This document shows, piece after piece, positions 1 through 64,000 of a stretch of 64,000 nucleotides of DNA. Location of the stretch: positions 1-64,000 of IMG/VR virus record IMGVR_UViG_3300025000_000067; one strand, written 5' to 3'. The notes below the pieces were generated by a model. That model searched no databases and had not been told where the DNA came from. It was given only the letters and a program-made list of their open reading frames with translations. The first letter of the stretch is position 1, and every line of letters starts with the position of its first letter. The DNA is from a virus. The position numbers and the translations under genes were made by a program.

Positions 1-190
1 GGTGTATCAGCATTTCCCTTACCCGTAGGATACAGACCTCTACTTGCGGCTACGTTTGCTACAGTGGCTAATAATGCTATAGGTGCAATAACTGTAACAT
101 CTTCTGGGGGAGTTATTATGGGGGCAAACGGTTTGGGGACAGGTTGGTTTTCGCTTTCCAGTATTCCACCATTCAGAGCAGAACAGTAAA
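1..190 (+). CDS. 3' end of probable tail fibre protein (partial)
   Basis: Open frame from the window edge (..AFPLPVGYRPL..FSLSSIPPFRAEQ*). The LPxGYRP motif is typical of tail-fibre C-termini and the gene precedes the lysis cassette. Confidence 0.55.
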
Positions 191-201
191 GGAGTAAAAC
201 A

Positions 202-354
202 ATGAAAACAGTCGGTGAAGTCCTAGAAGAACTAGCCAAATTTCCTAAAGATGCGTTATGCTACGCCTATGAAGGTGAGATGCACGGTATTGTTATTGTA
301 GACAAAGATACTGATGAGCAACTAGGTACTGTTGAAGGAATGGAGGAATATTGA
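202..354 (+). CDS. small hypothetical protein (50 aa)
   Basis: AAGGAG RBS; MKTVGEVLEELAKFPKDALCYAYEGE...; below the ORF-track cutoff. Confidence 0.6.
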   Translation: MKTVGEVLEELAKFPKDALCYAYEGEMHGIVIVDKDTDEQLGTVEGMEEY

Positions 355-355
355 T

Positions 356-664
356 ATGAAAAAAGTAATACGCATTGACCAAAATGGATATTTCGTAGAA
401 GATGTATTATTGGAAGACTGGGAGGAAACATCCGAAGGTCTAGTTTCTCTCGAAGTTCCTGCAGGATTATATCTTCCTAGATATGTGGCAGGTGAGTGGG
501 TTGAAGGTAAATCGCAGGAAGAGATTGATGCTATTAGGAATGTGGTAGCGCCAAAGACAGAATTTGAGCTACTGCAAGAAGAAAGCGCCAAGCTAAAAAA
601 TGAATTACTGGTAACACAAACTGTACTTGATTTTGTTTTAGTTAATTTTATCCCCATGTTTTAG
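356..664 (+). CDS. phage tail-associated protein (tail fibre assembly-like)
   Basis: GGAGG RBS before ATG 356; IDQNGYFVEDV..P.GLYLPRY...W pattern common downstream of fibre genes. Confidence 0.5.
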   Translation: MKKVIRIDQNGYFVEDVLLEDWEETSEGLVSLEVPAGLYLPRYVAGEWVEGKSQEEIDAIRNVVAPKTEFELLQEESAKLKNELLVTQTVLDFVLVNFIPMF

Positions 665-701
665 ACATGGGGATAATAACATATGAAGGAGGTGAAAGGA
701 G

Positions 702-887
702 GTGGAAAAGAATATGGCAGCATACTTTGCAATGAGGACAATAACCAAGTATAACGAATCAGGATTAGTTGCAGCACAGACATACTACAATCAAATCTTT
801 GCAATCCCGCTCTACCAAACGTACCAAGCTGATACCAACGCGATTCTAATCGTTGACGGTTATGGTGATGTAATTCCGGTAGTTTAA
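702..887 (+). CDS. small hypothetical protein
   Basis: ORF with GGAGG RBS, followed by a terminator. Confidence 0.6.
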   Translation: MEKNMAAYFAMRTITKYNESGLVAAQTYYNQIFAIPLYQTYQADTNAILIVDGYGDVIPVV

Positions 888-926
888 GTCCCTACTCATC
901 CGTGTGCTAGTTAATCTACTTCCGAA

Positions 927-952
927 GCCCTCCTGAATGGAGGGCCTTTTTT
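927..952 (+). terminator. rho-independent terminator
   Basis: GCCCTCC-TGAAT-GGAGGGC followed by a T run. Confidence 0.8.
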
Positions 953-1033
953 ATAATTAGGTATAGGCTAAAACTGTATACTATGGTAATATTAGCTATG
1001 CCTAAATACTTCCGAAGTTAATAGCAAGGGGCG

Positions 1034-1510
1034 GTGCTTATGGGTGGACCTACAAATTTAACGTTAAATTCTATGCCATGGTGGGTAGGTATTGTCGCTG
1101 CAATTGTATCTGGACTGTGTGGTTATTTCACCACTCGAATGACTTCCAAGAGCAGGGTGCAATCAGAAAAGGACAAGGTTCAAGCAAAAGCTCAGTCAGA
1201 ACTAGTAACTCAGACTGTAGAACGTCAAAGACAGCTTGATGAGCGACAAGATAAAATGATGGATGACTTTTGCACGGATATTGACCGGCTGCGTGACGAA
1301 CTTCTACTCGTAAGAAAAGAGCTAAATGCCGAGAGGAGCCACAGCAGGGCCTTAAGTGTGGAAATGGAGTCAATTAAAACTGAGAACCGCAAGCTAAGTG
1401 AGGAAAATATTAGGTTGCAAGAGCAAGTCACTGAGTTAAAGGCTGAGCTTCAGAAGGTACAGAGTAATGAACGGGCAAGGTCTATGCGTGAGGAAGGAGT
1501 CAATGCCTAG
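1034..1510 (+). CDS. lysis-cassette membrane protein (N-terminal TM helix plus coiled coil)
   Basis: WWVGIVAAIVSGLCGYF TM helix, heptad-rich tail, overlaps the endolysin start. Confidence 0.6.
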   Translation: MLMGGPTNLTLNSMPWWVGIVAAIVSGLCGYFTTRMTSKSRVQSEKDKVQAKAQSELVTQTVERQRQLDERQDKMMDDFCTDIDRLRDELLLVRKELNAERSHSRALSVEMESIKTENRKLSEENIRLQEQVTELKAELQKVQSNERARSMREEGVNA

Positions 1511-2226
1511 TGAAGGAGAGAACCAGACCCTATGCCTACATAAACCTACACCATACTGCAGGGCATGAAGAAAATACGCAAAAGGTTCGTGAGATCCATA
1601 CTGGACCACCAAATAACTGGGGAGATATTGGCTACAACGCTGTAATTGAACCTAATGGGGCCATTGGCATAGGGCGGGATACTAAATGGTGTGGAGCCCA
1701 TAATCCGGGGATGTCACCTGACAAGGTTCATTCGATGAATGAAGTAGCTTTTGCGGTTTCACACATAGGTGATTTTACGAAAGATGCTATGGGGGAAGCC
1801 CAGTTTCGATCATCCATAAAATATGTAGCTCAAAAAATGAAAGAGTTTGGCCTAGTACCCTCAAAGAGGACCATTAGAAAACACAAGGATGACTACGCTA
1901 CGGATTGCCCAGGGGATAACTTTCCCTATGAACGATACGTTTCTGAGGTTATAAGGCTAATGAAAGGAGGAAGTACGGTGCCAGCTATTGCTATCTTAAA
2001 ATTCTCTCCTGAAGATGACTGGTCAGCTAAGGACATCGATGCTAGACTCGGTGGTGTGGCCACATACGTTAGGCAGGGCACAGACCGAAAGATTCCTTCA
2101 GAAGCTATGTCTGCCACTAAACTCATCGTCATTGGTGGACCAACAACAGGACATCCTAATGAAGTCCTGCTATCTGGAAAGACTAAGTATGATACAGCTG
2201 CAGCGGTAACTAAGTACTTAGGATAA
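1510..2226 (+). CDS. endolysin, N-acetylmuramoyl-L-alanine amidase (Amidase_2) with C-terminal cell-wall-binding repeat
   Basis: HHTAG, WGDIGYN, GAH, HKD..TDCPG Zn-amidase motifs; C-terminal IVIGG..LSGKTKYDTAAAV resembles CW_binding_2. Confidence 0.9.
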   Translation: MKERTRPYAYINLHHTAGHEENTQKVREIHTGPPNNWGDIGYNAVIEPNGAIGIGRDTKWCGAHNPGMSPDKVHSMNEVAFAVSHIGDFTKDAMGEAQFRSSIKYVAQKMKEFGLVPSKRTIRKHKDDYATDCPGDNFPYERYVSEVIRLMKGGSTVPAIAILKFSPEDDWSAKDIDARLGGVATYVRQGTDRKIPSEAMSATKLIVIGGPTTGHPNEVLLSGKTKYDTAAAVTKYLG

Positions 2227-2254
2227 TATACTAAGAAAGGAGAATGGTTATCTT

Positions 2255-2647
2255 ATGGACGTTGCTGTTACCTTTGCCTCGGTATTGGCACCTGTTGTTC
2301 TTGCCTTAGTACAGGTTGTCAAAACATCGTTTCCCATGCCAAAAAACTTTATCCCACTTCTCGGGCTACTCTTAGGGCTCATTGTCGGGTACTTAGCCTA
2401 CCCGTTTACTGATCTAACAGTTCCTGTTAGACTGTGGGCCGGAGCCATTGCCGGCCTAACTTCAGTAGGCCTCTTCGAAACTTTTAACACCCGGGTTGGC
2501 CTAACAACTGAAAAAACCCCAAATACTATCTCTTCAGCAGGGGCTATTATATCATCTAGATCCAGCTACGCAGTGGATAGTGAGTCTAACTTAGCGCAGG
2601 ATGTATCTAAGCATTTAACTTCCAAACAAAAGATTATAGGATTTTAA
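2255..2647 (+). CDS. holin
   Basis: three hydrophobic segments, LVQVVK..PKNFIPL..AGLTSVGLFE holin pattern, next to the endolysin. Confidence 0.85.
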   Translation: MDVAVTFASVLAPVVLALVQVVKTSFPMPKNFIPLLGLLLGLIVGYLAYPFTDLTVPVRLWAGAIAGLTSVGLFETFNTRVGLTTEKTPNTISSAGAIISSRSSYAVDSESNLAQDVSKHLTSKQKIIGF

Positions 2648-2693
2648 TATAAAGGGTAAAAGCCAGTGTAGTTAAAATCACTGACTTTTTACT

Positions 2694-2722
2694 TTACAAA
2701 CTTGTTCAGTGTTGTTATACTT
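2694..2722 (+). promoter_or_regulatory. sigma-A promoter of the HU gene with TTGTTCA operator in the spacer
   Basis: TTTACA-N17-TATACT with an extended -10 TG. Confidence 0.6.
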
Positions 2723-2798
2723 TGCTCAAGTGGTAGGGCAATATCACAGGGCTCAGAAGACTTCAAGCTTCTGAAGTAGAAAACAGGGGGAATAAACC

Positions 2799-3107
2799 AT
2801 GGCTAAGGCAGATTTTACCGGGGAAATTATGAATAAGCCTGAACTCATTGCAGCCGTTCAAGAAAAAACAGGAAGCAATAAAAAGGATGCAACAGCAAGC
2901 GTGAACGCAGTTTTTAAGATCATCGAGGAGCATCTGGCTAAGGGAAACAAGGTTCAAATCGTCGGACACGGTACATATGCAACAGTAGACCGTGAAGCAC
3001 GCACCGGGCGTAATCCTCAGACAAAAGAGCCTATTCAGATACCAGCTAAACGGGTGCCAACCTTTGACCCCGGTAAGGGTTTGAAAGACGCTGTACTGAT
3101 CAAATAG
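2799..3107 (+). CDS. hup: HU family DNA-binding protein
   Basis: MNKPELIAAV..KVQIVGHGTY..REARTGRNPQTKEPIQIPAKRVPTFDPGKGLKDAV; alternative start at 2829. Confidence 0.95.
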   Translation: MAKADFTGEIMNKPELIAAVQEKTGSNKKDATASVNAVFKIIEEHLAKGNKVQIVGHGTYATVDREARTGRNPQTKEPIQIPAKRVPTFDPGKGLKDAVLIK

Positions 3108-3266
3108 ACGGTGGTATACTGTACTAGGTATAAGGTGCTCTAACGCCTTAGACTTGGTGTCCACTTGAAAGTACCTTCTCTTGGCAGGGGTGTATTCATT
3201 TTCAAATGGGGTGAAAAAGTAGCTTTTCCTAGCAGGGGGCTACTTTTTCTATGCCCTTTTACTACC

Positions 3267-3337
3267 GTCCACTCTTTAAAGATGCCTATGTATAGTATAG
3301 ATAGAGGGGAGTATCCCCTAAAATAAAAGGAGCGTGT
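3267..3337 (+). promoter_or_regulatory. repeated early-gene leader (promoter, GGGG/CCCC hairpin, RBS), copy 1
   Basis: GTCCACT.TTTAAA..CCTATGTATAGTAT..AGGGG..CCCCTAAAATAAAAGGAGCGTGT; further copies at 7961, 38426, 38682, 40428, 41018. Confidence 0.8.
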
Positions 3338-3338
3338 A

Positions 3339-3746
3339 ATGATGAAACAACTTATTACTAAAGCCAATGCTGAGAGCTACTGCAAGATGCTGGAAGAATC
3401 CCTTGATAAATTTATTAGCTACTGTGAAGAGTACCCTGCGTACACAAAGTACACCATACATTATCTACCTGCTAGGTGGATTAAACAAAACTATAAGGAT
3501 AAGATAGCCTTGCATATCCTGAGCTTTGCAAGTTCTGGAACACCACACTTCCTTGATGGGAAGCCTGCTTTTGTGGGGCAGACCCTAGATTTTATGCAGC
3601 ATGTTGAATGGTTTATCTTCACTTTTAATGAGGCACGATCCCCATTAAGTTTAACTGAACAAAACGAGCTCAGTAAAAAGTATGTGCACTTTGACTTCTC
3701 AGTCAAAAAAGTGAAGACGATTAATGATCTACTGCAGAAAGGGTGA
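3339..3746 (+). CDS. hypothetical early protein
   Basis: ORF directly behind the leader and RBS. Confidence 0.7.
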   Translation: MMKQLITKANAESYCKMLEESLDKFISYCEEYPAYTKYTIHYLPARWIKQNYKDKIALHILSFASSGTPHFLDGKPAFVGQTLDFMQHVEWFIFTFNEARSPLSLTEQNELSKKYVHFDFSVKKVKTINDLLQKG

Positions 3747-3752
3747 TAAATT

Positions 3753-3935
3753 ATGAGACTAGGAACTGGTCGTGCTGGCTACTCAAAGTTACCTTGCCCA
3801 TACTGTAAAAAAGAGATTGATGGTAATCGTATGGCTGTCCACAAGAGAACTTGCCCTCTGCGAATATACAAGGCACCCATAACTGAGTTACTTTATGGCG
3901 AAATTAAGAAAGCTGGTAGATGGTCTGAGGTTTAA
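3753..3935 (+). CDS. small C2HC zinc-finger protein
   Basis: CPYC..H...C. Confidence 0.55.
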   Translation: MRLGTGRAGYSKLPCPYCKKEIDGNRMAVHKRTCPLRIYKAPITELLYGEIKKAGRWSEV

Positions 3936-3993
3936 AACCTTTAGAAGAGCAGGGGAGCAAGCCTCCCCTAAAACAAAAAGGAGCGTGTAAACT

Positions 3994-4677
3994 ATGAAAC
4001 TACGTGCAAGCAAAAAATCCCTTGAGGACAATAGAATGGCACCTATTTTGCCCGAGAAGCCCAAAGAGGTCCAAGTATCTATCCAGCCTATATTGGATGC
4101 TCAGAAAGGCGAGTTTTTGTACTGGCTAGAGCAGAAAGCACAAGACTCCAGTTTTGTGTTCTTTTCTGATATGTTCAAGAGAATCAATAATGGTCAGGTG
4201 CTCACCCCGAATATGATTACAGCCCTACGGAGGTGCATGGGGCAAGATGCAGAAAGATCAAATCCTGATAAACCTGTGGACGAGAAGGACCTTCCGACCA
4301 TGACCTTCAAGATGAAGCAGTTCTGGACCAAGAAAAATGACCTTGGGTCCCGGGTGATTACAGGGAAGGTTCTCAGGGAAACACATAAGGCTTATCTCCT
4401 GAAGGGGCATGCAGATATGGTTGAAGGCTCCTGGTGTATGAGGTGTGGGAGGGAGCTGACTGAACCTGCATCCATGGTTATAGGCTATGGTGCTATATGC
4501 TGTGCAAAGCTAGGGGTTGACTATCCGAGTGATATCCTAACTTCAAGTAAGAAAGAGCGGTTGGCCATCCGGAAGAAGCTAATGACAGTTCTGCACAATC
4601 AGACGTTTGAAGCATGGGTCCCGAAGTCTCAAATTGAGGAAATTATAGAAAAGAAGGGAAGTAAAAGGAGTGAGTAA
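3994..4677 (+). CDS. DUF6011-like zinc-binding protein
   Basis: CMRCGRELTEPASMVIGYGAICCAK signature. Confidence 0.75.
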   Translation: MKLRASKKSLEDNRMAPILPEKPKEVQVSIQPILDAQKGEFLYWLEQKAQDSSFVFFSDMFKRINNGQVLTPNMITALRRCMGQDAERSNPDKPVDEKDLPTMTFKMKQFWTKKNDLGSRVITGKVLRETHKAYLLKGHADMVEGSWCMRCGRELTEPASMVIGYGAICCAKLGVDYPSDILTSSKKERLAIRKKLMTVLHNQTFEAWVPKSQIEEIIEKKGSKRSE

Positions 4678-4828
4678 AATTTACACTCTATCTATAAATG
4701 ATGGATTGGGTAGATCCACAGATATTGGGGCATTTACCTCCATGGTGAAACTTCAAGTATACAAAGATGAAAACCCTATAGGCGCATATGAATCATACGA
4801 AATTAATGAATTTATTTTTATAGAATAA
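4670..4828 (+). CDS. small hypothetical protein (52 aa)
   Basis: GTG start overlapping the upstream stop; followed by a terminator-like hairpin. Confidence 0.45.
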   Translation: MSKIYTLSINDGLGRSTDIGAFTSMVKLQVYKDENPIGAYESYEINEFIFIE

Positions 4829-4932
4829 AGGCTCCTAATATAGGGGTCTTTTCCCATTTTATAACTGTCAGAATAATCAGATAACACCATGAAAAGTATC
4901 TATATAAGAGAAAAAGTAAAAGGGTTTTTTAG

Positions 4933-5104
4933 ATTACGTATGAGTTGGTACGTAATTTTCATATGCCATCGGTTTTTCTTTTGTGTTAAATTTTTTTTTT
5001 TTTTTTTTATTTTATGTTTTTAAAAAGTGTTAAAAATATTTTTAAAAGAGACACCCCCTATTTTCTGAAAAGTAATTGCGATTACGTACCAACTCATACG
5101 TAAC
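4933..5104. repeat. AT-rich element A bracketed by inverted ATTACGTA-N8-TACGTAA boxes (candidate origin or recombination site)
   Basis: 4933-4956 ATTACGTA-TGAGTTGG-TACGTAAT and 5081-5104 ATTACGTA-CCAACTCA-TACGTAAC flank a poly-T tract. Confidence 0.85.
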
Positions 5105-5287
5105 CTCCAATAGCCCGAATTTTTAATATTATAAATTACTAATGTATACTTCTTTTTGCCTATTCCCATTAAAAATACCTTGCATACTAAGGCTTATAGC
5201 GGTGTATACTAGCTATGAGTGGCTTCGGAAGCCATGCAGGAGGAGGCTATGTCCCCCAAAATAAACTACTAAAGGAGCTGTAAATTT

Positions 5288-6352
5288 ATGCCAAGGGTAT
5301 TAAAGGCAAAAAGAAGTGATATTAACCCCGTGCTGCTGGATCCTTCTATACATTGTAATCAAGAGTATATGAGTCCATCAGACTGTATTTATGAGGGCAT
5401 GGAGAGCATCACAACTGCAGGATATCCGAGTACAGAAGTTCATGAGCAGCCTATTGTAGAGGTTACCCAACTAGAGGTGAAGAAGGCCTTAAAGTTGCTC
5501 CAGACTAGGCAGAATGCTATCATGAGTGTGCTCTATAAGGCTCATGATGACTACAACCATAAGTACTTCCAAGGAAGGCTTTCAGTGCCTCTTATAACGA
5601 TTGAGAAGCTATCCCATAAGACGCTTGGTAGTTATATGGCAAATGCTGACTCTGCAGGTCTTGAGAATCATATAATACTCAATCGTAACTTTGTGGCCTT
5701 GAATACAGAGACTAGGATACTTGAAGCCCTTAAGCATCAGATGATTCATCAGTATCAGGATGAAGTTATCTATGAGAAGCACACTAAAGATGGCTTAATT
5801 CTTCATGAGGGTGAAAAACGTCCTAAGGCTTGGCATAACAAAGACTTTAAGAACTTGGCTATAAATATTGGCATAGCAGCTAAGGGCTCTAAATGTTACG
5901 GAAGTCCTGCTAAGATGCCTGAGCCTAAGAGCTATAATCGAAAGTTTGTGTGTAGGTGTGTAGCTTCTAACGGATATCCCCTGACAATATGGTCAACCCG
6001 GGAGATTAAAGCTACTTGCCAGGTGTGCAGCAGCTCATTTGTTGAGGTAAGTAAGGCCGGAGATGTTATACCTGTAGAAGCTAGTGATATTGAGGGTACA
6101 GGGCAGGATGCTATTGAGATCCGGATGAGGGGGGAGTTTTCTGTATTTGAGAAATTTAAGGATAAGCGTGCCCTAACGAGTAAGATAAAGGAGCTTAAGA
6201 AGTCGGGTACTAGGTACAAAGAAGGTATATACCAGAAAGGGCATAATTCCTGTCTTGCAGGGTATAGTTACTGGGTAGCCTTCGAGGATCGGATAACACC
6301 AGTGCCACCGCTAAGCAGACTAAGTAGGTTAAAGAGGGGAGCTGCAAAGTAA
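5288..6352 (+). CDS. SprT-like zinc metalloprotease-domain protein (HExxH altered to HQxxH)
   Basis: YNHKYFQGRL, LKHQMIH, WHNKDFK, C-terminal CxC..CxxC. Confidence 0.8.
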   Translation: MPRVLKAKRSDINPVLLDPSIHCNQEYMSPSDCIYEGMESITTAGYPSTEVHEQPIVEVTQLEVKKALKLLQTRQNAIMSVLYKAHDDYNHKYFQGRLSVPLITIEKLSHKTLGSYMANADSAGLENHIILNRNFVALNTETRILEALKHQMIHQYQDEVIYEKHTKDGLILHEGEKRPKAWHNKDFKNLAINIGIAAKGSKCYGSPAKMPEPKSYNRKFVCRCVASNGYPLTIWSTREIKATCQVCSSSFVEVSKAGDVIPVEASDIEGTGQDAIEIRMRGEFSVFEKFKDKRALTSKIKELKKSGTRYKEGIYQKGHNSCLAGYSYWVAFEDRITPVPPLSRLSRLKRGAAK

Positions 6353-6660
6353 TGTCTAGAGAAGAACTGTTGGCTAAGCTTAGTAATTCCAAGTTACGTA
6401 AAGTAAAAGCACGCATGGTTAGGGAGGCCCTAAAGACCGGGGCCTGTGACCGTGGTAACCATGCGGTTATTGCTAGTGAAGTAAACATTCGTTTCTTTTA
6501 CCGGGGTGTGGTAGTGGCCTGCATTTCAATTGATACACTAGCAGTTGATTATCCGCTCGTGGGAGAATATGAGCATACAGCGTCTACGTCTTATCATCGA
6601 AAGACTATAGGCGATGCCATAGGGGAGATACAAAGACTAATTGATAGGGAGGCATGCTAG
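6352..6660 (+). CDS. hypothetical protein
   Basis: translationally coupled ORF. Confidence 0.65.
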   Translation: MSREELLAKLSNSKLRKVKARMVREALKTGACDRGNHAVIASEVNIRFFYRGVVVACISIDTLAVDYPLVGEYEHTASTSYHRKTIGDAIGEIQRLIDREAC

Positions 6661-6927
6661 ATGGTAGCTTGTGAGGATGCAGAAGCACTAGATTTTGTTA
6701 ATGCCATGATACTCGTGAGTAAAGCACACGATGAACTCTTGAGAAGGCTATTTGGGGGTGTTCCTGTAAACGTTAAATTTCTAGCTGTATCTCGGGAGAA
6801 GTATACTGAAGTCATGCAAGATATTCAAAAAGAGTATGGCTTAGGTGAAGGTAGCCCTAATCATATGCTTTTCGTTTTTGAACAGCTCAGTCGATCACCA
6901 AGATTTGAGGAGGATGAAAGCCAATGA
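6661..6927 (+). CDS. hypothetical protein
   Basis: coupled ORF with GGAGG RBS. Confidence 0.65.
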   Translation: MVACEDAEALDFVNAMILVSKAHDELLRRLFGGVPVNVKFLAVSREKYTEVMQDIQKEYGLGEGSPNHMLFVFEQLSRSPRFEEDESQ

Positions 6928-7238
6928 GTGAAGCACAGCCACAGTGGGTAAAGTTATTCTTAGTACCACAAACTGATCATTTGAACAGCATGCCACCCTC
7001 CGTTATTGGGCTTCTCATAAAAGAAACACCAGGTAGCTATGTGCTTAACCCTATGCTTGAACCTACTGAAGACGAAGAAACCTATGATACAGTGTATATC
7101 TCAGCCGGCATGAACTTCGTCAACAAAACTTATGTATGGAGAAACCAGATACTAGAGTATAAGCCAGAAGTTGGGGTTATTGGCTCAAAGCTTCAGAAGA
7201 CAGAGTCCTACGATGAGAATAGTGGTGGGCTAGGTTAA
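6924..7238 (+). CDS. hypothetical protein
   Basis: ATGA overlap; terminator follows. Confidence 0.65.
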   Translation: MSEAQPQWVKLFLVPQTDHLNSMPPSVIGLLIKETPGSYVLNPMLEPTEDEETYDTVYISAGMNFVNKTYVWRNQILEYKPEVGVIGSKLQKTESYDENSGGLG

Positions 7239-7262
7239 AAGGCAGCTTAACGCTGCCTTTTT
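7238..7262 (+). terminator. rho-independent terminator
   Basis: GGCAGC-TTAAC-GCTGCC-TTTTT. Confidence 0.8.
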
Positions 7263-7315
7263 GGTAAATAAAGTTGTTCAAAGTTGTGTATACTTGTACC
7301 CTAAAATAGGTTACA

Positions 7316-7954
7316 ATGAGAAGACTAAAGGAGATGATTTTAGTGACTGAAAAAGAACATGTATCGTGGGTTAAAACACTAAAAGTAGGTGATGAGGTTT
7401 GCTATACAGTCGGTGGCTCACACATTGGCAGCAGGGGTGATACTAGGGTGGTACTGGTAAAAAAGGTAACCCCAACAGGCATGATTAGAGTTTCGGATGG
7501 TACGCTATTTAATACCCGGGGAAAAGCAAACAATGGGACGAGATGGATATTCTTAGAGGCTTTTAATGAAGTTAAGAAAGCGCAAGTAGCACGGGGGCAG
7601 ATAGTAGATAAAGCTGGTCATAGTGCTTATGTACTAAGCAGCAATAAGGTTAGCCTTTCAAAAGTCTCAAGTAGTCTTCTTCAGGAACTTGTTAACCTAG
7701 AAGCTAGGATATCTCTAAGTTTAAAAGAGCCTGCTGAGGAGACTGATGCCCAAAAGAAACTGTGTGGGTGTGGAAGAGAGTCCACGAAAGTATATACCGA
7801 TCCTCGGTTCGGTGGGACTTTGGATGTATGTGATGACTGCTATGATCTAAATGAATGTCAGGACCAGGGTCATGGTGTTACAGGTGAATCATACTCTATA
7901 GAAGAGTGCATTGAGATTTTGGAAGCTAGGGGATGGAAAAGTCACTATGACTAA
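7316..7954 (+). CDS. hypothetical protein (SH3-like beta-barrel N-terminus, Cys-rich C-terminus)
   Basis: LKVGDEV..VKKVTPTGMIRV; CGC..CDDC. Confidence 0.6.
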   Translation: MRRLKEMILVTEKEHVSWVKTLKVGDEVCYTVGGSHIGSRGDTRVVLVKKVTPTGMIRVSDGTLFNTRGKANNGTRWIFLEAFNEVKKAQVARGQIVDKAGHSAYVLSSNKVSLSKVSSSLLQELVNLEARISLSLKEPAEETDAQKKLCGCGRESTKVYTDPRFGGTLDVCDDCYDLNECQDQGHGVTGESYSIEECIEILEARGWKSHYD

Positions 7955-8048
7955 AAAACCATCCACTTTTTAAAAGTTCCTATGTATGATCCCAGTAAGG
8001 GGCGGGGCAGGAAGCCCCTAAAATAACTACTGTGAGGAGTGAAAACCT

Positions 8049-10031
8049 ATGATTTTAGACTTAGTCGATGCCAAGCATGCCTTTTTCAACGGGAATACGT
8101 TCAGCTACAAAGCCCTTATTAAAGTAGTACCAGGGGCTGCATGGAATTCAAGTGACAGGCGCTGGGAGGTGCCCATAGAGAGTGTAATGGATGCTAAGCG
8201 TATTCTCCCATCCCTGCAGCTTTCTGAGGATATACAGCGCCTTGTAAAGGCTCTTGACGTTAGAAATAAGAAAGCTATTGAGCTTAAGTCAGCTGATGAG
8301 TCAAAAGCAGTTGCCACGGTTAAAGGTCTTAAAGGAACTCTACGGCCCTATCAGGCAGTTGGCAAAGCCTTCTTGGATGTTCTTCAGCAGGGGGAGGGTG
8401 CTATTCTCGGTTATGACATGGGTCTTGGGAAGTCACTGACAGGATTAGCAACGTTCTTAGACTGGAAGAATAGAGGGATTGTTGATTATTGTTTAGTAAT
8501 CTGCCCAGCGCCTCTGAAGTACTCGACATGGGAGAAAGAAGTTCAGAAGTGGACTGACCTTGAGGTAGTAATTGTCGATGGGGATAAGCCAGAAGTGGTG
8601 GAATGGGACGATGGCACAAAGGAGAAGTTAAAAGGACGGAGTTTACGAGAGGTCCAGTATCTTCAGTACCAGTACGGGGCAGCTATCATTGTTATGAACT
8701 ATGAGCTTTTTCTCCATGATAGTGAAGTTGACCGGTGGGATAAAGTTCGTGATCTAAACCAAGATGAGATAGACATGTACTTTAGATTAGCATCTGAAAA
8801 TAATGATGCAAATGGGCGAAAAGCTGACAGTGCTAAAGGGTTAGCTGTCGCAAGTAAAGCACTTGTTAAAATGCTGGTGTCTTCTGCAGAAGCAAAGGAA
8901 CATAAGATTTATGGTAAGAAGACCCCATGCCTAGCAAAGAGGCGCGTGCTTCATAACATCATACCGAGAATTAATGATCGCTGGTGTGTGATCCTTGATG
9001 AAGCTCACAGGTGTAAAAATAACAAGAGCTCAGCTGTTAAAAGAATCTTCAAAGCCCTTCCCAATGCAGGTAGAAAGATCCCAATGAGTGGAACACCCCT
9101 AGAGAACAATATCCAAGAGCTCTGGTCACTTGTAGACTTGTGTAGGCCAGGACTTTTAGGTACTCACTTTAAATTTATTGATCGTTACTGTGAGAAGGAC
9201 TTCTTCGGAACCATTGTAGGCCCTAAAGTGGGTATGATGCAGGAATTAAAGGACCGCATAGCCCCTATAATGCTTCGGAAGACAAAGGAAGAGGCTCTAC
9301 CAGACCTGCCAGAACTTACAGTCCAAGACTACTGGGTGACTATGACTCCTGAACAAACTAAGCTCTATGCTATGATCAAAGAGGGCATACTTCAGAACCT
9401 AGAAACTCAAGAGTTTTCGTACTTAGAGACTTTAGCCCAACTCACTAGGCTTCAGCAACTCCTTGATAGCCCAAGGCTCCTGAAGGAGGTCCTAGGAGAT
9501 GATACCCTGCCTATTGAAAGTGGTAAGCTGAATGAACTAGCTCATTTGATTGAAGACATAGGTCCTAAAAAATTTGTGCTCTTCAGTCAGTACAGGGAGA
9601 TGACTGATATCCTGTATAATTGGCTTATTGACTCAAAGATCCTTCAGAAGGACCAGATAGGGTACATTCATGGTGGTATGCAGGCCAGAAAAACAGCCCA
9701 AATTCAGGATGGCTTTCAAGAAGGGGATATCCAATGTGTACTCATGACGACAGCTGGTAACTATGGTCTTCAGTTGGATGCTGGAAGTTACGTCATATGT
9801 TACGATGAATTATGGAATCCTCAGAAGATGGCCCAGATATACTCGCGAGTTCACCGGAGCGGGGTTAAGAACGCAGTAATAGCCATTAATATGGTAACCC
9901 GGGGAACTTATGAGGAGAACAAGCTAAAGATCCTTGAGGGTAAGCGTGAGCTGTTCAGTGCCATGATCGACAATGATGACACAGCCTTTGCTAGTATTCT
10001 TAGTAAGGATGACTTTATAAATATGATTTAG
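8049..10031 (+). CDS. SNF2-family helicase
   Basis: LRPYQ, DMGLGKS, DEAH, SGTPLENNIQELWSL, SGKL, FSQY, GNYGLQL, WNP..Q..SRVHRSG. Confidence 0.95.
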   Translation: MILDLVDAKHAFFNGNTFSYKALIKVVPGAAWNSSDRRWEVPIESVMDAKRILPSLQLSEDIQRLVKALDVRNKKAIELKSADESKAVATVKGLKGTLRPYQAVGKAFLDVLQQGEGAILGYDMGLGKSLTGLATFLDWKNRGIVDYCLVICPAPLKYSTWEKEVQKWTDLEVVIVDGDKPEVVEWDDGTKEKLKGRSLREVQYLQYQYGAAIIVMNYELFLHDSEVDRWDKVRDLNQDEIDMYFRLASENNDANGRKADSAKGLAVASKALVKMLVSSAEAKEHKIYGKKTPCLAKRRVLHNIIPRINDRWCVILDEAHRCKNNKSSAVKRIFKALPNAGRKIPMSGTPLENNIQELWSLVDLCRPGLLGTHFKFIDRYCEKDFFGTIVGPKVGMMQELKDRIAPIMLRKTKEEALPDLPELTVQDYWVTMTPEQTKLYAMIKEGILQNLETQEFSYLETLAQLTRLQQLLDSPRLLKEVLGDDTLPIESGKLNELAHLIEDIGPKKFVLFSQYREMTDILYNWLIDSKILQKDQIGYIHGGMQARKTAQIQDGFQEGDIQCVLMTTAGNYGLQLDAGSYVICYDELWNPQKMAQIYSRVHRSGVKNAVIAINMVTRGTYEENKLKILEGKRELFSAMIDNDDTAFASILSKDDFINMI

Positions 10032-10047
10032 GGGGAGGTAACAACTA

Positions 10048-10341
10048 GTGCCTATACAGAGTATCCAAGGGGGAGGGCATAGTGTATTTATCTCTGACGT
10101 TACAGAAGAGGAGTACAAGGCCTTTTGGGAATGGGTAGATACGCATGGTTGGTGCGGAAATGTTGGAGCAACGCTTTTCCCAAGCGATGTAGAAGGAACG
10201 GCAATGATGTACTTTGATTCTGGATTTAACCACACTTGGTATCAAGACATTGTGCCAGCTCTTGAAGAGTACTGGGGTAAAGAACGAATTATCCATGAAG
10301 TAGAGTTTTATGAAAAAGGAGATGATACTCTATGCGAATAG
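10048..10341 (+). CDS. hypothetical acidic protein
   Basis: GGAGGT RBS; ORF in operon. Confidence 0.6.
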   Translation: MPIQSIQGGGHSVFISDVTEEEYKAFWEWVDTHGWCGNVGATLFPSDVEGTAMMYFDSGFNHTWYQDIVPALEEYWGKERIIHEVEFYEKGDDTLCE

Positions 10342-10733
10342 AAATGACAGTTAAAGTCCTAAGAACAGGTGAAGAACACCTTGAAGAGAACCACATAGAT
10401 GATTCTGCAGATCCTGAAGTTTATGCTCAGAGCCTCATTGATGGATTTAATAGGACCCTGAGATCCCATGAAAGTGTAAGAGAGCTTTTAGGTGTAAGAA
10501 TTATTGATGGCAGTAACGCTCATACCCATGACTGGGCTAAACAGAACTTAATTACTGTCATTAATAACCGTGGAAACTATGATGTTATGAAGTGTTCAAG
10601 ATGTGGCATAACAGGTAAGCGCTTTGGTATTGGGCATGGAGTTACAGTAGACCATGCGTATAAAACTAAGGTATATGGGACTTGTGAAGGTGCATTAGCT
10701 CAAAGGGAAAAGCTACGAAAAAAGAAAAGCTAG
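10332..10733 (+). CDS. hypothetical protein with zinc-ribbon motif
   Basis: HDW.K.NL.T..YDVMKCSRCGITGKRFG. Confidence 0.65.
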   Translation: MRIEMTVKVLRTGEEHLEENHIDDSADPEVYAQSLIDGFNRTLRSHESVRELLGVRIIDGSNAHTHDWAKQNLITVINNRGNYDVMKCSRCGITGKRFGIGHGVTVDHAYKTKVYGTCEGALAQREKLRKKKS

Positions 10734-10754
10734 TATTAGAATGAAGTTGAGGAG

Positions 10755-10943
10755 ATGATAACCGTGCCCGTGGCACCAACAACCCATGAATGTACTCGTT
10801 GTGGTCTACATGGGGTAGTGGACTACTACAACATGTATGATTATCTTAAGCTACCAAAATGGGTAATTTTAAAAGTAGGGCACAGTTATGATTATCTAGA
10901 ATGCCCTAAGTGTAAGTGCCCTAATATACTATTTGTTAAGTAA
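10755..10943 (+). CDS. small zinc-ribbon protein
   Basis: CTRC..CPKC. Confidence 0.6.
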   Translation: MITVPVAPTTHECTRCGLHGVVDYYNMYDYLKLPKWVILKVGHSYDYLECPKCKCPNILFVK

Positions 10944-10955
10944 AAGTAAAGGAGA

Positions 10956-11213
10956 GTGGTAACCGTGGAAGTCGTTCAACCTAAGCGCACAGGCAAAAAA
11001 GCTACGGCGATCATGGTTATCGAAGTCCTTGTAGAGGTCGAGGAGTCCGAGAGTTTCTATGATATGGAGGAGCAGGCCCGGGCAAAGCTTCAGAAGCACG
11101 TTGTCGAGGGCCGGGGCTTTTTCCCATTTCGAAATCATTGTGAGACGATCCATGAAATGCCCCTAGAAACGGTCATTGGCAGTACGACGATTAATCCAAG
11201 GAGGAGATGGTAA
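10956..11213 (+). CDS. hypothetical protein
   Basis: AGGAG RBS. Confidence 0.55.
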   Translation: MVTVEVVQPKRTGKKATAIMVIEVLVEVEESESFYDMEEQARAKLQKHVVEGRGFFPFRNHCETIHEMPLETVIGSTTINPRRRW

Positions 11214-11216
11214 GAG

Positions 11217-11717
11217 GTGGGCCGTAGTTATCTAAACAAAGAGGAGAAAAATATTGTTCTGACACTAAGTTCCTTTATAAGCTTTCTAGGCAACCAAACA
11301 ACCAACTGGAAGAAGCTTAAAAGACCAGCTAATCAGCTAAAGTATGCAAAGACAGCCAAAACTTTTTCAGAAAAAGTACTTGGTTTTTTACTGGAGGGTC
11401 TAGATCCACTTGAGGCAGAAAGAATACGAGTAGGCACGAATAGTGTGGAAGTCATTGTAAAGTATACGGATAATGCTATTAGAGCCTACAAAAACATGGA
11501 GAAGCTGGACAGTGTAACACCTATAGAAACAGACCACCTGCTCTATATAGCAGCACAAGCTATTGAGGTGTGCAAAGGGTGCGACTACAACGCTGAAGCT
11601 GTTAAGAAGTGCCCTCTGCGCTTTGTGCTAATTAAGTATGATATTCCAGTACTGGATGAGGATGCCGTGGAAACCTGCCCATACAATGACCAACAATTTA
11701 CAAACTTAACAAAATAA
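11217..11717 (+). CDS. DUF5651-like phage protein
   Basis: YLNKEEK N-terminus; CKGC..CPL..CPY C-terminus. Confidence 0.65.
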   Translation: MGRSYLNKEEKNIVLTLSSFISFLGNQTTNWKKLKRPANQLKYAKTAKTFSEKVLGFLLEGLDPLEAERIRVGTNSVEVIVKYTDNAIRAYKNMEKLDSVTPIETDHLLYIAAQAIEVCKGCDYNAEAVKKCPLRFVLIKYDIPVLDEDAVETCPYNDQQFTNLTK

Positions 11718-11798
11718 TTTTGTTCATTGTTGGTTGTATTTGTTCATAAAATATGTTAGTATTACATATACTATCAGCATGGAAGGAGCGAAGCTCAT

Positions 11799-12053
11799 AT
11801 GGTACTAAAACGACCAGCACCACGACGATGTAGCAAGACTGTAAGCACCGAGCGTATGCTGACCATGCAGGAGGCTATGGACTACTTAACAGACAAAGGA
11901 GTGCCTTGTAAAAGTAGGGCGACGTTCTACCGCATACTTAAGGACTTTGACATCCAGCATGTGAATGTCAACCCGAACGGGAAGAATGCAGTTCGAAGAT
12001 TTCCCCCAGAGAGTTTAGTAGAGATCCTAGAGGCTAAGGGTATCCTTCCGTAA
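11799..12053 (+). CDS. excisionase/MerR-like helix-turn-helix protein
   Basis: LTMQEAMDYL..SRATFYR..RRF; own sigma-A-like promoter TTGTAT-N17-TAGTAT. Confidence 0.75.
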   Translation: MVLKRPAPRRCSKTVSTERMLTMQEAMDYLTDKGVPCKSRATFYRILKDFDIQHVNVNPNGKNAVRRFPPESLVEILEAKGILP

Positions 12054-12056
12054 TAT

Positions 12057-12161
12057 GACCTGGGTAGCTCAATGGTAGAGCAACGGCCAGAGTGTACACC
12101 TTTTCCTTAGGGGAAAGCTGGTTAAGCGTGTGTTGAGGTTCGATTCCTTGCCTGGGTCCCA
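12057..12161 (+). tRNA. tRNA-Asn(GTT)-like gene with a ~33-nt hairpin insertion in the anticodon arm
   Basis: TAGCTCAATGGTAGAGC D arm, GGTTCGATTCC T arm, CCA end; extra stem before GTTAA. Confidence 0.65.
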
Positions 12162-12186
12162 AAAAATATAAGTCGTTCAAATTATC

Positions 12187-12258
12187 AGCGGGATAGAGTA
12201 AAGGTAGCTAGTTAGAGAAATCTTCTAGTGAAGAAGGTTCGATTCCTTCACCCGTGCC
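12187..12258 (+). tRNA. degenerate tRNA (pseudo-tRNA)
   Basis: intact T arm GAAGG-TTCGATT-CCTTC; weak D and acceptor arms; non-canonical anticodon loop. Confidence 0.5.
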
Positions 12259-12360
12259 TAGACTATAAGGGGAGTGAAGCAAAACCATTCCCTCTTATAT
12301 AGATTAAAGGTAATTCTTTAATCCGCTCCTAGTTACCTTATTAGGTCGCTGAGATGGAGT

Positions 12361-12471
12361 GAGGTAGGATGAGTAACTGAAGTCTGCGTAAAAGAACCGC
12401 TTCCCTCGATGGTTGCAGACAAGGCGATAAGATAATCGCGGGTAAAACTTGTCTACCCATCCTCCCTACCA
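12361..12471 (+). ncRNA. putative structured ncRNA ending in ACCA
   Basis: AGGATGAGTA/TACCCATCCT closing stem; GTCTGC/GCAGAC and GCGAT/ATCGC inner stems; lies in the tRNA cluster. Confidence 0.45.
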
Positions 12472-12476
12472 AATAA

Positions 12477-12552
12477 TGGCGCGTAACTCAGTGGTTAGAG
12501 TGCCGAGCTTATACCTCGGAAGTCGTTGGTTCAAACCCAACTGCGCCAACCA
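12477..12552 (+). tRNA. tRNA-Ile(TAT)
   Basis: complete 76-nt cloverleaf; anticodon arm CCGAG-CT-TAT-AC-CTCGG; encoded CCA. Confidence 0.92.
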
Positions 12553-12656
12553 AAAGGTATAAAGTGCCTCTTGTCAGGTACTTTAGATAAAAAACAGAGA
12601 AAGTGCCTTCAACAATCACTTGCTCTAGGGGTAAAGCCATTAGTAACCCCGCTAGG

Positions 12657-12751
12657 TTCAGCCTAGCAAATGGCATTCTGAATGAATGATATTATAAATG
12701 CTGAAAAGCGTGATTTTAATACGGCTTCAGAATGCCATTTGGTAGGTTGAA
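12657..12751. repeat. 26-bp inverted repeat (long hairpin)
   Basis: TTCAGCCTAGCAAATGGCATTCTGAA ... TTCAGAATGCCATTTGGTAGGTTGAA, 43-nt loop. Confidence 0.85.
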
Positions 12752-12859
12752 ATTTTAGCAGCCTGCGAACGTGCAAAGAGAATCAAGTTTCACGCATTGA
12801 GAAACGAGAATTGAGAAATGAGAGAAGAGAGCACGGCAGTATGAAAGGAGCAAATTTCT

Positions 12860-13582
12860 ATGTGTGCATTAAGAGCAACACGCCCAACAGCAGCCCCGGC
12901 AGCGGTAGTAAATCAGATCCCAACTGGTGTAGATCCAGCAGCAGCCCAAGCAGCAGCCCAAGCAGCAGCCCAAGCAGCAGCCCAAGCAGCACCTGACCCT
13001 GTAAATAACACCCCAGTAGTTCAAGGTAGTGGAGCGGTAGCAGTACCGGGGACAGTCCAAGACCTTAACGCCGGAATCCTTGATAACATTGAAGGTATGG
13101 GAAACACCGGAAACTTTGTTACCATGGATGGATCAGATTTTCTGTTCAAAGCAGATAACACAGTAACACAAAGCATTGAGTTAGTCGTTACTTATGGTAA
13201 GCGATACTATCAGTGGGTTGAGGAGCTTCCTGGTGGAGTTAACATTTATCATGACAGCGATGTTAAGCTTGATGATCGATACAAACTCAGGTTTAAAATG
13301 CACTGGTTAGAAGATGGGGCAGAGGCAGGCGACGAGCCTATCGAAATGCAGTTCCACCTACCGACTGCTTCAGCGATGCGCTTCATTGATTATGTAGGTC
13401 AACTGGCCAAGGCTGGTTTCGGAATTGGGAGTGTCGTCACTCAGGCTACCATTAGTCGCCAGATTCAGAACGGAACTACTAACCGTTACAGCCGTGCAGA
13501 GTTTACTATGATTGGCATCGTTAACCCAGATGGAACAACTAATACAGTGAACACGGGGATCACAACGGTTAATAAAAAGTAA
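12860..13582 (+). CDS. probable ssDNA-binding or replication accessory protein with AAAQ repeats
   Basis: strong RBS, beta-rich core, directly upstream of the primase-helicase; function inferred from position. Confidence 0.45.
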   Translation: MCALRATRPTAAPAAVVNQIPTGVDPAAAQAAAQAAAQAAAQAAPDPVNNTPVVQGSGAVAVPGTVQDLNAGILDNIEGMGNTGNFVTMDGSDFLFKADNTVTQSIELVVTYGKRYYQWVEELPGGVNIYHDSDVKLDDRYKLRFKMHWLEDGAEAGDEPIEMQFHLPTASAMRFIDYVGQLAKAGFGIGSVVTQATISRQIQNGTTNRYSRAEFTMIGIVNPDGTTNTVNTGITTVNKK

Positions 13583-13601
13583 GCAAGCATCATAGCGTAC
13601 A

Positions 13602-13629
13602 AAAGGCCTCTGACTAGTCAGGGGCCTTT
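13602..13629 (+). terminator. terminator hairpin
   Basis: AAAGGCCTCTGA-CTAG-TCAGGGGCCTTT. Confidence 0.7.
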
Positions 13630-13787
13630 ACTCTTAGAAATAGGGAACTGGTACATGGGCCTAGACTCATCTTTAATTAGCTCTGTATGTAGAACGTACC
13701 GAAAGGACGCTTATACTATTTCGCAGAGGCAGAAGATGATAGACTATCCATTGTCAGGAATCTCAAAGAAAATCAGGGGGAAAGAGT

Positions 13788-16700
13788 ATGGCAAGAGAAG
13801 CTCGTAAGAAACGAGGTAAAGAAGAGGACAATCTTCTGAACTTCAAGTACGTGGATGTATTTTATCTTAACCCTCAGTCTGGGCAGCGGTCTAAATGGGT
13901 TCGCGTAGAGCAGGGACCCGCTGTAGAAGACTTCAGAAATAAACACGGGAATTACAACGTCTTTGCAACAATTCAAAGCTACCCGAACAGGATCAAGCGT
14001 GAAGGTGGCGGGGAGGAAATGTACGCCCCGCTGTTTTTTGATATCGATAGCTCTTGTTTGCTAGCTAGGGATTGTGCAGCAGACAAAGGTAAAAAGAACA
14101 AACCCGGGCTAATAGACATAGGAGCCTTGAGTAGGCATGATACAGATTCTTTGCAAGTAAGTGGCCTTCTACCTAAGGAACTTATAGCCCATATACTAAA
14201 TAATGACATGGGTATACCCCTATCAGATGAAGTTTGCCAAAAGATCAATGCAGAAGTTGATGCTAATCCGGACCTTAAGCGGTTAGTATGGCTTAAGAAC
14301 TTAGAGCAGAGCAGAATCGACGCTGTAAAAATCATTACTTTCTTTACTGAGCGCTTTGGCCTTACAGAAGATGAAGTTCGGGTGTATTTTAGTGGGTCTA
14401 AAGGGTTTCATATCTTAGTAAATCCCATTGTTTTAGGAATTAAACCAGATAAGAATCTCCATAGGTTTTTCAAGCTCATAGCTATGTACCTAATAACTCA
14501 ACTAGGGCTTAAGAGCCTAGACACGGGGTCTATCTATGGGCATGCTCGTATGCTTAGACTTGTTAACTCGACTCACCACAAGTCAGGCCTGTTTAAAGTT
14601 GAGCTCTACCATAGAGAGCTTAAAGGGGACTTGGAGCGCATTATAACGTTTCTGGCAAAGTCTCCTAGGGATGACTTCTACCCGCCTGACATACAGGAAC
14701 TTCAGTTGAATGATGCAGCTAATGAATGGTACTTAAAGAAGGTTCAAGAGTTCACAGAAGCCCTAAGGATGGAAGAACTATCTGCTACAGGTAGTAAAAG
14801 TGAAGTACTATCTAAAATGGAAAGTGTACCAGCCTGTGTGCAGTTTATTATGGAACGTGGCATTCTGAAGTCTGGGGATCGGAATAAGGCTACCATGGCT
14901 TTAGCTGCTTATGCTAAGGAAGTAGGAACCTCACAGAAAGAGACAGAGCGTACCTTGGTTGCTTGGGTTAAGAAGATACCAGCGTCCATGACATCTAGCT
15001 CATCCTCAGAAGCTGAAGCGTCAACTATATCCTGTGTTAAAACAGTCTACCAAGAGGATAAGTACCGATTTGGATGTGCTTACATTCGAAGTCTGCATGG
15101 TGATAAGTCAGGTAAAGACTACGAGGCTGTCCCTTGTGGTGGACGGAACTGTCCGGCGCATGAGGATCATGCCATAGACGCTGAACCCGCAGAGGAGATG
15201 CATCTTAGCCAGACTTCTAAAGCCGAGTTCACTGGGAAAAAAGTGTCCTTTAGTGCACTAGTAAGTGGTAAACTTGACACTCCATATATTGTACCTAAGA
15301 AGGTCCGGTTTTTATGCAGGAATTTTAAGTACTGTGATAAACCCTGTGTTATGCATGAATACGAAGGAACGTATGACCGAGAGTTCCATGAGAACGAGCG
15401 CTTCTTGATCGAGGCCACAAACCAAAATGACAACAACTTGAAGGGTGTACTTAGGGCCCATAGCGGAGCATCCTGCAATAAGCTGTCTTATGAAGTCCTA
15501 GAACATATCAACGTGTCAGAGCTTTTAGTGGTTCCCATGGCCGACCGGGTGAAGTCGGTTAAAACTTCAGAAGGTCAGTATCAAGATGTTGATGAGTCAG
15601 GCAATGAGTATGTAACCAGAAAGATGTATGCCATAGGTAATGACATCCAGGCAAATAGCCATTACCAAATTGAGGGCTATGTGTACAGCCATCCCCGTAA
15701 TGCTATGGCGACGATTCTTAGTCAAAAGCATGAACCTATGGAAGACAGTATTTCTAGTTTTGAGTTAACCGATGAAGTTAAAAAGTCCTTTGGGGTTTTT
15801 CAAGTTCAACAAGGTGAGACTTTGGATGACCGAATATCCTTTATTGTTGATGACTTAGTTGATAACGTAACCTTGGTGCGTGAAAGGTTCGCTCCTCATC
15901 TAGCTATACTAATGGTGTACCACAGCTGTCTGCACTACTACTTCCAAGGTAGTCTAGAGAAACGTGGCTGGATGGAGACTGTATTTGTTGGAGATAGTGG
16001 AATGGCCAAAACACAGATGGTGAATAACATCATGGAATTCTGTGGACTTGGAAACACAGCATCCGGTGAAGGAACAAGCCGTACTGGGTTAGTATACCGC
16101 TTAGAACAGCTTGGGGAGCGCTGGTTTATTACATGGGGTAAGTATCCTTTGTCTGATCGGAAGCTTATTGCTATTGATGAATTCTCAGAACTGGATCCTG
16201 AAGACTTCGGGAAAATTACAGAAGCCCGAACCACTGGGGTCTTAAGAGTAGACCGAACCGTGAACACTGAAACAAATGCCCGGGTTCGTCTGATACTCTT
16301 AACTAACCCAGTAAGAACGATGACCTTATCCAGATATACCCATGGAGTTGAGTCACTTCGCCCCCTTTTTGCTACCCCTGCAGATATCCGTCGTTTGGAC
16401 TTAGCAGTCTTTCTTCAATCCGGTGACGTTTCTAAATCAGTCCTTAATGCAGAGTACCCGGCTCCCGCAACTCAGGCAGTGTCTTCAGAAGCTCTCCGTA
16501 ACTCAATCTTATGGGCATGGAGCAGGAAACCACAGGATATTACCATTGGAAAACCAACAATGAAAAAGATTCTACAAAGGGCTGATGACCTAGCTACAAA
16601 GTACGGGGATGCTCAGGATATTCCCCTTATGGAGCCCGCCGACCTTCGAAAAAAGCTAGCCCGTATGTCCATAGCCTTAGCCTCCTTAGTTCATAGTACT

Positions 16701-17093
16701 GATGAAACACATGAGAAGATCATTGTACTCCCAGAGCATGTAGAGTACGTTGTGGACTTCCTAAGCGTTGTTTACGATGACAGAAACTGCCGTTTGGACC
16801 TTTACAGCGCTAAGTCAAAAGAGGAGTCGGACTTAACCGATGCAGAACGTGCTGAGGTAAAGAAGGCCTTGGAAGATTTAGACTTTGCTGACCATGCCTT
16901 AGCCTCTGCAGAACTTATTGATCTGTTCCGTAGAAATGACGTTCTGAAGCCCAATGAGATTGTGGATATGTTAGGATTTGAGAGGGCTCAAGTGAATACT
17001 CGTTTGGCCATCTTAACCAAGCATAGTATGATCAAGCGCACCCGAGACGGACTTAGAAAGTTACCGAAGTTTATAGAGTATTTGTTATTGTAA
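13788..17093 (+). CDS. AEP primase / PriCT / MCM-like AAA+ helicase fusion
   Basis: AEP motifs LFFDID and FSGSKGFHI; PriCT-like PACVQ..GDRNKA; Cys clusters; Walker A GDSGMAKT, Walker B IAIDE, Arg finger IRRLDL; C-terminal winged helix. Confidence 0.85.
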   Translation: MAREARKKRGKEEDNLLNFKYVDVFYLNPQSGQRSKWVRVEQGPAVEDFRNKHGNYNVFATIQSYPNRIKREGGGEEMYAPLFFDIDSSCLLARDCAADKGKKNKPGLIDIGALSRHDTDSLQVSGLLPKELIAHILNNDMGIPLSDEVCQKINAEVDANPDLKRLVWLKNLEQSRIDAVKIITFFTERFGLTEDEVRVYFSGSKGFHILVNPIVLGIKPDKNLHRFFKLIAMYLITQLGLKSLDTGSIYGHARMLRLVNSTHHKSGLFKVELYHRELKGDLERIITFLAKSPRDDFYPPDIQELQLNDAANEWYLKKVQEFTEALRMEELSATGSKSEVLSKMESVPACVQFIMERGILKSGDRNKATMALAAYAKEVGTSQKETERTLVAWVKKIPASMTSSSSSEAEASTISCVKTVYQEDKYRFGCAYIRSLHGDKSGKDYEAVPCGGRNCPAHEDHAIDAEPAEEMHLSQTSKAEFTGKKVSFSALVSGKLDTPYIVPKKVRFLCRNFKYCDKPCVMHEYEGTYDREFHENERFLIEATNQNDNNLKGVLRAHSGASCNKLSYEVLEHINVSELLVVPMADRVKSVKTSEGQYQDVDESGNEYVTRKMYAIGNDIQANSHYQIEGYVYSHPRNAMATILSQKHEPMEDSISSFELTDEVKKSFGVFQVQQGETLDDRISFIVDDLVDNVTLVRERFAPHLAILMVYHSCLHYYFQGSLEKRGWMETVFVGDSGMAKTQMVNNIMEFCGLGNTASGEGTSRTGLVYRLEQLGERWFITWGKYPLSDRKLIAIDEFSELDPEDFGKITEARTTGVLRVDRTVNTETNARVRLILLTNPVRTMTLSRYTHGVESLRPLFATPADIRRLDLAVFLQSGDVSKSVLNAEYPAPATQAVSSEALRNSILWAWSRKPQDITIGKPTMKKILQRADDLATKYGDAQDIPLMEPADLRKKLARMSIALASLVHSTDETHEKIIVLPEHVEYVVDFLSVVYDDRNCRLDLYSAKSKEESDLTDAERAEVKKALEDLDFADHALASAELIDLFRRNDVLKPNEIVDMLGFERAQVNTRLAILTKHSMIKRTRDGLRKLPKFIEYLLL

Positions 17094-17112
17094 AAAGGAG
17101 GAGGTTTAAAGG

Positions 17113-17625
17113 GTGAAAAATCACAGCATTAAAGCATGGCCTGTATACTTTCAAGTGGCTAAAACAGGAGAAAAAACATTTGACGAAAGAGTAGATGACC
17201 GGGGATATAAAGTAGGTGATACATTAACACTTCAAGAGTTTGACCCAGAAAAAGGGGAGTATACAGGGGATGAACTCGTTAAGAGGGTAACATACATTCT
17301 GCGTGAACCTTATGCTAAAGATGGTCATGTGATTATGTCATTGGTAGCTGTGGGTAATGTGCCCATGAATGGGACACTTACTAAAAAGGATATTTTGCTC
17401 TATGGAGCACTACTAGAGAGCGACATGTATGTCGATGGCTATGGTTCAACTGATGAAGACACAGTACTTTTAAAAAAGGCTTTAAAAAAGGTTTATGGCA
17501 TAGGTTCAGAGTTCACATCTGATGAAGAAGCAGCCTGTGAAAAGCAACTAAACGAAGACTTAAAGGCACTGGTAGTTGAGATGCGTGGCCTAGTAACCAG
17601 TTATGTTAATGATGGGAGCTCATAG
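17113..17625 (+). CDS. DUF3850/ASCH-domain protein
   Basis: HSIKAWPVYF..GEKTFDERVDDRGYKVGDTLTLQEF..YTG. Confidence 0.85.
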   Translation: MKNHSIKAWPVYFQVAKTGEKTFDERVDDRGYKVGDTLTLQEFDPEKGEYTGDELVKRVTYILREPYAKDGHVIMSLVAVGNVPMNGTLTKKDILLYGALLESDMYVDGYGSTDEDTVLLKKALKKVYGIGSEFTSDEEAACEKQLNEDLKALVVEMRGLVTSYVNDGSS

Positions 17626-17642
17626 GCTCCCTTCCTCTTTGC

Positions 17643-17671
17643 TTGACATATTGTTCAAAGTTGTATAAACT
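17643..17671 (+). promoter_or_regulatory. sigma-A promoter with TTGTTCAAAGTTGTA operator in the spacer
   Basis: TTGACA-N17-TAAACT. Confidence 0.75.
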
Positions 17672-17729
17672 TGGATGTATAAAGTACCACTTGGTACGGT
17701 ACAATAAAGTGAAAAGTAGGTGATACCAA

Positions 17730-18104
17730 GTGAAAACCCCAGTTGAACTTCTGTCAGACTATCAGCGGAAAGTGAAGCTTATGATATCCCAGAAAATACC
17801 GCATAAGGATATCCAACCACTAGACCAGCGAGATATTATACTCTTCATGGCCTTACTCCATCCAACTGCTAAGCGGGAGTCTAAGGAGCTAACCAAGGAG
17901 CTGATAACATTCATTTGTGATCAAGGGATTATTACAGCTGAAGATATTTATGCAAAGTATAACTGGAGTGATAAACCAGTTATGCGACGTTTGAAGCTTT
18001 TTAGGGAGTTTGGCCTAATAAAGCGTGAGCAGAAAAAGTACTACATGCCAACCCCTAGGATGCTAGAACTTCGGAAGACTTATTTAGAAAGGGTGTGTAA
18101 ATAG
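17730..18104 (+). CDS. winged-helix DNA-binding protein
   Basis: ITAEDIYAKYNWSDKPVMRRLKLFREFGLIKRE..YMPT. Confidence 0.65.
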   Translation: MKTPVELLSDYQRKVKLMISQKIPHKDIQPLDQRDIILFMALLHPTAKRESKELTKELITFICDQGIITAEDIYAKYNWSDKPVMRRLKLFREFGLIKREQKKYYMPTPRMLELRKTYLERVCK

Positions 18105-18105
18105 T

Positions 18106-18381
18106 TTGTCAGTAGCCATGAATATTGGTTCCTTGCCATTAGATTTAAAGGAGCATGTGACCTTAGTGCTCGTGAGTAAAGAAGTTATAGCGGATAAGGT
18201 TATTAACGGGAAATGCCTTGCTGATTTTAATGAGGTATTCTTTGATGAGAAGTATTCCCCGCTTAGAAGCTATGTAAGAGATTACTTTACTCAATATGGT
18301 CAATATGGTCAATATGGGTCAAGCGCTAAGGTAGTAGTAGTGAAGTCCAAGCGGGAACAGCCTAAGGTTATTGTGTGTTAG
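18106..18381 (+). CDS. hypothetical protein
   Basis: ORF in operon. Confidence 0.55.
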   Translation: MSVAMNIGSLPLDLKEHVTLVLVSKEVIADKVINGKCLADFNEVFFDEKYSPLRSYVRDYFTQYGQYGQYGSSAKVVVVKSKREQPKVIVC

Positions 18382-18398
18382 AAAGGGTGTATAAATGA

Positions 18399-18656
18399 AT
18401 GCCTAAAAAATGGGAAGATGCCCATGTAATAGTTAAAAAGATTCGCGCTATGAATTTCAGTAAGGACTCTCTGGAACGTATCTTAGGTGTCCTGATGGAA
18501 ATGTTAATGGATGGAGGTAGCGACCTAACAAAGATTGACGCTGCTGGAAAGCTTATTCTAGTACTCAGACAGCCTAATGGTGATCAGGCGTACCTAGATG
18601 AAATGAAGAAGCTGGATACTAAGCTTCGGAAGGGGTGTGTAATTAGTGGACGATGA
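18399..18656 (+). CDS. hypothetical protein
   Basis: ORF in operon. Confidence 0.6.
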   Translation: MPKKWEDAHVIVKKIRAMNFSKDSLERILGVLMEMLMDGGSDLTKIDAAGKLILVLRQPNGDQAYLDEMKKLDTKLRKGCVISGR

Positions 18657-18846
18657 GATTATGATTCGTAATTCATTTGACATTGTTCAGCTAGACCTTG
18701 ATAAGGAGAAAAGGGAGATTAGGCTTAACCTACCCTTAGACGTTTTAAACCTAGTAGATAAAGTAGTTGTTACTGTGTTTAAAGACAAAGTAATGGGTGA
18801 GACTATGCTTAGTCGTGATGGTGAGAAAAAGCCATGGGAAGTTTAA
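18646..18846 (+). CDS. hypothetical protein
   Basis: overlapping ORF in operon. Confidence 0.55.
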   Translation: MDDEIMIRNSFDIVQLDLDKEKREIRLNLPLDVLNLVDKVVVTVFKDKVMGETMLSRDGEKKPWEV

Positions 18847-21473
18847 CGCAGCTAAAGAAACGTCTTGAGAGTCAGAAAGCTGGCAGACCAACTCCTACAG
18901 AAGAGGATAAAGTAACAGGAGTCCTGCAAAAGCAGACTCCTGTGGCGTTGAATTCACCACCGAGTACAATTATAACCCCAGAGGCTGTAAAGGCCCCTAG
19001 CAGGCTGATTATACCTAGAGCTAGTCGATTACCACATGGGGTCACTATTCTAAATGATGAGTTGCCTATGGGGTACCACGCTTTAGGTAAAAATGATGTC
19101 AGTAGACTTATGAAGCTTAAAGAGGAAATTATCAAAGCAGGTGTCTGTGCTTTTGACTATGAATCAGATGGTGATCCGGACGATGAGGCCCAAGACCCTC
19201 AGGATCACAAACTTGTCAGTGTATCACTCGCTTATCAAATTGGTCAGGCATTTTGCACTCCAATAGCACATGATTTCTATGCTGCCAATTGGGATAAGGA
19301 TTGGTTCATTGATAACTTCCTGAAGCCAGTGTTAGAGCACCCAGAGGTCCTTATCATAGCCCACAACGTTAAGATGGAGCATGGTATGAGCATATGCCTA
19401 GGCATTGACATGTTTGAGAAGGCCTGTAATGGGAAGGCCTGTAATGGGAAGGTCATGGATACTATGATCATGCTTAAGGCTTTAGCTCTTCCAGAAACAA
19501 TGGTTCAACGTGGGGAGGATTGGGACGTTCAACTAGGACTTAAGCCTGCTACAAAGGCACTTCTAGCCGATGCAAATGGCTGGGTCCATGGGTTACTGCA
19601 CATCGGCCAGATTAAGAGCTTTGAGGAAACCGTGGGGAGAATTGAGTGGGAAGAACCAATACCCGGGGAGTTCTATAAGTCAGGTGCCAAGAAAGGTCTT
19701 CCGAAGACAAAGAAGATGAGTAGGAGCAGAACCTTTAATGAACTACCAGTGGATCAAGAGACAATTGATTATGGCTGTTCTGACAGTGACTGGGCACTTG
19801 GACTTTATTACAAGCTTCTTCCTATGTGTCATTCAGAAGGTGTCTATGATGTCATTGTTGAGCTCGATGTCCCTCGGATGATGGTCCTTGCAGAATATGA
19901 ACTAGCCGGGTGGCAGATCAATCCTGAAGAGCTTAAGAAGCTCGGGTACATTGCAGATAAAGCCTTAGCTGAGTTGGCACCTCTCCTGCAGGAAGGCCTT
20001 TTAGAGGTAACGAAAGGATACGCTGATACTGATGGGGATGGAAATGTCTTGGTCCCTGTAGGAACATACCCTATGGGTAAATGGCGAAAGGATCCCGTCT
20101 CTTTAACGATTAAGAACGCTAGGCCTTTTAGCTGGGGGAGCACCCAACATATGCAGTGGTTATTCTTTCATGTTTTACAGGTCCCTTTTGGGGATGTAGA
20201 AAGGTCTAAAAAGACCGGACTTCCTAGCATGGGAGAGGTTAGTTTAGATAGTCTTCTTGAGGTGTATACCAGCAGTGGTGGGAATAAGTTCATGGATGTC
20301 CTTAAGGAAAAACGTAAGTATGACAAAATTAAGAGTACTTATGTTGGCAAGTGGAATGAAGACACACAGGAGTATACAACTGGAATGCTTCAGTTCTGTC
20401 GGGAGGACACCCACAAGGTTCACACGAATCTTAGGCTAGTTAGTACTTGGAGACTAGCCAGTAAACGCCCAAATTTGCAAAATATTCCCAGACCCGAGAA
20501 CGACCCCATGGGTATACGTGGGGTGTTTGAGGCTCCAACATATGACCTGACTGTAGACTATGGGCTATTTAATCCACTTACTAAACCTGTGCACTTTATT
20601 TTTAAGGATAATCTCTCAGGCATTACAGTATGGGTCGGCGCGGATTATGCCCAAATTGAGTTAAAAGTGCTTGCTGTTTACACCGGCGAAGAGTCTATGA
20701 TTAGGACTTTAGTTAATGGTGGGGATATTCACTCAAGTACAGCCATTGATGTCTTTAACCTAAACTGTACTGAAGCACAGGTAAAAGAGCTTTATAAGCC
20801 TTTTAGGTATCGAGCGAAGGCTGTGAACTTCGGTTTGGTATATGGTCTTACAGAGTATGGATTAGCTAAAGACCCTGGAATGGGTATGACTGTGGACCAA
20901 GCTAAGGTATTTGTTGAGCAGTATATGCAACGGTATCCTGGTGTAAGAGCCTACATGCATGGAATGATAGCCTTTGCCCGTAAGCATGGATATGTAGAAA
21001 CAATGTTTAAGCACAGAAGGGCTCTCCCACGTATCAATCACCCAAACAAGTGGGTACGTCAGTCTGAGGAGAACAAGGCCATTAATACACCCGTGCAGGG
21101 CACCGCTGCAGACATCATGGGGCTGGCCATGGTAAACGTTCGAAAAGATGCTCCTAAGTGGTTAAAGCCTGTCATACAAATCCATGATGAGCTCATGTGT
21201 GAGTGTCCAATTGAGTATGCAGTTGAGGGATCTATTATCCTTAAAGAGATCATGGAGCGGGAGATCGAAGGTTTCTCTGAGGTCATGCCTTTACTGGCTG
21301 AGCCTTCAGTAGGTAAGATATGGCGACATGCTTTAGACATCAAGTGGGATGACAGAGGAACACCCTATGTAAAGCCTAAACGGGAGCGAAAAGAGCTATC
21401 TGATGTAACGTTAGGTGACATTGAGTACATGATGCCATTGTATAAAATGGCTGGAATTGAGGTGCACGTTTAA
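18834..21473 (+). CDS. polA: DNA polymerase family A with 3'-5' exonuclease domain
   Basis: ExoI FDYE, ExoII AHNVKME, ExoIII YGCSD; PNLQNIP; motif A DYAQIELKVLA, motif B RYRAKAVNFGLVYG, motif C IHDEL. Confidence 0.95.
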   Translation: MGSLTQLKKRLESQKAGRPTPTEEDKVTGVLQKQTPVALNSPPSTIITPEAVKAPSRLIIPRASRLPHGVTILNDELPMGYHALGKNDVSRLMKLKEEIIKAGVCAFDYESDGDPDDEAQDPQDHKLVSVSLAYQIGQAFCTPIAHDFYAANWDKDWFIDNFLKPVLEHPEVLIIAHNVKMEHGMSICLGIDMFEKACNGKACNGKVMDTMIMLKALALPETMVQRGEDWDVQLGLKPATKALLADANGWVHGLLHIGQIKSFEETVGRIEWEEPIPGEFYKSGAKKGLPKTKKMSRSRTFNELPVDQETIDYGCSDSDWALGLYYKLLPMCHSEGVYDVIVELDVPRMMVLAEYELAGWQINPEELKKLGYIADKALAELAPLLQEGLLEVTKGYADTDGDGNVLVPVGTYPMGKWRKDPVSLTIKNARPFSWGSTQHMQWLFFHVLQVPFGDVERSKKTGLPSMGEVSLDSLLEVYTSSGGNKFMDVLKEKRKYDKIKSTYVGKWNEDTQEYTTGMLQFCREDTHKVHTNLRLVSTWRLASKRPNLQNIPRPENDPMGIRGVFEAPTYDLTVDYGLFNPLTKPVHFIFKDNLSGITVWVGADYAQIELKVLAVYTGEESMIRTLVNGGDIHSSTAIDVFNLNCTEAQVKELYKPFRYRAKAVNFGLVYGLTEYGLAKDPGMGMTVDQAKVFVEQYMQRYPGVRAYMHGMIAFARKHGYVETMFKHRRALPRINHPNKWVRQSEENKAINTPVQGTAADIMGLAMVNVRKDAPKWLKPVIQIHDELMCECPIEYAVEGSIILKEIMEREIEGFSEVMPLLAEPSVGKIWRHALDIKWDDRGTPYVKPKRERKELSDVTLGDIEYMMPLYKMAGIEVHV

Positions 21474-22345
21474 TGCCTACACTTAGAAATTGTTTTGATA
21501 AAGTACTCTGCACTGAATACGTGTACACAGAAGAGGATACTAAACAAATTAAGGAGATGATAAAGCCTATGGAAGAGAAAAGAGAGAATCCAAAAGTAGG
21601 GGAGATATGGCAAAGGCACGATGGGCCAATATTTAAGATTATTCCTGCACCCTCAAATGCAATCAGCTGTGTACATTACCTTGACATAGGAGGTAAAATT
21701 TCCACGGTATCCCCTAAGGTATTTATGGGTGTAGTGTTTGGGTTTGGTCAAATTATAGGTGTACCTAATTTTAAAAAAGTTCCACAGGTATATTGGGACC
21801 GTGCAATGGCAGCGAAAGGCGCCTTAACACCAACAGAAGATGGTAGTCTTCAAATGGCGCGGATTGAGGGTGTGCTAAGTAAGTCAGAGGGTGCAGAAAA
21901 GTGTATAGCACCATCTATGCAAGCTGTACAGGTCAAAGCTGGTGAAATATACAGGCACCATGGGGGTAATATTTACAGGATAAAAGCTGTAGATAAAGAC
22001 TCTGAGGATCCTAAAATATTACGTGTGTCCTATGAAGATGCTACAGGTGATGGGCATAGCAGAGCACTTAGAAAGTTTGTTGAAATGGTGGAAGATTCCT
22101 GTGGTGCTTGGGATAGGACATCACGTAAAGTCCCGCGCTTCACTCTTGTTGATTACACAGAATGGGAGAAGGCATGTAATGAAGTTGAGCGATTGAAAAA
22201 AGCAGAGAAACTAAAACAGAAGGAGGATCAAATTGATCGATACCTAAGGTGCATTAAGGCTCAGCTTATGGAAGCTAAGGATTACATGGTAAGTGAAGAG
22301 GGGTTCAAAGGGACAGCTAGAATAATACTTTCTATTAGGGCGTAG
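21473..22345 (+). CDS. tandem DUF1653-like domain protein
   Basis: GEIWQRHDGPIFKI and GEIYRHHGGNIYRI..VPRF repeats. Confidence 0.65.
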   Translation: MPTLRNCFDKVLCTEYVYTEEDTKQIKEMIKPMEEKRENPKVGEIWQRHDGPIFKIIPAPSNAISCVHYLDIGGKISTVSPKVFMGVVFGFGQIIGVPNFKKVPQVYWDRAMAAKGALTPTEDGSLQMARIEGVLSKSEGAEKCIAPSMQAVQVKAGEIYRHHGGNIYRIKAVDKDSEDPKILRVSYEDATGDGHSRALRKFVEMVEDSCGAWDRTSRKVPRFTLVDYTEWEKACNEVERLKKAEKLKQKEDQIDRYLRCIKAQLMEAKDYMVSEEGFKGTARIILSIRA

Positions 22346-22348
22346 GCC

Positions 22349-22648
22349 ATGGCAGTACTACCGAAGCGTAACTTAGTACCTACATCAGCAGCACGTAAAA
22401 AAGCGATCCCAAAAGTAATGGAATCGCCTGTGCTACCTGTGATAGAATCTAGTAAACCTGTTCTTCCGAAGTATAACCAGAAACTTAAGCCATGGCAAAG
22501 CGCTCCTAATACATCTATGGAGCTAATAGGGTGCTGCTCTAGCCACAAGGAATGTCTGGCTTATGGGGATTGTGTAGAAAAACTGTATCATGTCAACTAT
22601 AAAAAAGTATGCAGCCTCTACAGACGCATACGAAAGGGAAGGGGGTGA
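22349..22648 (+). CDS. hypothetical Cys-containing protein
   Basis: IGCCS.H.EC...G.C..C. Confidence 0.55.
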   Translation: MAVLPKRNLVPTSAARKKAIPKVMESPVLPVIESSKPVLPKYNQKLKPWQSAPNTSMELIGCCSSHKECLAYGDCVEKLYHVNYKKVCSLYRRIRKGRG

Positions 22649-22814
22649 TTACAATACCAAATCCTTTTAGCAAAGAAATGACACTTAAGGAGTGGATGGC
22701 CCAGTATGGATACCGATGGGTAGAGGGTAGAGAAGAGCTATGTAAGGGGTTAATGGGGGTTGTTAAGGCTATGGATATTATGTACGAACTTAAAGCTAAG
22801 GGGGCGATTGTCTA

Positions 22815-23102
22815 GTGCTTAACGAAAAAGAACTACTTACCCCTGAGAACATGGAGGACTTCTTTAACCTTCTGAAGGCCACGGAAACTAATTATGTCTA
22901 CTGGACCGGAGTACTACCTAAGAAGCTAATCATTAGCTTTGATATCCTAAAAAAATTGTCTAAGGTAACAGGGTTCTACCAAAGGCCTGAGCTTAAGGCC
23001 GAGGTCACAGCCTTCTCTCCTATTGTCCGGTATTTTAGGTTAACCCATGGTGTAGTCACGATTCAAGAGGACTATGAAGAGTTATTCTTTCACTTCGAGT
23101 GA
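22815..23102 (+). CDS. hypothetical protein
   Basis: ORF in operon. Confidence 0.55.
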   Translation: MLNEKELLTPENMEDFFNLLKATETNYVYWTGVLPKKLIISFDILKKLSKVTGFYQRPELKAEVTAFSPIVRYFRLTHGVVTIQEDYEELFFHFE

Positions 23103-23123
23103 AATTTAAAGGAGCTGGATTAA

Positions 23124-23789
23124 ATGCATATTATTCAACCATCCGTGGAAATTGAAAGTCAAGACTGGGATCTGATACTACGAAGGATCGAGAAGAAGGG
23201 CCGGGTATGCTATAAGAGCGAAGACCACATTACAGACACTTCTGCAGCAGCGTTTGTTGCAATGCTAGCTAAACTAGGTCATCTATCAGTTTTGGAACAT
23301 GAGAAAATATCTATTAAGTTCACCGTTGACCGGGGGATATCACATGAATTAGTTAGGCACTGGTCAGCTAGTTTCAGCCAAGAAAGCACACGCTACTGCA
23401 ATTATGGTAATGATGACAAGGGTATCACAGTCATTGAGCCATTCTTCTACAAAAAAGGAAATCTAAAATACGATGCATGGAGAGAATCTTGTCTAATGTC
23501 AGAGCAGATGTACCTAGCTTTATTGGCACAAGGATCTACACCGCAGGAAGCTAGAGATGTTTTAATCAATAGTCTAAAAACAGAGGTATGGATGACGGCT
23601 ACTGTTAAAGACTGGCTAATATCTATCTTCCCTCAGCGGTGTTCTCCAAAAGCTCACCCACAAATGCGGCAGGCTATGATTCCAACTCTATTGAAGATGA
23701 AAGAGTTAGTATCTGCTATTTTTGGTAATGTACCTTTTGATATGGGATTCCCATTTGAGCATTATGCGGAGGTCATTGTAGCAGACTAA
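23124..23789 (+). CDS. thyX: FAD-dependent thymidylate synthase (variant RHW motif)
   Basis: GRVCYKS, GHLSVLEH, ISHELVRH.SASFSQESTRY, PQEAR, AHPQMR. Confidence 0.9.
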   Translation: MHIIQPSVEIESQDWDLILRRIEKKGRVCYKSEDHITDTSAAAFVAMLAKLGHLSVLEHEKISIKFTVDRGISHELVRHWSASFSQESTRYCNYGNDDKGITVIEPFFYKKGNLKYDAWRESCLMSEQMYLALLAQGSTPQEARDVLINSLKTEVWMTATVKDWLISIFPQRCSPKAHPQMRQAMIPTLLKMKELVSAIFGNVPFDMGFPFEHYAEVIVAD

Positions 23790-23827
23790 ACTAAAAAAGA
23801 CCCTTAGGTCTTAGAAAGGAGATTCAT

Positions 23828-24334
23828 ATGAAAAAGAAGCCTGTTATTCTTATTAATGGCACTGGCAGGTCCGGTAAGGATACCTTCATTGGTTTTTGTG
23901 ATGAGATGGTGCCATGTTTTAATATTTCAGCAGTGGATAAAGTGAAAGAGGCTGGGGCTATCCTGGGTTGGAATGGGGCTAAAACTGAGAAAGATCGTAA
24001 GTTTCTCTCAGACCTAAAAATGCTATCCATCGCATACTCTGACCATCCATACCAGTATAGCACAGAGCAGATTGAGCTATTTCAGAGTGACCCACAGTAT
24101 GCTCTTATGTTTCTTCATTGTAGAGAACCTGAAGAGATAAAACGTTTTGAGGAACTTGGCTGCATTACCCTTTTAGTTACTAACAGCAATGTGGGAATCA
24201 TAGAAAGTAATGAATCTGATGCAAATGTTCTTGATTTTAAGTATGACCACTATGTAGACAATAGCAGGTCACTAAAACACCTTGAAGCTAAAGCTCACGC
24301 GTTTGTCCGTTTACTAATAAAAAGTGCTGAATAG
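23828..24334 (+). CDS. phage nucleotide (dNMP/adenylate-type) kinase
   Basis: ILINGTGRSGKDT P-loop; WNGAKTEKDRKFL; HCREPEE. Confidence 0.75.
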   Translation: MKKKPVILINGTGRSGKDTFIGFCDEMVPCFNISAVDKVKEAGAILGWNGAKTEKDRKFLSDLKMLSIAYSDHPYQYSTEQIELFQSDPQYALMFLHCREPEEIKRFEELGCITLLVTNSNVGIIESNESDANVLDFKYDHYVDNSRSLKHLEAKAHAFVRLLIKSAE

Positions 24335-24363
24335 CTCAGCGGGACAACGCCAAGCCATTCAGC
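24321..24363 (-). terminator. minus-strand terminator of a hidden transcription unit
   Basis: on minus: GCTGAATGGCT..AGCTATTCAGC-ACTTTTT; the G.U pair forms only on the minus strand. Confidence 0.65.
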
Positions 24364-24391
24364 TTCAAGGAAATATGAAAAGAGCTGGTAT

Positions 24392-24544
24392 TTAGTGTCC
24401 TAACGAGAGAGCCAGGGGGAACTCAGGTCGGACAAAACTTACGGTATAACTTAAATTACTCGTATACGTAGGTACGCTAACGGTCAGAGTAGCTCCTAAG
24501 GTTGGAAAACTGAGCTTAAGCTCTAGCTGCATCAAGCGACTCAA
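24392..24544 (-). CDS. putative 50-aa small protein
   Basis: GAGGTGA RBS, TTG start, MSRLMQLELKLSFPTLGATLTVSVPTYTSNLSYTVSFVRPEFPLALSLGH; lies between a promoter and a terminator. Confidence 0.5.
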   Translation of the reverse strand: MSRLMQLELKLSFPTLGATLTVSVPTYTSNLSYTVSFVRPEFPLALSLGH

Positions 24545-24681
24545 GATGCTCACCTCTGATATAACGATTAACCCTACATCGAGTTATTAAACTAACCTGA
24601 CTTAATTACAGTGTATGCAGGTACAAGACTAGTATGCCACCGGGTAGCTTAGTATATACACAAAAATATGTTATAGCTAAC

Positions 24682-24710
24682 ATACTAAGCTATTCGACAT
24701 GGTTCGTCAA
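24682..24710 (-). promoter_or_regulatory. sigma-A promoter overlapped by tandem Spo0A boxes
   Basis: on minus: TTGACG-N17-TAGTAT; TGACGAA-cca-TGTCGAA. Confidence 0.7.
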
Positions 24711-24750
24711 TGCTTAAAGTCCCTAAAAGAGAGGTTGGTGATAAAAATTT

Positions 24751-25350
24751 ATGCCAACTAAGCTAGGCACAGTAACGATCCTTGCCTTTGACCCCGGTAC
24801 AGCTAACCTAGGTTACGCTGCTTTATCCTGTGACTTAAGAACTTCAGAAGCTCGAATAAGCGAAAATTATGGTGTTTTTAGAACAAGTAAGCTGAATGAT
24901 GGAACAGAGGTTCCTATCCGTGAGCGTATTGATACTCTAGGTGCACAGGTTAGACTACTTATTAGGTCCATTAATCCTAGTTTCATTGCTATGGAAGATT
25001 TTGTAGAGCAGGGTAAATTTGTAGGAAAGACCTACAAAGAGATGAGTTATCTAACTGAACACCTGCGCCTTGTATGCAGAGAGATGGGCTACGATGTGAC
25101 TATATACTCTAATGGAATCTGGAAGAAAAAAACCTTAAATGCGACGAATGCTAGTAAGCTACAAGTTCAGCACTATATCAGACACAAGGTTCTTGGTACA
25201 GAGTGCCTTCAGAAGGAACCCGATCATGTATGGGATAGTGTAGGAATTGGCTACTGCAGGTGGTTGGACTACTTAAAAGGTGGCAAGGGGAGGACTGAGA
25301 ACGAAAGGAAAGTACCAAGGGTCAGGAGGGTTGCCTTACGTGCGAAGTAG
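24751..25350 (+). CDS. ruvC: RuvC-like Holliday junction resolvase
   Basis: ILAFDPGTANLGYA, AMED, NASKLQVQ, DHVWDSVGIG. Confidence 0.9.
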   Translation: MPTKLGTVTILAFDPGTANLGYAALSCDLRTSEARISENYGVFRTSKLNDGTEVPIRERIDTLGAQVRLLIRSINPSFIAMEDFVEQGKFVGKTYKEMSYLTEHLRLVCREMGYDVTIYSNGIWKKKTLNATNASKLQVQHYIRHKVLGTECLQKEPDHVWDSVGIGYCRWLDYLKGGKGRTENERKVPRVRRVALRAK

Positions 25351-25370
25351 ACACACCTAGAAGATGCCCG

Positions 25371-25574
25371 TTGTTTGACCCAGAAGAGCCTACTGCCCGG
25401 GAAAACTGTGGGAGTTGTGTTATTTGGTGCTTTAGTGAGGAGAGATGCAGTGTGCAGGAAGAAGTTGTTAAGCTTATGGAGCAGGCTGAGCAGGAACAAA
25501 AACTAAAAGAAGGTCTAAAAGGAGGGGTTAAGTATGAACAACTTAGCTGGTGGGGAGACGATCAAACAAGCTAG
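25371..25574 (+). CDS. small Cys-rich protein (start uncertain)
   Basis: NCGSC..W....C. Confidence 0.45.
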   Translation: MFDPEEPTARENCGSCVIWCFSEERCSVQEEVVKLMEQAEQEQKLKEGLKGGVKYEQLSWWGDDQTS

Positions 25575-25665
25575 TGATATGCTATGCCCTAGCTGTGGTA
25601 TGCAACTAGTTCACCAGAGTGGCTGCCCTTGGTGCCCTCACTGCGCTTGGAGTCAGTGCGGTTGA
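25534..25665 (+). CDS. 43-aa zinc-ribbon peptide resembling the NrdJ C-terminus
   Basis: GGAGG RBS; CPSCGMQLVHQSGCPWCPHCAWSQCG*. Confidence 0.6.
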   Translation: MNNLAGGETIKQASDMLCPSCGMQLVHQSGCPWCPHCAWSQCG

Positions 25666-25931
25666 CAAGAAGGGCTGGTGAGTTTAAATACCCACATGAC
25701 ATTGTTAAACAGGACATAGTTAACGCAGTGTCTGAACTATACCAGATGCACGGTGCAGGAAATCAGATGACTTTAGATAGTATCCGTTCTTGTATGGTCT
25801 ATAAGTTGCCAAAGTCAACACTGCGACCCCTATTGACTGAGTGCATCAGTGAAGGTTTAATTCATAGGTTTAACCTTCATAGCAATAGCCAGAAGGCAAG
25901 GCCTATATACTCCTATAAACCAACTAGATAG
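25629..25931 (+). CDS. winged-helix-like hypothetical protein
   Basis: LPKSTLRPLLTECISEGLI. Confidence 0.5.
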   Translation: MVPSLRLESVRLTRRAGEFKYPHDIVKQDIVNAVSELYQMHGAGNQMTLDSIRSCMVYKLPKSTLRPLLTECISEGLIHRFNLHSNSQKARPIYSYKPTR

Positions 25932-25952
25932 AATAGAAGGAGCTGGATTAAC

Positions 25953-26552
25953 ATGTTTAGGGAAGGTAATTGGATTTTTTCAGAGGGTGAGTCAGGGGAA
26001 TCTACCATTTTAGCACCCTGCCTACCAAAGGTTATTATTGAGCGCTTAAACCCGGAGGTCATTACACCTACTTATGCTTCTGAAGGTGACTCTGGACTAG
26101 ACGTTTACGCAGTAGAAGATACTATTATTCAACCTGAAGAAACAGTTCTTATGAGGCTCGGTTTTAAGCTGGGTGTACCGAAACACCCTTTGCATGATTT
26201 CGGTTACCGTTGGGAAGTTCAGGTAAGGCCTAGAAGCGGTATATCAGCACGCACTAGTTTAAACGTTAAGCTTGGATCAGTGGATAACTTCTATCGGGGT
26301 GAGGTCGGAGTTATTATGCATAATACCAATACCCGTACGGCTAAGCTAAGATACCCTCTAGACTTGAACAATGAACATGATAATATGGTAGAACCTACTC
26401 GTCGTTTTCCTGAAGGGACTTATATCATTAGAAAAGGTGACCGATTCGCTCAATTAGTATTTAACGAAGTCATCCGGCCACTGGAACTTGTTGAGGGCAA
26501 AGTTGAAGATACAGACAGGGGCGCCAAAGGCTTTGGCTCTAGTGGTATATAA
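25953..26552 (+). CDS. dut: trimeric dUTPase
   Basis: SGLDV, RPRSG, GSVDNFYRGE, RFAQL, RGAKGFGSSG. Confidence 0.95.
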   Translation: MFREGNWIFSEGESGESTILAPCLPKVIIERLNPEVITPTYASEGDSGLDVYAVEDTIIQPEETVLMRLGFKLGVPKHPLHDFGYRWEVQVRPRSGISARTSLNVKLGSVDNFYRGEVGVIMHNTNTRTAKLRYPLDLNNEHDNMVEPTRRFPEGTYIIRKGDRFAQLVFNEVIRPLELVEGKVEDTDRGAKGFGSSGI

Positions 26553-26555
26553 GTT

Positions 26556-26969
26556 ATGACACTTGATGAGTTTAACGCATTAGCTCAGATGCAAGATGAC
26601 TATCTTCATAGCCGGGGCTGTAATAAGCCTAAGGAAATGATTGTGAGCCAATCGCTGCACAAAAGACTTAACCTAGGTGATACCATAGTGCTTAGCCATG
26701 CAGGAGAAGTACCGCTTATTGAAGATCCTAGTATTCCCCTGTTCATGTTTCGAGGGTTTGTATATGACCGCAAGAAGGACACTAGCTCAGTTGTAGCCAT
26801 AAAAACAACAAGCGTAGGTCCTTCAGAAGTGCAGTTAACTCCTGATGATGTAATAGACACTGTAGTTCCTGTGCCTAGTGTAAAAGCTGAAGACTTTACA
26901 CCTAAAATGGGAAATCCAGTGCATGCACATAGGGTATCCTTGAACCAGCGTAAACGTGCATCTCGTTAG
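26556..26969 (+). CDS. hypothetical protein
   Basis: ORF in operon. Confidence 0.55.
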   Translation: MTLDEFNALAQMQDDYLHSRGCNKPKEMIVSQSLHKRLNLGDTIVLSHAGEVPLIEDPSIPLFMFRGFVYDRKKDTSSVVAIKTTSVGPSEVQLTPDDVIDTVVPVPSVKAEDFTPKMGNPVHAHRVSLNQRKRASR

Positions 26970-27014
26970 TCTCAAAAGTGCTCTAGGTGCATAGTATGCT
27001 TGTAAAAAAGAAAG

Positions 27015-27263
27015 TTGGTGTTTTGCATGGGGGGTGTTGCTCGGAAGGCTAAAATGGAGTGCTGGGGGTTACTTGATCTATTGGTATATATGATTGTAGG
27101 GTTCTTAATTCCAATAGTTGGCCTTTGTGTAGGTATCTATGGGATATGCCATAGAGGTAAAAGATGTGATGGCATGGTTATTCTTTGCGCAGGTTTAGCA
27201 GGTGTTGTATACATGCCGAGACTTCTGCTATTAGCTTTCTTCACGGGTGGGGCACTGCTCTAG
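27015..27263 (+). CDS. small two-TM membrane protein
   Basis: IVGFLIPIVGLCVGIYGI and ILCAGLAGVVY hydrophobic segments. Confidence 0.55.
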   Translation: MVFCMGGVARKAKMECWGLLDLLVYMIVGFLIPIVGLCVGIYGICHRGKRCDGMVILCAGLAGVVYMPRLLLLAFFTGGALL

Positions 27264-27379
27264 GGCAGTGTCTTCTTTTTGAATTAAGTTGTTCAAAGTT
27301 GTATAAAATTGTTGATAATGACACAGACTATTGGTATAATAGAATATGGACCAAAAAAGAATTTAAGGAGCTGGTATTA

Positions 27380-28861
27380 GTGTTATTACAAGCTATGAAC
27401 TCATTCCAAGTAGCAAGCCGGGAGTACAAAGAAGCTAAGAAAGGTCAATACTCGGATAAGACGGGGCCTAAGGAGTTTTTCAGGGCTTCGGAACTAGGCA
27501 GTGGTGACCGGAAGATTATCTACAGCTTTTTTAAACACCAACTGCCAACTAAAGGCAGATCTGCTAAGAGTCTTAGGCAGCTGGAGAACGGTGATAAAGT
27601 GCATGAAAGATACCAAACGGCATGGGAGGACATGGGAGTACTAATATCCATGGAGCAGCGCCTTTCCTCAAGGGACGACACCGAAGGTTTAGCTAAGTAT
27701 CCATGGGAGTGGGCAGGGCACTACGACGGACTACTCGATATGAATGTTCTAAGAGCCCATGCACTTGGTAAGACAACCGTTAACACGGTTAAAAAGCTTA
27801 ACGAGGCTGGAGAAGAAACTGAAGAGTTTGAGATGGAAGTGTCCATTGATGATGACTTTGCAGAGGAAATAGGAATTTTCAAAGTTGACGCTGAAGGAAA
27901 CTCAACCTATGAAGAGATTACTATGGTGGCTGACATTAAGACCATGAATCCCTTTGGATTTAAGTCCCTCAAAGGTGGTAAACTCTCAGAGATCACTGGA
28001 TACATTGACCAATTATCCTTTTACATGTACATGCTGAACACACCATACGGGTCAATCTTTGTTGAATGTAAAGGGTCAAATGACCTCTGCGAAATCCAAA
28101 TTGTTTGGACTGACCTACATGAAGGTCAAGAATATGTTTTTGATCCGGATCTTCATGGGGAGATTGAGGCTGGTAATGGAGTTCACCGGGTTGTCATTAA
28201 TAATGACCGATTCTTCGGAAGCGATAAGGAAGTTGGCCTAGTACCGAGACTTGACAAGCTGTGGAACACTAAAGAAATGCTGCTGAAGATCGAGGCCGGG
28301 GAACTTGATAACCCTATGCAAGAGGTTATGCCTCCAAGGTGCTCAACGGATCCGAGTAAGTTCCCATGCTCATGGGGAGAAGGTAAAGAAAAATGTGAGT
28401 TCTTTGATCACTGCTGGAATGACATCCACCACGGCTGCGCTACTAAACCCGAGGAAGGGTGTCCAGAGGAACTGGTGTGGGAAATGTCTGTAAGTACTGG
28501 TGGTAAAGACATTCGATTTGACAGCCGGAAGGTACCTACTGGGATTACAAAAGAAGCCTTTGAGACTTTAGTTAGAATGGGTGCCCTAGATCCTATTAAA
28601 TTTATCATTGTAGATCCAAGTACGGCTTCTGAGGTTGAGCTAGAAGATACAGCTCAGATTGATCACATGTTTGGCGCGGGTGGAGAGCTTAACCTAGCAC
28701 CACCTACAGAAGCTTCTGAAACAGTTGAATATACTAACACCGAGGGTAAAAAAGCCATCCAGTGTACCAAGTGCCATAAGGAAACAACCTACCAGAAGCT
28801 TGGAACCGGGAACACAAAAAAGTGTAGCTTCTGTAACCACATAAACAAGGTCAATCGATAA
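27380..28861 (+). CDS. PD-(D/E)xK (Cas4-like) exonuclease with C-terminal zinc ribbon
   Basis: GDKVHE, GHYDG, ADIKT, QLSFYM, Cys cluster; start moved to the GTG after the AAGGAG RBS; promoter TTGATA-N17-TATAAT upstream. Confidence 0.8.
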   Translation: MLLQAMNSFQVASREYKEAKKGQYSDKTGPKEFFRASELGSGDRKIIYSFFKHQLPTKGRSAKSLRQLENGDKVHERYQTAWEDMGVLISMEQRLSSRDDTEGLAKYPWEWAGHYDGLLDMNVLRAHALGKTTVNTVKKLNEAGEETEEFEMEVSIDDDFAEEIGIFKVDAEGNSTYEEITMVADIKTMNPFGFKSLKGGKLSEITGYIDQLSFYMYMLNTPYGSIFVECKGSNDLCEIQIVWTDLHEGQEYVFDPDLHGEIEAGNGVHRVVINNDRFFGSDKEVGLVPRLDKLWNTKEMLLKIEAGELDNPMQEVMPPRCSTDPSKFPCSWGEGKEKCEFFDHCWNDIHHGCATKPEEGCPEELVWEMSVSTGGKDIRFDSRKVPTGITKEAFETLVRMGALDPIKFIIVDPSTASEVELEDTAQIDHMFGAGGELNLAPPTEASETVEYTNTEGKKAIQCTKCHKETTYQKLGTGNTKKCSFCNHINKVNR

Positions 28862-29083
28862 GTAAATACGAGGGACCTTCTATGGGGGTCCCTTAATTAT
28901 AAGGAAGTGGTGTTAATGTTAGAGCGGTGCAGGTCTTGTAGTTTTGAGCATACAGACTTTACCTACGTTTTGTTTAAAAGGCATTTTGTTTCTAACCGTG
29001 TCTTGTCCTATTGTTCACGATGTAACCGTAGATTGTACCTAATATGCCACAAACCGAATCATACTGTTTAGGGTGGTGACTAA

Positions 29084-29575
29084 GTGAGGTTAAAAGTAGT
29101 AATTGCAATTGAAGTACTTCTTATATTTATATTACTTCTGTTGATCTCATACCAAGAGCAGCATCTTATGCCTAAGCCTAGTATTCATACTGTAGCGAGT
29201 GGCTTTCCCCAAGACTACCAAAGAGTTGTAGTACCACCTAAACCAGAACCTCAGAAGTCCCGTAGTAGTGACTTAGACCTTTTATGTGATTTTGAAGTCA
29301 CATGGTATAACAACGATGGCATAACCTATACAACAGCTAGTGGAGGACAGACCATAGCTGGCCGGACAGTAGGAGTTGATCCTAGGATTATACCCTTAGG
29401 AACATGGATCGAGATTCACATGCCTGATGGCAGTATTTTAAAACGAAGAGCTGAGGACACAGGGGGAGCAGTAAAAGGACGCATATTAGACGTCTACGCT
29501 AACAGGTCGAACGCAGAGCTTTTAAAACGTGGTAGAACTAAAGGGGTTGCAGTACGAATACTAGGAGGTAGTTAG
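29084..29575 (+). CDS. 3D-domain peptidoglycan hydrolase with N-terminal anchor
   Basis: VTWY..TASG..VGVDPRIIPLGT..AEDTGGAVKGRILDVY. Confidence 0.92.
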   Translation: MRLKVVIAIEVLLIFILLLLISYQEQHLMPKPSIHTVASGFPQDYQRVVVPPKPEPQKSRSSDLDLLCDFEVTWYNNDGITYTTASGGQTIAGRTVGVDPRIIPLGTWIEIHMPDGSILKRRAEDTGGAVKGRILDVYANRSNAELLKRGRTKGVAVRILGGS

Positions 29576-29746
29576 ACTATGTGTAGGATTAGAGAAGACC
29601 TAGGTGACGATCTTTGTGAACACTGCCCTCTCGATAGAGAGCTTAGGGGTACTTATAGTACTCCAGGTGGTAATTCTTCTGGGTGTGAGGGTAGTCACTG
29701 TGCTGAGGCCTACGAACTTTACCTAGATACTATGGAGGAATAGCCT

Positions 29747-30094
29747 ATGGTCAAAGTTATCAGTCTTAAGTCAGGAAAACGGTTAAATAGGCAAAATACT
29801 AAGTCCAATGACAAGCTAATTAACCAAGAGGGGCGCTACATCGGCGTCCTTCCTTCTGAAGATGCAGAGTTCATGAGGAAGTGGCATGATCGGCTTACCT
29901 ACGAGCAGGCGCAGATCCATGAGCTTATTGAAGAGTACGAGAAGAACCACATGCAGTACCTAACGGACCTAACGAGCATGATGCTCTATTTAGGATTTGA
30001 TCCGGAGTCATATGATCCTACCAAAGAGCGCTTATTTATTAGTGAGGATGGACATATTTGGCTAATAGAAAAGAAGGGGGGGGGGAGTAGTTAA
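29747..30094 (+). CDS. hypothetical protein
   Basis: GGAGG RBS. Confidence 0.6.
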   Translation: MVKVISLKSGKRLNRQNTKSNDKLINQEGRYIGVLPSEDAEFMRKWHDRLTYEQAQIHELIEEYEKNHMQYLTDLTSMMLYLGFDPESYDPTKERLFISEDGHIWLIEKKGGGSS

Positions 30095-30366
30095 TGGATC
30101 AAAAAACTAGAACAGCTAAGGATTTTGTTATCCAAGTGGCCGGAGGTAGGGAGCAGGCCGAAAAGATTATGGCTGAAGTCAGAGAGAACAACAAGAAGCT
30201 CGACTCCTGTATGCTGCATGACTTCTCTATTGACCTTATGCCAGAACGTCCTATTGCTATGGGTAATAAGTGGCAGTGCTCTAAATGCGGTGGAAAAGTA
30301 GACCATGATAGAAAACGGTGGTATGAGCTAGGCCTTATGCATATGGCTACAGAAGGGGGAGTTTAG
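30094..30366 (+). CDS. hypothetical zinc-binding phage protein
   Basis: C..HDF..WQCSKCGG..WYELGL. Confidence 0.65.
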   Translation: MDQKTRTAKDFVIQVAGGREQAEKIMAEVRENNKKLDSCMLHDFSIDLMPERPIAMGNKWQCSKCGGKVDHDRKRWYELGLMHMATEGGV

Positions 30367-30369
30367 ACT

Positions 30370-30921
30370 ATGTACTTTATTGAAAAATCTGAGGATCTAG
30401 TGGGTAAAATAGTAGCTTTTGTTCATGCTGCACGGTTTGCTGAAGCTATTACAATTGCAACCACAGATGGTGGGGTTATGGTTATAGAACAGGATGCTGA
30501 TGAAGAGATACGAATTTTTAAGCAGCATCAGGTTCAAAGGTACCTTTTTGAAAATCATGATAGTGGTAAGACTCTACTACCTAAGCTTCAGGAACTTGGC
30601 ATTATTAAAGAAAATGAGTACGCGGATTTGAAAGAGGCCCAGCGTCTCCGGCGTGAGGAGTCTGATAGGCAGCAAGCTATTCAGAAGGAGAAGAGAGAAC
30701 GCGCTGAGCTTATAAGGCTTAAGGAAAAGTATGATGGTGTAGGTCCTGAAATCACTAATGAAGCTGTTTTAAATATGCTTAAGAATTCCGGCTTTACTGT
30801 GACAGAACGTAAGCTACCTGCTAAGGATGCTAAAGAACTCTTAGACAGAGTGTTTATCCCACCTGAATTTAAAGCAGAAGCTAAAAACCCTGAAATTAAG
30901 TGTGAAGTCTCAAGGTGCTAA
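30370..30921 (+). CDS. hypothetical protein
   Basis: GGAG RBS; coiled coil. Confidence 0.65.
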   Translation: MYFIEKSEDLVGKIVAFVHAARFAEAITIATTDGGVMVIEQDADEEIRIFKQHQVQRYLFENHDSGKTLLPKLQELGIIKENEYADLKEAQRLRREESDRQQAIQKEKRERAELIRLKEKYDGVGPEITNEAVLNMLKNSGFTVTERKLPAKDAKELLDRVFIPPEFKAEAKNPEIKCEVSRC

Positions 30922-31053
30922 GTTCTTAAAAAGATGGTGATGTGTAGGTATACATGGGGTTGTGCCCAGTGTAATCAACATTATGATTGTAAAACTAAGT
31001 ACTGTAACACATGCGCTTTACCAGATTGTCCTTTATTATTAAAATAGTGGATA

Positions 31054-31097
31054 AGAAGAGCCTGTGGTGACCTCGGATGGGGGCCACAGGCTCTTCT
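31054..31097. repeat. hairpin, direct-repeat copy 1
   Basis: AGAAGAGCCTGTGGTGACCTCGGATGGGGGCCACAGGCTCTTCT. Confidence 0.85.
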
Positions 31098-31117
31098 ACT
31101 AGGGGGTGTCGTAGGTA

Positions 31118-31708
31118 TTGTTTGAGAAGACACGAAGTCTTAATAGCATTGTAAGTTTTAATTTGAACGTGCACCAATTCTATATACCTAAGCTATATAC
31201 AGAGTATCGGAGTTTGGTTAATAAGCTTGGCTTGTGCACTCTAAGAACTGATCATGCATCTCTACTTGAAGACTTGCCATTTTATATAGTCGATGCCCAT
31301 AAAGACAGCAGTGAAAAATTAGATGCTATATGGGCTAATGCACAGGATAGGGGTTACAGGTTTATCATAAGTGACGGTATTAAGTATGATGCTATTCAAG
31401 AGTATAATATGGTTGTTAAATTTCAGGAAGACGGTCATTTTTTATTTGAAGCTTCAGGCTTAAAAGTCCCACTTAGGCATATGTACAGATATCCTACTTC
31501 ACTGCTATCATGTACTGGCACCTTATCAGAGGGGATTCACCTTTGGTACATGTTTAATGTACAATATGGGCTAAATAGGCTAGTAATTAAAAATGATTTG
31601 TTAACTCTATACAACTACGGATTATTTGATAAGTGGTTAGAGGTAACAAAGTACCCAATACCAGTAGGCATAAGAAACGAAAACATTGTATTCTGGCAAA
31701 TAAAGTAA
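31118..31708 (+). CDS. hypothetical protein flanked by directly repeated hairpins
   Basis: 196-aa AT-rich ORF; C-terminal EVTKYPIPVGIRNENIVFW. Confidence 0.65.
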   Translation: MFEKTRSLNSIVSFNLNVHQFYIPKLYTEYRSLVNKLGLCTLRTDHASLLEDLPFYIVDAHKDSSEKLDAIWANAQDRGYRFIISDGIKYDAIQEYNMVVKFQEDGHFLFEASGLKVPLRHMYRYPTSLLSCTGTLSEGIHLWYMFNVQYGLNRLVIKNDLLTLYNYGLFDKWLEVTKYPIPVGIRNENIVFWQIK

Positions 31709-31710
31709 TT

Positions 31711-31762
31711 AACAGAAAGAGCCCGTGGTTACCTCAGATGAGGGCCACAGGCTCTTTCTGTT
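31711..31762. terminator. hairpin copy 2; probable bidirectional terminator between convergent genes
   Basis: AACAGAAAGAGCCCGTGGTTACCTCAGATGAGGGCCACAGGCTCTTTCTGTT. Confidence 0.75.
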
Positions 31763-32642
31763 TACCATACCATATAGGCCCCAAGGGATCTTCTGAAGCC
31801 AATTCATTTGATGTAAAGAGCCACTGCAGGTCAGTATTGTCTATTCCATAGATAGCGTTCCTCAGCCTCAGAGCGCGGTCTAGGTTTGTCGTGACTGTTA
31901 GGATAAGGGGGAAGGTTCCATAGATCGATTCAAAGCTTTTAGAGGCATAGTAGGCTGTATAGCGCTGGTGTTTCCTTTGGAAGACCGGTAGGCTCATGGT
32001 TCCATTGTCTAATTCTAGGAAAAAGTGGATACCTTCATCTTCTGAAAACCAATACTGGCCATAAGCATCCGGATTACATACCATCTTCTTCCCCCAGAAG
32101 GTGAAACTATGTCGGGTATGGTTTTCTGTTCTGTACCCGGTAACTTCATGCTTATGTTTTCGAGCATTCCGGAGAAGTGAAATGTAGAAGTTATTGATGT
32201 CTACCATATGCTTAAGGTACGGAAGTCTTGTTTCGTTCATTTCATAGGACCATGATAGTTCTTCTACTTCTTGGTTAAGAAGTCCGGCTACAATCTTGGC
32301 ACCCAGTTTATCAAGGATAATATGGCCTTGGCTTGTTCCTTCATTCCCAATGTCTACAAAGAATCGGTCAACGAGTTGAGCATCAAAAAGTTTTCGGATC
32401 CTTCGTCTTGCAATAAGCTCTGATTGAGAGTTTTCAAGTCCTTTAGAGTTGTATCTGTAGTGCATTTCAGCTATTTGTCTGGTGGTTAAGCAGCGTTGAT
32501 AGTAGATAGATAACAGGACTTCTCTATCCCTTGGCGTTAACATAGGGTTCTGGTAAACTTCTCGTATTGACCGCTCAGTGTCCCCCTGTTTTCTGACGAA
32601 TTTATTAATCCTTCGTGAGGTAATTTGTCTAGTTTCTAGCAT
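31734..32642 (-). CDS. replication-relaxation family protein (Replic_Relax, relaxase-like)
   Basis: LTPRDREVL..LTTRQIA winged helix; H...IN; PDAY; FLELDNGTM; K...Y..Y. Confidence 0.9.
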   Translation of the reverse strand: MLETRQITSRRINKFVRKQGDTERSIREVYQNPMLTPRDREVLLSIYYQRCLTTRQIAEMHYRYNSKGLENSQSELIARRRIRKLFDAQLVDRFFVDIGNEGTSQGHIILDKLGAKIVAGLLNQEVEELSWSYEMNETRLPYLKHMVDINNFYISLLRNARKHKHEVTGYRTENHTRHSFTFWGKKMVCNPDAYGQYWFSEDEGIHFFLELDNGTMSLPVFQRKHQRYTAYYASKSFESIYGTFPLILTVTTNLDRALRLRNAIYGIDNTDLQWLFTSNELASEDPLGPIWYGKQKEPVALI

Positions 32643-32653
32643 ACCCTATCCTC

Positions 32654-35131
32654 CTACTTAACTCTCTGGATCTTACCTGTGGCCTTCCCAGTCTTTATAG
32701 AAGCACTCTGGTCTTCGGTAATCTGATTCTTTTGGATGGTACTATATCGGGCTTCTATGTCATCTTTTATTTCTGAGATATGCTTATAATTCCTAGTTTT
32801 ATAAGCATCTTTCCATTTCTTAACTTCAGCTAGCCCAACACTAGGAAAGTAGTCATCCATGTTAAGACAATCAAAAGTGAAAGGACTTGGGTGGATCTTT
32901 TTAAACCGTCCGTAGCCTGTATACTGAACCATAGATGTTAGGTCCTCTTCTGTAACTTCCGGCAGCATACGTTTGATTTTAGGTGCTGAAGATGTCCCTA
33001 TGAGTAGGCTCACTTGGGTGAAGGTGTTGTCTTCGATCATGCCCATAAGCTTAGCTGGGATCTGTTCAACGCTTTGATGGGCTAGGACTAAACCTAGGCC
33101 ATAGCTTCTGGCCATTTCTAAGAAACGCTGAATATCAGATTCTTGGTCGAGGAACATCTCAAATTCGTCTAAGATGGCCACATGGGGTATCCGTTTATCG
33201 ACTTCTGTATCCCCTCTACTAAATACCGCTTTACTGATAAAGGCAGTGAATAGGGTTCCGAAGAAGGAGATAATTTCGTTTTCGTTTTTGTCTAGCGCAA
33301 AGTTGACTATAATAATTGCTTTTTCGTCTAACATCTTTCTCCATTTATACAAGTTTGTCTTTTGACACATGCTATACCGCGGTAATTCATTTTGGGTAAT
33401 GACCTCAAGCTTATTAAGGATAGCTTTAGACTCTGCTTGGCGTGCTCTAATCTTCATGCCTTTGTAGCTTTGCCAGTAGCTTAGGACATCCGGAAATTCT
33501 GTGTCATCTTCCATCTTAGCTAGGGTCCAATCTAAATAATCTTCATCTGTGAACATGCGGTAGACTTCTAGTATAGATCCTTCAGGATTTGTGCTTATGA
33601 CTGCAATGAGGGCTCTTCTGAGGATGCTTTGACTGTGCTCCTTAATAGAACCCTCACTATTGAGTTTTAGGAAGACAGAGACGATCATAGTGGCCAGATT
33701 GTAGGTGCTCATACCAGGCTGTATCAGGAAATTAAGAGGTATAAACTGCGCTATGTCCTGAAGGTCAATGTAATGTACCCGGTGCCATTCACTTTTTGGA
33801 AGATGGGCCATTAGTTCATCGGCCACATCTCCTTTAACGTCAAAGAAGGTCAGACCACAGTGTCTTATAATTTGAAGTCCTAAGAACGATAGCCACCAGC
33901 TTTTTCCGCTACCTGTTCCACCAATGCAGTAGACATGTTGCATAAGCATTTTAATATCTTTAAAAGCTAGGTATTTTAGACGACCTCTAAAGTTTGATCT
34001 TCCGAAGACAATAGCTTGGTCTTTCCACGCTTCTTCAATGGTATTGTACTGATAGACTCCATCAGGTACAGGCATTTTTTTAGCCTGCAGTCGTATGATT
34101 CCTGGGATGTTCTTTGCTGGGAAATGGAGGATCGTTGCAAGCTCTGCTGGGGTAACATAGTTTTCAATAGGGTATGTATGAATTCTTCTTGCTGCATAGT
34201 CTTTCAAGAATTGACTTACCCCGTGTTGGTTAAATAATCTTAAATGTCTTTTATAGTATTTTTCTCGGTAGTCAGAGAAGGGTCTAAAACGATTTTTATC
34301 AGTGGCTGGTGCAAAGGAGCTAATAACTGTGGATAAGCGTGCTCGGGCTTTACCGAAGGCATTGTGGCTGCATACGAGACGTATTTCTAAGTCAAAATAA
34401 ATACCGGCTTCTAGTTTCTTTTGAATTGAGTTTAAACTGGTGTTATGGTCTTTTGATCCAGCATTGCCTGTGAGGGTATAGTGTATAGCTCCTAGTAATG
34501 CTTTGGGGGTTTTCATTAGTCCAGTCCATTTAGCATATGGGTAGTGCATGCGACTAGGTCGTTTACCTGTTTTTTTATATATTTCGTAGTGGCTATTGGC
34601 TATGACTAAGGCTCTATAGGGTACAGGTCTTAGGGTAAATTGAACCCATACTTCTTCTTCATCATCTAGGTTTTGCATGGAGGCGCATAAACTAGCTATC
34701 ATATCTGCTCCGATGCGTTCACCGTCTGACTGTAGAAGATTAAAGAGATAATGGCTGTCAAGTTCTAGCGTGGCACAGGCTACGTTTAAGGCATAGAGTC
34801 TTCCGAAGCGTCCGTAATCTTTTTTAGGTGTAATAATTTCTGCTGATTTGTGGATAGAGTTTATATTGCTCTGGATAAAATCTTTTTCTAGATTTTTTGA
34901 AAGCCAAGTGTATAGGTTAATACCTTTATTGGTTCCTTGGAACTCAAAGCTTAACCAGTCATAGGGTTTTTTAGGGTTATATATCGTATAGAGAGAATCA
35001 AATAGACTATTGTACTGAGATGGCTTAAATTCAGAATCTTTTTCAATGAGTATTTGGTATAGGTTCCCATTCTTAGATCCACTGCTTAAGCGTTTTCGGT
35101 GAATAGGGTACATTAGGCTTTTTATGATCAT
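32654..35131 (-). CDS. VirD4/TraD-like type IV coupling ATPase
   Basis: Walker A GGTGSGKS, FDVKGD, Walker B AILDEF, ARSYGLGLVLAHQSVEQI. Confidence 0.9.
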   Translation of the reverse strand: MIIKSLMYPIHRKRLSSGSKNGNLYQILIEKDSEFKPSQYNSLFDSLYTIYNPKKPYDWLSFEFQGTNKGINLYTWLSKNLEKDFIQSNINSIHKSAEIITPKKDYGRFGRLYALNVACATLELDSHYLFNLLQSDGERIGADMIASLCASMQNLDDEEEVWVQFTLRPVPYRALVIANSHYEIYKKTGKRPSRMHYPYAKWTGLMKTPKALLGAIHYTLTGNAGSKDHNTSLNSIQKKLEAGIYFDLEIRLVCSHNAFGKARARLSTVISSFAPATDKNRFRPFSDYREKYYKRHLRLFNQHGVSQFLKDYAARRIHTYPIENYVTPAELATILHFPAKNIPGIIRLQAKKMPVPDGVYQYNTIEEAWKDQAIVFGRSNFRGRLKYLAFKDIKMLMQHVYCIGGTGSGKSWWLSFLGLQIIRHCGLTFFDVKGDVADELMAHLPKSEWHRVHYIDLQDIAQFIPLNFLIQPGMSTYNLATMIVSVFLKLNSEGSIKEHSQSILRRALIAVISTNPEGSILEVYRMFTDEDYLDWTLAKMEDDTEFPDVLSYWQSYKGMKIRARQAESKAILNKLEVITQNELPRYSMCQKTNLYKWRKMLDEKAIIIVNFALDKNENEIISFFGTLFTAFISKAVFSRGDTEVDKRIPHVAILDEFEMFLDQESDIQRFLEMARSYGLGLVLAHQSVEQIPAKLMGMIEDNTFTQVSLLIGTSSAPKIKRMLPEVTEEDLTSMVQYTGYGRFKKIHPSPFTFDCLNMDDYFPSVGLAEVKKWKDAYKTRNYKHISEIKDDIEARYSTIQKNQITEDQSASIKTGKATGKIQRVK

Positions 35132-35367
35132 GCTGTCATACCACCTTTGACTGCTTCTTTAATAATATTCCATAGGAGCTGGCCAAGGTCTGTTATTGCT
35201 TGACCGGAGTGTAAGTAGAGTACTAACGCATCACGTTTTACTTGTAGGGCATAGATAACTAAATTACACATTTTAACTATAAAGATTAAGATTACACCAG
35301 TAAAAACACTACCGAAAGTTATCTTTAATATCCAAGATTCAATCTCGTTATGTGAAGGTATATGCAT
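35128..35367 (-). CDS. small membrane protein
   Basis: long hydrophobic segment; ATGA-coupled to the ATPase gene. Confidence 0.7.
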   Translation of the reverse strand: MHIPSHNEIESWILKITFGSVFTGVILIFIVKMCNLVIYALQVKRDALVLYLHSGQAITDLGQLLWNIIKEAVKGGMTA

Positions 35368-35376
35368 AATATCCTC

Positions 35377-35823
35377 CTAAACGCTAAGTAACGTTTTACA
35401 AGCAGCATAGATATCATTAAATAACCCAATAACTTCATAAAGTATAATTCCACCACCGACAAAGGCAACAAGAGGAATAACATCACCGCGTCCTGTAAAC
35501 TTTAAAAATGAACTTACAACTAAAGTAAAAAAGCCAACAACAAGCATATGGAGTAATATAGCTCCTTTCCCTCCCCAAAAACTTGTAGGTACGACTGTTC
35601 CTGATGTAACAGCTAGCGCTGGGTGCATAAAGTTAAAGAGAGCTGAACCAGGTAGTAGAATATTAAGAGTTGTAAAAGCTATACTAGGTGCTAAAGCAAC
35701 AGCTAGATTAACTATTTTTTGGTGTTTTTTGTACCAACGTATAAAACTTCGATTAATAAATACTAATTCAGAATCTAAATACTTTAATTCAGACAACTTT
35801 CCAATTACTTGTACTTTTTTCAT
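35377..35823 (-). CDS. membrane protein with C-terminal SpoIIIAC/AD-like domain
   Basis: ungapped register match of VG..L...GR.D....V...G...IL..V....ND.Y...K to the SpoIIIAC pattern (recalled, not searched); leader ends in ALA. Confidence 0.6.
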   Translation of the reverse strand: MKKVQVIGKLSELKYLDSELVFINRSFIRWYKKHQKIVNLAVALAPSIAFTTLNILLPGSALFNFMHPALAVTSGTVVPTSFWGGKGAILLHMLVVGFFTLVVSSFLKFTGRGDVIPLVAFVGGGIILYEVIGLFNDIYAACKTLLSV

Positions 35824-35945
35824 AAGACACTTCCTTTTTAGATATACTGTGGTGTATTTTTATGTTAAACATTAGATTTACATGCAAGTACCAATAAATT
35901 AAGAAATAGTATCTCAGGTATATCTTTATTGAATAATACAAAAAG

Positions 35946-35985
35946 AAATGCTAAGAAGCTTGCTGTCAGCGGTTTCTTAGCATTT
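35946..35985. terminator. hairpin upstream of the transfer operon (terminator or oriT candidate)
   Basis: AAATGCTAAGAAGC..GTTTCTTAGCATTT. Confidence 0.55.
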
Positions 35986-36080
35986 TTATATAGACTAGTT
36001 TATTTCTTTTTTCTATTTTTAATATTTAAATTTACAATTCTCAAAGTGAGGAGGATTTCTTTTTCTCTCTTTTCTTCTTC

Positions 36081-36425
36081 CTACCATATCTTTAGTTGAA
36101 ATCGTTGTTTCCTTGGAAACCAAGAAATCAACTTATCACTCAAAATATGAACAACAGCTCCTAAAGCTATAAACTCAAAAACTACTACACCAAACAATAA
36201 GAAAGGAAAAGCTAACAATAAAATACCAAATAAGCTATGACAATGCCCTCTGTGTTTCATCCATCGACTAAAAATATTATATCGACCCAATGTTGATGTT
36301 CGGAGATCAATATCAGGTAATAGACTTCCAAAAAGAATACAAAAAAACAATAAAGGACTTTGAACTATAAACAACCCAACTACTGATCCTATAATAAGAT
36401 GACCTAAAAAGTTGAATACAATCAC
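36081..36425 (-). CDS. YdjM-like membrane metal-dependent hydrolase
   Basis: GH, GSLLPDID, HRGHCHS, HILSD. Confidence 0.88.
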   Translation of the reverse strand: MIVFNFLGHLIIGSVVGLFIVQSPLLFFCILFGSLLPDIDLRTSTLGRYNIFSRWMKHRGHCHSLFGILLLAFPFLLFGVVVFEFIALGAVVHILSDKLISWFPRKQRFQLKIW

Positions 36426-36450
36426 CTTCTCTCTTTTAAGTTGATAAATA

Positions 36451-36480
36451 TAGTATGTTCAATTTCAAGTTCATCTATCC
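36451..36480 (-). promoter_or_regulatory. sigma-G-type (forespore) promoter
   Basis: on minus: GGATA-N18-CATACTA. Confidence 0.6.
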
Positions 36481-36489
36481 TACCAAATT

Positions 36490-36744
36490 TTAGAATTTAT
36501 TTTTATACAGAATATTAGCTTTTAAAGATCCCTCAGGCTGCTTTTTAACTGTAGGCTCTTCAGGTATTACCCAAGGTTCAGGAGTCTTAGGGACTTCTGG
36601 AATAGCCCTCATCACTGGCGACCCCTTCTCTATCTGCATAGCTTTACGGTAAACCTCTTTAAGTCGTCCGGTCTTATTCTTATACCGCTCCAAATCTCTT
36701 ATAATATCTGCATCATCTGTAGGATGTAACCTAAACCCAGCCAT
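36490..36744 (-). CDS. ParR-like RHH adaptor
   Basis: FRL..DDADII..LE...N.T..LKE.YR; immediately downstream of parM. Confidence 0.7.
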   Translation of the reverse strand: MAGFRLHPTDDADIIRDLERYKNKTGRLKEVYRKAMQIEKGSPVMRAIPEVPKTPEPWVIPEEPTVKKQPEGSLKANILYKNKF

Positions 36745-36752
36745 AGCTTAAA

Positions 36753-37730
36753 TCACCCCTCTGAGAGCTTAAGAAGCCCGTATTTCCGGTAACCATTAGC
36801 ATTTGCAAGCTCTGCATTATCCATAGTAAGGCAAGGTACACCTGTAAACTCAGTAATGTAGTCTGTATAAACATGAGCCCCACCACCACAAAGGATCACC
36901 GCTGAAAACCTTCTGAAGTCTGGTATATGAAGACTAAGCTCATCTTGTAGTGTAGGTAGCCTGACTTCAATAGCCTTTCTAACAAGTTCATGAACCTCTA
37001 CCTTTTTACCACCTAGCTTTAAAAGACCTGTACGTAAGACTCGATCCACTTCCATAGGCTGAGGTAAAAAACTAAATGAGTGTGAGATAAGCTTTCTAAG
37101 TTCTTTTTGTACTTCATGAACTCCTTCCCAGATAGTAAAGGAGTCCTGTGAGAAGGCACCTTCCTCCATTATGCATCCATCCGTTGACTTACCACCTATG
37201 TCAAGGATTAAGAGGTCTTCAGAAGCCAGCTCTGTGTTCCTCTCTTCCCCCTCAGCATCCAGTACAAAGTCAAAAAATGCCCCGGCAGACTGGGGAAGGA
37301 CTAAAGAATCATTGACTTTAACAAGGCGCTGCACAGCATTAAAGCCGAAGTTAAAACCCCCCTTTAACCGTTCAGCAAAAGCTAGCTTAGAAGCTTCACG
37401 CTTATACTCTTCAACCGGTAGGCCAGATACAAGTAAATCAATAATACTAACACCTGTAGATTCTTGGTAGAGTCCTAAAATTGTGAGTAACTTCGGTAGA
37501 TCCGATTCAGAGGACAACCGCTCAGACTTAAAATCAAAAGATCCTTTAGACCCTACGTTCCATGATCCCCCATGCTCCGTTGTAATAAGATATCCTTCTG
37601 AATCATTTAGATCTCCCATAATAACTTCTGAACGCCTTTTGCTAAGTGACGGGCAAGTATCATCCCAGTCTTTTCCTACCCCTTTAAGTTGGACAAAGCC
37701 AAGGTCAGCACCAACTACATTTTTCTTCAT
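36753..37730 (-). CDS. parM: ParM/StbA actin-like partitioning ATPase
   Basis: ADLGFVQLK, SGLP, PQSAGA, LDIGGKSTD, LCGGGA, ANANGY. Confidence 0.92.
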   Translation of the reverse strand: MKKNVVGADLGFVQLKGVGKDWDDTCPSLSKRRSEVIMGDLNDSEGYLITTEHGGSWNVGSKGSFDFKSERLSSESDLPKLLTILGLYQESTGVSIIDLLVSGLPVEEYKREASKLAFAERLKGGFNFGFNAVQRLVKVNDSLVLPQSAGAFFDFVLDAEGEERNTELASEDLLILDIGGKSTDGCIMEEGAFSQDSFTIWEGVHEVQKELRKLISHSFSFLPQPMEVDRVLRTGLLKLGGKKVEVHELVRKAIEVRLPTLQDELSLHIPDFRRFSAVILCGGGAHVYTDYITEFTGVPCLTMDNAELANANGYRKYGLLKLSEG

Positions 37731-37750
37731 TGTTTAACCAGCTCCTTATT

Positions 37751-37827
37751 TGTTGAACACTCCGTTAAACACTATTCAACAAAGCTTAGTTATATCCTGC
37801 TTAGAGTGTTAAACATTTGATAAAACA
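37751..37827 (-). promoter_or_regulatory. sigma-H-type promoter overlapped by parC-like repeats
   Basis: on minus: GCAGGATAT-N14-GAAT (37800-37774); TGTT(G/A)AACA-like repeats at 37751, 37763, 37773, 37807, 37819. Confidence 0.7.
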
Positions 37828-37958
37828 ACTATACTCCTACGCTATTATGTGTTAAGTATATAGGGACTATCTTATGGGAGGGGTTGTAGACGAGTAGAAG
37901 AAAAGGTTATAGGAACCGTGTCAAGACAATTAGAAAGTACAGAAAGGTTAGGTGTTTT

Positions 37959-38414
37959 ATGGATGAACCAGTATTGAGCCTAAAAGAATTTAAGCTTCTA
38001 GAAAGAGCTGACCAAACAACTCTACTTAAAAAGTACCTTAGTAAAATGACTAAAGAGGAAATAGCAAAATCCTGGGGTTGTGGCCTTGCTAATATAAATG
38101 GCTGGAGAAAACGGCTAGGCCTTACGGAAACTAGGGATATAAAGCGTATGCCTAAGGCAGAGGAACCTTCAGAAGTCATGCTAAGCCCACAAGAAGCAGT
38201 AGATACTATGTACGAGGAGACTCATAGTGAGTCTGAGAATACCCTAATGTTAAGTTCCACAGTAATCTATGTTAATAAAAGGAAATCTGCCTTTTCATTA
38301 CATCTTGAAAAAAGTATGGATGGATCAGAGATCAAAGAGGCGCTTTTAAGTTATGCATCCATCTTAGATGACAAGAAAGTTTATGACCTTCTGCTTGATA
38401 TAGGAGGAGACTAG
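37959..38414 (+). CDS. HTH-domain protein divergent from parM
   Basis: TKEEIAKSWGCGLANINGWRKRLGL. Confidence 0.65.
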   Translation: MDEPVLSLKEFKLLERADQTTLLKKYLSKMTKEEIAKSWGCGLANINGWRKRLGLTETRDIKRMPKAEEPSEVMLSPQEAVDTMYEETHSESENTLMLSSTVIYVNKRKSAFSLHLEKSMDGSEIKEALLSYASILDDKKVYDLLLDIGGD

Positions 38415-38501
38415 CATCATCCATCATCCACTTTTTAAAGATACCTATGTATATTAATAATAGGGGATAGAGCCCCTAAAATAAGTGAAGGAGCTGGTCA
38501 T

Positions 38502-38660
38502 ATGTTAAAGAGAATCACATTAGCCCATGTCGTTATCTTGGTCCTTGTAGGCATAGCAGTCTTCAGTAAATACCATGAGCCCAAAGCGGTTCAAGGATTT
38601 GGTACAAAGGACAATATTGTACCAACGTTCCATGTGACTTCAAAAGCTACTAAAATGTAA
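38502..38660 (+). CDS. 52-aa peptide with signal or anchor sequence
   Basis: MLKRITLAHVVILVLVGIAVFSKYHEPKAVQGFGTKDNIVPTFHVTSKATKM; own leader and a downstream hairpin. Confidence 0.65.
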   Translation: MLKRITLAHVVILVLVGIAVFSKYHEPKAVQGFGTKDNIVPTFHVTSKATKM

Positions 38661-38758
38661 TCTAGGGGCCTACGGGCCCCCGTCCACTTTTTTAAAAAGC
38701 CTATGTATAGTATTAGTAGGGGATGGAACCCCTAAAACAAGAAGGAGCGTGTTGAGAA

Positions 38759-38944
38759 ATGAACTACATCAAACAAATGCAAGAAAATGTTGAGGATCTT
38801 AAGAAAACCAATGCTGAACAGTGTGAGGTTATTAATGAATTTTTACACTACCTCGGGTCCTCTAAATTCTGGAATGATCCTACGATTCAGGTTAGCGAAG
38901 TCCAACAGATGCTAGTGAATATCAAAATGGCTTTGACCACATAA
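38759..38944 (+). CDS. hypothetical protein
   Basis: leader and RBS. Confidence 0.7.
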   Translation: MNYIKQMQENVEDLKKTNAEQCEVINEFLHYLGSSKFWNDPTIQVSEVQQMLVNIKMALTT

Positions 38945-39013
38945 TTACTTCGGAAGTGGGTATATTAAGAGTATAAGGGGCTCCGGCCCCTAAAACAAAA
39001 GGAGTGTTAAACG

Positions 39014-39304
39014 ATGGAAAGATTAACATATCAATACAACTGTGTTGGATGTCCCAATATCAATGAGCTAAACTACATCATAGACAACGCTAAGGACATC
39101 ACGTACCAAACTTTTCGAAGGCATGTTGATACAGAATCTTTTACTCTGCTAAAAGAGCAGCTAGGTTACACACCACAATTAGCGAGAGACTGTAGCTTAA
39201 CCCTGGCTAATGACTGGGCCGTAAGCTTTTGCAAATCAAAAACACCTAAGGGTAAACCTGTGTACTATATACGTCACTCAGCAATTGAACACATTTTTAA
39301 GTAG
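39014..39304 (+). CDS. hypothetical phage protein
   Basis: ITYQTF..DWAVSF.KS....YYIRHSAIEHIF. Confidence 0.7.
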   Translation: MERLTYQYNCVGCPNINELNYIIDNAKDITYQTFRRHVDTESFTLLKEQLGYTPQLARDCSLTLANDWAVSFCKSKTPKGKPVYYIRHSAIEHIFK

Positions 39305-39515
39305 GGGGAGTGGACCTAAGATGAAAAAAGGCGATTACGTAGAGACTCCTAGATTCTTGATGGTAAAAATTGAAAAGGTATTTCGTAAAATGGAGAGGGC
39401 TGTAAAAGAGGGGTATACTGAGCCAACTCATTACAGGAATTCAGATTATCACATTAGAGGTAAGTGCCTTGGTGAAAATCGGATGATCTTTGCAGCAGTT
39501 AAAAGAGAACTATAG
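39285..39515 (+). CDS. hypothetical protein (likely start 39321)
   Basis: MKKGDYVETPRF..GYTEPTHY. Confidence 0.6.
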   Translation: MNTFLSRGSGPKMKKGDYVETPRFLMVKIEKVFRKMERAVKEGYTEPTHYRNSDYHIRGKCLGENRMIFAAVKREL

Positions 39516-39625
39516 AGGAATACTTCTGTGCTACGGAAGACAGGCAGGCGCTTAACATCCTGCCTTGATTCGGGCTCACAGGCGAAGAGGCATCGACCTC
39601 TAAGATAGAAGGGAAGTTTAGGAAG

Positions 39626-40408
39626 ATGAATGAAATTACAGGACCTTTAGAGTTACGAGATGACTATACATCCATAATCGTTAGTTACTCAACAGGCATA
39701 GACTCAACAGGGGCCTTAGCCAAAGCCTTAGAACTTGCTAAGAAGTTACCACGAAAGACCAAAAAGTTTCTGCTTTATTGTGACACAGGTATGGAGTACA
39801 AAATTAATACTGGGTTATTCTACCAAGTAGCAAAAGCGTTTAAATTAGTACCAGTGCTACTTCAGAATGAAAAAACCTTTCTAGATATCCTACTTGAGCG
39901 CCAGAAGTGGCCGGATATGAAAAATCGTTGGTGTACCTCCTATCTTAAGACAGGAGTAACAGATAAATGGATCAGAGCAAATCGTCACATGCTAGGAGAG
40001 AGGGTGCTGTTTATAACCGGGGAGCGCCGGGATGAAAGTCCACGTAGAGCAAAGTATCCAGAATTGGATTGGCAAAGCACTACGCTCAAAACAGAGCGGA
40101 AAGGTAGATTCATATGCCACTGGTATCGGCCTGTTCTTGACTTTGAGAAGGGTAAAATGTTTGAGTATGGTAAAAAACTCCATATTCCCCCGCACCCCTG
40201 CTATGAGTATGTGAATAGATGTAGCTGCATGTTCTGTGTTTTCATGATGGATAAGCATACTATTGAGAATATGAAAAACCATCCTCAAGACGCACAGAAA
40301 TGGTTACAGGCAGAACTAAAGATAAATCACACCTGGAAGAACAAGATGAGCTTAAATAAGCTCTGGAATGAAAACTGTGAAGAAGCCCCTATGAATATCA
40401 TTGTCTAA
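39626..40408 (+). CDS. PAPS-reductase family (PP-loop) protein with Cys cluster
   Basis: VSYSTGIDS, CDTGME, RWCTSYLK, GERRDES.RR, HPCY...RCSCMFC. Confidence 0.88.
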   Translation: MNEITGPLELRDDYTSIIVSYSTGIDSTGALAKALELAKKLPRKTKKFLLYCDTGMEYKINTGLFYQVAKAFKLVPVLLQNEKTFLDILLERQKWPDMKNRWCTSYLKTGVTDKWIRANRHMLGERVLFITGERRDESPRRAKYPELDWQSTTLKTERKGRFICHWYRPVLDFEKGKMFEYGKKLHIPPHPCYEYVNRCSCMFCVFMMDKHTIENMKNHPQDAQKWLQAELKINHTWKNKMSLNKLWNENCEEAPMNIIV

Positions 40409-40507
40409 AAGTCATAGGGTGGCTTCCGTCCACTTTTTAAAAAGGCCTATGTATGGTATTAATAGAGGGGTAGGACCTCTAAAACAAACGAAGGAGAGTG
40501 TATTAAA

Positions 40508-40981
40508 ATGACAGAGAAAATCAATTGGGTAAAAGTTATGGAAGACAACAGTGAGGCAATAGTTGACACAATCAAACTAGCAAAAGAGGAAGCTTATGGC
40601 TGCATGCAAGGATGGCACATTGACGTTGAAATAAACGAGGATGGTAAAGTATGGACCAGTGGTCTTAATTCCCATGGAAGTCAATCAATGTCTTCGTGGA
40701 AAGGTGAAACCCTTATTGTCTGCCATGTAAACTCTTGGGAAGTTGACACAAATGAAGCAGAGGATATTAAGTATTCCCCAGAAATATATGCTGAGTATCT
40801 GGCACAGCAGGAAGCCGAAGATGGTTATGACTCCGCTTGGGAGTTCATGGAGAATAAATACCCTGAGATTCGCCAACAATGGCAAAAAGATGCTAGAAAC
40901 TTTGAGATCAGTGAATTTGATGCAGGTGAACTGCTGGATAGAGCTATTGAGGGGCAGAGAGCATACCACCAGTTTGACTAA
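40508..40981 (+). CDS. hypothetical acidic protein
   Basis: leader and RBS. Confidence 0.7.
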   Translation: MTEKINWVKVMEDNSEAIVDTIKLAKEEAYGCMQGWHIDVEINEDGKVWTSGLNSHGSQSMSSWKGETLIVCHVNSWEVDTNEAEDIKYSPEIYAEYLAQQEAEDGYDSAWEFMENKYPEIRQQWQKDARNFEISEFDAGELLDRAIEGQRAYHQFD

Positions 40982-41085
40982 GTATTTCAGGGGTCCTTAG
41001 GCCCCTTTCCTATTATCGTCCACTTTTTAAAAAAGCCTATGTATAGTATTAGTAGAGGGGATCGAGCCCCTAAAATAAAAGGAGC

Positions 41086-42003
41086 GTGTTGAAGGTGCGA
41101 GACACATTTGAAATGGTCAATGGAGCGGTTACAGTAATTTTAGGTGGAGCAGACCAGCAAGGTAAGTTTTCTTTTGAAGGTGTTAAAGTATCAACGAAAC
41201 CTAACGTATTGTTTAAGTCCTATGTTCACAGCTTAGATAAAAAAGTTAGTGGAGAGCTTACAATCACCTCCCTTCGTGAGCACATCTATGGAAAGATCAA
41301 GGTTCAAGCAGATTCGGAGCTTAAAGATTATATCAAAAAGCATATCAATGACACGGCATTTTACACTGAGAAGGATGAATACGAATACAAGTTTTTCTCC
41401 CGCGGAGTTAACTCCAAAGATGCATATCCGGAAATTGACGAGAATATCAACTTAACTTACGGTAGTATTGGCCATGGCTTAGTTAACTGCACAATTAATA
41501 ATAGATACTGTGTTTACGACCTTGTTCAGGACAAATTTATAAGCATTAGATCATCTAGTTATAGCGATGCGGTAGATGTAACCCCACTGCAAATTTTCTA
41601 TGGGAGAGAACTAAACTTCATTATTGCCCTTGAGCAGTACAAACTTGGTAAAGCTCACCCGGCCTTTACAGAAGTCGTTAACCTGAATAAGTTCCTTGAG
41701 GGTAAAAAGTCAGTGAAACTTAAAATGACCAACGGTAAAGTTCATGAGCTTAAAAGCACATCTTCAGAAGTTCGGGCTAATCAAATTATAGAGTGCATCA
41801 ATGGTGTCTTCTCTATGGAGAATAACTACCACCTATCCCCGCGCCTTGAAAAAGATCACACAGGTTTAGAGTTCCTTGATTGCTTGCAGTTCGGTAAACA
41901 GACCTATAAAATTAATGCAGCGAACCTAGTAATTAAAGCCCCGGCCCCAAAAGTAAAGGCACCTAAGACCCGGGTTCGGAAGTCTAAAAACGCAGCGAAG
42001 TAA
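41086..42003 (+). CDS. hypothetical protein
   Basis: leader and RBS; 305 aa. Confidence 0.7.
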   Translation: MLKVRDTFEMVNGAVTVILGGADQQGKFSFEGVKVSTKPNVLFKSYVHSLDKKVSGELTITSLREHIYGKIKVQADSELKDYIKKHINDTAFYTEKDEYEYKFFSRGVNSKDAYPEIDENINLTYGSIGHGLVNCTINNRYCVYDLVQDKFISIRSSSYSDAVDVTPLQIFYGRELNFIIALEQYKLGKAHPAFTEVVNLNKFLEGKKSVKLKMTNGKVHELKSTSSEVRANQIIECINGVFSMENNYHLSPRLEKDHTGLEFLDCLQFGKQTYKINAANLVIKAPAPKVKAPKTRVRKSKNAAK

Positions 42004-42036
42004 TTAATAGGGGCTTCGGCCCCTTAATATAAAGGA

Positions 42037-42666
42037 GTGTTTAAGATGGAATTAGCTACTTTTGAGCTACCTAAAGGCTATGAACTTCTGAAGTCTAAGG
42101 TCAAAGAGGGCGAAACAGTTGATGGTGGCCCGGTGCGTATTATCCTAGCTGTAAGAGCTTCTGACGGGGAACATGTTACCTGGGAGTACAATGACAGGAG
42201 CAAGTGTTACTGGGGTCACTACTACAGAAGTAAGTGTTACTGGGGTCACTACTACAGAAGTTTAGAGGCTGCTGAGAGAGACTTCGAAACTAGGAACCCT
42301 GACTATACGAAAGCTATCAGAGATGCTAAGGCGATCTACGAAGAAATGAAGGCCCTCTATGCAGCAGGCAATGAGAACCCAGAGGATTACTTGGTAGTAG
42401 CTAAGAAGTATGCTAACTTAGTTACTAAGTACGGAAGTTGCAGGGATGGGCTCCATACTGAATGGACTATTCCCGGCACAACATTCCTATCTTCACGGAA
42501 TACACCTACCTATACTTCCTATAAATCGTTCACCAGACTTCCGGATTTCCTTATATTTGCTGAGGACTGTGCTATGATGGTCTATCGCCTAAACGGTGGC
42601 GAAGGGTTTACTACGCCAGAGCTTGTGAAGTTCTTAGACAGTCGGCCTAAGTTCTTAGGGGAATAA
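42037..42666 (+). CDS. hypothetical protein with duplicated SKCYWGHYYR
   Basis: VTW...YWGHY motif; 30-bp tandem duplication. Confidence 0.7.
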   Translation: MFKMELATFELPKGYELLKSKVKEGETVDGGPVRIILAVRASDGEHVTWEYNDRSKCYWGHYYRSKCYWGHYYRSLEAAERDFETRNPDYTKAIRDAKAIYEEMKALYAAGNENPEDYLVVAKKYANLVTKYGSCRDGLHTEWTIPGTTFLSSRNTPTYTSYKSFTRLPDFLIFAEDCAMMVYRLNGGEGFTTPELVKFLDSRPKFLGE

Positions 42667-42704
42667 AAGGGGCTTCGGCCCCTAAAATAAAAGGAGTGCT
42701 GTAA

Positions 42705-43244
42705 ATGAAAAAGCTTTTTAAGGCTATGCAAAGCCTAGTCAACAAACATGTTGAATGCTATCAATCGGACTTCGGAATTGACAAGAAAGTGATCATGGCT
42801 AACCCTAATGAAGTTCTTTATTATTGGTACATTTGTCAGTATGGGACCTTTCTTGCAAGCGCTACTGACATGCAGTGGGTCGAATCAGGTAGACCAAAAT
42901 CCGCTAAGTTCTGGTTATCTGAAACTAAGATGATCTTTGAAGTTCATATAGATACTAAGGAGCTTAAGTCCATAACCCCATACAAAATGGAGGGTATTAT
43001 TAAGGCAGCTAAATCTATGTCTGAGAACATTAAACTTGACTATCTAATCAAGTGGATGGGCAGAGGTCCTATGTTCGAGAATGAGAGGCCTTCTGAAACA
43101 CTCTACCATGTAGCTGATAGCCTTAACTTTAAACATCCTAAAATTAATGAACTCATTAAGGATTGCTCAGGTATCCTTACTATTCTTGCTGCCTTAACTG
43201 AACTAAAGGCTAGCACAATGCATGAACTAAAGGAGCGTGCTTAA
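42705..43244 (+). CDS. hypothetical protein
   Basis: leader hairpin and RBS. Confidence 0.7.
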   Translation: MKKLFKAMQSLVNKHVECYQSDFGIDKKVIMANPNEVLYYWYICQYGTFLASATDMQWVESGRPKSAKFWLSETKMIFEVHIDTKELKSITPYKMEGIIKAAKSMSENIKLDYLIKWMGRGPMFENERPSETLYHVADSLNFKHPKINELIKDCSGILTILAALTELKASTMHELKERA

Positions 43245-43647
43245 AATGATGGAATTTAATGACACAGATGTAGTTAAAGAGCTAGTAATCGAGATCAAAT
43301 TAGAGTTTACAGCATCGGATATTGATAACCTTATTGTGACGGCTTTTGAGGGTGGTACTGATTATTGGGCAGGCATAATTTATAAAAAAGAGCAGTTTAG
43401 TCTTAAACCGAAAGGTGTACCTACGGCACAGTGGATTACTAAGCTTTTACTTGAGGGGCAAGACGTTGAGCTATGTGATATTGAGGACAGGTCTGAACGT
43501 TGGGTACTGAGCTTACAGAAGCTCATGGATGGTATTGCTTTGAATGCTAAGGAACGTCCAGAGCACATAGACAAGGATAATTGGGATGCTGAGGACGCTG
43601 ATTGTATTATGCAGTACGCCTTATTCGGGGAAATTGTATACAGCTAA
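43237..43647 (+). CDS. conserved phage hypothetical protein
   Basis: AFEGG.DYW..DAEDADCIMQYALFGEIVY. Confidence 0.7.
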   Translation: MLKMMEFNDTDVVKELVIEIKLEFTASDIDNLIVTAFEGGTDYWAGIIYKKEQFSLKPKGVPTAQWITKLLLEGQDVELCDIEDRSERWVLSLQKLMDGIALNAKERPEHIDKDNWDAEDADCIMQYALFGEIVYS

Positions 43648-43763
43648 TGGGGCTTAAATGCCCCTTCTTTTCCATAATTTATTTTGTTCAAAGTTGTATA
43701 AGTTTGGTCATTATGTGGTATGATAGTATCATTGAACTAGTGAAATGAAAGGAGCGGATTATA

Positions 43764-44324
43764 TTGTCAATCGAACCTATTATTTGCCCAGCAGAGGGTA
43801 ATGGGAAGGTCATGGACTTTCATCAGAAACTAGGTACTATTCTAGGTCTTACAGGCTCAAAAGAGCTGTACCTATGGGCTAGTAGCTCTGCGAGTGAATA
43901 CCTGTTCTGCTATGGTAATGCAGAGTACGCGGTGTCTAAGATTCATTTCTACGATCCAGCAGGGAGAGTCTACACAAATCCTCATGGGTACTTTGGTTAC
44001 TGGGAGGGCGAAACTAGCTACAGGTATCGAGGTATAAGCTTTAAGACAAATCAAAAGCTTCTGAAGCGTGTGAAGCTGACGAAAGACTTCAATTGGAAAA
44101 AGTCCTACGATGAAGATATTCTGTTCTTTGTATCCCGGGGGAGGATGGGATACACCAAACCACAAGCTGAGATATATATCCCCTTCTCATACCTTAGGAA
44201 CCTAGGGTTTACCGTTGAGGTTGCAGAGTTTGATCATAATGATGATGAGATTCTGCAGGTGGCTAAGCTGGTAGCGCCAGAATTTTCTGTGATCATAGGT
44301 CAAGAAGTTAAATTGAAGGAGTAG
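43764..44324 (+). CDS. hypothetical protein
   Basis: AGGAG RBS behind a TTGTTCA-motif promoter. Confidence 0.65.
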   Translation: MSIEPIICPAEGNGKVMDFHQKLGTILGLTGSKELYLWASSSASEYLFCYGNAEYAVSKIHFYDPAGRVYTNPHGYFGYWEGETSYRYRGISFKTNQKLLKRVKLTKDFNWKKSYDEDILFFVSRGRMGYTKPQAEIYIPFSYLRNLGFTVEVAEFDHNDDEILQVAKLVAPEFSVIIGQEVKLKE

Positions 44325-44331
44325 GTGGGGA

Positions 44332-45011
44332 ATGCTTAATCCTATAAAAATTACATGGGAACCTGTAACCTATGGTATGGGGCAGTGGATCGGGTACATG
44401 AGGATTAACAATCTACGTAGGGGAGCTGTGCAAATAGACAGCATAAGAATTGTACTCAAGATATACACTGCTAACCTTTTAACTTGCTCGGAGTTGAATG
44501 CACTAACGCATGAGCTAGTGCAAAATCCAAATATGAGGGATAAGCTAGTCGAGTTGACGTGCATAGAGGAGGGAGGTTAAGCTATGAATCTAATTGATTG
44601 CCATGTAACAAAGGTTATCAGTGTTCGGGAATTTAACGCTACTGAAGAGTGGAAGCTTGTTAAAGGGGACTGGGGCTTTGGTAATGTCTATACTGAGTTT
44701 ATGGTGGAGTACTGGGATGACGGCGGGCAGCAGAAAAAGCCTGAACAATTAATCTTTGAAAGGGGAACTGAGCCAGATGTTAAACCTGGGTACATTTTTC
44801 AACACTGATGAGGAAGACTAATGAATCTCAAGCGCACCTTAACTGCTCAAAGTGCAAATGGTCAGACATAAAGGTTAAGGCAGACTACCAGCATAGGGGA
44901 GTTGGTTTCTGCCTCGTGCATAAGCAGCAGTGGATAATCGAACAGCATCCAGAGGAGGATATATCAGAACGGGAATGGGCCAATTCAACCTATGCTAGGT
45001 ACTACGTCTAA
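44332..45011 (+). CDS. three small hypothetical genes (44332-44580, 44584-44808, 44808-45011)
   Basis: tightly packed ORFs with RBS. Confidence 0.55.
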
Positions 45012-45043
45012 AGATAAGAAAGAGGAGAGCTGGGGGTTAAATT

Positions 45044-45538
45044 ATGGCAGAGGACAAAATGCCCAAGCATTGGGAAATGCAAAGAGTATCTAGACTTTCA
45101 CATGAAGAGCAGCTAGAAAATATGAGGGGTAGTCTTAGAAGACTAGAGGACAGAAACTCTACGTTAGAACAACGTGTAGAACACCTAAGAGTATCCCGTA
45201 GAGTGCTTATGACCTTACTTGAACAACTAGAGCAGGAAAATGCTTCTGAAATCAAACGCTTGGAAAAACTCTTAGCCTTAGAGAGAAGTCAGAAGAGGCG
45301 TGTGTCTAAGGATCATCCTTTATGGGCACCCCAAGAGCATCCTAGTCTAGATGCTTTAGCCAACGAGTACTTAAAAAGTTACCCTAATGATCCTCAAGCT
45401 GTACTAGAAGCCCAAGGTATTAGGGAAAATGCAAAGAGTATACGTGAGGAGTTTAAATCTGATGAGTCAGAAGTGCTAGCCAGTAAGCAGGATAAGTTGC
45501 GGAAAATACGCAGACTTACAGAGCAGGAAAGAGTCTAA
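45044..45538 (+). CDS. coiled-coil protein
   Basis: LEQRVEHLRVSRRVLMTLLEQLE heptads. Confidence 0.6.
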   Translation: MAEDKMPKHWEMQRVSRLSHEEQLENMRGSLRRLEDRNSTLEQRVEHLRVSRRVLMTLLEQLEQENASEIKRLEKLLALERSQKRRVSKDHPLWAPQEHPSLDALANEYLKSYPNDPQAVLEAQGIRENAKSIREEFKSDESEVLASKQDKLRKIRRLTEQERV

Positions 45539-45559
45539 GAAAGAGGAGAGTGTTCAACT

Positions 45560-46174
45560 ATGAAAAGTATTAAGGGGATTGCTGCAGATGCTCGAGACTT
45601 AGAACTCATTGAATTAGCCTTTGCTAAAACTGAGAGAAATCAAGCTGCAACAATCAGCTCCAAGCTAATCTACGGAGCAGCAAGGCAGTGCGGTAAAGTT
45701 GACTTCACTGCTTCAGCTTTAGAAGGCCTACTAAAAAGTTCACCCATCGAAGTCACGTGTTGCAAATGTGGTGATAAGGGCTTAGCTGAACCTATACCAA
45801 GAGTCGATGACAACGTTAAAGAGTGGATCTATGAGCTCTGTGACGAAGCTTTTAAGGCCCTAGAGCGAGATCCTAATATACCACCTGATGAAGAGTGCCT
45901 ACCCGGTAAACCCTGCGCCCGGTGCGCTGAAATACTAGCTGAGGTCTTCTGTTCTGAGTGCGGGTGTTTGGTAGATCTGGATGAGCTTTCCAATGAAGAA
46001 CGCCCTAATAAGGGGTTGTGCAAAGACTGCTTTGAGGCTATCAGGAGAGCTGGTATTTGCTCAGTATGCGCTTCAGAAGAGTACGATGCAGATGAGTTAC
46101 AGGAGAGCAGGTGTCCCAGTTGTTATGAAGAGTTTAGTGCTTACATCGGTGTACAAAAAGAGGAGGAGGAATAA
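45560..46174 (+). CDS. multi-CxxC zinc-binding protein
   Basis: six CxxC pairs. Confidence 0.6.
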   Translation: MKSIKGIAADARDLELIELAFAKTERNQAATISSKLIYGAARQCGKVDFTASALEGLLKSSPIEVTCCKCGDKGLAEPIPRVDDNVKEWIYELCDEAFKALERDPNIPPDEECLPGKPCARCAEILAEVFCSECGCLVDLDELSNEERPNKGLCKDCFEAIRRAGICSVCASEEYDADELQESRCPSCYEEFSAYIGVQKEEEE

Positions 46175-46177
46175 GCG

Positions 46178-46996
46178 ATGTTTGTAATTTGTATGAATGA
46201 CTATCCAGTGGCCACGGCTGAAACTGAACAGAAAGCATCGAAGGCCCGGGCTTATATTCAAAGGATTTATGACATGCTGTGTATAGCTAGCTCACAATAT
46301 GGGAGTAAAATTTATATCCATATACATGAAGTACCTGAAATTTCAACAGTAGAGGATTATCACAATGTCTTTATAAAGTCGGGGGGAGGGCAGTACCAAC
46401 ATATTCTAAATAACCTGATGCACCGAGTATCGTACCCATTAACTAGCACTGTACCTATACTTAATGCAGAAGAGGCTACTGACCTATTCAAGAACTTTCG
46501 GAAAACGTACCCGACCATTGATGAATTCATTAAGCGTACACAAGCTGAAGGCTGGTCTGTTAGCTCTAAAGAGGAAATCAAGGAAGATATTAATTACTGG
46601 AATGTAGCTAGATCATATATGGTGCGTAGTAACTGTTTAAAAAGGCAGTACGGATGTGTCATTGTCCGAGCGGACGGGGTTGTAGCTTCTATGGGGTGTA
46701 ACAAAAGCCGTGTGCCTTGCACCACTTGTGCTAGGGAAAATGTTGATCATAATTCCGGAGACTATGCAGGGTGCCCGGCTATCCACGCTGAGCAAATGGC
46801 TCTTATGAAAGCTAGTGCCCATAACTTGAAAGGGGCTAAGCTTTACCTAGTTAGTAATGACAACCTAAATGTAACATGCTGCCCTACCTGTCAAAACATA
46901 ATGAACTGGTATGGAGTAACTCAAGTAACGGAGGTGTTAATAACGGAGGTGTTAATAACGGAGGTGTTAATAACGGATGAAAGTCAAGAAAATTGA
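46178..46996 (+). CDS. dCMP deaminase-domain fusion protein
   Basis: RSNCLKRQYGCVIV, GCN, IHAEQMAL, CCPTC. Confidence 0.8.
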   Translation: MFVICMNDYPVATAETEQKASKARAYIQRIYDMLCIASSQYGSKIYIHIHEVPEISTVEDYHNVFIKSGGGQYQHILNNLMHRVSYPLTSTVPILNAEEATDLFKNFRKTYPTIDEFIKRTQAEGWSVSSKEEIKEDINYWNVARSYMVRSNCLKRQYGCVIVRADGVVASMGCNKSRVPCTTCARENVDHNSGDYAGCPAIHAEQMALMKASAHNLKGAKLYLVSNDNLNVTCCPTCQNIMNWYGVTQVTEVLITEVLITEVLITDESQEN

Positions 46997-47171
46997 AAAG
47001 CGAATATCTGATGCACTTATAGCAGCACGAATGACTAATGCATCATTTGGCTTTGGTGCTAAAACTTCACAGGACATTATTGCAACAACAAAACCATATA
47101 GAGATACCTATATCATAGGACCTCTAGAAGAGGCCTTAAAACTTCTTCGTGAGGGCAAGCGTCATGATTAG
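46977..47171 (+). CDS. hypothetical protein
   Basis: GGAGGTG RBS. Confidence 0.55.
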   Translation: MKVKKIEKRISDALIAARMTNASFGFGAKTSQDIIATTKPYRDTYIIGPLEEALKLLREGKRHD

Positions 47172-48303
47172 GGATTGGCATTGTCCTGAAGGATGCACGG
47201 GTGTAGCCCTTTATCAAGGTGCGTGTCCCGATGATCTAGGTCCAGATGAACCATGTGTTAATGGAATCCTTGATGATGAGGAGTACAAAGCTTCAGAAGA
47301 TTCAAGAGATGTTCCTACGCTATTCAAAACTGAGGAGGAGATACAGACAATGGTTGACTTTAACAAGCTGAGAGCTAATAGGGACCAGAAGGATAGGAGA
47401 ACTCAACAGAAGACATCGGGAGTGGTTAAACCGCTCCCTCGGACTTTTGTTGTATTAGACCTAGAGACAACGGGTTTTGATCGTGTTAATGACCGAATCA
47501 TTGAAATCGGCGCGGTGAGATTTACAGATGGTGAGCCTGTGGCCATATTTAATACACTCGTTAACCCAGAAGTGCTTGTAAGTGAAGAGATAACTAAACT
47601 TACAGGGCATACCAACGAGGACCTTCTGAAGGGCATGAGTGAAGATCACGCAATTATCACCTTAATATACTTTCTTCGAAGTGAGCCTATCGTTGGCCAC
47701 AATGTTCTTTTTGACTATGAGCTATTCTACCGGGCTGCTGGAAGAATTGAATGTGGTGTGTGTAACCCCTTAATCGATACACTCACCATTGCACGAGACA
47801 GGCACAAGTACCCTCACAAGCTCCCAGATATGTGTAAGAGGTATAATGTTCACCAAGAAGGCTGGCATAGTGCTTATTTCGATGCCCTAGCATGCGGGGA
47901 CCTGTTACTCGCTATGCACGCAGAGGATAAAAACTACCCCGAGGGTAAACAGGTAGCTGACTATACAAATGTGATTGGTTGGAAGAGGCAGTATGGAGAA
48001 CCTAAGTGGGGACCATCATGGGTAACACTCAAAGGGCAGGGTGATATGCATGTTCAAGAAGGTCCTCGGAAGGCTAGGCAGGTTATGGTGCCTAAGCATG
48101 ATAAACCAGATGCTAAGTGGTTCGGCAAAGGGTGTGCATATCAGGCATGCCAATTTGAAGAAAGTGGTGTTCAAGGGGAAGGTGTAGGTTTTCCAGTACT
48201 GACTGCCTGTAGCCATCCTGAAGCATCACAAAGCATACGAGAAGATAATTGCCAAGCCAACATGCTCTGTCCTATGGGTCTAAGTGATGACCTCCCATTT
48301 TGA
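47164..48303 (+). CDS. DEDDh 3'-5' exonuclease (DNA pol III epsilon-like) with Cys-rich flanks
   Basis: VLDLETTG, IIEIGAV, GHNVLFD, IDTL, HSAYFDA. Confidence 0.9.
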   Translation: MIRDWHCPEGCTGVALYQGACPDDLGPDEPCVNGILDDEEYKASEDSRDVPTLFKTEEEIQTMVDFNKLRANRDQKDRRTQQKTSGVVKPLPRTFVVLDLETTGFDRVNDRIIEIGAVRFTDGEPVAIFNTLVNPEVLVSEEITKLTGHTNEDLLKGMSEDHAIITLIYFLRSEPIVGHNVLFDYELFYRAAGRIECGVCNPLIDTLTIARDRHKYPHKLPDMCKRYNVHQEGWHSAYFDALACGDLLLAMHAEDKNYPEGKQVADYTNVIGWKRQYGEPKWGPSWVTLKGQGDMHVQEGPRKARQVMVPKHDKPDAKWFGKGCAYQACQFEESGVQGEGVGFPVLTACSHPEASQSIREDNCQANMLCPMGLSDDLPF

Positions 48304-48324
48304 AAGAAAGGAGTTGAATCTCCT

Positions 48325-48735
48325 GTGGACATGACCCCACACCAAGTACGGGTCTGTAAGAACTGTAAAAATAGGTTTGTTATAGCCTGCGCTTGTTATG
48401 ACAAAAAGCACTGGGAACTTAATTTAGAATGCTATGGCTGTACTCATTGCTTTAACAAAAGTTCCACGGACACTGTAATGTGCTACAGGTGCAATAACTT
48501 TAGTAAAAAGATTATTAAGCTAAAACCAAAAGGAGTTGATGATACAGTGGCAAATATCAAAATTGAGTACAGTGCAACGGACCTAAAAAATCTCGTACTG
48601 AAGGACCTGCAGGAAAAATTCCCAAACCAAAAGATTGAGCTGCATCGAGTAAACATTGAAACTAAGTCTAAGCAGAATTATAAGTCTGAGTGGGAGACTG
48701 CTGATTTTAGAGCTAGTATTAATGTAAATATTTAG
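48325..48735 (+). CDS. hypothetical protein (Cys-rich N-terminus; possible internal start)
   Basis: CxxC pairs; KSKQNYKSEWETADF. Confidence 0.55.
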   Translation: MDMTPHQVRVCKNCKNRFVIACACYDKKHWELNLECYGCTHCFNKSSTDTVMCYRCNNFSKKIIKLKPKGVDDTVANIKIEYSATDLKNLVLKDLQEKFPNQKIELHRVNIETKSKQNYKSEWETADFRASINVNI

Positions 48736-48752
48736 AGAGGAGTTGATTACTG

Positions 48753-48920
48753 ATGAAAGCTGAGGACTTAGATAGCAAGGCTAATGAAAACGAAACATTT
48801 CGCCAATTTATTCAATACGGTGAAAAAGAGTTTGGTTTAGAGCCACAAGACTTAAATTCAATGTCTGAACAAGAATTAACCGATTATTTAGATTTAATAG
48901 ATTATCTGTGGACTAAGTAA
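48753..48920 (+). CDS. 55-aa acidic protein
   Basis: GAGGAG RBS; ETFRQFI..ELTDYLDLIDYLWTK. Confidence 0.6.
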   Translation: MKAEDLDSKANENETFRQFIQYGEKEFGLEPQDLNSMSEQELTDYLDLIDYLWTK

Positions 48921-48935
48921 AGGAGTTGAATACCT

Positions 48936-50243
48936 ATGCCTCACTGTAAGTGCACACAAACTGACCAAACATGTAAATGTAACGGATGTGCCGAAGCTTT
49001 TGACTGTGATCTATGCCCTGAGCACGGATGTCAGAAGAACCCAGTAAACGGGGCTAGAACAAGCATGTTCCTATGCTTCTATACGCTTAAGCCAGGATAT
49101 AGAGAGGCATGGAAAAAATTAAATAAGGGAGCTGAGAGCTGATGCTATCTAAAACATGTAGTGAAGTTAAAGCAGGGTTGGAGGGTCCTTGTATCCAGCA
49201 TATAGAAAACACTTGCTTATGCTTAGACTGCTCAGAGAGTGGGGACTGTCTTTTATGCCCTAAACACGGGTGCCCTGTGTACCCACAAGATCATAACTTT
49301 ATAGCTGATGTAGAGTTTCAAGGAAACAATGGTGGGGATTATGTGAAGATAAGCCAGACTGTAGGTCAATCTAAAGAATCATGTCTTAATATTGAAGTCG
49401 GTCATTGCTGCGTTGTTACCCTTAGGGCAGTTGTCCCTGTTGAGTTTCTAACATCACTTATTACTAAGTTCATGTTTACCGATACAGAGGGTATGTCAAG
49501 AGCCACGGATGATAAGCTGTCTGACTTTGCTAGAGAAATCATGGACGAATGGCCTAAGGACTTTGTAGATGAGAGGTTGTCTAAAATAGTTGAAGGAGGT
49601 TTTTGGAATGCCTAAAACGTGTACTGATGTTGTAACCAGTCCTAATGGTAATCCTCTAGATTGTCTAAACTGTAGGTGCGTAGGGTGTGGGGAGTATAAA
49701 GATCCCTATAATGCAAACTGTGACTTATACCCAGAGCACGGGTGCCCTAAGTACCCACTAATACCTGAACCTGAGAAATGGTCCTATAACTTTACTGAAG
49801 ACGGTCTATGGGATAATGAAGTCTTTGAAACAGGTGAAGAAGCTTACGAGGCTGGTAAAGCGGAAGCCCTAGATCGTGGGGGCGATACCTTCTACATTGG
49901 CCAGTTGGTGCCTATCACTATTTCTAGTAATGCTGCTGTTGATGTAGATGGGATATTTGATCTAATATCCCAACAATTAGACGATGAGTATGGGTCAGAC
50001 TTCGAGCACGGTGAGCGGTGGTACGATGCCATTACATCCGATGATAAGCTCACCTTGGAGGAGATGCTTAATGCAGCGTTCCACGAGTGGCTTCAGAAGA
50101 CCAGCAACCAACCTACGAGTTTAACGATTATTGACATTGATGAGTACTGCAAGACTGCAAACACATGGGTAGAGAAGCTTAGTACGCAGAAGGCAAAGAG
50201 GCTAAGTGAAAAATTAGGGGAGGATATGCTAAATGAAAACTGA
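48936..50243 (+). CDS. three genes (48936-49142, 49142-49615, 49608-50243) sharing a Cys/His module
   Basis: CxCxxCxE..CxL(C/Y)P(E/K)HGC in each. Confidence 0.65.
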
Positions 50244-50658
50244 TATTGAAGTACTCCGGTTCGGGTATAATGATGAACTGTATGCCGTTGTAGAGAAGCT
50301 GAAAGATGTGCATAAAGAGGATCCTACGTCACTACGCATCTTCGAAGTTGAGGGGGAAACTCGACCTCCTAAAGATCTATACATTTATGGATCGGCTAGT
50401 GTTCAGAAGCTCAGGGACTTCTTAAACAGCTTATACGAGCCAGCTAAACACACCAAGGATTGCTCCTGCATTGACTGCATCAATACATCAGCTATGCGAA
50501 TGCTGTTGCAGGAGGCAGTTAAGCTCTTTGAGGGGTTAGATCTTAACCGGGATAGGGCAAATTCTTGGATAGTTAATCTCAGTGAACATGGTCTGCTATA
50601 TGCTGATATTCTAAGGTTAAAAGGGTCCATAAGAGACTTACTAGAGCCCCAAGAATAG
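50233..50658 (+). CDS. hypothetical protein
   Basis: coupled ORF, terminator follows. Confidence 0.6.
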   Translation: MKTDIEVLRFGYNDELYAVVEKLKDVHKEDPTSLRIFEVEGETRPPKDLYIYGSASVQKLRDFLNSLYEPAKHTKDCSCIDCINTSAMRMLLQEAVKLFEGLDLNRDRANSWIVNLSEHGLLYADILRLKGSIRDLLEPQE

Positions 50659-50682
50659 GGGCTCTTTTCCTTTACTTAGTAT

Positions 50683-50868
50683 GTGGGCAAGCTTACTAAA
50701 ATAAAAGGAGTGGTTCGTACTATGCTAGAGGGTATCAGTGGAATAATTGAGGTCTTTGTTACAGTATTTAAAGATTCAAAATATTTTGTTAAATCATTCA
50801 CTATAGAGGATGTCTGGGGTGGCATAGCCCTAGTGACTGTGCTGTTCGTGCTAAGTATTTTACTATAA
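50683..50868 (+). CDS. small membrane protein (likely start 50721)
   Basis: C-terminal TM segment. Confidence 0.5.
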   Translation: MGKLTKIKGVVRTMLEGISGIIEVFVTVFKDSKYFVKSFTIEDVWGGIALVTVLFVLSILL

Positions 50869-50958
50869 ATACTTGTCTATATTTGTTCATCGTTGTATAC
50901 TACTTAACAGGGGGATTTTAGGAAGAACTAAAATTTTTAAAGGGATGGTGGACAAGCT

Positions 50959-52279
50959 ATGCCAGTTAAATATCCCAGGCCGGCAGCCGGAGCTGTTGCA
51001 GAACAAACGGATACCTATGTCAAGAAAGAGAAGCACCAAGTGGAATTAACTAAGAACCTACGGAAGCCTAGTGTCACTAAAGCTAAAGAGCCTGTAACTG
51101 ATTGGTTTATACTTCAGGCAGGTGATGACCCGGGTCCAGGAGATGGTACAGAATGGGTATGGAGAAATGACTTTAAGTCCATTCATAGGGGAACTAGAAA
51201 AGAGTGCTTGGATTATATAGTGACCTATAAGCGTAAGAACCCAAAGGATACAACTGAGATGTTCTTGGCCCATGGGTTAAAGGTGATCTAATAAAGAGGA
51301 AGAGGAGCTGGCGAATATGAAAGAGATGGATGTACTACTAGCACGAAAGCTGCTGATTACTCTAGGTGTACTTACTGAAGTCGATGAGCAGGAGAACGGT
51401 GAGATTATTGCTGTACTTACTGCTGAAGACATGGCTGCTTATGAGGATCTTGCTTCACAGGCTGCAGAGATTCGTAATTTAGAGAAGTTACTAAAAGAAC
51501 TTAAGGTTAAAATCAATACGAAAGTACTTGTGCATAATGCCCGTCGGGATATGTGGTGGAACTGCATAGAAATGCGACATGGAGTAACCAAAGAGCAGAG
51601 CACCACTGGATTGCACGTTGATAGGATAAACAATGCACTAAGAAAAGGTATACTGGCTGACAATACCTATGGAATTAATCGGACTTAAGTTAAGAAGAGG
51701 AGGAATTTATCCATGAGTAATACTATTGCAGTGAGTTCTTCAGATTACAAAGAATCAGGTTGTGTAAAGTGTGGTTGTGAGTACTGTTATGGACAGGGTA
51801 TAAGTGGTGGAGGCACGACACCTGTAGTATGTGGAGAGTGTGAGACACGATTTATTATCCTTGCAGAAGGCTTAACCAAGTCAAGGATAGGCTTTGGATC
51901 TGGGGATGGCCCCGCATCGTACCCTGAGCTACAAGCACACCCACGAAAAGGTACTCCTAATCATCCATATATAAGACCTGATGTAAAGCCAGAGGGTGGT
52001 GGTGAATACTGGGCACCACGGGGCGTAGGGTATGACCTATCGGGCTTCGTCAAATGTAAGGAGGCCGGGGAGCGTATTGTTAAAATGGTGGAAAAAGGCA
52101 TTGGAAGAACTCCCAAAACTTGGCTAGACTACAGACCATCGGAACCTAAATGGGTACAGGTAAAAGTTCAAGCTGTCGATGGGATTAACCTTGAAACGCT
52201 GTGTGATTTATGCAAAGATGGAATCATAACGGAGCAGAGGATAATTACATCCTTAACCATTGAAGCTCTGACTAAGTGA
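50959..52279 (+). CDS. three hypothetical genes (50959-51291, 51317-51688, 51713-52279)
   Basis: each with an RBS; promoter TTGTCT-N17-TATACT upstream; the last has CxxC pairs. Confidence 0.6.
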
Positions 52280-52788
52280 TCTTCTGAAGCCCTAGTGCCA
52301 CAAGGCATTGGGGCTTTTCCTATACCCGCTCAATGCCCTCTCATATATGCCTTTGACGAATGTTACATAATAAGCATATGTAACATTCAGGTTTAAGTGG
52401 GGGGTGCTCCTATACTCCTAGATGCCTCCTATAAATGGGCTAAAAATCCATGACAGAATACTCTGACAGGGTTTATGCAGTCGAGTGCATAATTATGCAT
52501 AGGTGTTTTCTTGCAATTCTTAGGAGCCTATAGTATAGTATAGGGATTTTTAAAATGGGGTGTTTTCATGTGAAAAGGAAAAATGTTACAAGTAGCTGTA
52601 ACCCTTGGTATCGCTGGGTTTGGGCATTTATTACAAAAGTATCCATGTAAAAAATTAGGATATTTTTAAGATGGGGTGAGAGGCTCAGAGAATTGGACTA
52701 ATGGTCTGACTATTGGTAAGACGAAATTGTAAATAAATGGAGCCAAAAATGGGGGCAAAATGAGGCCTTTTTGCCTTTTTGAAAAAAA

Positions 52789-53000
52789 TTTTCTCGATTA
52801 CGTACGAGTTGGTAAGTAATTATTAAAGACACAAAGAAAAAAGGGGTCTATAAAAAAAAAAAATGGTTTTTGTACCAATACTGCAAATTTGTTCATAGTT
52901 GTTCATAAAAAAGTGCACAAAAAAATAAAAAAAAAATTTGCAAAAAATAAAACGCTTGGCACCTGATAATTACGTATCAACTCGTACGTAATCGAGAAAA
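52789..53000. repeat. AT-rich element B; inverted homolog of element A
   Basis: 52797-52820 ATTACGTA-CGAGTTGG-TAAGTAAT and 52969-52992 ATTACGTA-TCAACTCG-TACGTAAT; ~32-bp inverted arms around poly-A tracts. Confidence 0.85.
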
Positions 53001-53301
53001 CCTTGAAAACAGTTAAAATGACCTATTTTTGAAATATATTTTAAAAATGTAGTGTATAAAGTGCATAAAAATTCATAAGAAAACGACAAAGGAAATAAGT
53101 ACTTTAAGGATGAAAAAATAGTTTTATTTATATTAGGTTTATTTTTTATTTCTTCTTATATATGTATTTTAAAATTGTTTGTTCAAAGTTGTGAACTATT
53201 GTCTATCAATTTTCTTATAGATGTGGTAAAATACTCCATAGAATTCCTCGGACGCAGGTCCTGGGAGTCCCTATACACCTAGGGAGGAGGCGATTTTACC
53301 C

Positions 53302-54123
53302 ATGGGGCATAAACTAATATCTAAGATAAAGCAGGCTGCAAAACCTGTTAAGTATACACCTGAAGAAATAGCAGTAGCAGAGGCCCCAAAAATAGCTAAA
53401 GGGAAAAGACAACGCATGCAACTAAATATGCCCGTCCCTGCCACACAGACTAGGGTTATAGCTGTTAGCAAAAGAAAAAACCCCATAACAGCACGCAAAG
53501 TACTAACGGGCAAGTCTCCGAAGTATGTGCAGCTTGAGGTTAGAGGTTCTGGCGATAAGGTATATACAATTGTCGTTCCTGCTAGCTACAAGAACGTGAT
53601 ACCGAAGACCTGGAGATGGAACCCTAGGCGCTACAAGGCTGCTGATATGATAGGTGCTGGGCATCCTATTACCCAAATAGCTAAAGTGCTAGGCATGCAT
53701 AAGTCTATGATCTATGCATGGTTGCAGCATCCAGAGTTCAAGGGTCATGTTAATGGGCTCGTGATGGAGACAGGATGGGCCAATAAGCAGGAGCGGATTG
53801 CAGGGCTTAACAAAGTGACCCGCTTACTCTTTGATAAGGTTGTAGCGGAGATTGATGGGGTTAACTTAACAGATAAGTCTATTGGCCCAGTGCTAACAGC
53901 CATCCAAACGATTGCCAAGCAGATCGCTCAAGAAAAAGATGAATTTGTAGAGCAATCGAAGGTGGAGCAGAATACCAACTTGAGCGGTGTCGTTGGTATA
54001 GCTATCGCTAATATTGATACTATAATGGCCAGCAAAAGCGCTGAAGAACGAAGGGCTTTAGAAGCCCAGTTTAAAGATGTCAGTGATGATGTGATTCGGG
54101 GTATCACTGGTGAGAAGGAGTAG
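53302..54123 (+). CDS. probable terminase small subunit (HTH)
   Basis: ITQIAKVLGMHKSMIYAWLQHPEF HTH; upstream of the large terminase. Confidence 0.65.
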   Translation: MGHKLISKIKQAAKPVKYTPEEIAVAEAPKIAKGKRQRMQLNMPVPATQTRVIAVSKRKNPITARKVLTGKSPKYVQLEVRGSGDKVYTIVVPASYKNVIPKTWRWNPRRYKAADMIGAGHPITQIAKVLGMHKSMIYAWLQHPEFKGHVNGLVMETGWANKQERIAGLNKVTRLLFDKVVAEIDGVNLTDKSIGPVLTAIQTIAKQIAQEKDEFVEQSKVEQNTNLSGVVGIAIANIDTIMASKSAEERRALEAQFKDVSDDVIRGITGEKE

Positions 54124-54130
54124 AGGGAAT

Positions 54131-54406
54131 ATGAAAATATACATTGCTGGTGCTATAACAGGCAATGAAAATTATCAAGCAGAATTTGCACAGGCTGAGA
54201 AAGAGTTAACGGAATTAGGGAACACAGTGCTTAATCCTGCACTACTACCTAAAGGATTTACACAAGAGGAGTACATGAGTGTATGTATCCCAATGCTTAA
54301 TATTTGTGAGGCGATATACCTACTACGTGGCTGGGAGCCTAGTATTGGTGCAAATATTGGAAAGCTACATGCAGAGCATGTAGGGAAGATAGTTATCTTC
54401 GAATAG
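54131..54406 (+). CDS. DUF4406 family protein
   Basis: KIYIAGAITG..F..AE..VLNPA..YM..C.AIYLL.GWE.S.GA. Confidence 0.85.
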   Translation: MKIYIAGAITGNENYQAEFAQAEKELTELGNTVLNPALLPKGFTQEEYMSVCIPMLNICEAIYLLRGWEPSIGANIGKLHAEHVGKIVIFE

Positions 54407-54495
54407 TAGTTGTTAAACAACCTGCACAACGCCATAGAGTGGACAAACTATGGCTATGAGCGGGTTCGTGTTAAACGAATGAGTAAACAGGGGGA

Positions 54496-54872
54496 ATGAT
54501 TGTCGTGCCTAAGATTTGTCAAGTATGCAATGTTACCTATGGAAGTACCAACCAAACGAAATGCAGCTACTGTGAGAGGCCTCTTCAAATTGTATCCAGC
54601 CAGGGCATGTGCCCAAACAGCAGTCTGCAACTTCTCCAAGCGGATATGGAGCAGCATAAGAATCCATACTTTGGTACTCACTAATGGCTAATGTGCTGCA
54701 GGAGGAACCTGCTACAACCCATATGCGGAAGTCAAAGCGGTGTAGCCATTGCAACGGTTCAGGCAAGGTTCCAGTATCTTGTATGATACATAATAACCAT
54801 GGGCTACCTACACGACTAGAACTTAAGGAGTCGTGCCCGGTGTGTAAAAGGCATGGGTTTGTGAAGGTATAA
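54496..54872 (+). CDS. two small zinc-finger genes (54496-54684, 54684-54872)
   Basis: CxxC pairs; CSHCNGSG..CPVC. Confidence 0.5.
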
Positions 54873-54888
54873 GAAAAAGATCAACTCG

Positions 54889-55056
54889 TTAAGAGTTGAT
54901 CTTCTGCTGTTGAAGTTTGAACTTAACAGCTAGGTCTTTTATAGCTTCATCTAGTAGTTTAGCAATGGAAATTCTTGAGTCTACTGATAGGTTTTTTAGT
55001 ATTTCGTATGTTTCACGATCAACGGCTGAGCCTAATTTAACCCTATTCTTAAGCAT
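54889..55056 (-). CDS. ribbon-helix-helix regulator (55 aa)
   Basis: GGAGG RBS; MLKNRVKLGSAVDRETYEILKNLSVDSRISIAKLLDEAIKDL. Confidence 0.8.
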   Translation of the reverse strand: MLKNRVKLGSAVDRETYEILKNLSVDSRISIAKLLDEAIKDLAVKFKLQQQKINS

Positions 55057-55190
55057 GGGTAGCCCTCCCTAAAGTGGTATGACTTGTAAGTGGAAGCATT
55101 TAGCAGTATAGTATATCCAAGTAATTACTGTTTATGCTACTAGGAAGTACACTAAATGTCAAACTAAATTAGCAAGGGAGTGGGATTAGG

Positions 55191-55340
55191 ATGTTTAAGA
55201 CAGAGGAACAGGCTCAGGCAGTATTTAGAGTTTTTATTGATGTTGCGCTTAATCGGGAAGTATCTTTAGTTGATCTTATGCAAATTACACCACGACATAT
55301 GGATGTAGAGGCAGCTAAAGATTGGCTTAATTCCATATGA
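55191..55340 (+). CDS. 49-aa hypothetical protein
   Basis: divergent from the RHH gene. Confidence 0.45.
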   Translation: MFKTEEQAQAVFRVFIDVALNREVSLVDLMQITPRHMDVEAAKDWLNSI

Positions 55341-55431
55341 GCACCTGTAATGAGAAAACAGCTATGCGAGTTACATGGTAAGGACACCTATGAAGAGTGC
55401 CTACAAACTATCTTAGGTAATAAGGAGTTAG

Positions 55432-56022
55432 ATGAACAGGTACATACCTATGAATGAATTAACTAAGATAGTTGTTGAAGGCGATATCTTTAAAGTAGAC
55501 AGCAGAATTATTGCTAAAAACTTTGAAAAGGACCACAGGCACGTATTACGAGATATTGATAATCTAATTGCGCAAATAGATGTGTCCAAAATTGGGCACA
55601 TCTCTGAAAGCTATTTTGTGCCAGCTAAGTATGCAGATGTGCATGGTAGGGTACAAAGATTCTATGATATGACTTTTAGAGGTTTTATACTTCTTACTAT
55701 GGGTTTTACAGGGGAAAAGGCATTTGCTTGGAAATTAAAGTACATTGATACTTTTGAGTGGCTGAGACAAGAGTACTTAAAAAAGCTAAAAGTACCTGAG
55801 CATCCCTTTATAAACCTAGCTACTATGACAGGTCTTCAAATGGATGTTTTTGAGCGTTTTGTGCCAGATGGTATGACGCTGAGGGAAGGGGCTTTTTGGT
55901 TTAATACAGACTTCTATAAGGATATAATTAGATCCTATGAAAAGGGAGTAAGGAAGTTTGAGCGTAAACAAGCTAGGCTAAAACAAAAGAAATTAGAATC
56001 ATCTTCAGAAGTTGAGGACTAA
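55432..56022 (+). CDS. Rha family regulatory protein
   Basis: DSRIIAKNFEKDHRHVLRDIDNL..GFILLTMGFTGEKAFAWKLKYIDTF. Confidence 0.92.
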   Translation: MNRYIPMNELTKIVVEGDIFKVDSRIIAKNFEKDHRHVLRDIDNLIAQIDVSKIGHISESYFVPAKYADVHGRVQRFYDMTFRGFILLTMGFTGEKAFAWKLKYIDTFEWLRQEYLKKLKVPEHPFINLATMTGLQMDVFERFVPDGMTLREGAFWFNTDFYKDIIRSYEKGVRKFERKQARLKQKKLESSSEVED

Positions 56023-56251
56023 GGTCAAATAGACCAGAGCATAAAGGAGGAATACACCGATGTATGATGCAGGGACAACTGTATCGATCATCATTGTGCT
56101 TACACTAGGCCTTATGGTCGTTAGCCTAATATTCGCTGTAAAGATCATTCAGCTAAAGAAGGTAATTAAAGCCTTAAGAGCTAAGTATACCAAGATTAGA
56201 GCTTTAGGCCGAAAGCCTAAGTACTATAACTGGTCCTAGAGGGGGAACACT

Positions 56252-56458
56252 ATGTTCAAGGTATCAGACACTTTAATACATGCGATTATTATTCTATCCT
56301 TATCCGGACTAACTGGTCTGCTTGTTGTAGCTGTATTTTATGCGTGGGATTGGGCCTTTACCAAGATACTAGAAGTATTAGGCGTTAAAAAATGCTTCGT
56401 TGAGTTTTTGATTAAAAAATACCGAGATAAGCGAGTGACTAAACAGAAGATGGAATAG
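56252..56458 (+). CDS. small membrane protein
   Basis: single TM segment. Confidence 0.55.
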   Translation: MFKVSDTLIHAIIILSLSGLTGLLVVAVFYAWDWAFTKILEVLGVKKCFVEFLIKKYRDKRVTKQKME

Positions 56459-56470
56459 GCAGGTGACATC

Positions 56471-58288
56471 ATGGAGGGCTTCTCACGACAGGAGATATTT
56501 GACTATCAAATACGCACTAGGCCCTCTATATGGGCTCAGTACCACACTAAGCTAAGGGGAAAGCCTTATCGCTTCGAACAACTCAATCCTGATGGCTCCT
56601 TGGACCTACGGAAGGCCTTTCAGATATCCCCTCAAGAGCAGAATATAGGGCTCCGTGGTCAAAGGCAGTTTCTTCAGCAAATGCTAGATGACCAGCACCC
56701 ATATAAGTCAGAACAGAAGTCCCGGCAATGTGGGGCCAGTGAGAACGAGGTTAGAGAAGTCTTATGGTTTGCTGATACTCATCCCTACTCATCTATCGTC
56801 TATGTCTTCCCAACGTTTGACCAAGTGGCTGACTTCTCAAAGACACGGATCGAGGAGGTTATGAGAGAGTCACCTCATGTGAAGAGTCGTATGGGCTATG
56901 ACCCAAAGACAGGTAAAAAGAGGCAGGGTGAAGATCCTGTGGACAATGTACGACTACGGAAGATGGGGGATAACAGCTGGCTCTATTTCCGTAGTGGTAG
57001 TACACCAAAAGCCGGAGAAGGAATACCATGCGACGTGGTTGTGTTCGATGAGATCGACAGAATGGCACCAAATGTCATGATTGCCTTCAATGAAACGCTG
57101 TCATCCAGCGCCTATGGATGGAGAAGGGACGTATCAACCCCTAGCCTCCCTGGTGTAGGTGTGAATGCAAGCTTCAAAGATTCAGATCAACAGCATTGGT
57201 TTATGAAATGCCCACACTGTAATCATTGGACTACGATGATACATGACTTTCCGAAGGGTGTAGAGCAGCTTACTGTAGACCGCCATGATCGGCCAAATCA
57301 CAACTTGCATCTAGTCTATGACTGGGTGCAGGAGTCAGACAGGTACATATACACTTGTTTGAAGTGTAAGAGACCTATTAGTGACGAAATGCGGATCAAT
57401 GGCATATGGCAACCGCTCTACCCTCATAGAGATCGAATCAGGGGTTATCAAATAAGCCAACTTATGTGCCCGTGGATAAGCCCTAGCCAACTCATGCAGA
57501 AGAAAGCTGACTATAAGCTAGAGCAGCTGTTTATGAACTATGTTATTGGCCTAACCTACCTTGGGGACAATGTCATGATATCTAAGGGGGATATTCTTAG
57601 ATGCTGTGATACGTCGCTTACGAATCCCTATGACCTCAGAAGGGATCGTGTGTGTCTAGGTGTAGACTGGGGTAACACATCGTGGGGTACTGCTGGCATG
57701 CCTCATCCAGATAACCCAAGTAAGATCATTATTCTGGACATATGGGACGTTAAAGATGATGAAGCAGTGACTACAGATGGCCGGAAGAACAACCCACATA
57801 TATCGAGGACCGCTGATAAGATGAGACAATGGGATGCTAAACGTGGGGTATTTGACGCAGGCTATGGCAAGGACCGTAACTGGGAGCTTATGCAAGTATT
57901 CCCGGGTAAAGTATTTAGCTGTTTCTACCCTAATCTGTCAACGACCTCAACGAAGAATGTAGATGATCAGTGGCACGAGGATGAGGCCAAGGTTAACGTT
58001 GATCGAACACTAGACCTTAAGCTTATGGCCCGGATGTTTAGAGAAGGGCTCTTTGTGATACCAGCATGGGTTGTGCTTAATCCGCTCTTTGAAACCTTCT
58101 TTATCAAGCACCTAACCAACATTGTCCTGATAAGAGATATTGAAGAAGATGAGAAGACTAAAAAAGAGATCATATCTGAGAGAGTGGGCACCCTTCCAGG
58201 TGGAGATCACTTTGCCCATGCAACGAACTATTTGACAATCGCCTTACGGAAGGTTGGTAAAGGTGGCGGGGGAGATTTCTTTTTCTAG
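56471..58288 (+). CDS. terminase large subunit (GpA-like)
   Basis: KSRQCGASE Walker A, VFDEID Walker B, STP, SDQQHWFMKCPHC, GVDWG, DHFAHA. Confidence 0.93.
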   Translation: MEGFSRQEIFDYQIRTRPSIWAQYHTKLRGKPYRFEQLNPDGSLDLRKAFQISPQEQNIGLRGQRQFLQQMLDDQHPYKSEQKSRQCGASENEVREVLWFADTHPYSSIVYVFPTFDQVADFSKTRIEEVMRESPHVKSRMGYDPKTGKKRQGEDPVDNVRLRKMGDNSWLYFRSGSTPKAGEGIPCDVVVFDEIDRMAPNVMIAFNETLSSSAYGWRRDVSTPSLPGVGVNASFKDSDQQHWFMKCPHCNHWTTMIHDFPKGVEQLTVDRHDRPNHNLHLVYDWVQESDRYIYTCLKCKRPISDEMRINGIWQPLYPHRDRIRGYQISQLMCPWISPSQLMQKKADYKLEQLFMNYVIGLTYLGDNVMISKGDILRCCDTSLTNPYDLRRDRVCLGVDWGNTSWGTAGMPHPDNPSKIIILDIWDVKDDEAVTTDGRKNNPHISRTADKMRQWDAKRGVFDAGYGKDRNWELMQVFPGKVFSCFYPNLSTTSTKNVDDQWHEDEAKVNVDRTLDLKLMARMFREGLFVIPAWVVLNPLFETFFIKHLTNIVLIRDIEEDEKTKKEIISERVGTLPGGDHFAHATNYLTIALRKVGKGGGGDFFF

Positions 58289-58300
58289 AGGAGGATTAAT

Positions 58301-58615
58301 ATGAAAATGCGGAAGATTGTGCAGAAAGTTGTACATTTGAAAGAACATAGGGTAGCCGTACTAGCCTATAGAATGTCAGAGGGTTCTGAAGTACAATACC
58401 TGACTGCTATGCCTAAGGAAGGTAGGCGCATGCTCAAGGAGTTTAGAGAAACTGGTAAGTTTACACGATTAAAACCATGGGTAAGCAGAGATGCCTTAGA
58501 AGTTCTAGAGCCTGTGAGTATGACTATGGCATACACAGATGGCTGGTACGCTAAGATTCCTGCAGTCATTGACTATAAGGAGGATGAAACAAATGGATAT
58601 GTACATTGGATTTAA
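58301..58615 (+). CDS. hypothetical protein
   Basis: GAGGAGG RBS. Confidence 0.6.
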   Translation: MKMRKIVQKVVHLKEHRVAVLAYRMSEGSEVQYLTAMPKEGRRMLKEFRETGKFTRLKPWVSRDALEVLEPVSMTMAYTDGWYAKIPAVIDYKEDETNGYVHWI

Positions 58616-59207
58616 GATGATCGAGGCAAAGCCTATGACAGCAAAAGAGGCTAGCCTAATACTATTTGATCGGCCAATTAGCACTGAGAACGCTGATGAA
58701 GAAGGTAATGGCTATCTAGTGAAGTATGAAGATGGCTACACCTCATGGTCACCTAAAGCTCAGTTTGAAAAGGCATACACAAAATTTGGGACTAGGAGTG
58801 CCATAGGTGAAGGCCTAGAAATCAAACCGATTGACTCAAGTGTTTGTATAATCAAATTTAAAGAGGACTTCTCACACGAAGAGATTGAGTCATTTAAGAA
58901 AGCATGGAGAACTGCGATGTGTAGTCCAGGATCACCTAAAGTAACAGCGCTCTGTGTGCCAAATACCATAGACATAAAATCCTTAGAGGGGACAACCTTT
59001 GATTTCTCAGTGGCCCTGAAGCTTCTGAAGTTAGGGTATAAGGTCACAAGAACCTACTGGATGGATGGGGATAGTGTGGTTTACTGGCTAGAGCTGGTAG
59101 ATAACGATATTCGAAAAGGCCGGATGTACGCTGGTAACCTAAGCTATTGGGATGATGCAGAGTCGGCAGCTCTGTTAGCTGAAGACTATAAGCTCATGAA
59201 GCGCTAA
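58593..59207 (+). CDS. DUF2829/Tad2-like domain protein
   Basis: N-terminal YIG.K.I.A.PMT..GYLVKYEDGYTSWSPK..FEKAY; C-terminal FDFSVAL..LK.G.KV.R..W..LLAEDY. Confidence 0.7.
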   Translation: MDMYIGFKMIEAKPMTAKEASLILFDRPISTENADEEGNGYLVKYEDGYTSWSPKAQFEKAYTKFGTRSAIGEGLEIKPIDSSVCIIKFKEDFSHEEIESFKKAWRTAMCSPGSPKVTALCVPNTIDIKSLEGTTFDFSVALKLLKLGYKVTRTYWMDGDSVVYWLELVDNDIRKGRMYAGNLSYWDDAESAALLAEDYKLMKR

Positions 59208-59223
59208 GAGGAGGAAGGGGAAT

Positions 59224-59514
59224 ATGTTAGACGCTGGGTGGACTGTGCATGTCGGATGGCTTGTACTTGCGGTATTAGTTGGGGTAATTATCGGTTGTCT
59301 AATCCTCGGATTCTTTGCAGGGGCAAAGGAACCAAAGTGTGACGAATGCGTGCTGATGTGCAGAGCTGTGTCAAGTGGTAAAGGTACTTACTGCAGCAAT
59401 CAAATGGCTAAACATAAGGCAGAACCACCACTAAAACATAACTGGGAAATAACCCATGCAGATAAACCTACAAGGAGCCCGTACCGTAGAAATGAGCGTC
59501 GTAGTAAGGTTTAA
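59224..59514 (+). CDS. small membrane protein
   Basis: TM segment LVLAVLVGVIIGCLILGFF. Confidence 0.6.
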   Translation: MLDAGWTVHVGWLVLAVLVGVIIGCLILGFFAGAKEPKCDECVLMCRAVSSGKGTYCSNQMAKHKAEPPLKHNWEITHADKPTRSPYRRNERRSKV

Positions 59515-59599
59515 TAATCTTCGGAAGTAAAAGGGCTATTGATTTTCCATAAATAATGGTATTATTAGTTTAATATGCAAATGGGACGGGGGAATTTAT

Positions 59600-60880
59600 A
59601 TGAGTCAGATTGGAGATACACGAGAGTATACAAATATTGATGAGAGTGCCAGCAAGTTGCTTGCTAAGTGTCCACAATGTCAGGTAAAAGCAGTACCGAA
59701 GGGAATCAACTCAACGAGTCCGGGGGCACCAGGTGAAAAGCACTGCCCTAATTGTGGCCAGATCTTTGGCCGGGGAACCTTCCCGACAAAGGTGCTAACA
59801 GTTGCTGTAACTGGGACTGCAGGAGCGGTAACCATTGCAGTGGATAAGGCTAGGCTGCAAATGTTATCTGAAGTCCTTCCTGCTATTGCTACCGATAAGT
59901 CAGTAGCATGGAGTGTAGCAGCTGGGACAGGAACAGCGTCAATCAGTTCTGGTGGCTTACTGCAGTCACTAACAAACGGCACTGTTACCGTGTTGGCTAC
60001 AGCTAACGATGTGACTAAGGTATCCGGAAGCAGGGTAGTCACGCTAAGTAACCAGAGTATCTGGGTACAGAGTTTAGTAGTTACTGGGGCAGGGAATGCC
60101 ACAACCGTAGAAACAGACAGAGGCACCCTCCAAATGGCCGTAGCAGTATTACCTGCTAATGCTGCGGATAGTGCTGTAGTCTGGAGTGTTACAGCGGGTA
60201 CGGGAACCGCTACAATTAGTGCAGAAGGCCTACTCTCTGCAGTGTCTAATGGGACTGTAACCGTTGTAGCAACCGCTCATGATGGCTCAGGGGTTATTGG
60301 TAGCCGTGTGATCATGTTAAGTAATCAGAGTATCTGGGTAGCTAGCCTAGTTGTATCGGGTGCAGCTGGTGCAACAACTATCACAGTAGATGGTGGTACC
60401 CTACAGATGGATGTTGCTGCATTGCCTGCTAATGCTACAGATGCTTCTGTAACATGGAGTGTAGCAGCTGGAACTGGTACAGCAACGATTAGTGCGGGTG
60501 GATTGTTAACCGCAGTAACAGATGGAACAGTAACCGTCACAGCCACAGCAGACGATGCGGGTGGAGTTACAGATGATCTAGTAATTACGCTCAGTAATCA
60601 AATTAAGCTGGTGACTAGCATTGTAGTAACTGGAGCGGGAAGTGCAGTAATCATTGATGTAAATGATGGCACCCTTCAGATGGCTGCAGCAGTTTTACCT
60701 GTTGATGCCGATGATGGTACCTATACATGGTCCGTAGAGCCGGGAACCGGGGCAGCTGCGATCAGTGATACTGGGTTACTCACTGCGGTAACCAATGGTA
60801 CAGTGACCGTAAAAGCTACAGCTAATGATACCTCAGGTATTGTTGGTGAGAGGATAATTACAATTAGTAATCAAGTATAA
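59600..60880 (+). CDS. Ig-like (Big_2) four-repeat protein with N-terminal zinc finger
   Basis: four ~91-aa repeats LQM...VLP..A.D..V.WSV..GTG.A.IS..GLL.A..NGTVTV.ATA.D; CPQC..CPNC. Confidence 0.9.
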   Translation: MSQIGDTREYTNIDESASKLLAKCPQCQVKAVPKGINSTSPGAPGEKHCPNCGQIFGRGTFPTKVLTVAVTGTAGAVTIAVDKARLQMLSEVLPAIATDKSVAWSVAAGTGTASISSGGLLQSLTNGTVTVLATANDVTKVSGSRVVTLSNQSIWVQSLVVTGAGNATTVETDRGTLQMAVAVLPANAADSAVVWSVTAGTGTATISAEGLLSAVSNGTVTVVATAHDGSGVIGSRVIMLSNQSIWVASLVVSGAAGATTITVDGGTLQMDVAALPANATDASVTWSVAAGTGTATISAGGLLTAVTDGTVTVTATADDAGGVTDDLVITLSNQIKLVTSIVVTGAGSAVIIDVNDGTLQMAAAVLPVDADDGTYTWSVEPGTGAAAISDTGLLTAVTNGTVTVKATANDTSGIVGERIITISNQV

Positions 60881-60909
60881 GCTAACCACGAGCCCAGGGG
60901 GAATTAAAG

Positions 60910-60949
60910 AAAGAGCGGAGGAAGGGGACAACCTTCGTCTGCTCTTTTT
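60910..60949 (+). terminator. rho-independent terminator
   Basis: AAAGAGCGGA.GAAGG..CCTTC.TCTGCTCTTTTT. Confidence 0.7.
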
Positions 60950-60967
60950 GTTTTAGGTAGAGGAGGT

Positions 60968-62776
60968 ATGGTTATGGATAACATACTAGACATTTGTGCA
61001 ACAGCCCCAAAAGCTGAAGAGCTTCTGAAGGCCTTTGCTAGTGGAGAAAAGATAAAGATGGGTAAGCCTAAGTCTGCAATTATTGATCCGTATATGACGA
61101 CAGGGGCTAACGGCCTAAGACAGAAACCTACTGCTGTTCCATACTCTGTGCTTAGACGAATGGCTAAGGTCCCTGCAGTAGCTGCGATCATTAACACAAG
61201 ACTCAATCAAGTTGCACGGTTCTCTCGACGGCCACGATTTGAAGGGGATATGGGATTTAAGATCGTACTGAAGGACAGAGAAGCTAAAATGTCAGAGGCC
61301 CAGAAAAAACGAGCCTTCGAGCTGGAAGAGTTCTTCATGACCACAGGTGCCGTGCCTAATGCTAAGCGCAAAGACAACTTTGATAAGTTCATGCGTAAGA
61401 TTGTACGTGATACCTTGACATTAGATGTTGTGACCTTTGAAAATGTAGGTAATCGCAAAGGAACCATAGCTGAGATATGGGCTATTGATGGCGCAACGAT
61501 TGAACTTGTAGCCAGTGATCTAACAGGTGCAGAGCGGGAAATGCCTGTCTATGAGCCAATGACCCGGGCCGGGCAGTCAATAGCTAAGGACATATCCTAT
61601 GTGCAGAGGGTTAATGGCCAGATTATTGCGGAGTTTACAGAAGACGAATTGTGTTTTGCTATTCGCAATCCTCAGACAGATATCAACATGGTGGACTTCG
61701 GAATGTCAGAACTTGAAACACTAATAGAGATTGTCACAGGAATTATGAATAGCGTCCGGTACAATACAAGCTATTTCAGTGAATCACACCTACCCCAAGG
61801 GATACTAGAAATCGTGGGTAGCTATGAAGACTCACACTTAGAAGGTTTTAAGAAGCACTGGAAAGCGATGACTAGTGGCGCATCAGGGAAGTGGGCAGTG
61901 CCTGTGATGGCCTTAAAAGAAGGAGCAGGGTTTAAGTTCACAAACTTTAAGGCAAATAATCGGGATATGGAGTTCAATGAGTTCTTAGAGTTTTTGTTCA
62001 ATATCGCCTGTGCAGTGTATCAGATCGATCCCAATGAAGTAGGTTTTAAGTCTTGGACCAGTGGTGGCAACGGAGCTATGAAATCGGACAATACAGAAGT
62101 CAAGATTGACCAGTCAAAGGATAAAGGATTCGTCCCGCTCATGCAGTTCTTAGCCAATACCTTCAATTCAGAAGTCGTGGACCGGATTGATGATCAGTTT
62201 GCCTTTACATGGATTGGAATTGATGAACAAGATGAGGAGCAGAAGTGGGCGCGGTATAAGGAGCAGATTGACTCGGGAGTTGTCGTCGTTGCAGAGATCC
62301 GGAAGAAAGAAGACATGGATGAACTGTTGGATGAGGAAGGTAAACCCGCTCAATGGACAACAGCACCTGGTAACCCCACCCTAATTCAGGTGTTTATGGC
62401 TGAAGTCAATGCTAAGATGGCAGAAGAACAGCAAGCACAGCAACAACAGCAGGGTGCTATCGACGGAGCACAGGAGAAGATGACTGCTGATGATACCCAT
62501 AGTAAGGCTTTAGAAGTCATGGATAAGCAACACCAGCAGGGATTAGAAGCTAAGAAGTTGGATCAAGAACATCAAGTTAACCTAGAGAAAATCAAGCATA
62601 AACAAGGTCTTGAAGGTAAACAGCTTGACCAAAAGCATCAGACAAATATTGAACAGATGAAAGCAAAAGCACAGGCTAAGAAGCCACCGCTTAAGAAATC
62701 TCTTATAGATTCTTCCGAAGTATTAGATTCCGAAGAGGACGAGCTGCAGGTATCAATTGAGTGGGGAGATTACTAA
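60968..62776 (+). CDS. portal protein
   Basis: AIINTR..QV, IVRDTL..D, G.SELE, N..YF...P.GIL, DMEF, YQIDPNEVG. Confidence 0.92.
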   Translation: MVMDNILDICATAPKAEELLKAFASGEKIKMGKPKSAIIDPYMTTGANGLRQKPTAVPYSVLRRMAKVPAVAAIINTRLNQVARFSRRPRFEGDMGFKIVLKDREAKMSEAQKKRAFELEEFFMTTGAVPNAKRKDNFDKFMRKIVRDTLTLDVVTFENVGNRKGTIAEIWAIDGATIELVASDLTGAEREMPVYEPMTRAGQSIAKDISYVQRVNGQIIAEFTEDELCFAIRNPQTDINMVDFGMSELETLIEIVTGIMNSVRYNTSYFSESHLPQGILEIVGSYEDSHLEGFKKHWKAMTSGASGKWAVPVMALKEGAGFKFTNFKANNRDMEFNEFLEFLFNIACAVYQIDPNEVGFKSWTSGGNGAMKSDNTEVKIDQSKDKGFVPLMQFLANTFNSEVVDRIDDQFAFTWIGIDEQDEEQKWARYKEQIDSGVVVVAEIRKKEDMDELLDEEGKPAQWTTAPGNPTLIQVFMAEVNAKMAEEQQAQQQQQGAIDGAQEKMTADDTHSKALEVMDKQHQQGLEAKKLDQEHQVNLEKIKHKQGLEGKQLDQKHQTNIEQMKAKAQAKKPPLKKSLIDSSEVLDSEEDELQVSIEWGDY

Positions 62777-62792
62777 AAAGGGGACGGTGTAA

Positions 62793-63152
62793 ATGACTAA
62801 GTCTAGATTAAGGCACTGCAAGGATGGCGTTCAAGAATATGATCTTCTGTGGCTCTGGTGCCCAGGGTGTAACGAGTACCATGCAGTTAAAGTTAACACT
62901 TCAAATGGTTGGAATTGGAATGGAAGTCAAGAAAAACCGACAGTTACACCTTCAATACTAGTGCGAGGTACAAAACCAATAAGTGATGAAGAAGCTAAGA
63001 GAATCCTGAATGGTGAGCATATTGAGTCAATTCCACTGGTATGTCATAGTTTTGTAACAGACGGTAGAATACAGTTTCTTAGTGATTCAACTCATGTGTT
63101 AGCAGGCCAAACAGTGGATTTACCTGAATTGGACGAAAATGATATTGATTAG
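62793..63152 (+). CDS. DUF6527-like protein
   Basis: CPGC...H..WNWNG...PT..PSILV..CHSFVTDGRIQFL.D.TH.LAGQTV.LP. Confidence 0.8.
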   Translation: MTKSRLRHCKDGVQEYDLLWLWCPGCNEYHAVKVNTSNGWNWNGSQEKPTVTPSILVRGTKPISDEEAKRILNGEHIESIPLVCHSFVTDGRIQFLSDSTHVLAGQTVDLPELDENDID

Positions 63153-63175
63153 AGGAGTTGAGGAGGTTGAAGCAA

Positions 63176-64000
63176 TTGAATATCGTACTTCCGAAGACTC
63201 TGCAGGCATTGTCAAATGATCATAAGCTTCAGATAGTCTCTGAACTATCTAAGGCCCTAGATATTAAAAGCCCTAAGGCCTCGGGATTAGAACGCACAGT
63301 GTGGACCACGAACGATGAGCAGTTACTCGGTGAAGCTGAGGATGAACTTTATGAAATACTAGTGGGTCCAGCTCTAGAGAATATGGCTGAGCTCATAGCA
63401 GCCTTGGAGCGAAGTGATGAGCCAATACAACTACAGAAGGCCTTCAGTCCAGAATACTTAACCTATGAAGATCAATTGTTTAAGGCCTTGGACAATGGTA
63501 AGCACAAGTTAAGTGATCTTATCAACCTATCGAAGACTAAGCGCAATGCTTTTACTAAGCTACTGCAGGAGGGTAGTGAGTGGACAAAAGCTAAGCTTAA
63601 GCAAATTGACGATATCATGAAACAAAAGTTACCGGACTATGCAAAGTTAGCTGAGCAGTTTGCAGTAAGAGCAGCGTTTATAGCTAAGATCCGGAGTCAT
63701 GCAGACACTGAGATGTTGAGCACTGTAGGCGCTTTTGTAGACCGCTTTCCCTCAACGATTAAAGAGGCAGAGCATGAAGGGTTAGTTCTAACTCTTAAAG
63801 AGCAGGAGAGGGCTAAGGCAGAAGGTCGAACAGTGAAGATCCTTCCTCTACAACCCCAAGAACTTAGGGCAGTAGAACATGCAAATTTACGAGCGGGCGA
63901 TAAGCTGACAGAGATAAGTGATCGCCACCGAGCAGGTGTCCGGCAATTAGTGATCCGAGCACAGAATGAGCGCTGGGGTGCTCAGAAGTTAGCTCAAGCC
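63176..64000 (+). CDS. probable head morphogenesis / minor head protein (3' truncated)
   Basis: GGAGG RBS, TTG start, frame open to the window end; position after the portal. Confidence 0.6.
   Translation, partial: MNIVLPKTLQALSNDHKLQIVSELSKALDIKSPKASGLERTVWTTNDEQLLGEAEDELYEILVGPALENMAELIAALERSDEPIQLQKAFSPEYLTYEDQLFKALDNGKHKLSDLINLSKTKRNAFTKLLQEGSEWTKAKLKQIDDIMKQKLPDYAKLAEQFAVRAAFIAKIRSHADTEMLSTVGAFVDRFPSTIKEAEHEGLVLTLKEQERAKAEGRTVKILPLQPQELRAVEHANLRAGDKLTEISDRHRAGVRQLVIRAQNERWGAQKLAQA

Follow-up and report, generated by a model that had tools for sequence, protein, structure and literature searches.

Chi, uptake sequences, HIP1 and stoperators are genome-wide words kept by selection, and each of them has revealed a dedicated DNA-reading machine. 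Stoperators number about 25-35 per 50 kb and lie mostly between genes, and an origin through methylation and biased repair has been proposed for the HIP1 palindrome of cyanobacteria. The parS, NBS, matS and ram sites measure 13-16 bp, occur in much lower numbers and cluster regionally. Proteases of the ImmA/IrrE type belong to the COG2856 family and are encoded beside their own repressor.

In Cluster A mycobacteriophages, the stoperators are repressor sites spread over the whole genome and read by a phage-encoded protein, with site and protein co-evolving (PMC9283540, PMC6550527). They are asymmetric 13-bp sites oriented with transcription and read by a monomeric repressor (PMC9283540). HIP1 occurs in cellular chromosomes, where it is linked to CGATCG/GATC methyltransferases (PMC6105098); its connection with CGATCG methylation in cyanobacteria has been treated in two studies (PMC6105098, PMC6604393). 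Here, we describe CTTCNGAAG, a probable DNA-level recognition word of an uncultured phage (102,131 bp, 42.7% GC). In the clade of ~100-kb phages to which it belongs, natural selection maintains the word over the entire chromosome, with one copy in roughly every 0.5-1.3 kb.

Abundance and composition of the palindrome

The original prediction listed 44 copies of the palindrome in the window, i.e., the whole 64-kb stretch of DNA that was analysed. Each of these is an exact match to CTTCNGAAG and the window holds no further copies (Table 1). By chance, about one copy per window had been estimated; in 100 dinucleotide-preserving shuffles, the word occurred 1.06 times on average and at most 4 times. 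The whole genome contains 79 copies, and in this phage and its relatives the word stands about 20-40-fold above chance. Among all 4+4 words with gaps of 0-7 bases, CTTC-N-GAAG ranked first (z 36.9; 79 observed versus 4.1 expected from half-word frequencies), and the next ranks were taken by its own sub-words. A control with swapped halves, GAAGNCTTC, occurs 5 times in the genome, and the half-sites separated by 0, 2 or 3 bases occur 3, 2 and 2 times, respectively.

All four bases are present at the centre (A17, T12, C8 and G7 among the 44 copies in the window), and no base is conserved at any flanking position. As first described, the copies occupy all three reading frames, plus- and minus-strand genes and intergenic DNA. 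While 84% are located inside genes, in any frame, 13 of the 79 are intergenic, a twofold enrichment there with non-coding DNA making up 7.6% of the genome. Many one-mismatch copies had also been reported. This holds for variants of the outer bases (positions 1 and 9), which are enriched 2.6-4.1-fold, but not for inner variants, which occur at about expectation. The word thus has a TTC-N-GAA core and a preference for C and G as its outermost bases.

Table 1 Copies of the palindrome and associated features, in window coordinates
Feature	Position	Strand	Context
CTTCCGAAG	919..927		intergenic; adjoins terminator-like hairpin
CTTCCGAAG	1009..1017		intergenic
CTTCAGAAG	1448..1456		coding frame 0 (L-Q-K)
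CTTCAGAAG	2096..2104		coding frame 1 (S-E)
CTTCTGAAG	2768..2776		edge of overlapping ORF calls
promoter-like TTGCAT-N19-TATACT	5180..5210	+	before SprT-like gene; putative, read by eye
CTTCGGAAG	5223..5231		12 nt downstream of -10-like hexamer, SprT-like gene
SprT/Spartan-like protein gene	5288..6352	+	354 aa
CTTCAGAAG	7191..7199		frame 0 (L-Q-K)
CTTCGGAAG	9273..9281		frame 0 (L-R-K), SNF2 helicase gene
CTTCAGAAG	9642..9650		frame 0 (L-Q-K), SNF2 helicase gene
CTTCAGAAG	11088..11096		frame 0 (L-Q-K)
CTTCAGAAG	15565..15573		frame 1 (S-E), primase-MCM gene
CTTCAGAAG	16483..16491		frame 1 (S-E), primase-MCM gene
CTTCGGAAG	18069..18077		frame 0 (L-R-K)
CTTCGGAAG	18624..18632		frame 0 (L-R-K)
CTTCCGAAG	19698..19706		frame 0 (L-P-K), DNA polymerase A gene
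CTTCCGAAG	22463..22471		frame 0 (L-P-K)
CTTCTGAAG	22869..22877		frame 0 (L-L-K)
CTTCAGAAG	24842..24850		frame 1 (S-E), RuvC-like gene
CTTCAGAAG	25207..25215		frame 0 (L-Q-K), RuvC-like gene
CTTCTGAAG	26077..26085		frame 1 (S-E), dUTPase gene
CTTCAGAAG	26821..26829		frame 1 (S-E)
CTTCGGAAG	28213..28221		frame 2 (F-G)
CTTCTGAAG	29853..29861		frame 1 (S-E)
CTTCTGAAG	31790..31798		minus-strand gene (S-E)
CTTCCGAAG	33999..34007		minus-strand VirD4-like gene (F-G)
CTTCCGAAG	34800..34808		minus-strand VirD4-like gene (F-G)
CTTCTGAAG	36910..36918		minus-strand gene (F-R)
CTTCAGAAG	37217..37225		minus-strand gene (S-E)
CTTCAGAAG	38167..38175		frame 1 (S-E)
CTTCGGAAG	38948..38956		intergenic; within promoter-like stretch upstream of gene at 39014
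CTTCAGAAG	41762..41770		frame 1 (S-E)
CTTCTGAAG	42085..42093		frame 0 (L-L-K)
CTTCTGAAG	44058..44066		frame 0 (L-L-K)
CTTCAGAAG	46071..46079		frame 1 (S-E)
CTTCAGAAG	47291..47299		frame 1 (S-E); kept in G004
CTTCTGAAG	47623..47631		frame 0 (L-L-K); kept in G004
CTTCAGAAG	50091..50099		frame 0 (L-Q-K); not kept in G004
CTTCTGAAG	52281..52289		intergenic; immediately 3' of stop codon
CTTCAGAAG	56003..56011		frame 1 (S-E); not kept in G004
CTTCTGAAG	59022..59030		frame 0 (L-L-K); kept in G004
CTTCGGAAG	59519..59527		intergenic; kept in G004, centre G -> C
CTTCTGAAG	61022..61030		frame 0 (L-L-K), portal gene; kept in G004
CTTCCGAAG	62712..62720		frame 1 (S-E), portal gene; not kept in G004
CTTCCGAAG	63188..63196		frame 0 (L-P-K); kept in G004

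Selection on the word

The word is under purifying selection. Codon bias alone had been thought insufficient to explain it, and the shuffles agree: the 66 coding copies compare with 8.6 +/- 2.8 (maximum 19) after within-gene shuffling of synonymous codons and with 2.6 +/- 1.6 after shuffling of codon order. Because both shuffles leave an excess, codon choice and amino-acid sequence are both bent towards CTTCNGAAG. The word spells 15 of the 23 LQK tripeptides and 26 of the 34 peptides of the form [SPTA]SE[VADEG]. The same synonymous shuffle in four relatives yielded 10-15 copies, compared to 119-160 coding copies observed.

Sites are also conserved in position. Of 32 sites compared with G004, a relative with 81% nucleotide identity, 26 are retained there, versus 8.9 expected from codon-phase-matched 9-mers (P about 5e-10). 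Identity amounts to 0.93-0.97 over the nine bases and 0.80 in the flanks, i.e., conservation is exactly 9 bases wide. At deep divergence, 5-8 of about 35 sites are found in the same column and density is nevertheless kept. Furthermore, pairs of copies at most 150 bp apart are rarer than under random placement (85 versus 137 expected). The depletion of close pairs and the conservation of positions point to selection rather than to a by-product. Together, the shuffles, the conservation in G004 and the even spread support the original prediction that the word is positively selected, at the DNA level and genome-wide.

Clade distribution and joint loss with two genes

The word is restricted to one phage clade, whose nearest cultured kin are Bacillus phages, and has been lost jointly with two genes. 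All close relatives, which stem from other metagenomes and span 43-58% GC, carry 0.5-3 copies per kb. The full genomes G001, G002, G003 and G008 contain 133, 134, 191 and 161 copies, and the word is present in every relative with a large terminase identity of at least 67%. It is thus tied to the clade, not to base composition. The sets of purged restriction palindromes differ among word-carrying genomes, which suggests that these phages have different hosts.

Two genomes, G009 and G010, contain 2 copies each, which is the chance level. Their sister relationship to this phage has 100% bootstrap support, and they are nested among word-carrying genomes. About 45 genes of this genome are common to G001, G002, G003 and G008, and exactly two of them are missing from G009 and G010, namely the SprT-like gene and the gene for w84, a protein of 84 aa encoded just past the window (genome 65317-65571) in the head and injected-protein module. 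Both are also missing from G006; a profile search of all six frames detected no homologue of either in these three genomes, and the two genes were found only in loci carrying CTTCNGAAG. The gene-word link is a correlation comprising a single loss event and an outgroup.

The binders proposed earlier show other distributions. Those at 17730 and 11799 have normal identity in the word-less G009, G010 and G006 and hence do not follow the word, that at 37959 has no homologue in other word-carrying genomes, and ParR (of ParM/ParR) is patchy, being absent from G001 and G003 and present in the word-less G009. Out of about 140 genes, the natural loss lineage leaves two as candidates for the reader, both of which encode small, expressible proteins. 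Because this sister lineage lost both, w84 and the SprT-like protein are the best reader candidates.

The two candidate proteins

The SprT-like protein is encoded in every word-carrying genome. Its features include a zinc ribbon rich in Cys, an alpha/beta domain that is conserved at the C-terminal side, and a basic tail. A Pfam SprT-like match (E 4e-8) and conserved cysteines were found, and the top structural match of its model (pLDDT 81) is human Spartan (6mdx; Z 11.0, rmsd 3.4, 109 residues), followed by Wss1 (Z 7.2). These features agree with the zincin fold and adjoining zinc-binding sub-domain of the SprT/Spartan/Wss1 family; the catalytic HExxH of that family reads HQMIH in this genome. 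Of 50 family members, 7 have HQMIH, namely those of this genome and its sub-lineage, and the others have HEMIH, HEMVH or HESIH. With HQMIH in place of HEMIH, proteolysis is probably not needed in this sub-lineage, although its sites are conserved. The sub-lineage also lacks the C-terminal HTH, again with sites still conserved. Across the family, the protein terminates in a Fis-type HTH, an AT-hook or a basic tail, and therefore all members appear to be DNA-tethered.

The SprT-like gene is the first gene behind a promoter-like element that carries a copy of CTTCNGAAG. Such a copy at or beside the promoter-like element of this gene was found in G000, L079, G001, G002 and G003. In L079 and G003 it is placed as in this genome, 12 nt downstream of the -10-like hexamer, while it lies about 20 nt downstream in G002 and just upstream of the hexamer in G001.

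The AlphaFold2 model of w84 (pLDDT 82) has the three helices (H7-21, H27-32, H37-46) and subsequent beta-hairpin wing (E49-56, E59-66) of a winged-helix protein. All of the best 50 matches in a VIA search were winged-helix domains (Z 6-8), and Foldseek matches were PadR, MarR, TFIIIC and RTP, a replication terminator protein. Winged-helix domains can also bind proteins instead of DNA. One w84 subtype, with a one-residue deletion before helix 3, occurs with any centre base (G000, L001, L005), and the other with a C or G centre (in G001, at 45% GC, 127 of 133; in L004, 5 of 5); this correlation also coincides with the loss of the HTH and follows phylogeny.

A phage-encoded reader and its alternatives

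A dimeric protein reader is the most economical explanation for CTTCNGAAG. That the reader is phage-encoded, most likely w84 with the Spartan-like protein as its functional partner, has in our view an even chance of being correct. Selection, clade restriction, the natural knock-out, the joint gene loss, the folds, the promoter copy and the match between centre base and w84 subtype support this model, and alternatives are weakened because there is no common methyltransferase of the four families searched and no depletion of one-step neighbours. Against it count the single loss event behind the gene-word link, the HQMIH motif and missing HTH in this sub-lineage, the lack of a CTTCNGAAG copy at the SprT-like gene promoter of G008 and the distance of ~60 kb between the w84 and SprT-like genes, which belong to different modules. 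Who binds, whether as a dimer, and to what purpose we infer as follows. w84 would bind the two half-sites as a dimer, and the reader on its sites would mark, coat or silence the phage chromosome. The Spartan-like protein, DNA-tethered and with a metalloprotease fold, may remove or antagonise the bound reader, and the copy at its promoter would close a repressor-versus-protease loop.

In a more elaborate form, which we regard as quite unlikely, the system would be a phage 'chromatin' switch. w84 would be made with the head proteins and load on about 100-200 evenly spaced sites, coating or silencing the chromosome, be it within the virion or during a plasmid-like carrier state. The protease, expressed from an early promoter guarded by w84, would then strip w84 and start the lytic programme. 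If true, no earlier case would exist of a Spartan-type protease used in a sequence-addressed manner, and the word would be a self-mark carried genome-wide in coding DNA.

Alternatively, a host protein could read the word and be exploited by the phage, the word-less lineage having moved to a host with another word. The word might be a palindromic Chi-like signal for an AddAB/RecBCD-type nuclease or a site for a conserved chromosome-organising or regulatory protein. Related lineages do have selected words of their own, i.e., the polar 8-mer CAGAGGCT in G009/G010 (23 coding copies versus 4.6 after synonymous shuffling) and the palindrome GGGCGCCC in G006 (94 copies; 78 versus 14.6 after synonymous shuffling in coding DNA). 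One word per lineage is the pattern expected of host-specific signals, and even spacing and positional turnover fit a Chi-like role. However, the same word is shared by phages of 43-58% GC with different restriction-avoidance profiles and probably different hosts, and the exact loss of two otherwise universal genes in the word-less lineage would be left unexplained. Known Chi sites are asymmetric, whereas CTTCNGAAG is palindromic and therefore not polar. We consider a host reader unlikely.

Rather improbable is a reading in which the SprT-like protein itself recognises CTTCNGAAG through its zinc ribbon, conserved C-terminal domain or Fis-type HTH. In that case, w84 would have been lost by coincidence, e.g., through displacement by a homing endonuclease. 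The distribution of the SprT-like protein matches that of the word, the protein has predicted DNA-binding tails, the copy at its own promoter would fit autoregulation, and G010 has an HNH endonuclease gene at the w84 position. Yet the tails vary between HTH, AT-hook and basic stretches, which suggests generic tethering and not a conserved reading head, and the sub-lineage without HTH keeps its sites conserved. Spartan-type domains are not known to read specific sequences.

Methylation combined with biased very-short-patch-type repair could in principle generate the word as a by-product without own function, in line with the link of HIP1-type palindromes to methyltransferases in cyanobacteria, and a Vsr-like (DUF559) nuclease gene is located at genome positions 64389-65291. 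This explanation is very improbable. None of the seven related genomes compared contains a homologue of the DUF559 gene, and profiles for PF01555, PF00145, PF02086 and PF02384 gave one match in five word-carrying genomes, in G001 only. As no DNA methyltransferase of these four main families is common to the word-carrying genomes, the suggested role in modification is not supported. Inner one-step neighbours at expectation, with no transition-specific depletion, also argue against it, as do the depletion of close pairs and the conservation of positions, which indicate selection. The expected avoidance of palindromes is otherwise apparent, the clade purging restriction-type palindromes (GATC, CCGG, GGCC and many 6-mers) in relatives; CTTCNGAAG itself, enriched 20-40-fold and with no common methylase found, does not behave as a restriction-modification target.

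An action in RNA, where a central G would give a stable C(UUCG)G tetraloop hairpin that stabilises or structures transcripts, is extremely unlikely. Several intergenic copies in relatives do sit at the tips of hairpins in leaders or terminators, but 63% of the centres in this genome are A or T, the sense-strand centre in G001 is G or C about equally (55 versus 72), and most copies lie within genes, on either strand, without flanking complementarity. Finally, the purine-rich coding strand makes GAAG common (958 versus 440 CTTC), but an artefact of base composition or of codon or dipeptide usage has virtually no probability left, being already refuted by the excess over dinucleotide, half-word, synonymous and codon-order nulls, by the twofold intergenic enrichment and by word-less sister genomes with similar proteins.

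Comparison with known systems

In almost all genes of this phage clade, the choice of codons and amino acids serves to keep one palindrome, which provides a simple marker for assigning metagenomic contigs to the uncultured clade. If w84 and its proposed partner act as outlined above, a Spartan-type protease fold would be linked to sequence-addressed control of a viral chromosome. The proposed toggle resembles ImmA/ImmR of ICEBs1 and IrrE/DdrO in pairing a zinc metalloprotease with a DNA-binding protein; here, however, the proposed protease has a Spartan/Wss1-like fold, a distance of 60 kb separates the two genes and cleavage is hypothetical. With parS/ParB, NBS/Noc, matS/MatP and ram/RacA, the phage shares palindromic sites along a replicon, with a dedicated dimeric or clamp reader there and a proposed one here. 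No homologue of those readers follows CTTCNGAAG; a ParB-like domain sits in giant protein 1, homologues of which are kept in the word-less G010.

Akin to HIP1 (GCGATCGC, cyanobacteria), CTTCNGAAG is a short palindrome strongly over-represented genome-wide, within genes and in all frames (79 copies versus about 4). In contrast to HIP1, it has no cognate methyltransferase common to the same genomes among the four families searched, and it follows two phage genes. Stoperators are asymmetric and oriented with transcription, whereas CTTCNGAAG is a perfect palindrome, has a centre without sense-strand bias and reaches 80-190 copies per 100 kb, 84% of them intragenic, with a repressor role that is only proposed here. 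What it has in common with the stoperators of Cluster A mycobacteriophages is dozens of copies of one short site along a phage genome.

A selected palindrome across the phage genome

All 44 window coordinates listed in the original prediction for the 9-bp palindrome CTTCNGAAG (CTTC-N-GAAG, hereafter the word) were exact, and 44 was also the total count, whereas dinucleotide-preserving shuffles averaged 1.06 copies and never exceeded 4. The window is the first 64 kb of the source genome, a virus record that consists of one contig (102,131 bp, 42.7% GC) and contains 79 copies in all. The control word with reversed halves, GAAGNCTTC, occurs five times in it, and CTTC and GAAG spaced by 0, 2 or 3 bases occur 3, 2 and 2 times, respectively. 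Among all pairs of 4-mers placed 0-7 bases apart, CTTC-N-GAAG was far ahead of every other (z 36.9), and its own fragments came next. The earlier mention of many one-mismatch copies held for variants of the outer bases, which were enriched 2.6-4.1-fold, whereas inner variants remained at expectation. This gives a recognised core of TTC-N-GAA, with C and G preferred outside.

Gene calls from a simple greedy ORF model (139 genes, 92% of the source genome) placed 66 copies within genes on either strand: 33 in frame 0 (Leu-X-Lys), 26 in frame 1 (Ser-Glu), and 7 in frame 2. The other 13 of the 79 lie in non-coding DNA, which makes up only 7.6%. When synonymous codons were shuffled within each gene, leaving proteins and codon usage unchanged, the coding DNA retained 8.6 +/- 2.8 copies (maximum 19) versus 66 real ones. 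Real and shuffled counts in four relatives were 120 and 11.6, 119 and 9.9, 160 and 15.2, and 136 and 13.1. Codon bias is thereby ruled out as the source of the word, as the original prediction had anticipated. Shuffling the codon order left 2.6 copies versus 66, and 15 of 23 LQK tripeptides were spelled CTTCAGAAG, where codon usage predicts ~7%. Together, both shuffles and the LQK spelling indicate that the word is favoured in codon choice as well as in protein sequences.

Conservation was assessed against G004, a relative from another sample with about 81% nucleotide identity over 37 kb. Twenty-six of 32 alignable sites were kept, compared to 8.9 predicted from codon-phase-matched control 9-mers (P about 5e-10). 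Per-position identity was 0.93-0.97 within the word and 0.80 at flanking positions, a step that reveals a sharp footprint of purifying selection. When the source genome was compared with relatives whose proteins are 50-70% identical, only 5-8 of about 35 sites shared an alignment column (chance 0.06), but the density of the word in these relatives was the same or higher, which points to a slow turnover of positions with their number maintained. The sites are evenly distributed (5-10 per 10 kb), gaps of 150 bp or less are rarer than under random placement (85 versus 137 expected, pooled over five genomes), and short spacings showed no periodicity indicative of helical phasing. Genes without a homologue in the relatives G001-G003 carry 0.46 copies per kb, still ten times chance, and core genes 0.84 per kb. 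These results show that the palindrome is under selection for presence and spacing.

The word is limited to one phage clade

Profile-guided scans of IMG/VR recovered about 20 related contigs from different metagenomes, which make up the clade comparison; further homologues lie on other contigs, of 207, 105, 89, and 73 kb. Every contig of the comparison with a large terminase at least 67% identical contained the word, at 0.5-3 copies per kb and 43-58% GC, showing that it is limited to one phage clade spanning different base compositions. The full-length relatives G001, G002, G003, and G008 hold 133, 134, 191, and 161 copies, with 5-21 of the reversed control word. C or G predominates at their centre position (127 of 133 copies in G001, although this genome has only 45% GC); the source genome and its nearest kin accept any base there. 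In intergenic leaders of G001, an early-type promoter precedes a 5' leader hairpin and a conserved ribosome-site block (TAAAAC...AGGAGCTGG); the hairpin has CTTCSGAAG at its tip in some cases and a GAAA loop in others.

Restriction-type palindromes are purged in all phages of the clade with the word, and G001 contains zero GATC, CCGG, and GGCC. GGCC and GATC are almost absent from G008, CCGG and GATC are absent from G009, and the source genome has 326 GATC. That the purged sets differ among relatives suggests different hosts or host restriction repertoires.

No cultured phage matched the source genome at the nucleotide level. By protein, the nearest are Bacillus phages, namely SPO1-type phages (large terminase 32%) and vB_BboS-125 (primase-MCM 39%), and no relative came up when genome contigs were scanned with profiles of the large terminase and of primase-MCM.

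The word was lost together with two genes

G009 (72 kb) and G010 (80 kb) represent one phage type with 2 copies of the word each, a chance number. They are as close to the source genome as the relatives with the word, or closer (primase-MCM 68%, DNA polymerase 64% identical). In a maximum-likelihood tree built from 2,660 columns of seven core proteins, with the distant relative G006 as root, they grouped as sister of the source genome inside the clade with 100% support, indicating that the word was lost in this lineage.

We therefore screened for source-genome genes present in G001, G002, G003, and G008 and missing from G009, G010, and G006. Exactly two of about 45 shared genes were absent: the gene of a SprT/Spartan-like protein and that of w84, a small predicted winged-helix protein. 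Profile searches in six frames with all filters off found neither in G009, G010, or G006, and the syntenic regions lie well inside contigs. Among all fetched loci, the two families occurred only where the word was enriched; locus L089 carries a distant SprT-only homologue and no word. The word was thus lost together with the winged-helix gene and the gene of the probably DNA-tethered Spartan-like protein, a link based on a single loss event.

Instead of CTTCNGAAG, G009 (L064-L067) and G010 (L060-L063) carry a polar, non-palindromic 8-mer, CAGAGGCT, with forward/reverse counts of 25/6 and, in the opposite orientation, 33/8. It occurs 23 times in coding DNA versus 4.6 after synonymous shuffling and looks like a Chi-type signal. 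G006 (L073-L078; 111 kb, 60% GC; primase-MCM 46% identical) has its own palindrome, GGGCGCCC, with 94 copies versus 8.5 expected and 78 versus 14.6 after synonymous shuffling; CCCGGG is wholly purged from it (0 versus 140).

Properties of the two candidate proteins

Coordinates of the features. Window and genome share one numbering; L numbers denote fetched loci
Feature	Coordinates	Strand	Description
SprT-like protein	window 5288-6352		354 aa; Pfam SprT-like domain
Zincin motif of SprT-like protein	window 5735-5749		residues 150-154
Inverted 21-bp boxes, pair 1	window 4934-4954 / 5083-5103		TACGTACCAACTCATACGTAA type
Inverted 21-bp boxes, pair 2	window 52798-52818 / 52971-52991		TACGTACCAACTCATACGTAA type
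TTGT-N6-TTGT repeats	window 7274-7293, 27289-27308, 50873-50892, 53179-53198		short, tandem
DUF559 / REase_MTES_1575 (Vsr-like) nuclease	genome 64389-65291 (L026:389-1291)	minus	300 aa; repeated HTH modules; start beyond window end
w84	genome 65317-65571		84 aa; predicted minimal winged helix; 1.3 kb past window end
Giant protein 1	L026:1583-9049		2,488 aa; ParB-like nuclease/partition domain at residues 1429-1560 (PHROG 26588, E 7e-24)
HNH endonuclease gene of G010	L063:9991-10851		in w84 position
G001 intergenic leaders	L009-L014, e.g. 19688, 60492, 60967		

The w84 gene lies directly upstream of two giant polyvalent head-module proteins. No Pfam family matched w84 at significance. Its structural model (pLDDT 82) shows a minimal winged helix with exclusively winged-helix domains as top matches (MarR, PadR, TFIIIC, and replication terminator protein; Z 6-8). 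Two subtypes are set apart by a single residue immediately ahead of the third helix, and they divide the genomes in the same way as the centre-base preference does. A search for further w84 loci with P0070 found none. Beside w84, the source genome encodes on the other strand a DUF559 HTH-nuclease that resembles a free-standing homing endonuclease and for which none of the compared relatives has a homologue. Together with the HNH gene of G010, this makes the locus look like a homing-endonuclease landing place, and such landing could be the cause of the w84 loss. In giant protein 1, RadC/JAB and LPD1 domains neighbour the ParB-like domain; when the giant proteins were searched by sequence against solved structures, RadC and SNF2 parts were the only matches.

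The AlphaFold2 model of the SprT-like protein (pLDDT 81) best matched human Spartan (6mdx; Z 11.0, rmsd 3.4, 109 residues; Foldseek probability 1.0), followed by selecase and Wss1. A zincin is followed by a Cys-rich zinc ribbon and then by a conserved alpha/beta domain, for which no clear match emerged. Public data contain about 50 family members, from metagenomes only; Atlas look-ups returned viral SprT-like clusters only, and two short close loci were among the matches listed in a metagenome scan with the SprT profile. We found no cultured phage encoding w84 or the SprT-like protein, and a literature search on SprT-like phage proteins returned nothing relevant. Three kinds of C-terminus occur among the members, namely an HTH of Fis type (Pfam HTH_50), an RGRP tail resembling an AT-hook, and a short basic tail, so that the protein is probably always tethered to DNA. 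The source genome and its sub-lineage lack the HTH and have the catalytic motif HQMIH, seen in 7 of 50 family members, where the others have HEMIH. The sub-lineage protein is probably catalytically dead yet conserved, with 79-86% identity between the sub-lineage members.

The SprT-like gene follows, as the first gene, a conserved region of inverted boxes that looks like an origin. In the source genome, L079, G001, G002, and G003, but not in G008, the promoter-like element of this gene has a copy of the word at it or beside it. The two box pairs of the source genome flank AT-rich cores 48 kb apart, and the same box type occurs upstream of the SprT-like gene in G001, G002, G003, G008, and L079; the boxes look like origin or end-processing elements. 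TTGT-N6-TTGT repeats, which may be iterons, number 13 in the source genome versus 1.3 expected and also occur in relatives, at L008, L037, and L049 and in G009.

A proposed reading of the word and its rivals

We propose that w84 would read the word as a dimer, with one chain on each half-site. On a CTTCGGAAG duplex, the recognition helices of the two w84 chains would come to lie in successive major grooves. The Spartan-like protein would then act upon this DNA-bound state, and the word copy at its promoter could close a feedback loop. In this way the phage chromosome may be marked, coated, or silenced. Weak points of this proposal are the single loss event and the loss of the catalytic glutamate in the source genome's own sub-lineage.

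A serious rival is a host-encoded reader, with the word acting, for example, as a palindromic Chi-like signal. Consistent with this, related lineages have other selected words, CAGAGGCT in G009/G010 and GGGCGCCC in G006. Of the binders first suggested, ParR and the proteins at 17730, 11799, and 37959 were rejected, as their phyletic pattern does not follow the word; among the relatives, an HU homologue was seen only in G009, from the lineage without the word. The ParB-like domain was rejected as reader because G010 keeps homologues of giant protein 1 without having the word. Methylation coupled to repair bias is contradicted by inner one-step neighbours at expectation and by the lack of a cognate methyltransferase common to the genomes with the word (PF01555, PF00145, PF02086, and PF02384 in five genomes). 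An RNA tetraloop was rejected: 63% of the centre bases in the source genome are A or T, and most copies lie in genes on either strand without complementary flanks. All four centre bases are represented, and no flanking base is conserved at any position.

Comparison with known systems

A literature search did not find CTTCNGAAG and returned nothing relevant on over-represented palindromes in phage genomes. In its working, the word is similar to stoperators, found in Cluster A mycobacteriophages (PMC9283540, PMC6550527), but, unlike these, is palindromic and mostly intragenic. In appearance it resembles HIP1, the cyanobacterial palindrome (PMC6105098), but, unlike HIP1, comes without a cognate methyltransferase in the families searched. 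The word lacks defining features of both systems; new are the word itself, the clade that carries it, and the two candidate genes pinned by comparison.

Follow-up and report, generated by a model that had tools for sequence, protein, structure and literature searches.

The 102,131-bp genome of an uncultured phage (G0) carries two mirror-image copies of an element of roughly 170 to 200 bp, in which inverted 24-bp boxes flank an AT-rich core. Replication origins are the most likely reading of these elements, because the related genomes (G1 to G4 and fragments) all keep copies at the same two places, and from sequence we give about an even chance that they are phage-specific putative origin modules comparable to SPP1 oriL/oriR and to the origins of SaPIs. 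Support for this best-supported reading is circumstantial and comes from synteny, selection on the boxes, the AT-richness of the core, the insulated position between transcription units, and a mini-box operator. The observations themselves comprise the anatomy, conservation, and AT-richness of the elements, their concerted evolution, the flipping of spacers, the mini-box, and the absence of a recombinase. To our knowledge, no bacterial virus replicating with a BcMCM-family AEP primase-MCM fusion has a defined origin.

Anatomy of the elements

The consensus of the boxes is ATTACGTA-YGAGTTGR-TACGTAAT, i.e., inverted arms of 8 to 9 bp around an asymmetric spacer (Table 1). A search for ATTACGTA-N8-TACGTAAT allowing up to 2 mismatches returned exactly four matches (0.02 expected by chance; 0 of 100 shuffles reached four), which bore out the two inverted pairs reported in a preliminary description of this DNA, and the whole phage record was without further boxes. 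Boxes 4933 and 52969 matched perfectly, and boxes 5081 (last base C) and 52797 (TAAGTAAT) had 1 mismatch each. Read in the GAGTTG direction, the spacers of boxes 4933, 5081, 52797, and 52969 are TGAGTTGG, TGAGTTGG, CGAGTTGG, and CGAGTTGA, respectively; the central GAGTTG is the same in all four, the outer spacer bases vary, and the spacers converge within element A and within element B. The inverted repeats extend past the boxes, reaching 35 nt at 94% in B and 35 nt at 86% in A.

Table 1. Coordinates of the features in the window, i.e., the 64,000-nucleotide stretch of the phage record that was analyzed
Feature	Position	Strand	Remarks
Element A, box 1	4933..4956	+	ATTACGTA TGAGTTGG TACGTAAT
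Element A core	4957..5080	.	124 bp, 78% AT; T19 run; C-run (CACCCCC) near right end
Element A, box 2	5081..5104	-	Minus-strand reading GTTACGTA TGAGTTGG TACGTAAT
SprT-like gene	5288..6352	+	In all relatives, the first gene after element A
AEP primase-MCM fusion gene	13788..17093	+	BcMCM family
Core mini-box	17684..17697	+	GTAC-CACTTG-GTAC; ~10 nt past promoter motif of winged-helix gene
Winged-helix protein gene	17730..18104	+	124 aa; MarR/PadR/ArsR-like fold; candidate box binder
Element B, whole	52789..53000	.	Outer inverted repeat TTTTCTCG / CGAGAAAA; arms 35 nt, 94% complementary
Element B, box 1	52797..52820	+	ATTACGTA CGAGTTGG TAAGTAAT
Element B core	52821..52968	.	148 bp, 75% AT; homologous to A core when inverted
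Element B, box 2	52969..52992	-	Minus-strand reading ATTACGTA CGAGTTGA TACGTAAT
Small terminase-like HTH gene	53302..54123	+	In all relatives, the first gene after element B

The cores stand out from a genome background of 57% AT. No 100-bp segment of the 102-kb genome is richer in AT than the A core (rank 1), the site-B core ranks first in G1, and across genomes the element cores rank among the most AT-rich segments. Global alignment of the A core with the B core scored 89 in inverted orientation versus 33 in the same orientation and 29 ± 6 after shuffling, and the homology of the inverted cores claimed in the preliminary description was thus upheld. The B core is ~35 bp longer than in any relative outside its own lineage.

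Both elements sit between transcription units, with a terminator-like hairpin before B and promoter motifs after both; no strong promoter was found inside them. On the circular map, A and B lie nearly opposite each other, 48 kb apart.

Conservation in related phages

An element was found at two sites in five complete related genomes and in many fragments, at site A upstream of the SprT/replication block and at site B always ~300 to 500 bp upstream of the small terminase gene. These sites were syntenic in 5 of 5 complete genomes, between which the proteins flanking the elements are mostly 40 to 55% identical, and G0 and G1 were collinear over their full length. One lineage (G1 and L024) carries a third copy, at a new position between genes (site C), which in G0 is just a 20-bp gap.

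Between relatives, the boxes were 80 to 85% identical, so that the conservation in relatives that the preliminary description had called for was present, whereas identities of cores and flanks (55 to 61%) equaled the shuffled baseline. The boxes are under purifying selection while the DNA around them is saturated. Box-to-box spacing was 133 to 148 bp, with the exception of element B in the lineage of G0 (172 to 173 bp). Copies inside one genome were far more alike than same-site copies of different genomes; i.e., the copies show concerted evolution by homogenization within the genome. The orientation of the spacers flipped between relatives, and all four combinations were present among 21 elements, 7 of which had their two boxes in direct orientation. 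Elements A and B were opposite in polarity in G0, G2, and G3.

A candidate box-binding protein

The winged-helix gene neighbors the primase-MCM gene, which it directly abuts in G4. A mini-box was identified at its promoter in four genomes (G0, G1, G2, and G3), reading GTAC-N6-(G/A)TAC at the equivalent position in G1, G2, and G3, and this placement is the pattern expected of an autoregulated initiator. The protein was modeled with a pLDDT of 90, and the predicted structure resembles dimeric operator-binding MarR/PadR/ArsR proteins. A fold search returned generic matches of the MarR/PadR/ArsR type only, all tied, with centromere-binding TubR and AspA tying with repressors.

The C-terminal tail of the primase-MCM fusion is strongly conserved and gave sub-threshold winged-helix matches (Phage_rep_O, E = 0.017; MarR_2, E = 0.019); the AlphaFold model of this C terminus is of low confidence (pLDDT about 40). 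A search for more distant relatives of the fusion returned the same clade only. Element A, the nearest element, ends 8.7 kb upstream of the start of the primase-MCM gene, and 35.7 kb separate the end of that gene from element B farther downstream.

Searches for recombinases, initiators, and further copies

The preliminary description had called for a genome search for a recombinase or an initiator. Neither tyrosine (PF00589) nor serine (PF00239) recombinases were matched in G0 or G1 (controls positive), nor was Orc1/Cdc6 (PF09079, Cdc6_C; archaeal controls positive). A DnaD-like organizer profile gave no match, and no transposase-type recombinase was found among the families searched. The skew analysis called for at the same time did not support origins at these positions: in G0 and G1, GC and AT skew were without a step at the elements and simply tracked gene direction.

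GenBank phages had no megablast match to the 5-kb flanks, and a distant blastn of the element against phages and plasmids gave chance-level matches only. No copies of the element were present in GenBank phages and plasmids or in the genomes of 185,579 bacterial and archaeal species, the latter containing one isolated single box. Isolated single boxes that strict scans picked up in bacterial genomes and metagenomes were dismissed as chance matches, having no related proteins nearby. No Rfam family scored above its gathering score; a miRNA-precursor model, for example, reached 39 of 211 bits, a sub-threshold match that arose because the element forms a long hairpin. The closest characterized MCM is carried by Bacillus prophage phBC6A51, in which one gap was inspected; this gap, upstream of the MCM gene, was not AT-rich and was without inverted boxes.

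Proposed model of origin function

Each element would be a cis-acting platform for protein assembly and an origin at which the primase-MCM replisome encoded by the phage starts. Roughly 80 to 100 bp of the most easily melted DNA of the genome are enclosed by two inverted ends of ~55 bp; from the outside inward, each end has a GGGAAAnCGC-type motif, the 24-bp box, and an CGATGTCACAC-type motif. The dyad-symmetric boxes would be bound by a phage-encoded dimeric winged-helix protein, for which the product of 17730-18104 is the candidate, possibly joined by the conserved C-terminal tail of the primase-MCM fusion. Binding on both flanks might then melt the core and allow two helicase hexamers to load, as in SaPI Rep origins. 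Protein binding, melting, helicase loading, and origin activity are the parts of the model that we infer. The two or three copies per genome may act like SPP1 oriL/oriR, with either all of them firing or one firing while another, protein-bound copy stalls forks and thereby brings about the switch to concatemer synthesis.

The finding of no other initiator type (Orc1/Cdc6 or DnaD-like organizer) counts for origins. Against them count the skew without a step at the elements, the distance of the primase-MCM gene, which is not adjacent as in SaPIs, and the inspected phBC6A51 gap without a comparable element. The spacers, moreover, are conserved in sequence yet free in orientation, a combination that standard origin models do not predict. 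The constant place of site B upstream of the small terminase gene leaves room for a packaging-related role. Of the earlier proposal of archaeal-type origins serving the primase-MCM helicase, the assignment to this replisome is the part that stands as best supported, on circumstantial grounds; the archaeal likeness is architectural only, since no Orc1/Cdc6 is encoded, the MCM gene is 8.7 kb away, and the spacer orientation is not fixed.

Alternative explanations

The same winged-helix protein could occupy the elements without initiating replication, making them boundary, silencer, regulatory, centromere-like, DNA-condensing, or packaging-related sites, which we consider rather unlikely. The promoter mini-box shows that a box can serve as operator, matches of the winged-helix fold to centromere-binding proteins are tied with those to repressors, site B always lies close to the small terminase gene, and the phage genome includes ParM, VirD4-like, and Replic_Relax genes, which require cis sites. 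Sites A and C, however, are not close to packaging or partition genes (the ParM operon is ~15 to 32 kb from either element), additional internal pac or cos sites would harm the genome, and a simple operator needs no AT-rich, length-constrained core between inverted boxes. Such a core would also be unnecessary for polar fork barriers of the Ter/RTP kind, or for the fork-stalling partner of an origin elsewhere, at which a winged-helix dimer on inverted sites would stop forks and lead to concatemer formation. In Bacillus subtilis, the ~120-aa winged-helix protein RTP controls its own expression and binds Ter sites that occur as inverted pairs close to its gene. This parallel and the opposite polarity of A and B kept in G0, G2, and G3 are in favor of a barrier, as is SPP1 oriR, which is proposed to stall forks through bound gp38 (PMC6316719, PMC3485210). 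We nevertheless judge it improbable, as no other origin candidate was found; the winged-helix protein had no Pfam match to RTP, nor was RTP among its best fold matches, an absence that is inconclusive as evidence against a barrier. It is also doubtful, if slightly less so, that the boxes act as extruded hairpins or cruciforms, with the spacer flips as the record of hairpins formed in vivo and the inverted A and B as a built-in switch from theta to concatemer-producing replication, in which the conversion would follow from arrest of a fork at one copy or from recombination of one copy with the other, much as in a 2-micron plasmid without a dedicated recombinase or in SPP1 oriR. Covariation of the box-arm hairpin was 0.191 versus 0.077 after shuffling, with many mismatched cells at variable positions, and does not tell base pairing apart from binding by a dimer.

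Mobility would account for other features. The terminal inverted repeats are long (about 35 to 55 bp), the element is without coding capacity, a third copy was gained in the lineage of G1 and L024, and orthologous copies differ much more than copies sharing a genome, all as in a MITE-like miniature inverted-repeat element copying itself within these phage genomes. That the elements are of this kind is very unlikely: all five genomes have A and B at syntenic positions, the boxes are evidently selected amid saturated DNA, no target-site duplication was visible at site C, no transposase-type recombinase was found among the families searched, and the collections of genomes, GenBank phages, and plasmids held no copies beyond the lone box. 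Least probable, in our estimate, are the lox/FRT-like recombinase targets put forward in the preliminary description, at which recombination would flip the core or the 48-kb segment or turn dimers into monomers. The arms of 8 to 9 bp around an asymmetric spacer with the same central 6 bp in 4 of 4 boxes, and the mutually inverted A and B nearly opposite on the circular map, are as expected of such sites, and several assemblies break within an element. Inverted repeats by themselves suffice to explain the contig breaks, however; G0 and G1, which are collinear, lack a tyrosine or serine recombinase (a host Xer enzyme may act instead), boxes in direct orientation would excise the core and yet persist in 7 of 21 elements, and recombination between boxes cannot yield spacer flips. 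Boundaries of long direct terminal repeats were also considered, given the SPO1-like terminase, and were dropped with A and B 48 kb apart and three copies in G1.

Comparison with known systems

SPP1 oriL/oriR are likewise two distant homologous origin-type modules, each combining recurrent initiator boxes with an AT-rich unwinding region. In SPP1, the second copy lies in the late region, bracketed by transcription signals as the elements here are (PMC6316719), and is a proposed fork barrier triggering concatemer synthesis (PMC6316719, PMC3485210). SPP1 differs in its direct repeats and DnaB-type helicase with a loader, in place of palindromic inverted boxes and a primase-MCM fusion; its origins have no sequence similarity to the elements, which reach three copies in one lineage. 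In SaPIs, the C-terminal winged helix of Rep binds oppositely pointing repeats that flank an AT-rich region, and loading of two hexamers has been proposed (PMC9371898). SaPI Rep/PriRep and the phage have in common a primase fused to or paired with a replicative helicase, but in SaPIs the ori directly follows rep and has iterons of 5 to 6 bp, in contrast to 24-bp boxes and a helicase gene 8.7 kb from the nearest element; in the phage, the stronger candidate for box binding is a winged-helix protein separate from the helicase. The element offers tests of helicase recruitment a concrete target of 170 to 200 bp with a candidate binding protein, and its natural variants (arm changes, spacer variants, and flipped spacers) are material for studying how such helicases are recruited. 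The conserved twin inverted layout and the homogenization within genomes are also relevant to the way in which large phages that encode their own replisome change over to making concatemers.

Archaeal ORB/mini-ORB origins share the inverted boxes around an AT-rich unwinding element at which an MCM helicase is loaded; they differ in their Orc1/Cdc6, box sequence, fixed polarity, and adjacent initiator gene. LoxP, FRT, and dif share the inverted arms and asymmetric spacer of 6 to 8 bp; the elements differ in their short arms, the lack of a recombinase, boxes in all relative orientations, and G0 and G1 without rearrangement. Membership in neither the lox-like nor the archaeal ORB family is supported. 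Herpes simplex virus differs in infecting eukaryotes and in using UL9, an SF2 helicase; its origins have no sequence relation to the elements. Its oriS/oriL are palindromic, with an AT-rich center between inverted boxes for the origin-binding helicase; several origin copies are present, some of them mutually inverted, and hairpins of the boxes are implicated in activation.

Two inverted box pairs in a tailed phage

The source of the window is a tailed phage of about 100 kb with plasmid-like features. The preliminary description had claimed four copies of a 24-bp box (palindromic arms around an asymmetric 8-bp spacer, YGAGTTGR), and all four were indeed present (chance expectation, 0.02), inverted to each other within element A and within element B; a scan of the complete 102,131-bp virus record (G0), in which the window occupies bases 1-64000, yielded no further boxes. 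The inverted repeat extends past the boxes (35 nt; 94% in element B and 86% in element A), and each whole element is predicted to form a long hairpin folding much better than shuffled sequence (z, −5.7 to −11.8). The proposed homology of the A and B cores in inverted orientation was also borne out, with alignment scores of 89 inverted versus 33 direct (shuffled, 29 ± 6). In an array of small early genes, the left half of the box was partly matched at 39331-39351 (GCGATTACGTAGAGACTCCTA); with >6 mismatches, this is no full box.

Positions of features in the window and in related sequences
Feature	Sequence	Position	Remark
Element A boxes	window	4933..4956 (+), 5081..5104 (−)	
Element B boxes	window	52797..52820 (+), 52969..52992 (−)	
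HU/IHF-type DNA-binding protein	window	2799-3107	Bac_DNA_binding, E=3e-31
12-bp tandem repeat	window	12937-12996	
AEP primase-MCM fusion	window	13788-17093	replication/repair gene
Plasmid-like block	window	31734-37730	minus strand; actin-like ParM, VirD4/TraG-like ATPase, Replic_Relax protein
Small terminase gene	window	53302	
Large terminase gene	window	56471	
Promoter-type motif	window	7256, 17633, 27271, 43666, 53161	
Solitary palindromes	G1	33632, 46723	
Solitary palindrome	G3	18914	
Site C element	G1	89197-89354	one lineage only
Site C element	L024	1941-2102	one lineage only
Assembly break	G2	1-215, 106513-106642	contig ends
Assembly break	G5	80132-80258	end
Assembly break	L053	start	

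Element A is flanked by the end of a lysis/HU block and by the SprT/replication block. Element B is preceded by a terminator-like hairpin and followed by the terminase operon promoter. The HU/IHF-type gene, 1.8 kb upstream of element A and conserved in G1, encodes a protein that could bend the A-tract-rich cores. The primase-MCM shares 38 to 39% identity with its counterpart in Bacillus prophage phBC6A51, from which BcMCM derives; BcMCM has helicase, primase and polymerase activities (PMC3273815). Further replication and repair genes encode a family A polymerase, an SNF2 helicase, an SprT-like protein, ThyX, RuvC and dUTPase. The large terminase is ~32% identical to SPO1-type terminases. Immediately upstream of the primase-MCM gene, a 240-aa gene without a family match contains a 12-bp tandem repeat (AGCAGCAGCCCA).

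Conservation and copying of the elements

Four more complete genomes (G1, IMGVR_UViG_3300042934_000426; G2, IMGVR_UViG_3300046615_000177; G3, IMGVR_UViG_3300000205_000001; G4, IMGVR_UViG_3300005281_000001) and many fragments were recovered by pattern scans and protein-anchored searches. Along their full length, G0 and G1 are collinear, at ~50% protein identity, and both elements are kept in close relatives: an element was present upstream of the SprT gene (site A) and upstream of the small terminase gene (site B) in every genome, adjoining the same flanking genes in G2 to G4, and the mutual inversion of A and B is conserved in G0, G2 and G3. Nothing similar was found in GenBank phages or plasmids, and the remaining single-box matches (one bacterial genome and metagenome contigs) had no related proteins in their vicinity and appear to be chance occurrences.

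Between orthologous elements, boxes were 80 to 85% identical whereas cores and 100-bp flanks (55 to 61%) equaled the shuffled baseline, indicating purifying selection on the boxes. Box-to-box spacing was 133 to 148 bp, the sole exception being element B of the window's lineage (172 to 173 bp). From outside to inside, each element end carries a GGGAAAnCGC-type motif, the box and an A(C/G)T(C/G)GATGTCACAC-type motif, and the functional ends would thus span ~55 bp. In AT content, the cores rank near the top of all windows in their genomes; the A core is first in G0 and the site-B core in G1.

The spacer core A-G-T was invariant across 42 boxes. When the flanking genes were used to orient the elements, the spacers showed all four combinations of direction, most commonly convergent (10/21), followed by direct (7/21) and then divergent. 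Variant-specific spacers, such as CGAGTTGA, retained their identity on reversal, so the flips are true inversions. The arms vary symmetrically (ATTACGTA, ATTCCGTA, ATTCAGTA, and ATTAGGAA with its partner TTCCTAAT); their covariation exceeds that of shuffled controls, yet is imperfect, and is compatible with either a dimeric protein or hairpin extrusion.

In G1 and fragment L024, the giant head-protein gene and the gene after it are separated by a third element (site C); G0 has just a 20-bp gap there. Its core aligns best with that of site A in the same genome (score, 141 inverted), and the element was thus copied within that genome. Aligned in inverted orientation, the A core and the B core of a single genome scored 154 (G2) and 156 (G3), and site-A cores compared between genomes about 60; judged by these alignments, copies inside one genome are homogenized. 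Together with the gain of site C, this shows that an element is able to undergo copying or conversion within one genome.

Assemblies were broken within the AT-rich core at site A in G2, where the two contig ends share an overlap of ~115 bp and then diverge, and at site B in G5 and L053. These breaks may be an assembly effect of inverted repeats and homopolymer runs, or may reflect real population heterogeneity.

Candidate functions

An origin-type module is the best-supported reading, and we consider its chances about even. The winged-helix protein of the replication module, which we infer to be the initiator, would recognize dyad-symmetric boxes on both sides of a conserved, insulated, AT-cored element. 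Its model (pLDDT 90) comprises a MarR/PadR/ArsR-type winged helix and a C-terminal helix and looks like a dimeric operator binder. A core mini-box, GTAC-N6-(G/A)TAC, lies shortly after the promoter of its gene (17730 in the window) in G0, G1, G2 and G3; the G2 copy matches exactly the 14 nt at the center of a true element box. In G4, the gene lacks a separate promoter and abuts the primase-MCM gene directly. The two closest mechanistic analogues are SaPI origins, in which a self-loading helicase uses its winged helix to recognize oppositely pointing repeats on either side of an AT-rich region (PMC9371898), and the SPP1 oriL/oriR pair, whose second copy, in the late region, has transcription signals on both sides and is proposed to stall forks, triggering concatemer synthesis (PMC6316719, PMC3485210).

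The preliminary description had likened the elements to archaeal dual origins; the origin part is the reading favored above, and membership in the ORB class was rejected, as no Orc1/Cdc6 is encoded in G0 or G1 and box polarity is variable. Skew analysis, suggested as a check, gave the origin reading no support. Lox-like recombination, the other function proposed, was weakened by a search of the complete G0 and G1 genomes that found no tyrosine or serine recombinase genes, by the persistence of direct-orientation elements and by G0-G1 collinearity. Against a MITE-like mobile element stand the syntenic positions, the purifying selection on boxes and the lack of target-site duplications or copies elsewhere. 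Element B may have a packaging-related function, as this element constantly adjoins the terminase gene.

A promoter-type motif (TTGTTCAAAGTTGTATAAA) is repeated upstream of plus-strand operons, and a TTGACA hexamer precedes it at 17644. The AAGTTG conserved within it is similar to GAGTTG of the box spacer, and the B core contains a comparable stretch (about 52873-52900). In G1 and G3, the leaders of two operons, one of them that of the winged-helix gene, carry solitary palindromes that resemble the box (CGTAC-N6-GTACG type), immediately after the repeated motif.

Follow-up and report, generated by a model that had tools for sequence, protein, structure and literature searches.

A thymidylate kinase pseudogene between the dNMP kinase and RuvC genes of an uncultured phage

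Introduction

Long co-directional gene blocks of phages are at times interrupted by gaps, and one such gap raises the question of whether it conceals a regulatory unit on the opposite strand or the remains of a gene. The window analysed here comprises the first 64 kb of a 102,131-bp IMG/VR record of an uncultured phage, and the gap in question covers 416 bp (24335-24750) within a long run of plus-strand genes for replication and nucleotide metabolism. It is flanked by two plus-strand genes, of which the first codes for a 168-aa protein:

23828-24334, plus strand: T4-type dNMP kinase (DNMK) gene, phrog_139; the Atlas clusters carry PF21448 DNMK
24751-25350, plus strand: RuvC-like resolvase gene, phrog_159; the conserved right-hand neighbour of the thymidylate kinase gene (tmk) in all relatives

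The original prediction regarded the gap as apparently empty and proposed a hidden minus-strand unit in it, with a promoter overlapped by tandem Spo0A boxes, a small ORF, a terminator and nested complementary segments, which was interpreted as a sensor of the sporulation state. Each of the motifs that it listed is found in the sequence at the positions given; its interpretation as a whole is partly supported. The gap sequence is single-copy in the genome and shows no match to cultured-phage DNA. A tRNA/tmRNA scan of it recovered none, though a D-arm-like string is present; the sole tRNA called by ARAGORN and Rfam in the window is a tRNA-Ile gene with anticodon TAT at 12477-12552.

A decayed thymidylate kinase gene fills the gap

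Far from being empty, the gap holds a recognisable tmk pseudogene (hereafter the relic) on the plus strand. A tblastn comparison of the gap with Tmk proteins gave an E-value of 7e-7, and the homology can be laid out as follows:

24320-24538, plus strand: confidently alignable part of the tmk pseudogene, by tblastn, frameshift-aware alignment, HMM and PF02223
24320-24349, plus strand: collinear translated piece, Tmk residues 13-22
24351-24392, plus strand: collinear translated piece, Tmk residues 23-36
24394-24444, plus strand: collinear translated piece, Tmk residues 38-54 (SVLTREPGGTQVGQNLR)
24485-24538, plus strand: collinear translated piece, Tmk residues 109-126
24539-24750, no strand assigned: rest of the gap (former 3' part of tmk and the tmk-RuvC spacer), no longer aligning reliably

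The tail and stop codon of the kinase gene overlap the start of the relic. Its pieces are spread over three frames, with two frameshifts and three in-frame stops, and residues 55-108 (~55 residues, or about 120 nt) have been deleted. The block with the LTREPGGT motif and the GWKT block are still recognisable, while the C-terminal third of Tmk is not alignable; the intact frame with a P-loop and LID region that would mark a functional tmk is lacking.

Several lines of evidence converge on this identity. A frameshift-aware chain alignment to Tmk scores 110 (z = 17 against shuffles), as compared with 28.5 +- 4.7 (maximum 45) for 200 dinucleotide shuffles, 27 for the minus strand and 29 for the reversed protein. 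A lineage HMM built from the three intact phage Tmk proteins of the contigs L002, L014 and L015 matches all three plus frames collinearly (E = 4.8e-7, 0.0037 and 0.19) and none of the minus frames. The sole candidate for PF02223 in the whole genome falls in the gap, at 11 bits, which is under the Pfam cut-off. At the DNA level, the gap matches the tmk gene of the L002 and L003 records with 82% identity over 44 nt, and its remainder (24539-24750) shows short collinear matches to L002; this part also includes the ribosome-binding site of RuvC and a hairpin (24641-24697). Identity of the retained segments to the L002 tmk is 0.69/0.78/0.47 by codon position, a figure biased by the choice of these segments through protein alignment; the live RuvC gene shows the same pattern against L002 (0.69/0.73/0.34), which suggests that the relic has undergone little neutral decay so far. 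Taken together, we consider a young tmk pseudogene to be the best overall explanation of the gap, with a probability of about 0.6.

The same kinase-relic-RuvC order is found in one metagenome contig, L011, the RuvC and kinase proteins of which are respectively 84% and 76% identical to those of the window. The lesions of the relic are present there too. This contig also decides the fate of the predicted minus-strand gene:

24392-24553, minus strand: 53-aa ORF antisense to the relic; spurious, being broken in L011, with no relatives and no PHROG hit

The predicted ribosome-binding site and 50-codon ORF do exist as sequence: GAGGTGA at 24556..24550 precedes a frame ending at 24392, which runs for 53 aa from a GTG or for 50 aa from a TTG at 24544. 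In L011, GAGGTGA is changed to GACGTGG, and the counterpart ORF has a stop at codon 9 as well as a frameshift caused by the loss of 1 nt. When 1.84 billion representative proteins were scanned with HMMER, no small-protein relative was recovered, the only matches being two long repetitive proteins. Hence, the proposal of a small protein is refuted, because both the ORF and its ribosome-binding site are broken in a relic that is 95% identical. The Tmk blocks that are best preserved are exactly those to which the ORF is antisense; it is a by-product of the former coding sequence and makes no protein.

Gene order points to a probable displacement by a second nucleotide kinase

Comparison with relatives places the relic where an intact tmk would be expected. 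The viral contigs L002 and L003, whose RuvC proteins are 59% identical to that of the window, have no gap; instead, a 207-aa gene for a thymidylate kinase (PF02223, 104 bits) stops 82 bp short of RuvC. An intact tmk adjoins RuvC in L002, L003 and L013 as well as in L014 and L015. The spacer before RuvC in these relatives is 0-82 nt, except in L015, where about 280 nt separate tmk from RuvC and may include a 78-aa ORF. The window shares with relatives such as L002 and L014 the order PolA, a 68-aa gene, a 95-aa gene, an insert, tmk and RuvC. After the PolA, 68-aa and 95-aa genes, the window continues with ThyX (PF02511), the dNMP kinase, the relic and RuvC. The gene ahead of the kinase is itself variable: the window has ThyX (PF02511, 23124-23789) and L011 has ThyA (PF00303, 1210-2040) at the same position, which is a non-orthologous thymidylate synthase swap.

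At the kinase-RuvC locus, DNMK is found only in the lineage of the window and L011. Its relatives in other phages (L020 and L021) occur in different genomic surroundings, where the kinase gene is followed by neither a hairpin nor a relic, although in L021 the DNMK gene directly follows a ThyX gene, as in the window. We infer that the lineage gained a thymidylate synthase and a dNMP kinase of predicted broad substrate range as a pair immediately upstream of tmk. As both the window and L011 carry a T4-type dNMP kinase upstream, tmk probably became redundant; the gained kinase would have made it dispensable, so that it lost its reading frame, and the plus-strand operon transcript would now cross the relic as an untranslated spacer. 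Decay through redundancy after kinase gain is thus a plausible course. It would be an instance of non-orthologous displacement involving the T4-type dNMP kinase (PF21448), in which a broad-specificity kinase lies beside a decaying dTMP-specific one. The alternation of ThyX and ThyA in the adjacent slot likewise fits displacement in phage nucleotide-metabolism modules, with the redundancy presumed here.

In these terms the locus documents a hotspot of gene turnover in a phage nucleotide-metabolism module, with a ThyX/ThyA swap, gain of DNMK and loss of tmk. The lesson is mainly a corrective one: what appeared to be a hidden regulatory unit is a pseudogene left by the non-orthologous displacement of a nucleotide kinase.

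Two further interruptions were noticed among the relatives. The ThyX homologue of L021 (1530-3002) is a single 490-aa ORF in which the two halves of the enzyme are split by ~825 nt of in-frame extra sequence that looks like an intein. In L009 (about 8002-8780), the PolA homologue of the L002-type phage is interrupted, with residues 1-180 and 179-877 matching stretches 778 nt apart; the interruption may be an intron, an intein or an inserted gene.

A strand-biased hairpin at the left end of the relic

The U-tailed terminator of the original prediction, on the minus strand, finds support as a predicted signal. The left end of the relic coincides with the following element:

24316-24363, minus strand: 16-pair hairpin and T-run resembling an intrinsic terminator, from folding and its counterparts in relatives

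On the minus strand the hairpin at 24363..24326 is followed by ACTTTTTATT; its stem has 16 pairs, 8 of them G-C, and leads into ACUUUUUAUU. At -26.6 kcal/mol (z = -6.6) on the minus strand it is the fifth strongest of 25,576 sixty-nt window folds; the value for the plus strand is -18.9 kcal/mol, the minus strand being the more stable because three A.C mismatches become G.U pairs in it. It overlaps the stop codon of the kinase gene and is kept in L011. Stable two-tier hairpins also occur at this position, where the P-loop is encoded, within the intact tmk of both L002 and L014; their stems differ in sequence and are again more stable on the minus strand, and L015 tmk has no hairpin there. An origin in an incoming kinase cassette was considered and rejected: the hairpin must come from tmk rather than from the cassette, since the DNMK relatives located elsewhere (L020 and L021) lack one after the kinase. 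Accordingly, being exceptional in stability, better formed on the minus strand and conserved, this hairpin is probably functional, and its predicted role is probably that of a minus-strand intrinsic terminator that predates the decay of tmk and stops antisense transcription. One L011 substitution weakens the stem more on the minus than on the plus strand, which makes the strand assignment probable rather than certain.

The L002 Tmk (L002:2280-2903) has GLGGT where L014 and L015 have GLGKS and GIGKT, respectively; it is thus without the P-loop lysine exactly at the conserved hairpin, and this otherwise intact protein may, judging by that motif, be catalytically impaired.

A second minus-strand hairpin with a U6 tail is found at 22381-22440, inside the 5' end of a plus-strand gene (22349-22648), with -29.9 kcal/mol on the minus strand versus -16.8 on the plus. 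In L011 it shows one compensatory change, from A-U to G-C, at the base of the stem. The two hairpins are the strongest terminator-like sites of the 19-kb plus-strand block, and the conservation of the second with a compensatory change suggests that antisense termination signals in this block may be purposeful. The strand-biased hairpin at the relic and the similar one 2 kb upstream may both be deliberate stops for antisense transcription. Just upstream of the second hairpin are two promoter-like sites on the minus strand (22498..22470 and 22596..22569), each matching at 10 of 12 positions; in L011 the former is weakened in both hexamers and the latter has one change in each (TTAACA and CACAGT).

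Folding of the gap as a whole

The many nested complementary segments of the original prediction do fold, but when the gap is folded in its entirety the result is only modestly above chance, at z = -2.4 on the minus strand and -1.0 on the plus. Rfam 15 yielded no hit in the gap at the gathering score, and a permissive search returned eukaryotic miRNA and snoRNA models as the best matches, with E-values of 0.16-9. Consensus folding of the window with L011 gave no compensatory pair on either strand of these two sequences, and therefore cannot choose between the strands. Neither of the checks proposed for a structured RNA, namely Rfam and covariation, thus returned a signal, and a structured minus-strand RNA is neither supported nor ruled against.

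The substitutions that separate the window from L011 bear on which strand might matter. All the surrounding genes are on the plus strand and the gap is therefore transcribed on it; the spacer could be a structured, untranslated part of the operon mRNA that stabilises the 3' end behind the kinase gene and that, as a leader or processing site, controls how RuvC is translated. Consistent with this, three L011 substitutions in the 24641-24697 hairpin (G.U to A-U, C-G to U.G and G-C to G.U) keep pairing only on the plus strand, and the change in the terminator stem is milder there. Nevertheless, we hold such a cis element to be quite improbable: the plus-strand fold is no better than that of shuffled sequences, no known leader or riboswitch family matches, and the relatives with an intact tmk make do with the short spacers noted above before RuvC, L015 excepted.

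Near-identity of the relic in two diverged phages

A puzzle for the pseudogene interpretation is that no part of the locus is better conserved than the dead gene. Window and L011 share about 95% identity in the relic, which is the best conserved stretch of the 6.4-kb comparison. Over 24289-24449 they differ at 2 of 161 nt (1.2%), and over 24450-24750 the divergence is about 7%. The flanking genes have dS values of 0.67-1.22 and dN values of 0.09-0.16, and a neutral relic as old as the split of the two genomes would be expected to be about 55% identical. The conservation runs ~27 nt past the T-run on the left and into the first 60 RuvC codons on the right. We considered whether its sharp left edge (24289) might mark the old start of tmk and rejected this, as kinase homologues show that the C-terminal helix with the FVRLL tail is native to the kinase.

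Most simply, the high identity would reflect a recent recombination tract in a mosaic region, and we favour the recent recombination of a non-functional relic over selection at somewhat better than even odds. The left edge of the conserved block falls within the kinase gene, and other patches of low divergence are found nearby, with identical third positions in 52 of 60 kinase codons (31-90) and 53 of 60 RuvC codons (1-60). The ThyX/ThyA swap in the adjoining slot and the paucity of neutral decay in the relic point the same way, and an identity of 99% over 160 nt exceeds what a typical small RNA needs. Against this, divergence is graded, from 1% through 7% to 11% in the 5' end of RuvC, and does not fit one simple tract. 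Further, four L011 substitutions cluster in the loop (24449-24462) of the 24438-24472 hairpin and spare its stems, and the key positions of the promoter-like site as well as both 0A-like boxes (see below) are kept in L011. The choice between recombination and selection is judged on two sequences: scans with RuvC and the kinase of viral contigs, metagenome contigs and species genomes found L011 as the only relative bearing the relic. RuvC homologues with 64-85% identity (P0003 and P0005-P0010) are also known at the protein level. The functional readings of the relic, taken together, come to somewhat less than even odds.

One of these readings operates at the level of DNA, with strand-specific hairpins serving as priming or recombination signals such as a single-strand initiation site, part of an origin or a hotspot. 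Such a signal would account for the conservation and, at once, for the cassette swaps close by. The site belongs to the replication and nucleotide-metabolism block, it is the very point at which gene content varies (ThyX/ThyA, DNMK and the loss of tmk), and the conserved block extends beyond the T-run and into RuvC. Yet iterons, an AT-rich unwinding region and a skew change are all absent, the region is, as noted, single-copy in the genome and no direct evidence for such a signal was found; we accordingly see it as extremely improbable.

The 5' end of RuvC beside the relic has an unusual pattern of its own. In the first 45 RuvC codons (within 24751-24930), comparison with L011 shows 9 amino acid differences and only 4 third-position differences, an excess of replacement over silent changes.

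The promoter-like site and the 0A-box-like repeat

The right-hand part of the gap carries the two elements on which the proposal of a Spo0A-controlled unit was built:

24682-24710, minus strand: sigma-A-like promoter match TTGACG-N17-TAGTAT, 9 of 12 positions; the second hexamer is TAATAT in L011
24693-24709, minus strand: head-to-tail repeat TGACGAA-N3-TGTCGAA, resembling 0A boxes; overlaps the -35 hexamer and the spacer

The promoter sequence is indeed present at 24710..24682, but its match quality is at chance level: sites as good number 5 versus 3.7 in shuffles over 2 kb, and 42 versus 34.7 over 19 kb. The tandem boxes TGACGAA-cca-TGTCGAA are likewise where they had been reported, 3 bp apart on the minus strand (24709..24693). 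This pair occurs in 0 of 100 shuffles, and no other perfect tandem exists in the 102 kb of the genome. Single TGNCGAA boxes show no enrichment (20 versus 16), and the tandem pattern with up to two mismatches is rarer in the genome than its reversed control. In L011 both boxes are unchanged, the spacer between them is changed and the key promoter positions are kept, a persistence that carries little weight at 95% identity. In L002, L014 and L015 the region ahead of RuvC has neither the boxes nor the promoter. We treat both elements as sequence matches whose function would be putative.

The consensus Spo0A box is TGTCGAA, to which Spo0A~P binds as a dimer (PMC2731898); one of the two boxes here is that consensus and the other is one position off. 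The closest parallel is the A2c promoter of the phages phi29 and Nf, where the protected region contains two boxes 3 bp apart reaching into the core promoter (PMC2731898). The site in the gap has the same arrangement of two head-to-tail 0A-type boxes, 3 bp apart and partly over a sigma-A-like promoter match, in a phage genome. The abrB promoter, invoked by the original prediction, is a poorer analogue than A2c because its boxes lie downstream of the promoter (PMC12090719). As the boxes in the gap cover the -35 hexamer and the spacer, their occupancy would repress. The genome of phi29 has six consensus boxes, whereas here there is one candidate site per 102 kb. It could just as well be called a generic 10-bp direct repeat, a kind of sequence bound by many response regulators.

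The host offers weak hints at most. No relative was found in 185,579 species genomes. The taxa of the Atlas lean towards Bacillota, and the nearest cultured DNMK proteins, at 36-38% identity, are from Enterocloster phages of about 100 kb; Enterocloster is a genus of spore-forming Clostridia. These are weak hints of a Bacillota host.

Put together, these elements could describe an exapted relic, with a minus-strand non-coding RNA of ~350 nt running from the sigma-A-like promoter (24710..24682) to the terminator (24363..24326), an RNA that would act in trans or by base-pairing to the operon mRNA in the stretch between kinase and RuvC. In its favour are the location of the promoter-like site and the terminator on one strand, their retention in L011, the greater stability on the minus strand of both the whole-gap fold and the terminator hairpin, and the strong conservation against L011; for Spo0A involvement one can add that the tandem boxes are unique in the genome, that at phage promoters Spo0A protects two 0A boxes spaced by 3 bp (PMC2731898) and that there are the hints of a Bacillota host. 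Conversely, the promoter match is at chance, with ~0.4 such sites expected within 400 nt upstream of the terminator, and neither an Rfam family nor a compensatory change is seen. The plus strand better accommodates two of the L011 changes in the 24641-24697 hairpin as well as one in the terminator stem, boxes and promoter are missing from L002, L014 and L015, 0A boxes are not enriched in the genome, and an identity of ~99% over 160 nt is beyond the needs of a typical small RNA. Both the non-coding antisense RNA and Spo0A control are hence possible but unsupported, and we think it unlikely that the relic was exapted in this way.

The likeness to antisense RNAs of the lambda OOP type lies in a promoter-like site and a terminator opposite an early or replication operon. 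The OOP RNA is a short phage antisense RNA of about 77 nt with its own promoter and intrinsic terminator; the RNA predicted here would differ in being about 350 nt long and antisense to a dead gene. The full proposal, that a dead tmk was recruited as the body of this antisense RNA and that its promoter is gated by a Spo0A~P dimer sitting on the boxes over the -35 hexamer and spacer and shutting it, as at A2c of phi29 and Nf, strikes us as very improbable. Were it true, a Spo0A-gated RNA would link the replication and recombination operon of the phage to the sporulation decision of its host, and the near-invariance of the relic between two diverged phages would reflect selection on the antisense RNA.

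Another minus-strand promoter-like sequence, TTTGCA-N17-TATGAT, lies further left within the kinase gene at 24225..24197. Its hexamers and spacing are identical in L011 (2476..2448), although the kinase gene is only about 79% identical in DNA between the two.

Follow-up and report, generated by a model that had tools for sequence, protein, structure and literature searches.

The DNA analyzed here is a window of 64,000 nucleotides (positions 1 to 64,000 of the virus record IMGVR_UViG_3300025000_000067), which belongs to the 102-kb genome of an uncultured phage. Seven minus-strand ORFs were confirmed at the coordinates given in an earlier note on this DNA, and domain and structure searches identified the encoded proteins mostly as that note had described. 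The seven genes constitute a ParMR/translocation operon of ∼6 kb, the sole multi-gene minus-strand block in the 102 kb, as the description of it as the only large minus-strand block had implied. This operon combines a plasmid-type DNA-segregation pair with a cut-down conjugation-type DNA pump, and the domain calls support the proposal that DNA-processing genes of conjugative origin are coupled here to segregation genes of the ParMRC type.

The first gene, parM (36753..37730, minus strand), encodes a 325-aa actin-like segregation ATPase with ALP_N and MreB-like_C domains, which was matched in domain searches by PF17989 (E 3.2e-12), PF21522 (E 1e-9), and phrog_691 (E 3.4e-42). The gene directly after it (36490..36744, minus strand) encodes an 84-aa protein that matched no family model, and its assignment as a ParR-like adaptor is based on this position and on the ParR-type layout of the protein. 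The protein has a conserved N-terminal pattern, xRLxxxDxDIxxDL...KTxRLKE, which by eye looks like a ribbon-helix-helix, followed by a linker that varies and a C-terminal tail that is again conserved. Motif matches revealed a parC-like cluster of TGTTTAACA-type iterons around the parM promoter (37731..37815, unstranded), with four sites (six strand-specific matches) within 85 bp, and analogous iterons surround promoters in the related phages L002 and L015. The cluster resembles the parC layout of plasmid R1. An actin-like ATPase, a small downstream adaptor, and upstream, promoter-flanking iterons are thus all present, as in ParMRC of plasmid R1 and the Alp systems of Bacillus plasmids and phages; the phage cassette differs from these in that its adaptor has no ParR family match and its promoter fits the sigma-H consensus.

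Two promoter-like sequences lie upstream of parM in the consensus scan. The first is sigma-A-like, TTAACA-16-TATAGT (37828..37855, minus strand; 10/12 matches), and is a consensus match alone. The second is a sigma-H-type match, GCAGGATAT-N11-GTTGAAT (37774..37800, minus strand), located 43 nt 5' of the parM ATG. The full sigma-H consensus, RNAGGAWWW-N11/12-RNNGAAT, has no other match on either strand of the 102 kb (0.2 in shuffles), and a one-mismatch copy occurs at the same place in L015 but not in L002. A sigma-G/F-type match, GGATA-N18-CATACTA (36451..36480, minus strand), was found 26 nt 5' of the third gene; the pattern G.ATA-N17/18-CATACTA occurs twice in the 102 kb (0.2 in shuffles). 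This third gene (36081..36425, minus strand) encodes a 114-aa YdjM-like membrane protein of a metal-dependent hydrolase family (PF04307, E 1.5e-12), with 3–4 hydrophobic segments and conserved in L002, L004, L015, L016, and L017. The sigma-G-type match also precedes the YdjM-like genes of L015 (GCATA-17-CATACTA) and the distant L017 (GTATA-17-CATACTA). At 35940..35981 (minus strand), 3' of the YdjM-like gene, we read from the sequence an intrinsic terminator-like hairpin with a T-run, which has an equivalent in L015. The sigma-G-type promoter therefore appears to serve the YdjM-like gene alone, which has its own terminator. No sigma-G match was found 5' of the SpoIIIAC-like, ATPase, or relaxase genes, and the pump and relaxase genes have no recognizable sporulation promoter. 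A further candidate, GCATG-N16-CATAAAA 5' of the 148-aa gene described below, was rejected as a sigma-G promoter because it deviates from the consensus and lacks conservation.

The earlier note proposed that the cassette gets unintegrated phage DNA into the forespore. In this reading, ParMR, induced by sigma-H as sporulation starts, would place the phage genomes at the poles before asymmetric septation; the relaxase, the ATPase, and the SpoIIIAC-like protein would pump it across the septum or engulfment membranes; and the YdjM-like protein, under sigma-G, would act in the forespore. The promoter matches themselves are real, and both the unique sigma-H consensus at parM with its copy in L015 and the sigma-G-type match shared by the YdjM-like genes of the window, L015, and L017 are consistent with this proposal. 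Moreover, such promoters would be read by host sigma factors, because Sigma70_r2 had no match in the phage itself, and the sole r4 match, inside the relaxase gene, was below threshold. However, the claim that the block carries sporulation promoters is valid for parM and the YdjM-like gene and not for the SpoIIIAC-like, ATPase, and relaxase genes, which lie behind the terminator, and the sigma-H and sigma-G motifs are missing from L002, L004, L016, and the SPO1 operon. We regard the forespore proposal as a whole as possible though doubtful.

The fourth gene (35377..35823, minus strand) encodes a 148-aa membrane protein with a leader, a hydrophobic segment, and a C-terminal two-helix hairpin. 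Alone, this protein fell under the cut-off of the SpoIIIAC/AD models (PF06686, E 0.0086, 16.7 bits; TIGR02848, E 0.0026), and its homologue in L005 exceeded the 24-bit cut-off of PF06686 with 24.6 bits. When family alignment A2 was compared with 26 host SpoIIIAC sequences by hhalign, the probability was 94% and P was 1.3e-7, against P 8e-4 for VirB2 and no match for the reversed control; SpoIIIAC was also at rank 2 in the atlas listing for the protein. Judging from these profiles, the protein is a SpoIIIAC-family member, which is new for the cassette. Its two-helix membrane hairpin fits the PF06686 profile, and the SpoIIIAC core of the SpoIIIA–SpoIIQ mother-cell-to-forespore channel aligns with this C-terminal hairpin, including the motif LKxxG+xDxAxxVxxxG. 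The phage protein differs in that 80 additional aa at its N-terminus form a leader and a hydrophobic segment, and it is not part of a sigma-E-driven mother-cell spoIIIA operon: no sigma-E match was found 5' of its gene, and the phage operon contains no other spoIIIA gene. The likeness to the channel is at the sequence level. The presence of such a protein argues for the forespore proposal, and its narrow distribution argues against it: the SpoIIIAC-like protein is restricted to the window's subgroup of phages, the small proteins in SPO1, Izhevsk, and 0305phi8-36 matched neither the SpoIIIAC nor the pilin model, and the protein in this slot in SPP1-like phages is weakly pilin-like (TrbC). A tblastn search of phages with the 148-aa protein gave no match. 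The fifth gene (35128..35367, minus strand), whose stop overlaps the ATPase start, encodes a 79-aa single-pass membrane protein with one TM segment, conserved in L002, L004, L005, and L015. VirB3, VirB2, and SpoIIIAC were each considered as relatives of this protein and rejected, as hhalign showed no similarity.

The sixth gene (32654..35131, minus strand) encodes an 825-aa ATPase in which a hydropathy scan found no TM segment, N-terminal anchor included. The model of its N-domain matched only TrwK/VirB4 (Z 14.8, 252 residues aligned, rmsd 3.9; next best Z 7.3), and TrwK/VirB4 occupied Foldseek ranks 1–13, i.e., all matches with E < 0.008; residues 1–350 are accordingly modeled as a soluble VirB4-like domain. 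For the motor domain, structure comparison gave a tie between VirB4 4ag6 (Z 26.5) and TrwB (Z 26.0), HerA, and DotL. The sequence models placed the motor nearer to VirD4/TraG than to VirB4: PF02534 reached 23.1 bits (cut-off 20.1) and NF045973 E 4e-9, far under its cut-off, and TIGR00929 gave E 0.0068 and 14.7 bits against a cut-off of 643. PF12696 gave 19 bits (cut-off 22), and phrog_5156 was matched with E 2.5e-47. The label "VirB4-type" therefore rests on the N-domain, because the structural scores of the motor tie and its sequence models favor VirD4/TraG. The N-domain joined to a RecA-like motor, the length of ∼800 aa, and the lack of a TM segment are those of the VirB4 family, although the PF03135 and TIGR00929 models do not recognize the protein, and the N-terminal TM anchor of VirD4/TraG coupling proteins is lacking. 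The predicted architecture is that of VirB4 and not that of a typical membrane-anchored VirD4. The earlier label of a VirD4-like ATPase thus has to be revised, since there is no membrane segment and the N-domain matches VirB4 alone. The argument that no VirB4 is present is likewise unsound, because the ATPase itself has the predicted VirB4 N-domain and motor. With this exception, the statement that other T4SS genes and an integrase are absent holds beyond the window, for the whole 102-kb genome, in which VirB4 (PF03135), AAA_10 (PF12846), tyrosine integrase, and serine recombinase each gave 0 matches.

The order of a leader-bearing hairpin protein, a one-TM protein, and a VirB4-type ATPase of ∼800 aa is shared with the VirB2–VirB3–VirB4 core of type IV secretion (TrwL/TrwM/TrwK of R388). 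The phage set differs from this core in that the hairpin protein aligns far better with SpoIIIAC than with VirB2, the 79-aa protein has no similarity to VirB3, and VirB6, VirB8, VirB10, and a hydrolase are not recognized. A complete translocon is not evident, because no VirB6- or VirB8-like channel protein or wall hydrolase was recognized in the window. The motor also resembles defense-system HerA (Z about 20–23) and was matched by PADLOC mad8 (E 1.8e-13), and the partner of the ATPase is a PD-(D/E)XK nuclease (PMC3424549), features that would suit a superinfection-exclusion or anti-phage/anti-plasmid device in which a membrane-docked HerA/VirB4-like ATPase and the nuclease attack incoming DNA. 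We rank this explanation as very improbable because PADLOC gave only the mad8 motor match, i.e., one of the eight MADS proteins; in addition, the N-domain is VirB4-specific, and the linkage to ParMR and the HTH-relaxase family point to the handling of the phage's own DNA.

The seventh gene (31734..32642, minus strand), which adjoins the ATPase gene with an 11-nt gap, encodes a 302-aa protein matched by PF13814 (E 2.6e-24, 86.8 bits; cut-off 25.3) and phrog_9381 (E 1.7e-26); a comparison of its profile with PDB sequences gave nothing significant. PF13814 corresponds to MOB_C in CONJscan (PMC5357655). The protein is a MOB_C-type relaxase by sequence, combining this Replic_Relax domain with an N-terminal HTH and acidic and lysine residues of the PD-(D/E)XK type. 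An alignment of 10 phage homologues showed no variation at H145, D192, E210, D212, K224, and Y228. At the convergent junction beyond the gene lies a hairpin with an 18-bp stem (31711..31762, unstranded), which from its sequence and the relatives we read as a bidirectional terminator ending the operon. An oriT was considered for the twin 38-nt hairpins beside the relaxase gene and rejected in favor of bidirectional terminators, because L015, L016, and SPO1 have A-run/stem/T-run hairpins at the same position, the 3' end of the relaxase gene; no oriT was identified.

A MOB_C relaxase beside a VirD4/VirB4-superfamily ATPase is the architecture of mobilizable elements (PMC5357655, PMC3357382). CloDF13 MobB/MobC, pAD1 TraX, and class 8 of the streptococcal IMEs each have a PF13814 relaxase by a VirD4-superfamily ATPase and no mating-pair apparatus (PMC5357655). 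Their ATPases belong to plasmids or integrative elements and are coupling proteins anchored in the membrane, whereas that of the window lacks a TM segment, has a VirB4 N-domain, and is located with ParMR in a virion-encoding genome. This architecture, together with the preference of the motor for VirD4/TraG sequence models, would be expected if the cassette served virion-free spread from cell to cell, either in chains or biofilms, as Pathria et al. proposed, or through mobilization, with a conjugative element in the same cell supplying the mating channel. CloDF13 and the streptococcal IMEs are the analogues for such mobilization, each having a MOB_C relaxase and its own coupling ATPase. We consider this explanation decidedly unlikely. 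The ATPase lacks the anchor of a coupling protein, a virulent-type genome of 102 kb that lacks both an integrase and a plasmid replicon would either kill the recipient or achieve only what ordinary infection does, and the host restriction described below is left unexplained. Furthermore, a full-length member of the ATPase family was found in only one of 401 Bacillota genomes, the one at the center of the set, and the other 14 matches covered the motor domain alone; the ATPase is therefore not a common plasmid or ICE gene, because it is absent from the other 400 genomes searched.

The cassette as such is not novel: under the name "DNA translocation operon" it was published in 2012 for two Bacillus phages, 0305phi8-36 and SPO1 (Pathria et al., 2012; PMC3357382), and a discussion of SPP1 gp32 followed in 2018 (Godinho et al., 2018; PMC6316719). 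By homology and gene order, the block appears to be the phage's own copy of this operon. ParM, the ATPase, and the relaxase are homologous to SPO1 gp27.9, gp27.4, and gp27.3 (blastp E 5e-12, 1e-9, and 2e-14, respectively, in a small database), with identical gene order and only 23–27% identity, and the gene order also matches 0305phi8-36 ORF207–200. The operons share ParM, a small ParR-like protein, small membrane proteins, a TM-less ATPase of ∼800–900 aa adjacent to a MobC-like relaxase, and a strand opposite to the neighboring genes, and the three large proteins are detectably homologous. In 0305phi8-36, orf200 is similar to CloDF13 MobC by HHpred (4.4e-22) and orf201 is a TM-less translocase (PMC3357382). 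The window's copy differs in having the SpoIIIAC-family hairpin protein and the YdjM-like hydrolase, in place of which 0305phi8-36 has orf203, VirB6-like according to Pathria et al. (PMC3357382), and in having sporulation-type promoter matches, which the SPO1 locus lacks. In SPP1, genes 31–32 likewise place an 836-aa TM-less ATPase (HHpred TrwB, VirB4, and FtsK) after small membrane proteins (PMC6316719), and this ATPase is a homologue of SPO1 gp27.4; unlike the window, the SPP1-like genome 049ML003 has no annotated ParM, ParR, or Replic_Relax beside it.

Conservation in related phages was confirmed: the seven-gene order is kept in L002, L003, and L015, and L016 and L017 retain the YdjM-like, ATPase, and relaxase genes at 35% identity. 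The block had no megablast match among phages and plasmids, the metagenome and relaxase-profile scans added few usable relatives, and a single-protein scan of genome contigs gave nothing; beyond Ammoniphilus resinae and a Brevibacillus remnant, a profile scan yielded just distant matches confined to the motor. Homologues of SPO1 gp27.4 were found by tblastn in 146 phage records in the collection searched, 145 of which are named for endospore-forming genera of the Bacillota; the exception is a Microcystis phage. None of the 146 records came from Staphylococcus, Listeria, Streptococcus, Lactococcus, or Enterococcus phages. In this collection, the ATPase family is thus almost restricted to phages named for endospore formers. 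This bias favors the forespore proposal, but it may stem just from gene-pool sharing and from how far tblastn reaches. The operon is carried by many phages of endospore-forming Bacillota, including SPO1 (27.9–27.3), 0305phi8-36 (orf207–200), and the Tsamsa type, and in reduced form by SPP1.

In Bacillus phage papers, these genes have been interpreted as serving the replication and segregation of plasmids (PMC9658697), and PHROG annotates the relaxase family as "replication initiation by nicking". Accordingly, the block might be a maintenance or replication module of a plasmid-prophage, in which Replic_Relax is the nicking initiator, the episome is partitioned by ParMR, and its copies are resolved or segregated with the help of the ATPase. 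The absence of an integrase would fit, as would a related element in the Ammoniphilus resinae isolate assembly, in which ParA replaces ParM and which suggests stable carriage. Against this, the same operon occurs in the strictly virulent SPO1, CP-51, and 0305phi8-36, no repressor or lysogeny switch was identified in the phage, and the membrane proteins and VirB4 fold are unaccounted for. In addition, the block is not the main replication system, because the phage encodes its own helicase, primase, polymerase, and terminase. We judge this explanation unlikely. The earlier term "extrachromosomal phage" is not supported; the genome, with its own replisome and no integrase, resembles that of the virulent phage SPO1.

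From the observed gene identities, folds, conserved order, and absence of an integrase and further T4SS genes, we conclude that the block is probably a variant of the accessory DNA translocation operon, consisting of a ParMRC cassette and a T4SS-derived set, with a role in a non-lytic phase. ParR would bind the iterons at the promoter, and ParM filaments would push unintegrated copies of the phage DNA apart, toward the cell poles. The MOB_C-type relaxase would attach to the phage DNA and nick it, and the soluble VirB4-type ATPase, as a hexamer that the 79-aa and SpoIIIAC-family proteins dock at a membrane, would drive the DNA, or the DNA-bound relaxase, across. Deletion of orf200–207 from 0305phi8-36 caused no growth defect (PMC3357382), and SPP1 gp32, which is expressed early and is TrwB/VirB4/FtsK-like, is non-essential (Godinho et al., 2018; PMC6316719). 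By homology with these distant relatives, we infer that lytic growth does not require the cassette, which would serve a phase in which the phage genome is kept or moved without a virion. For the setting of this phase, a sporulating host, with forespore or virospore capture, is a tentative candidate; a plasmid-like carrier state is rather unlikely, cell-to-cell spread or mobilization is more unlikely still, and exclusion or other functions make up the rest.

Virospore genome trapping by virulent phages is an old question that is under study again. For phi29, host Spo0A and Spo0J alone bring about entrapment, which speaks against the forespore proposal. On the other hand, virospores are formed by SPO1, which carries the cassette, and a contribution of its ParM gene 27.9 to entrapment has been suggested (PMC12991052). 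On such circumstantial support, delivery of phage DNA to the forespore is a speculative proposal. Equally doubtful is its fuller form, in which the cassette would be the virus's own device for virospore production, with sigma-H-timed ParMR and with the SpoIIIAC-like/VirB4-like translocon and the relaxase moving or anchoring DNA at the forespore membrane. If true, it would explain both the near-restriction to phages of endospore formers and the dispensability in ordinary lytic growth. The window provides new handles, namely the SpoIIIAC-family component, the conserved sigma-H-type and forespore-type promoter matches, and the VirB4 motor architecture, which make the forespore hypothesis directly testable in tractable laboratory systems. 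The cassette is present in the model phages SPO1 and SPP1 (in SPP1 in reduced form) as well as in the 146 phage records. Even without a forespore role, the cassette would be a minimal, phage-adapted relative of type IV secretion. Finally, no SASP gene was found in the 102-kb phage genome, and L004 carries an alpha/beta SASP gene inside its cassette; the position of this gene favors a link with the forespore, and its sigma-A-type promoter speaks against one.

The IMG/VR virus record comprises 102,131 bp with a completeness rating of 100%, and the window is its first 64 kb. The ORF listing confirmed the seven-gene minus-strand block described in the earlier note: seven genes run in one direction from 31734 to 37730, and no other multi-gene minus-strand block occurs in the genome. 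These genes encode a ParM/ALP ATPase (phrog_691, E 3.4e-42), an 84-aa ParR-like protein with no family match, a YdjM-family membrane protein (E 1.5e-12), a 148-aa protein whose SpoIIIAC matches were below threshold (E 0.0086 and 0.0026), a single-TM protein of 79 aa, an 825-aa ATPase (PF02534, 23.1 bits, barely above the cut-off; phrog_5156, E 2.5e-47), and a Replic_Relax protein (PF13814, E 2.6e-24; also phrog_9381, annotated as “replication initiation by nicking”). Among the phage's genes are those for a helicase, a primase-helicase, a DNA polymerase, a terminase, and a portal protein. An integrase had been reported missing from the window, and family searches for tyrosine integrases and serine recombinases extended this to the entire genome.

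When the relaxase was compared with 50,697 phage records by tblastn, 39 records were matched, all of them Bacillus phages, including the virulent SPO1 (gp27.3), CP-51, the Tsamsa group, and phage G. The SPO1 locus, on the strand opposite to its flanking genes, begins with the partition protein gp27.9, followed by 27.8, a trio of small hydrophobic proteins, the 906-aa gp27.4, and gp27.3; the ParM, ATPase, and relaxase of the window are homologous to gp27.9, gp27.4, and gp27.3, respectively. Phage 0305phi8-36 has the same gene string (ORF207-200). This cassette was named the “DNA translocation operon” by Pathria et al. (2012; PMC3357382), who described a relaxase resembling MobC of CloDF13, a VirD4-like translocase that lacks TM segments, membrane proteins, and a protein resembling MreB, and who saw no growth defect after deleting the operon. 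SPP1 has an early, non-essential homologue, gp32 (PMC6316719). MOB_C relaxases correspond to PF13814 (PMC5357655), which has a PD-(D/E)XK fold (PMC3424549). We consider with high confidence that the block is a new version of this known operon, and that it combines a ParMRC segregation cassette with a relaxase of the MOB_C type and a motor of the VirB4 type. By homology, it would be accessory to lytic growth.

The seven-gene order was kept in three related viral contigs (L002, L003, and L015), and YdjM, ATPase, and relaxase were retained in two more distant ones (L016 and L017; ∼35% ATPase identity). A related element was found in the isolate assembly of Ammoniphilus resinae DSM 24738, on the 32-kb contig NZ_JAGGKT010000030.1, where the SpoIIIAC-like, small membrane, ATPase (62% identity), and relaxase genes are followed by a ParA-type ATPase rather than ParM. 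A normal spoIIIAC/AD pair lies on a separate contig of that genome. Scaffold1 of Brevibacillus sp. H7 (197 kb) contains only an ATPase fragment (residues 379-521) and the first 54 relaxase residues, which look like the remnant of a decayed cassette.

The earlier note had stressed that no VirB4 was present. No match to VirB4 (PF03135) or AAA_10 was found anywhere in the genome, but the premise is undercut by the ATPase itself, which in structural models is of VirB4 architecture, although sequence models favour VirD4/TraG. It lacks an N-terminal TM segment. In an AlphaFold model (pLDDT 82), the motor domain was equally near VirB4 (4ag6, Z 26.5, 335 aligned), TrwB (Z 26.0), HerA, and DotL. The assignment comes from residues 1-350, modelled separately (pLDDT 85), whose sole structural match was the N-domain of TrwK/VirB4: Foldseek ranks 1-13 (E below 0.008) were all TrwK (best E 8.5e-6), and in a search of 48,161 chains TrwK/VirB4 scored Z 14.8 (252 aligned, rmsd 3.9), the next entry Z 7.3. 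With such a motor, the local order of a leader-bearing hairpin protein, a small protein with one TM segment, and an ATPase would resemble virB2-virB3-virB4. The small proteins would anchor the motor at the membrane, and the block is probably used in a phase when phage DNA that is not integrated has to be positioned or moved in the absence of a virion.

The SpoIIIAC-like protein was recognised more clearly as a family than in the window, where it is sub-threshold. Its Ammoniphilus orthologue scored 24.6 bits, above the Pfam cut-off. When the phage family (six members) was aligned by hhalign with 26 host-encoded SpoIIIAC proteins, the probability was 85-94% (P 1e-7 to 8e-7). SpoIIIAC was covered in full by the global alignment and over its core (51 columns) by the local alignment, and the two families have the motif LKxxG+xDxAxxVxxxG in common; the reversed control gave nothing. 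Against proteobacterial TrbC/VirB2, P was 8e-4, and no similarity to VirB3 was detected. A language-model atlas placed SpoIIIAC at rank 2, which we take as a lead only. The feature is restricted to the window's subgroup of phages: the counterpart in an SPP1-like phage is weakly pilin-like, and neither SpoIIIAC nor pilin models matched the small proteins of SPO1, Izhevsk, and 0305phi8-36. Our literature search found no published link between SpoIIIAC and phage proteins.

Homologues of SPO1 gp27.4 were present in 146 phage records, named for Bacillus (133), Geobacillus (5, plus 2 deep-sea phages that we take to be Geobacillus phages), Lysinibacillus (2), and Alicyclobacillus, Brevibacillus, Clostridium, and Microcystis (1 each). 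The Microcystis record was the sole match outside phages of endospore-forming Bacillota; the other genera are known endospore formers. None of the 146 came from Staphylococcus, Listeria, Streptococcus, Lactococcus, or Enterococcus phages, which are presumably numerous in the collection and in part members of SPO1's own family. The predicted restriction to elements of endospore formers thus fits 145 of 146 records, within the bounds of tblastn reach and shared ancestry. Because only one of 401 Bacillota genomes, that of Ammoniphilus, itself the search centre, had the full-length ATPase family, this is a gene of phages that is not common on plasmids or ICEs. In the related 105-kb viral contig L004, an alpha/beta SASP gene (8383-8580; PF00269, E 3e-21), preceded by a sigma-A-type promoter (TTGATA-17-TATACT), lies within the cassette between the ParR-like and YdjM-like genes.

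Host restriction and the SpoIIIAC-family component are circumstantial support for the proposal that the block moves phage DNA into the forespore, as are SPO1 virospores, for which ParM gene 27.9 has been suggested as a possible aid to entrapment (PMC12991052), and the rare, partly conserved sigma-H and sigma-G-type sites. The sigma-H match was borne out: the full consensus upstream of parM (37800-37774) is the only copy in 102 kb (0.2 in shuffles). The related contig L015 has iterons of its own and a copy of this element that differs at one position, and L002 lacks the -35 part. A sigma-A-like promoter match and four TGTTTAACA-type iteron sites within 85 bp also lie upstream of parM. Upstream of the YdjM-like gene, at a distance of 26 nt, is a match of the sigma-G/F type (GGATA-N18-CATACTA); G.ATA-N17/18-CATACTA has only two copies in the genome and also immediately precedes the YdjM-like genes of L015 and the distant L017, which argues for selection on the motif. 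However, a terminator hairpin ends the YdjM-like gene, and no sporulation promoter could be recognised for the genes behind it (SpoIIIAC-like, 79-aa, ATPase, and relaxase), which extend to the bidirectional terminator of the operon; moreover, the sigma motifs are missing from several relatives and SPO1. Forespore delivery is a tentative and rather unlikely reading, and the remaining probability is divided among maintenance in a carrier state, transfer between cells or mobilisation, and exclusion. Since the phage had no Sigma70_r2 match and only one sub-threshold r4 match, inside the relaxase gene, host sigma factors would read the sigma-H and sigma-G-type sites.

A further exact parC-type iteron, TGTTTAACA, occurs at 35863-35871, ∼40 nt before the start of the SpoIIIAC-like gene, so ParR might also regulate the second transcription unit. 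The second sigma-G-type motif (GTATA-N18-CATACTA, 24659-24630, minus strand, in the region 24630-24715) is just downstream of a sigma-A-like promoter (TTGACG-N17-TAGTAT) whose spacer contains a consensus Spo0A box (TGTCGAA, 24699). This consensus is depleted in the whole genome (2 copies on both strands vs 12.8 ± 3.7 in shuffles). Both sigma-G-type motifs precede minus-strand units; the ∼250 nt behind the second appear non-coding and gave no Rfam match, the window's sole Rfam match being a tRNA gene at 12477-12549. Two near-identical 38-nt hairpins (AGAGCCYGTGG-N16-CCACAGGCTCT; 31057-31094 and 31718-31755), absent elsewhere in the genome, flank a 196-aa ORF (31118-31708) that adjoins the relaxase gene; we interpret them as terminators.
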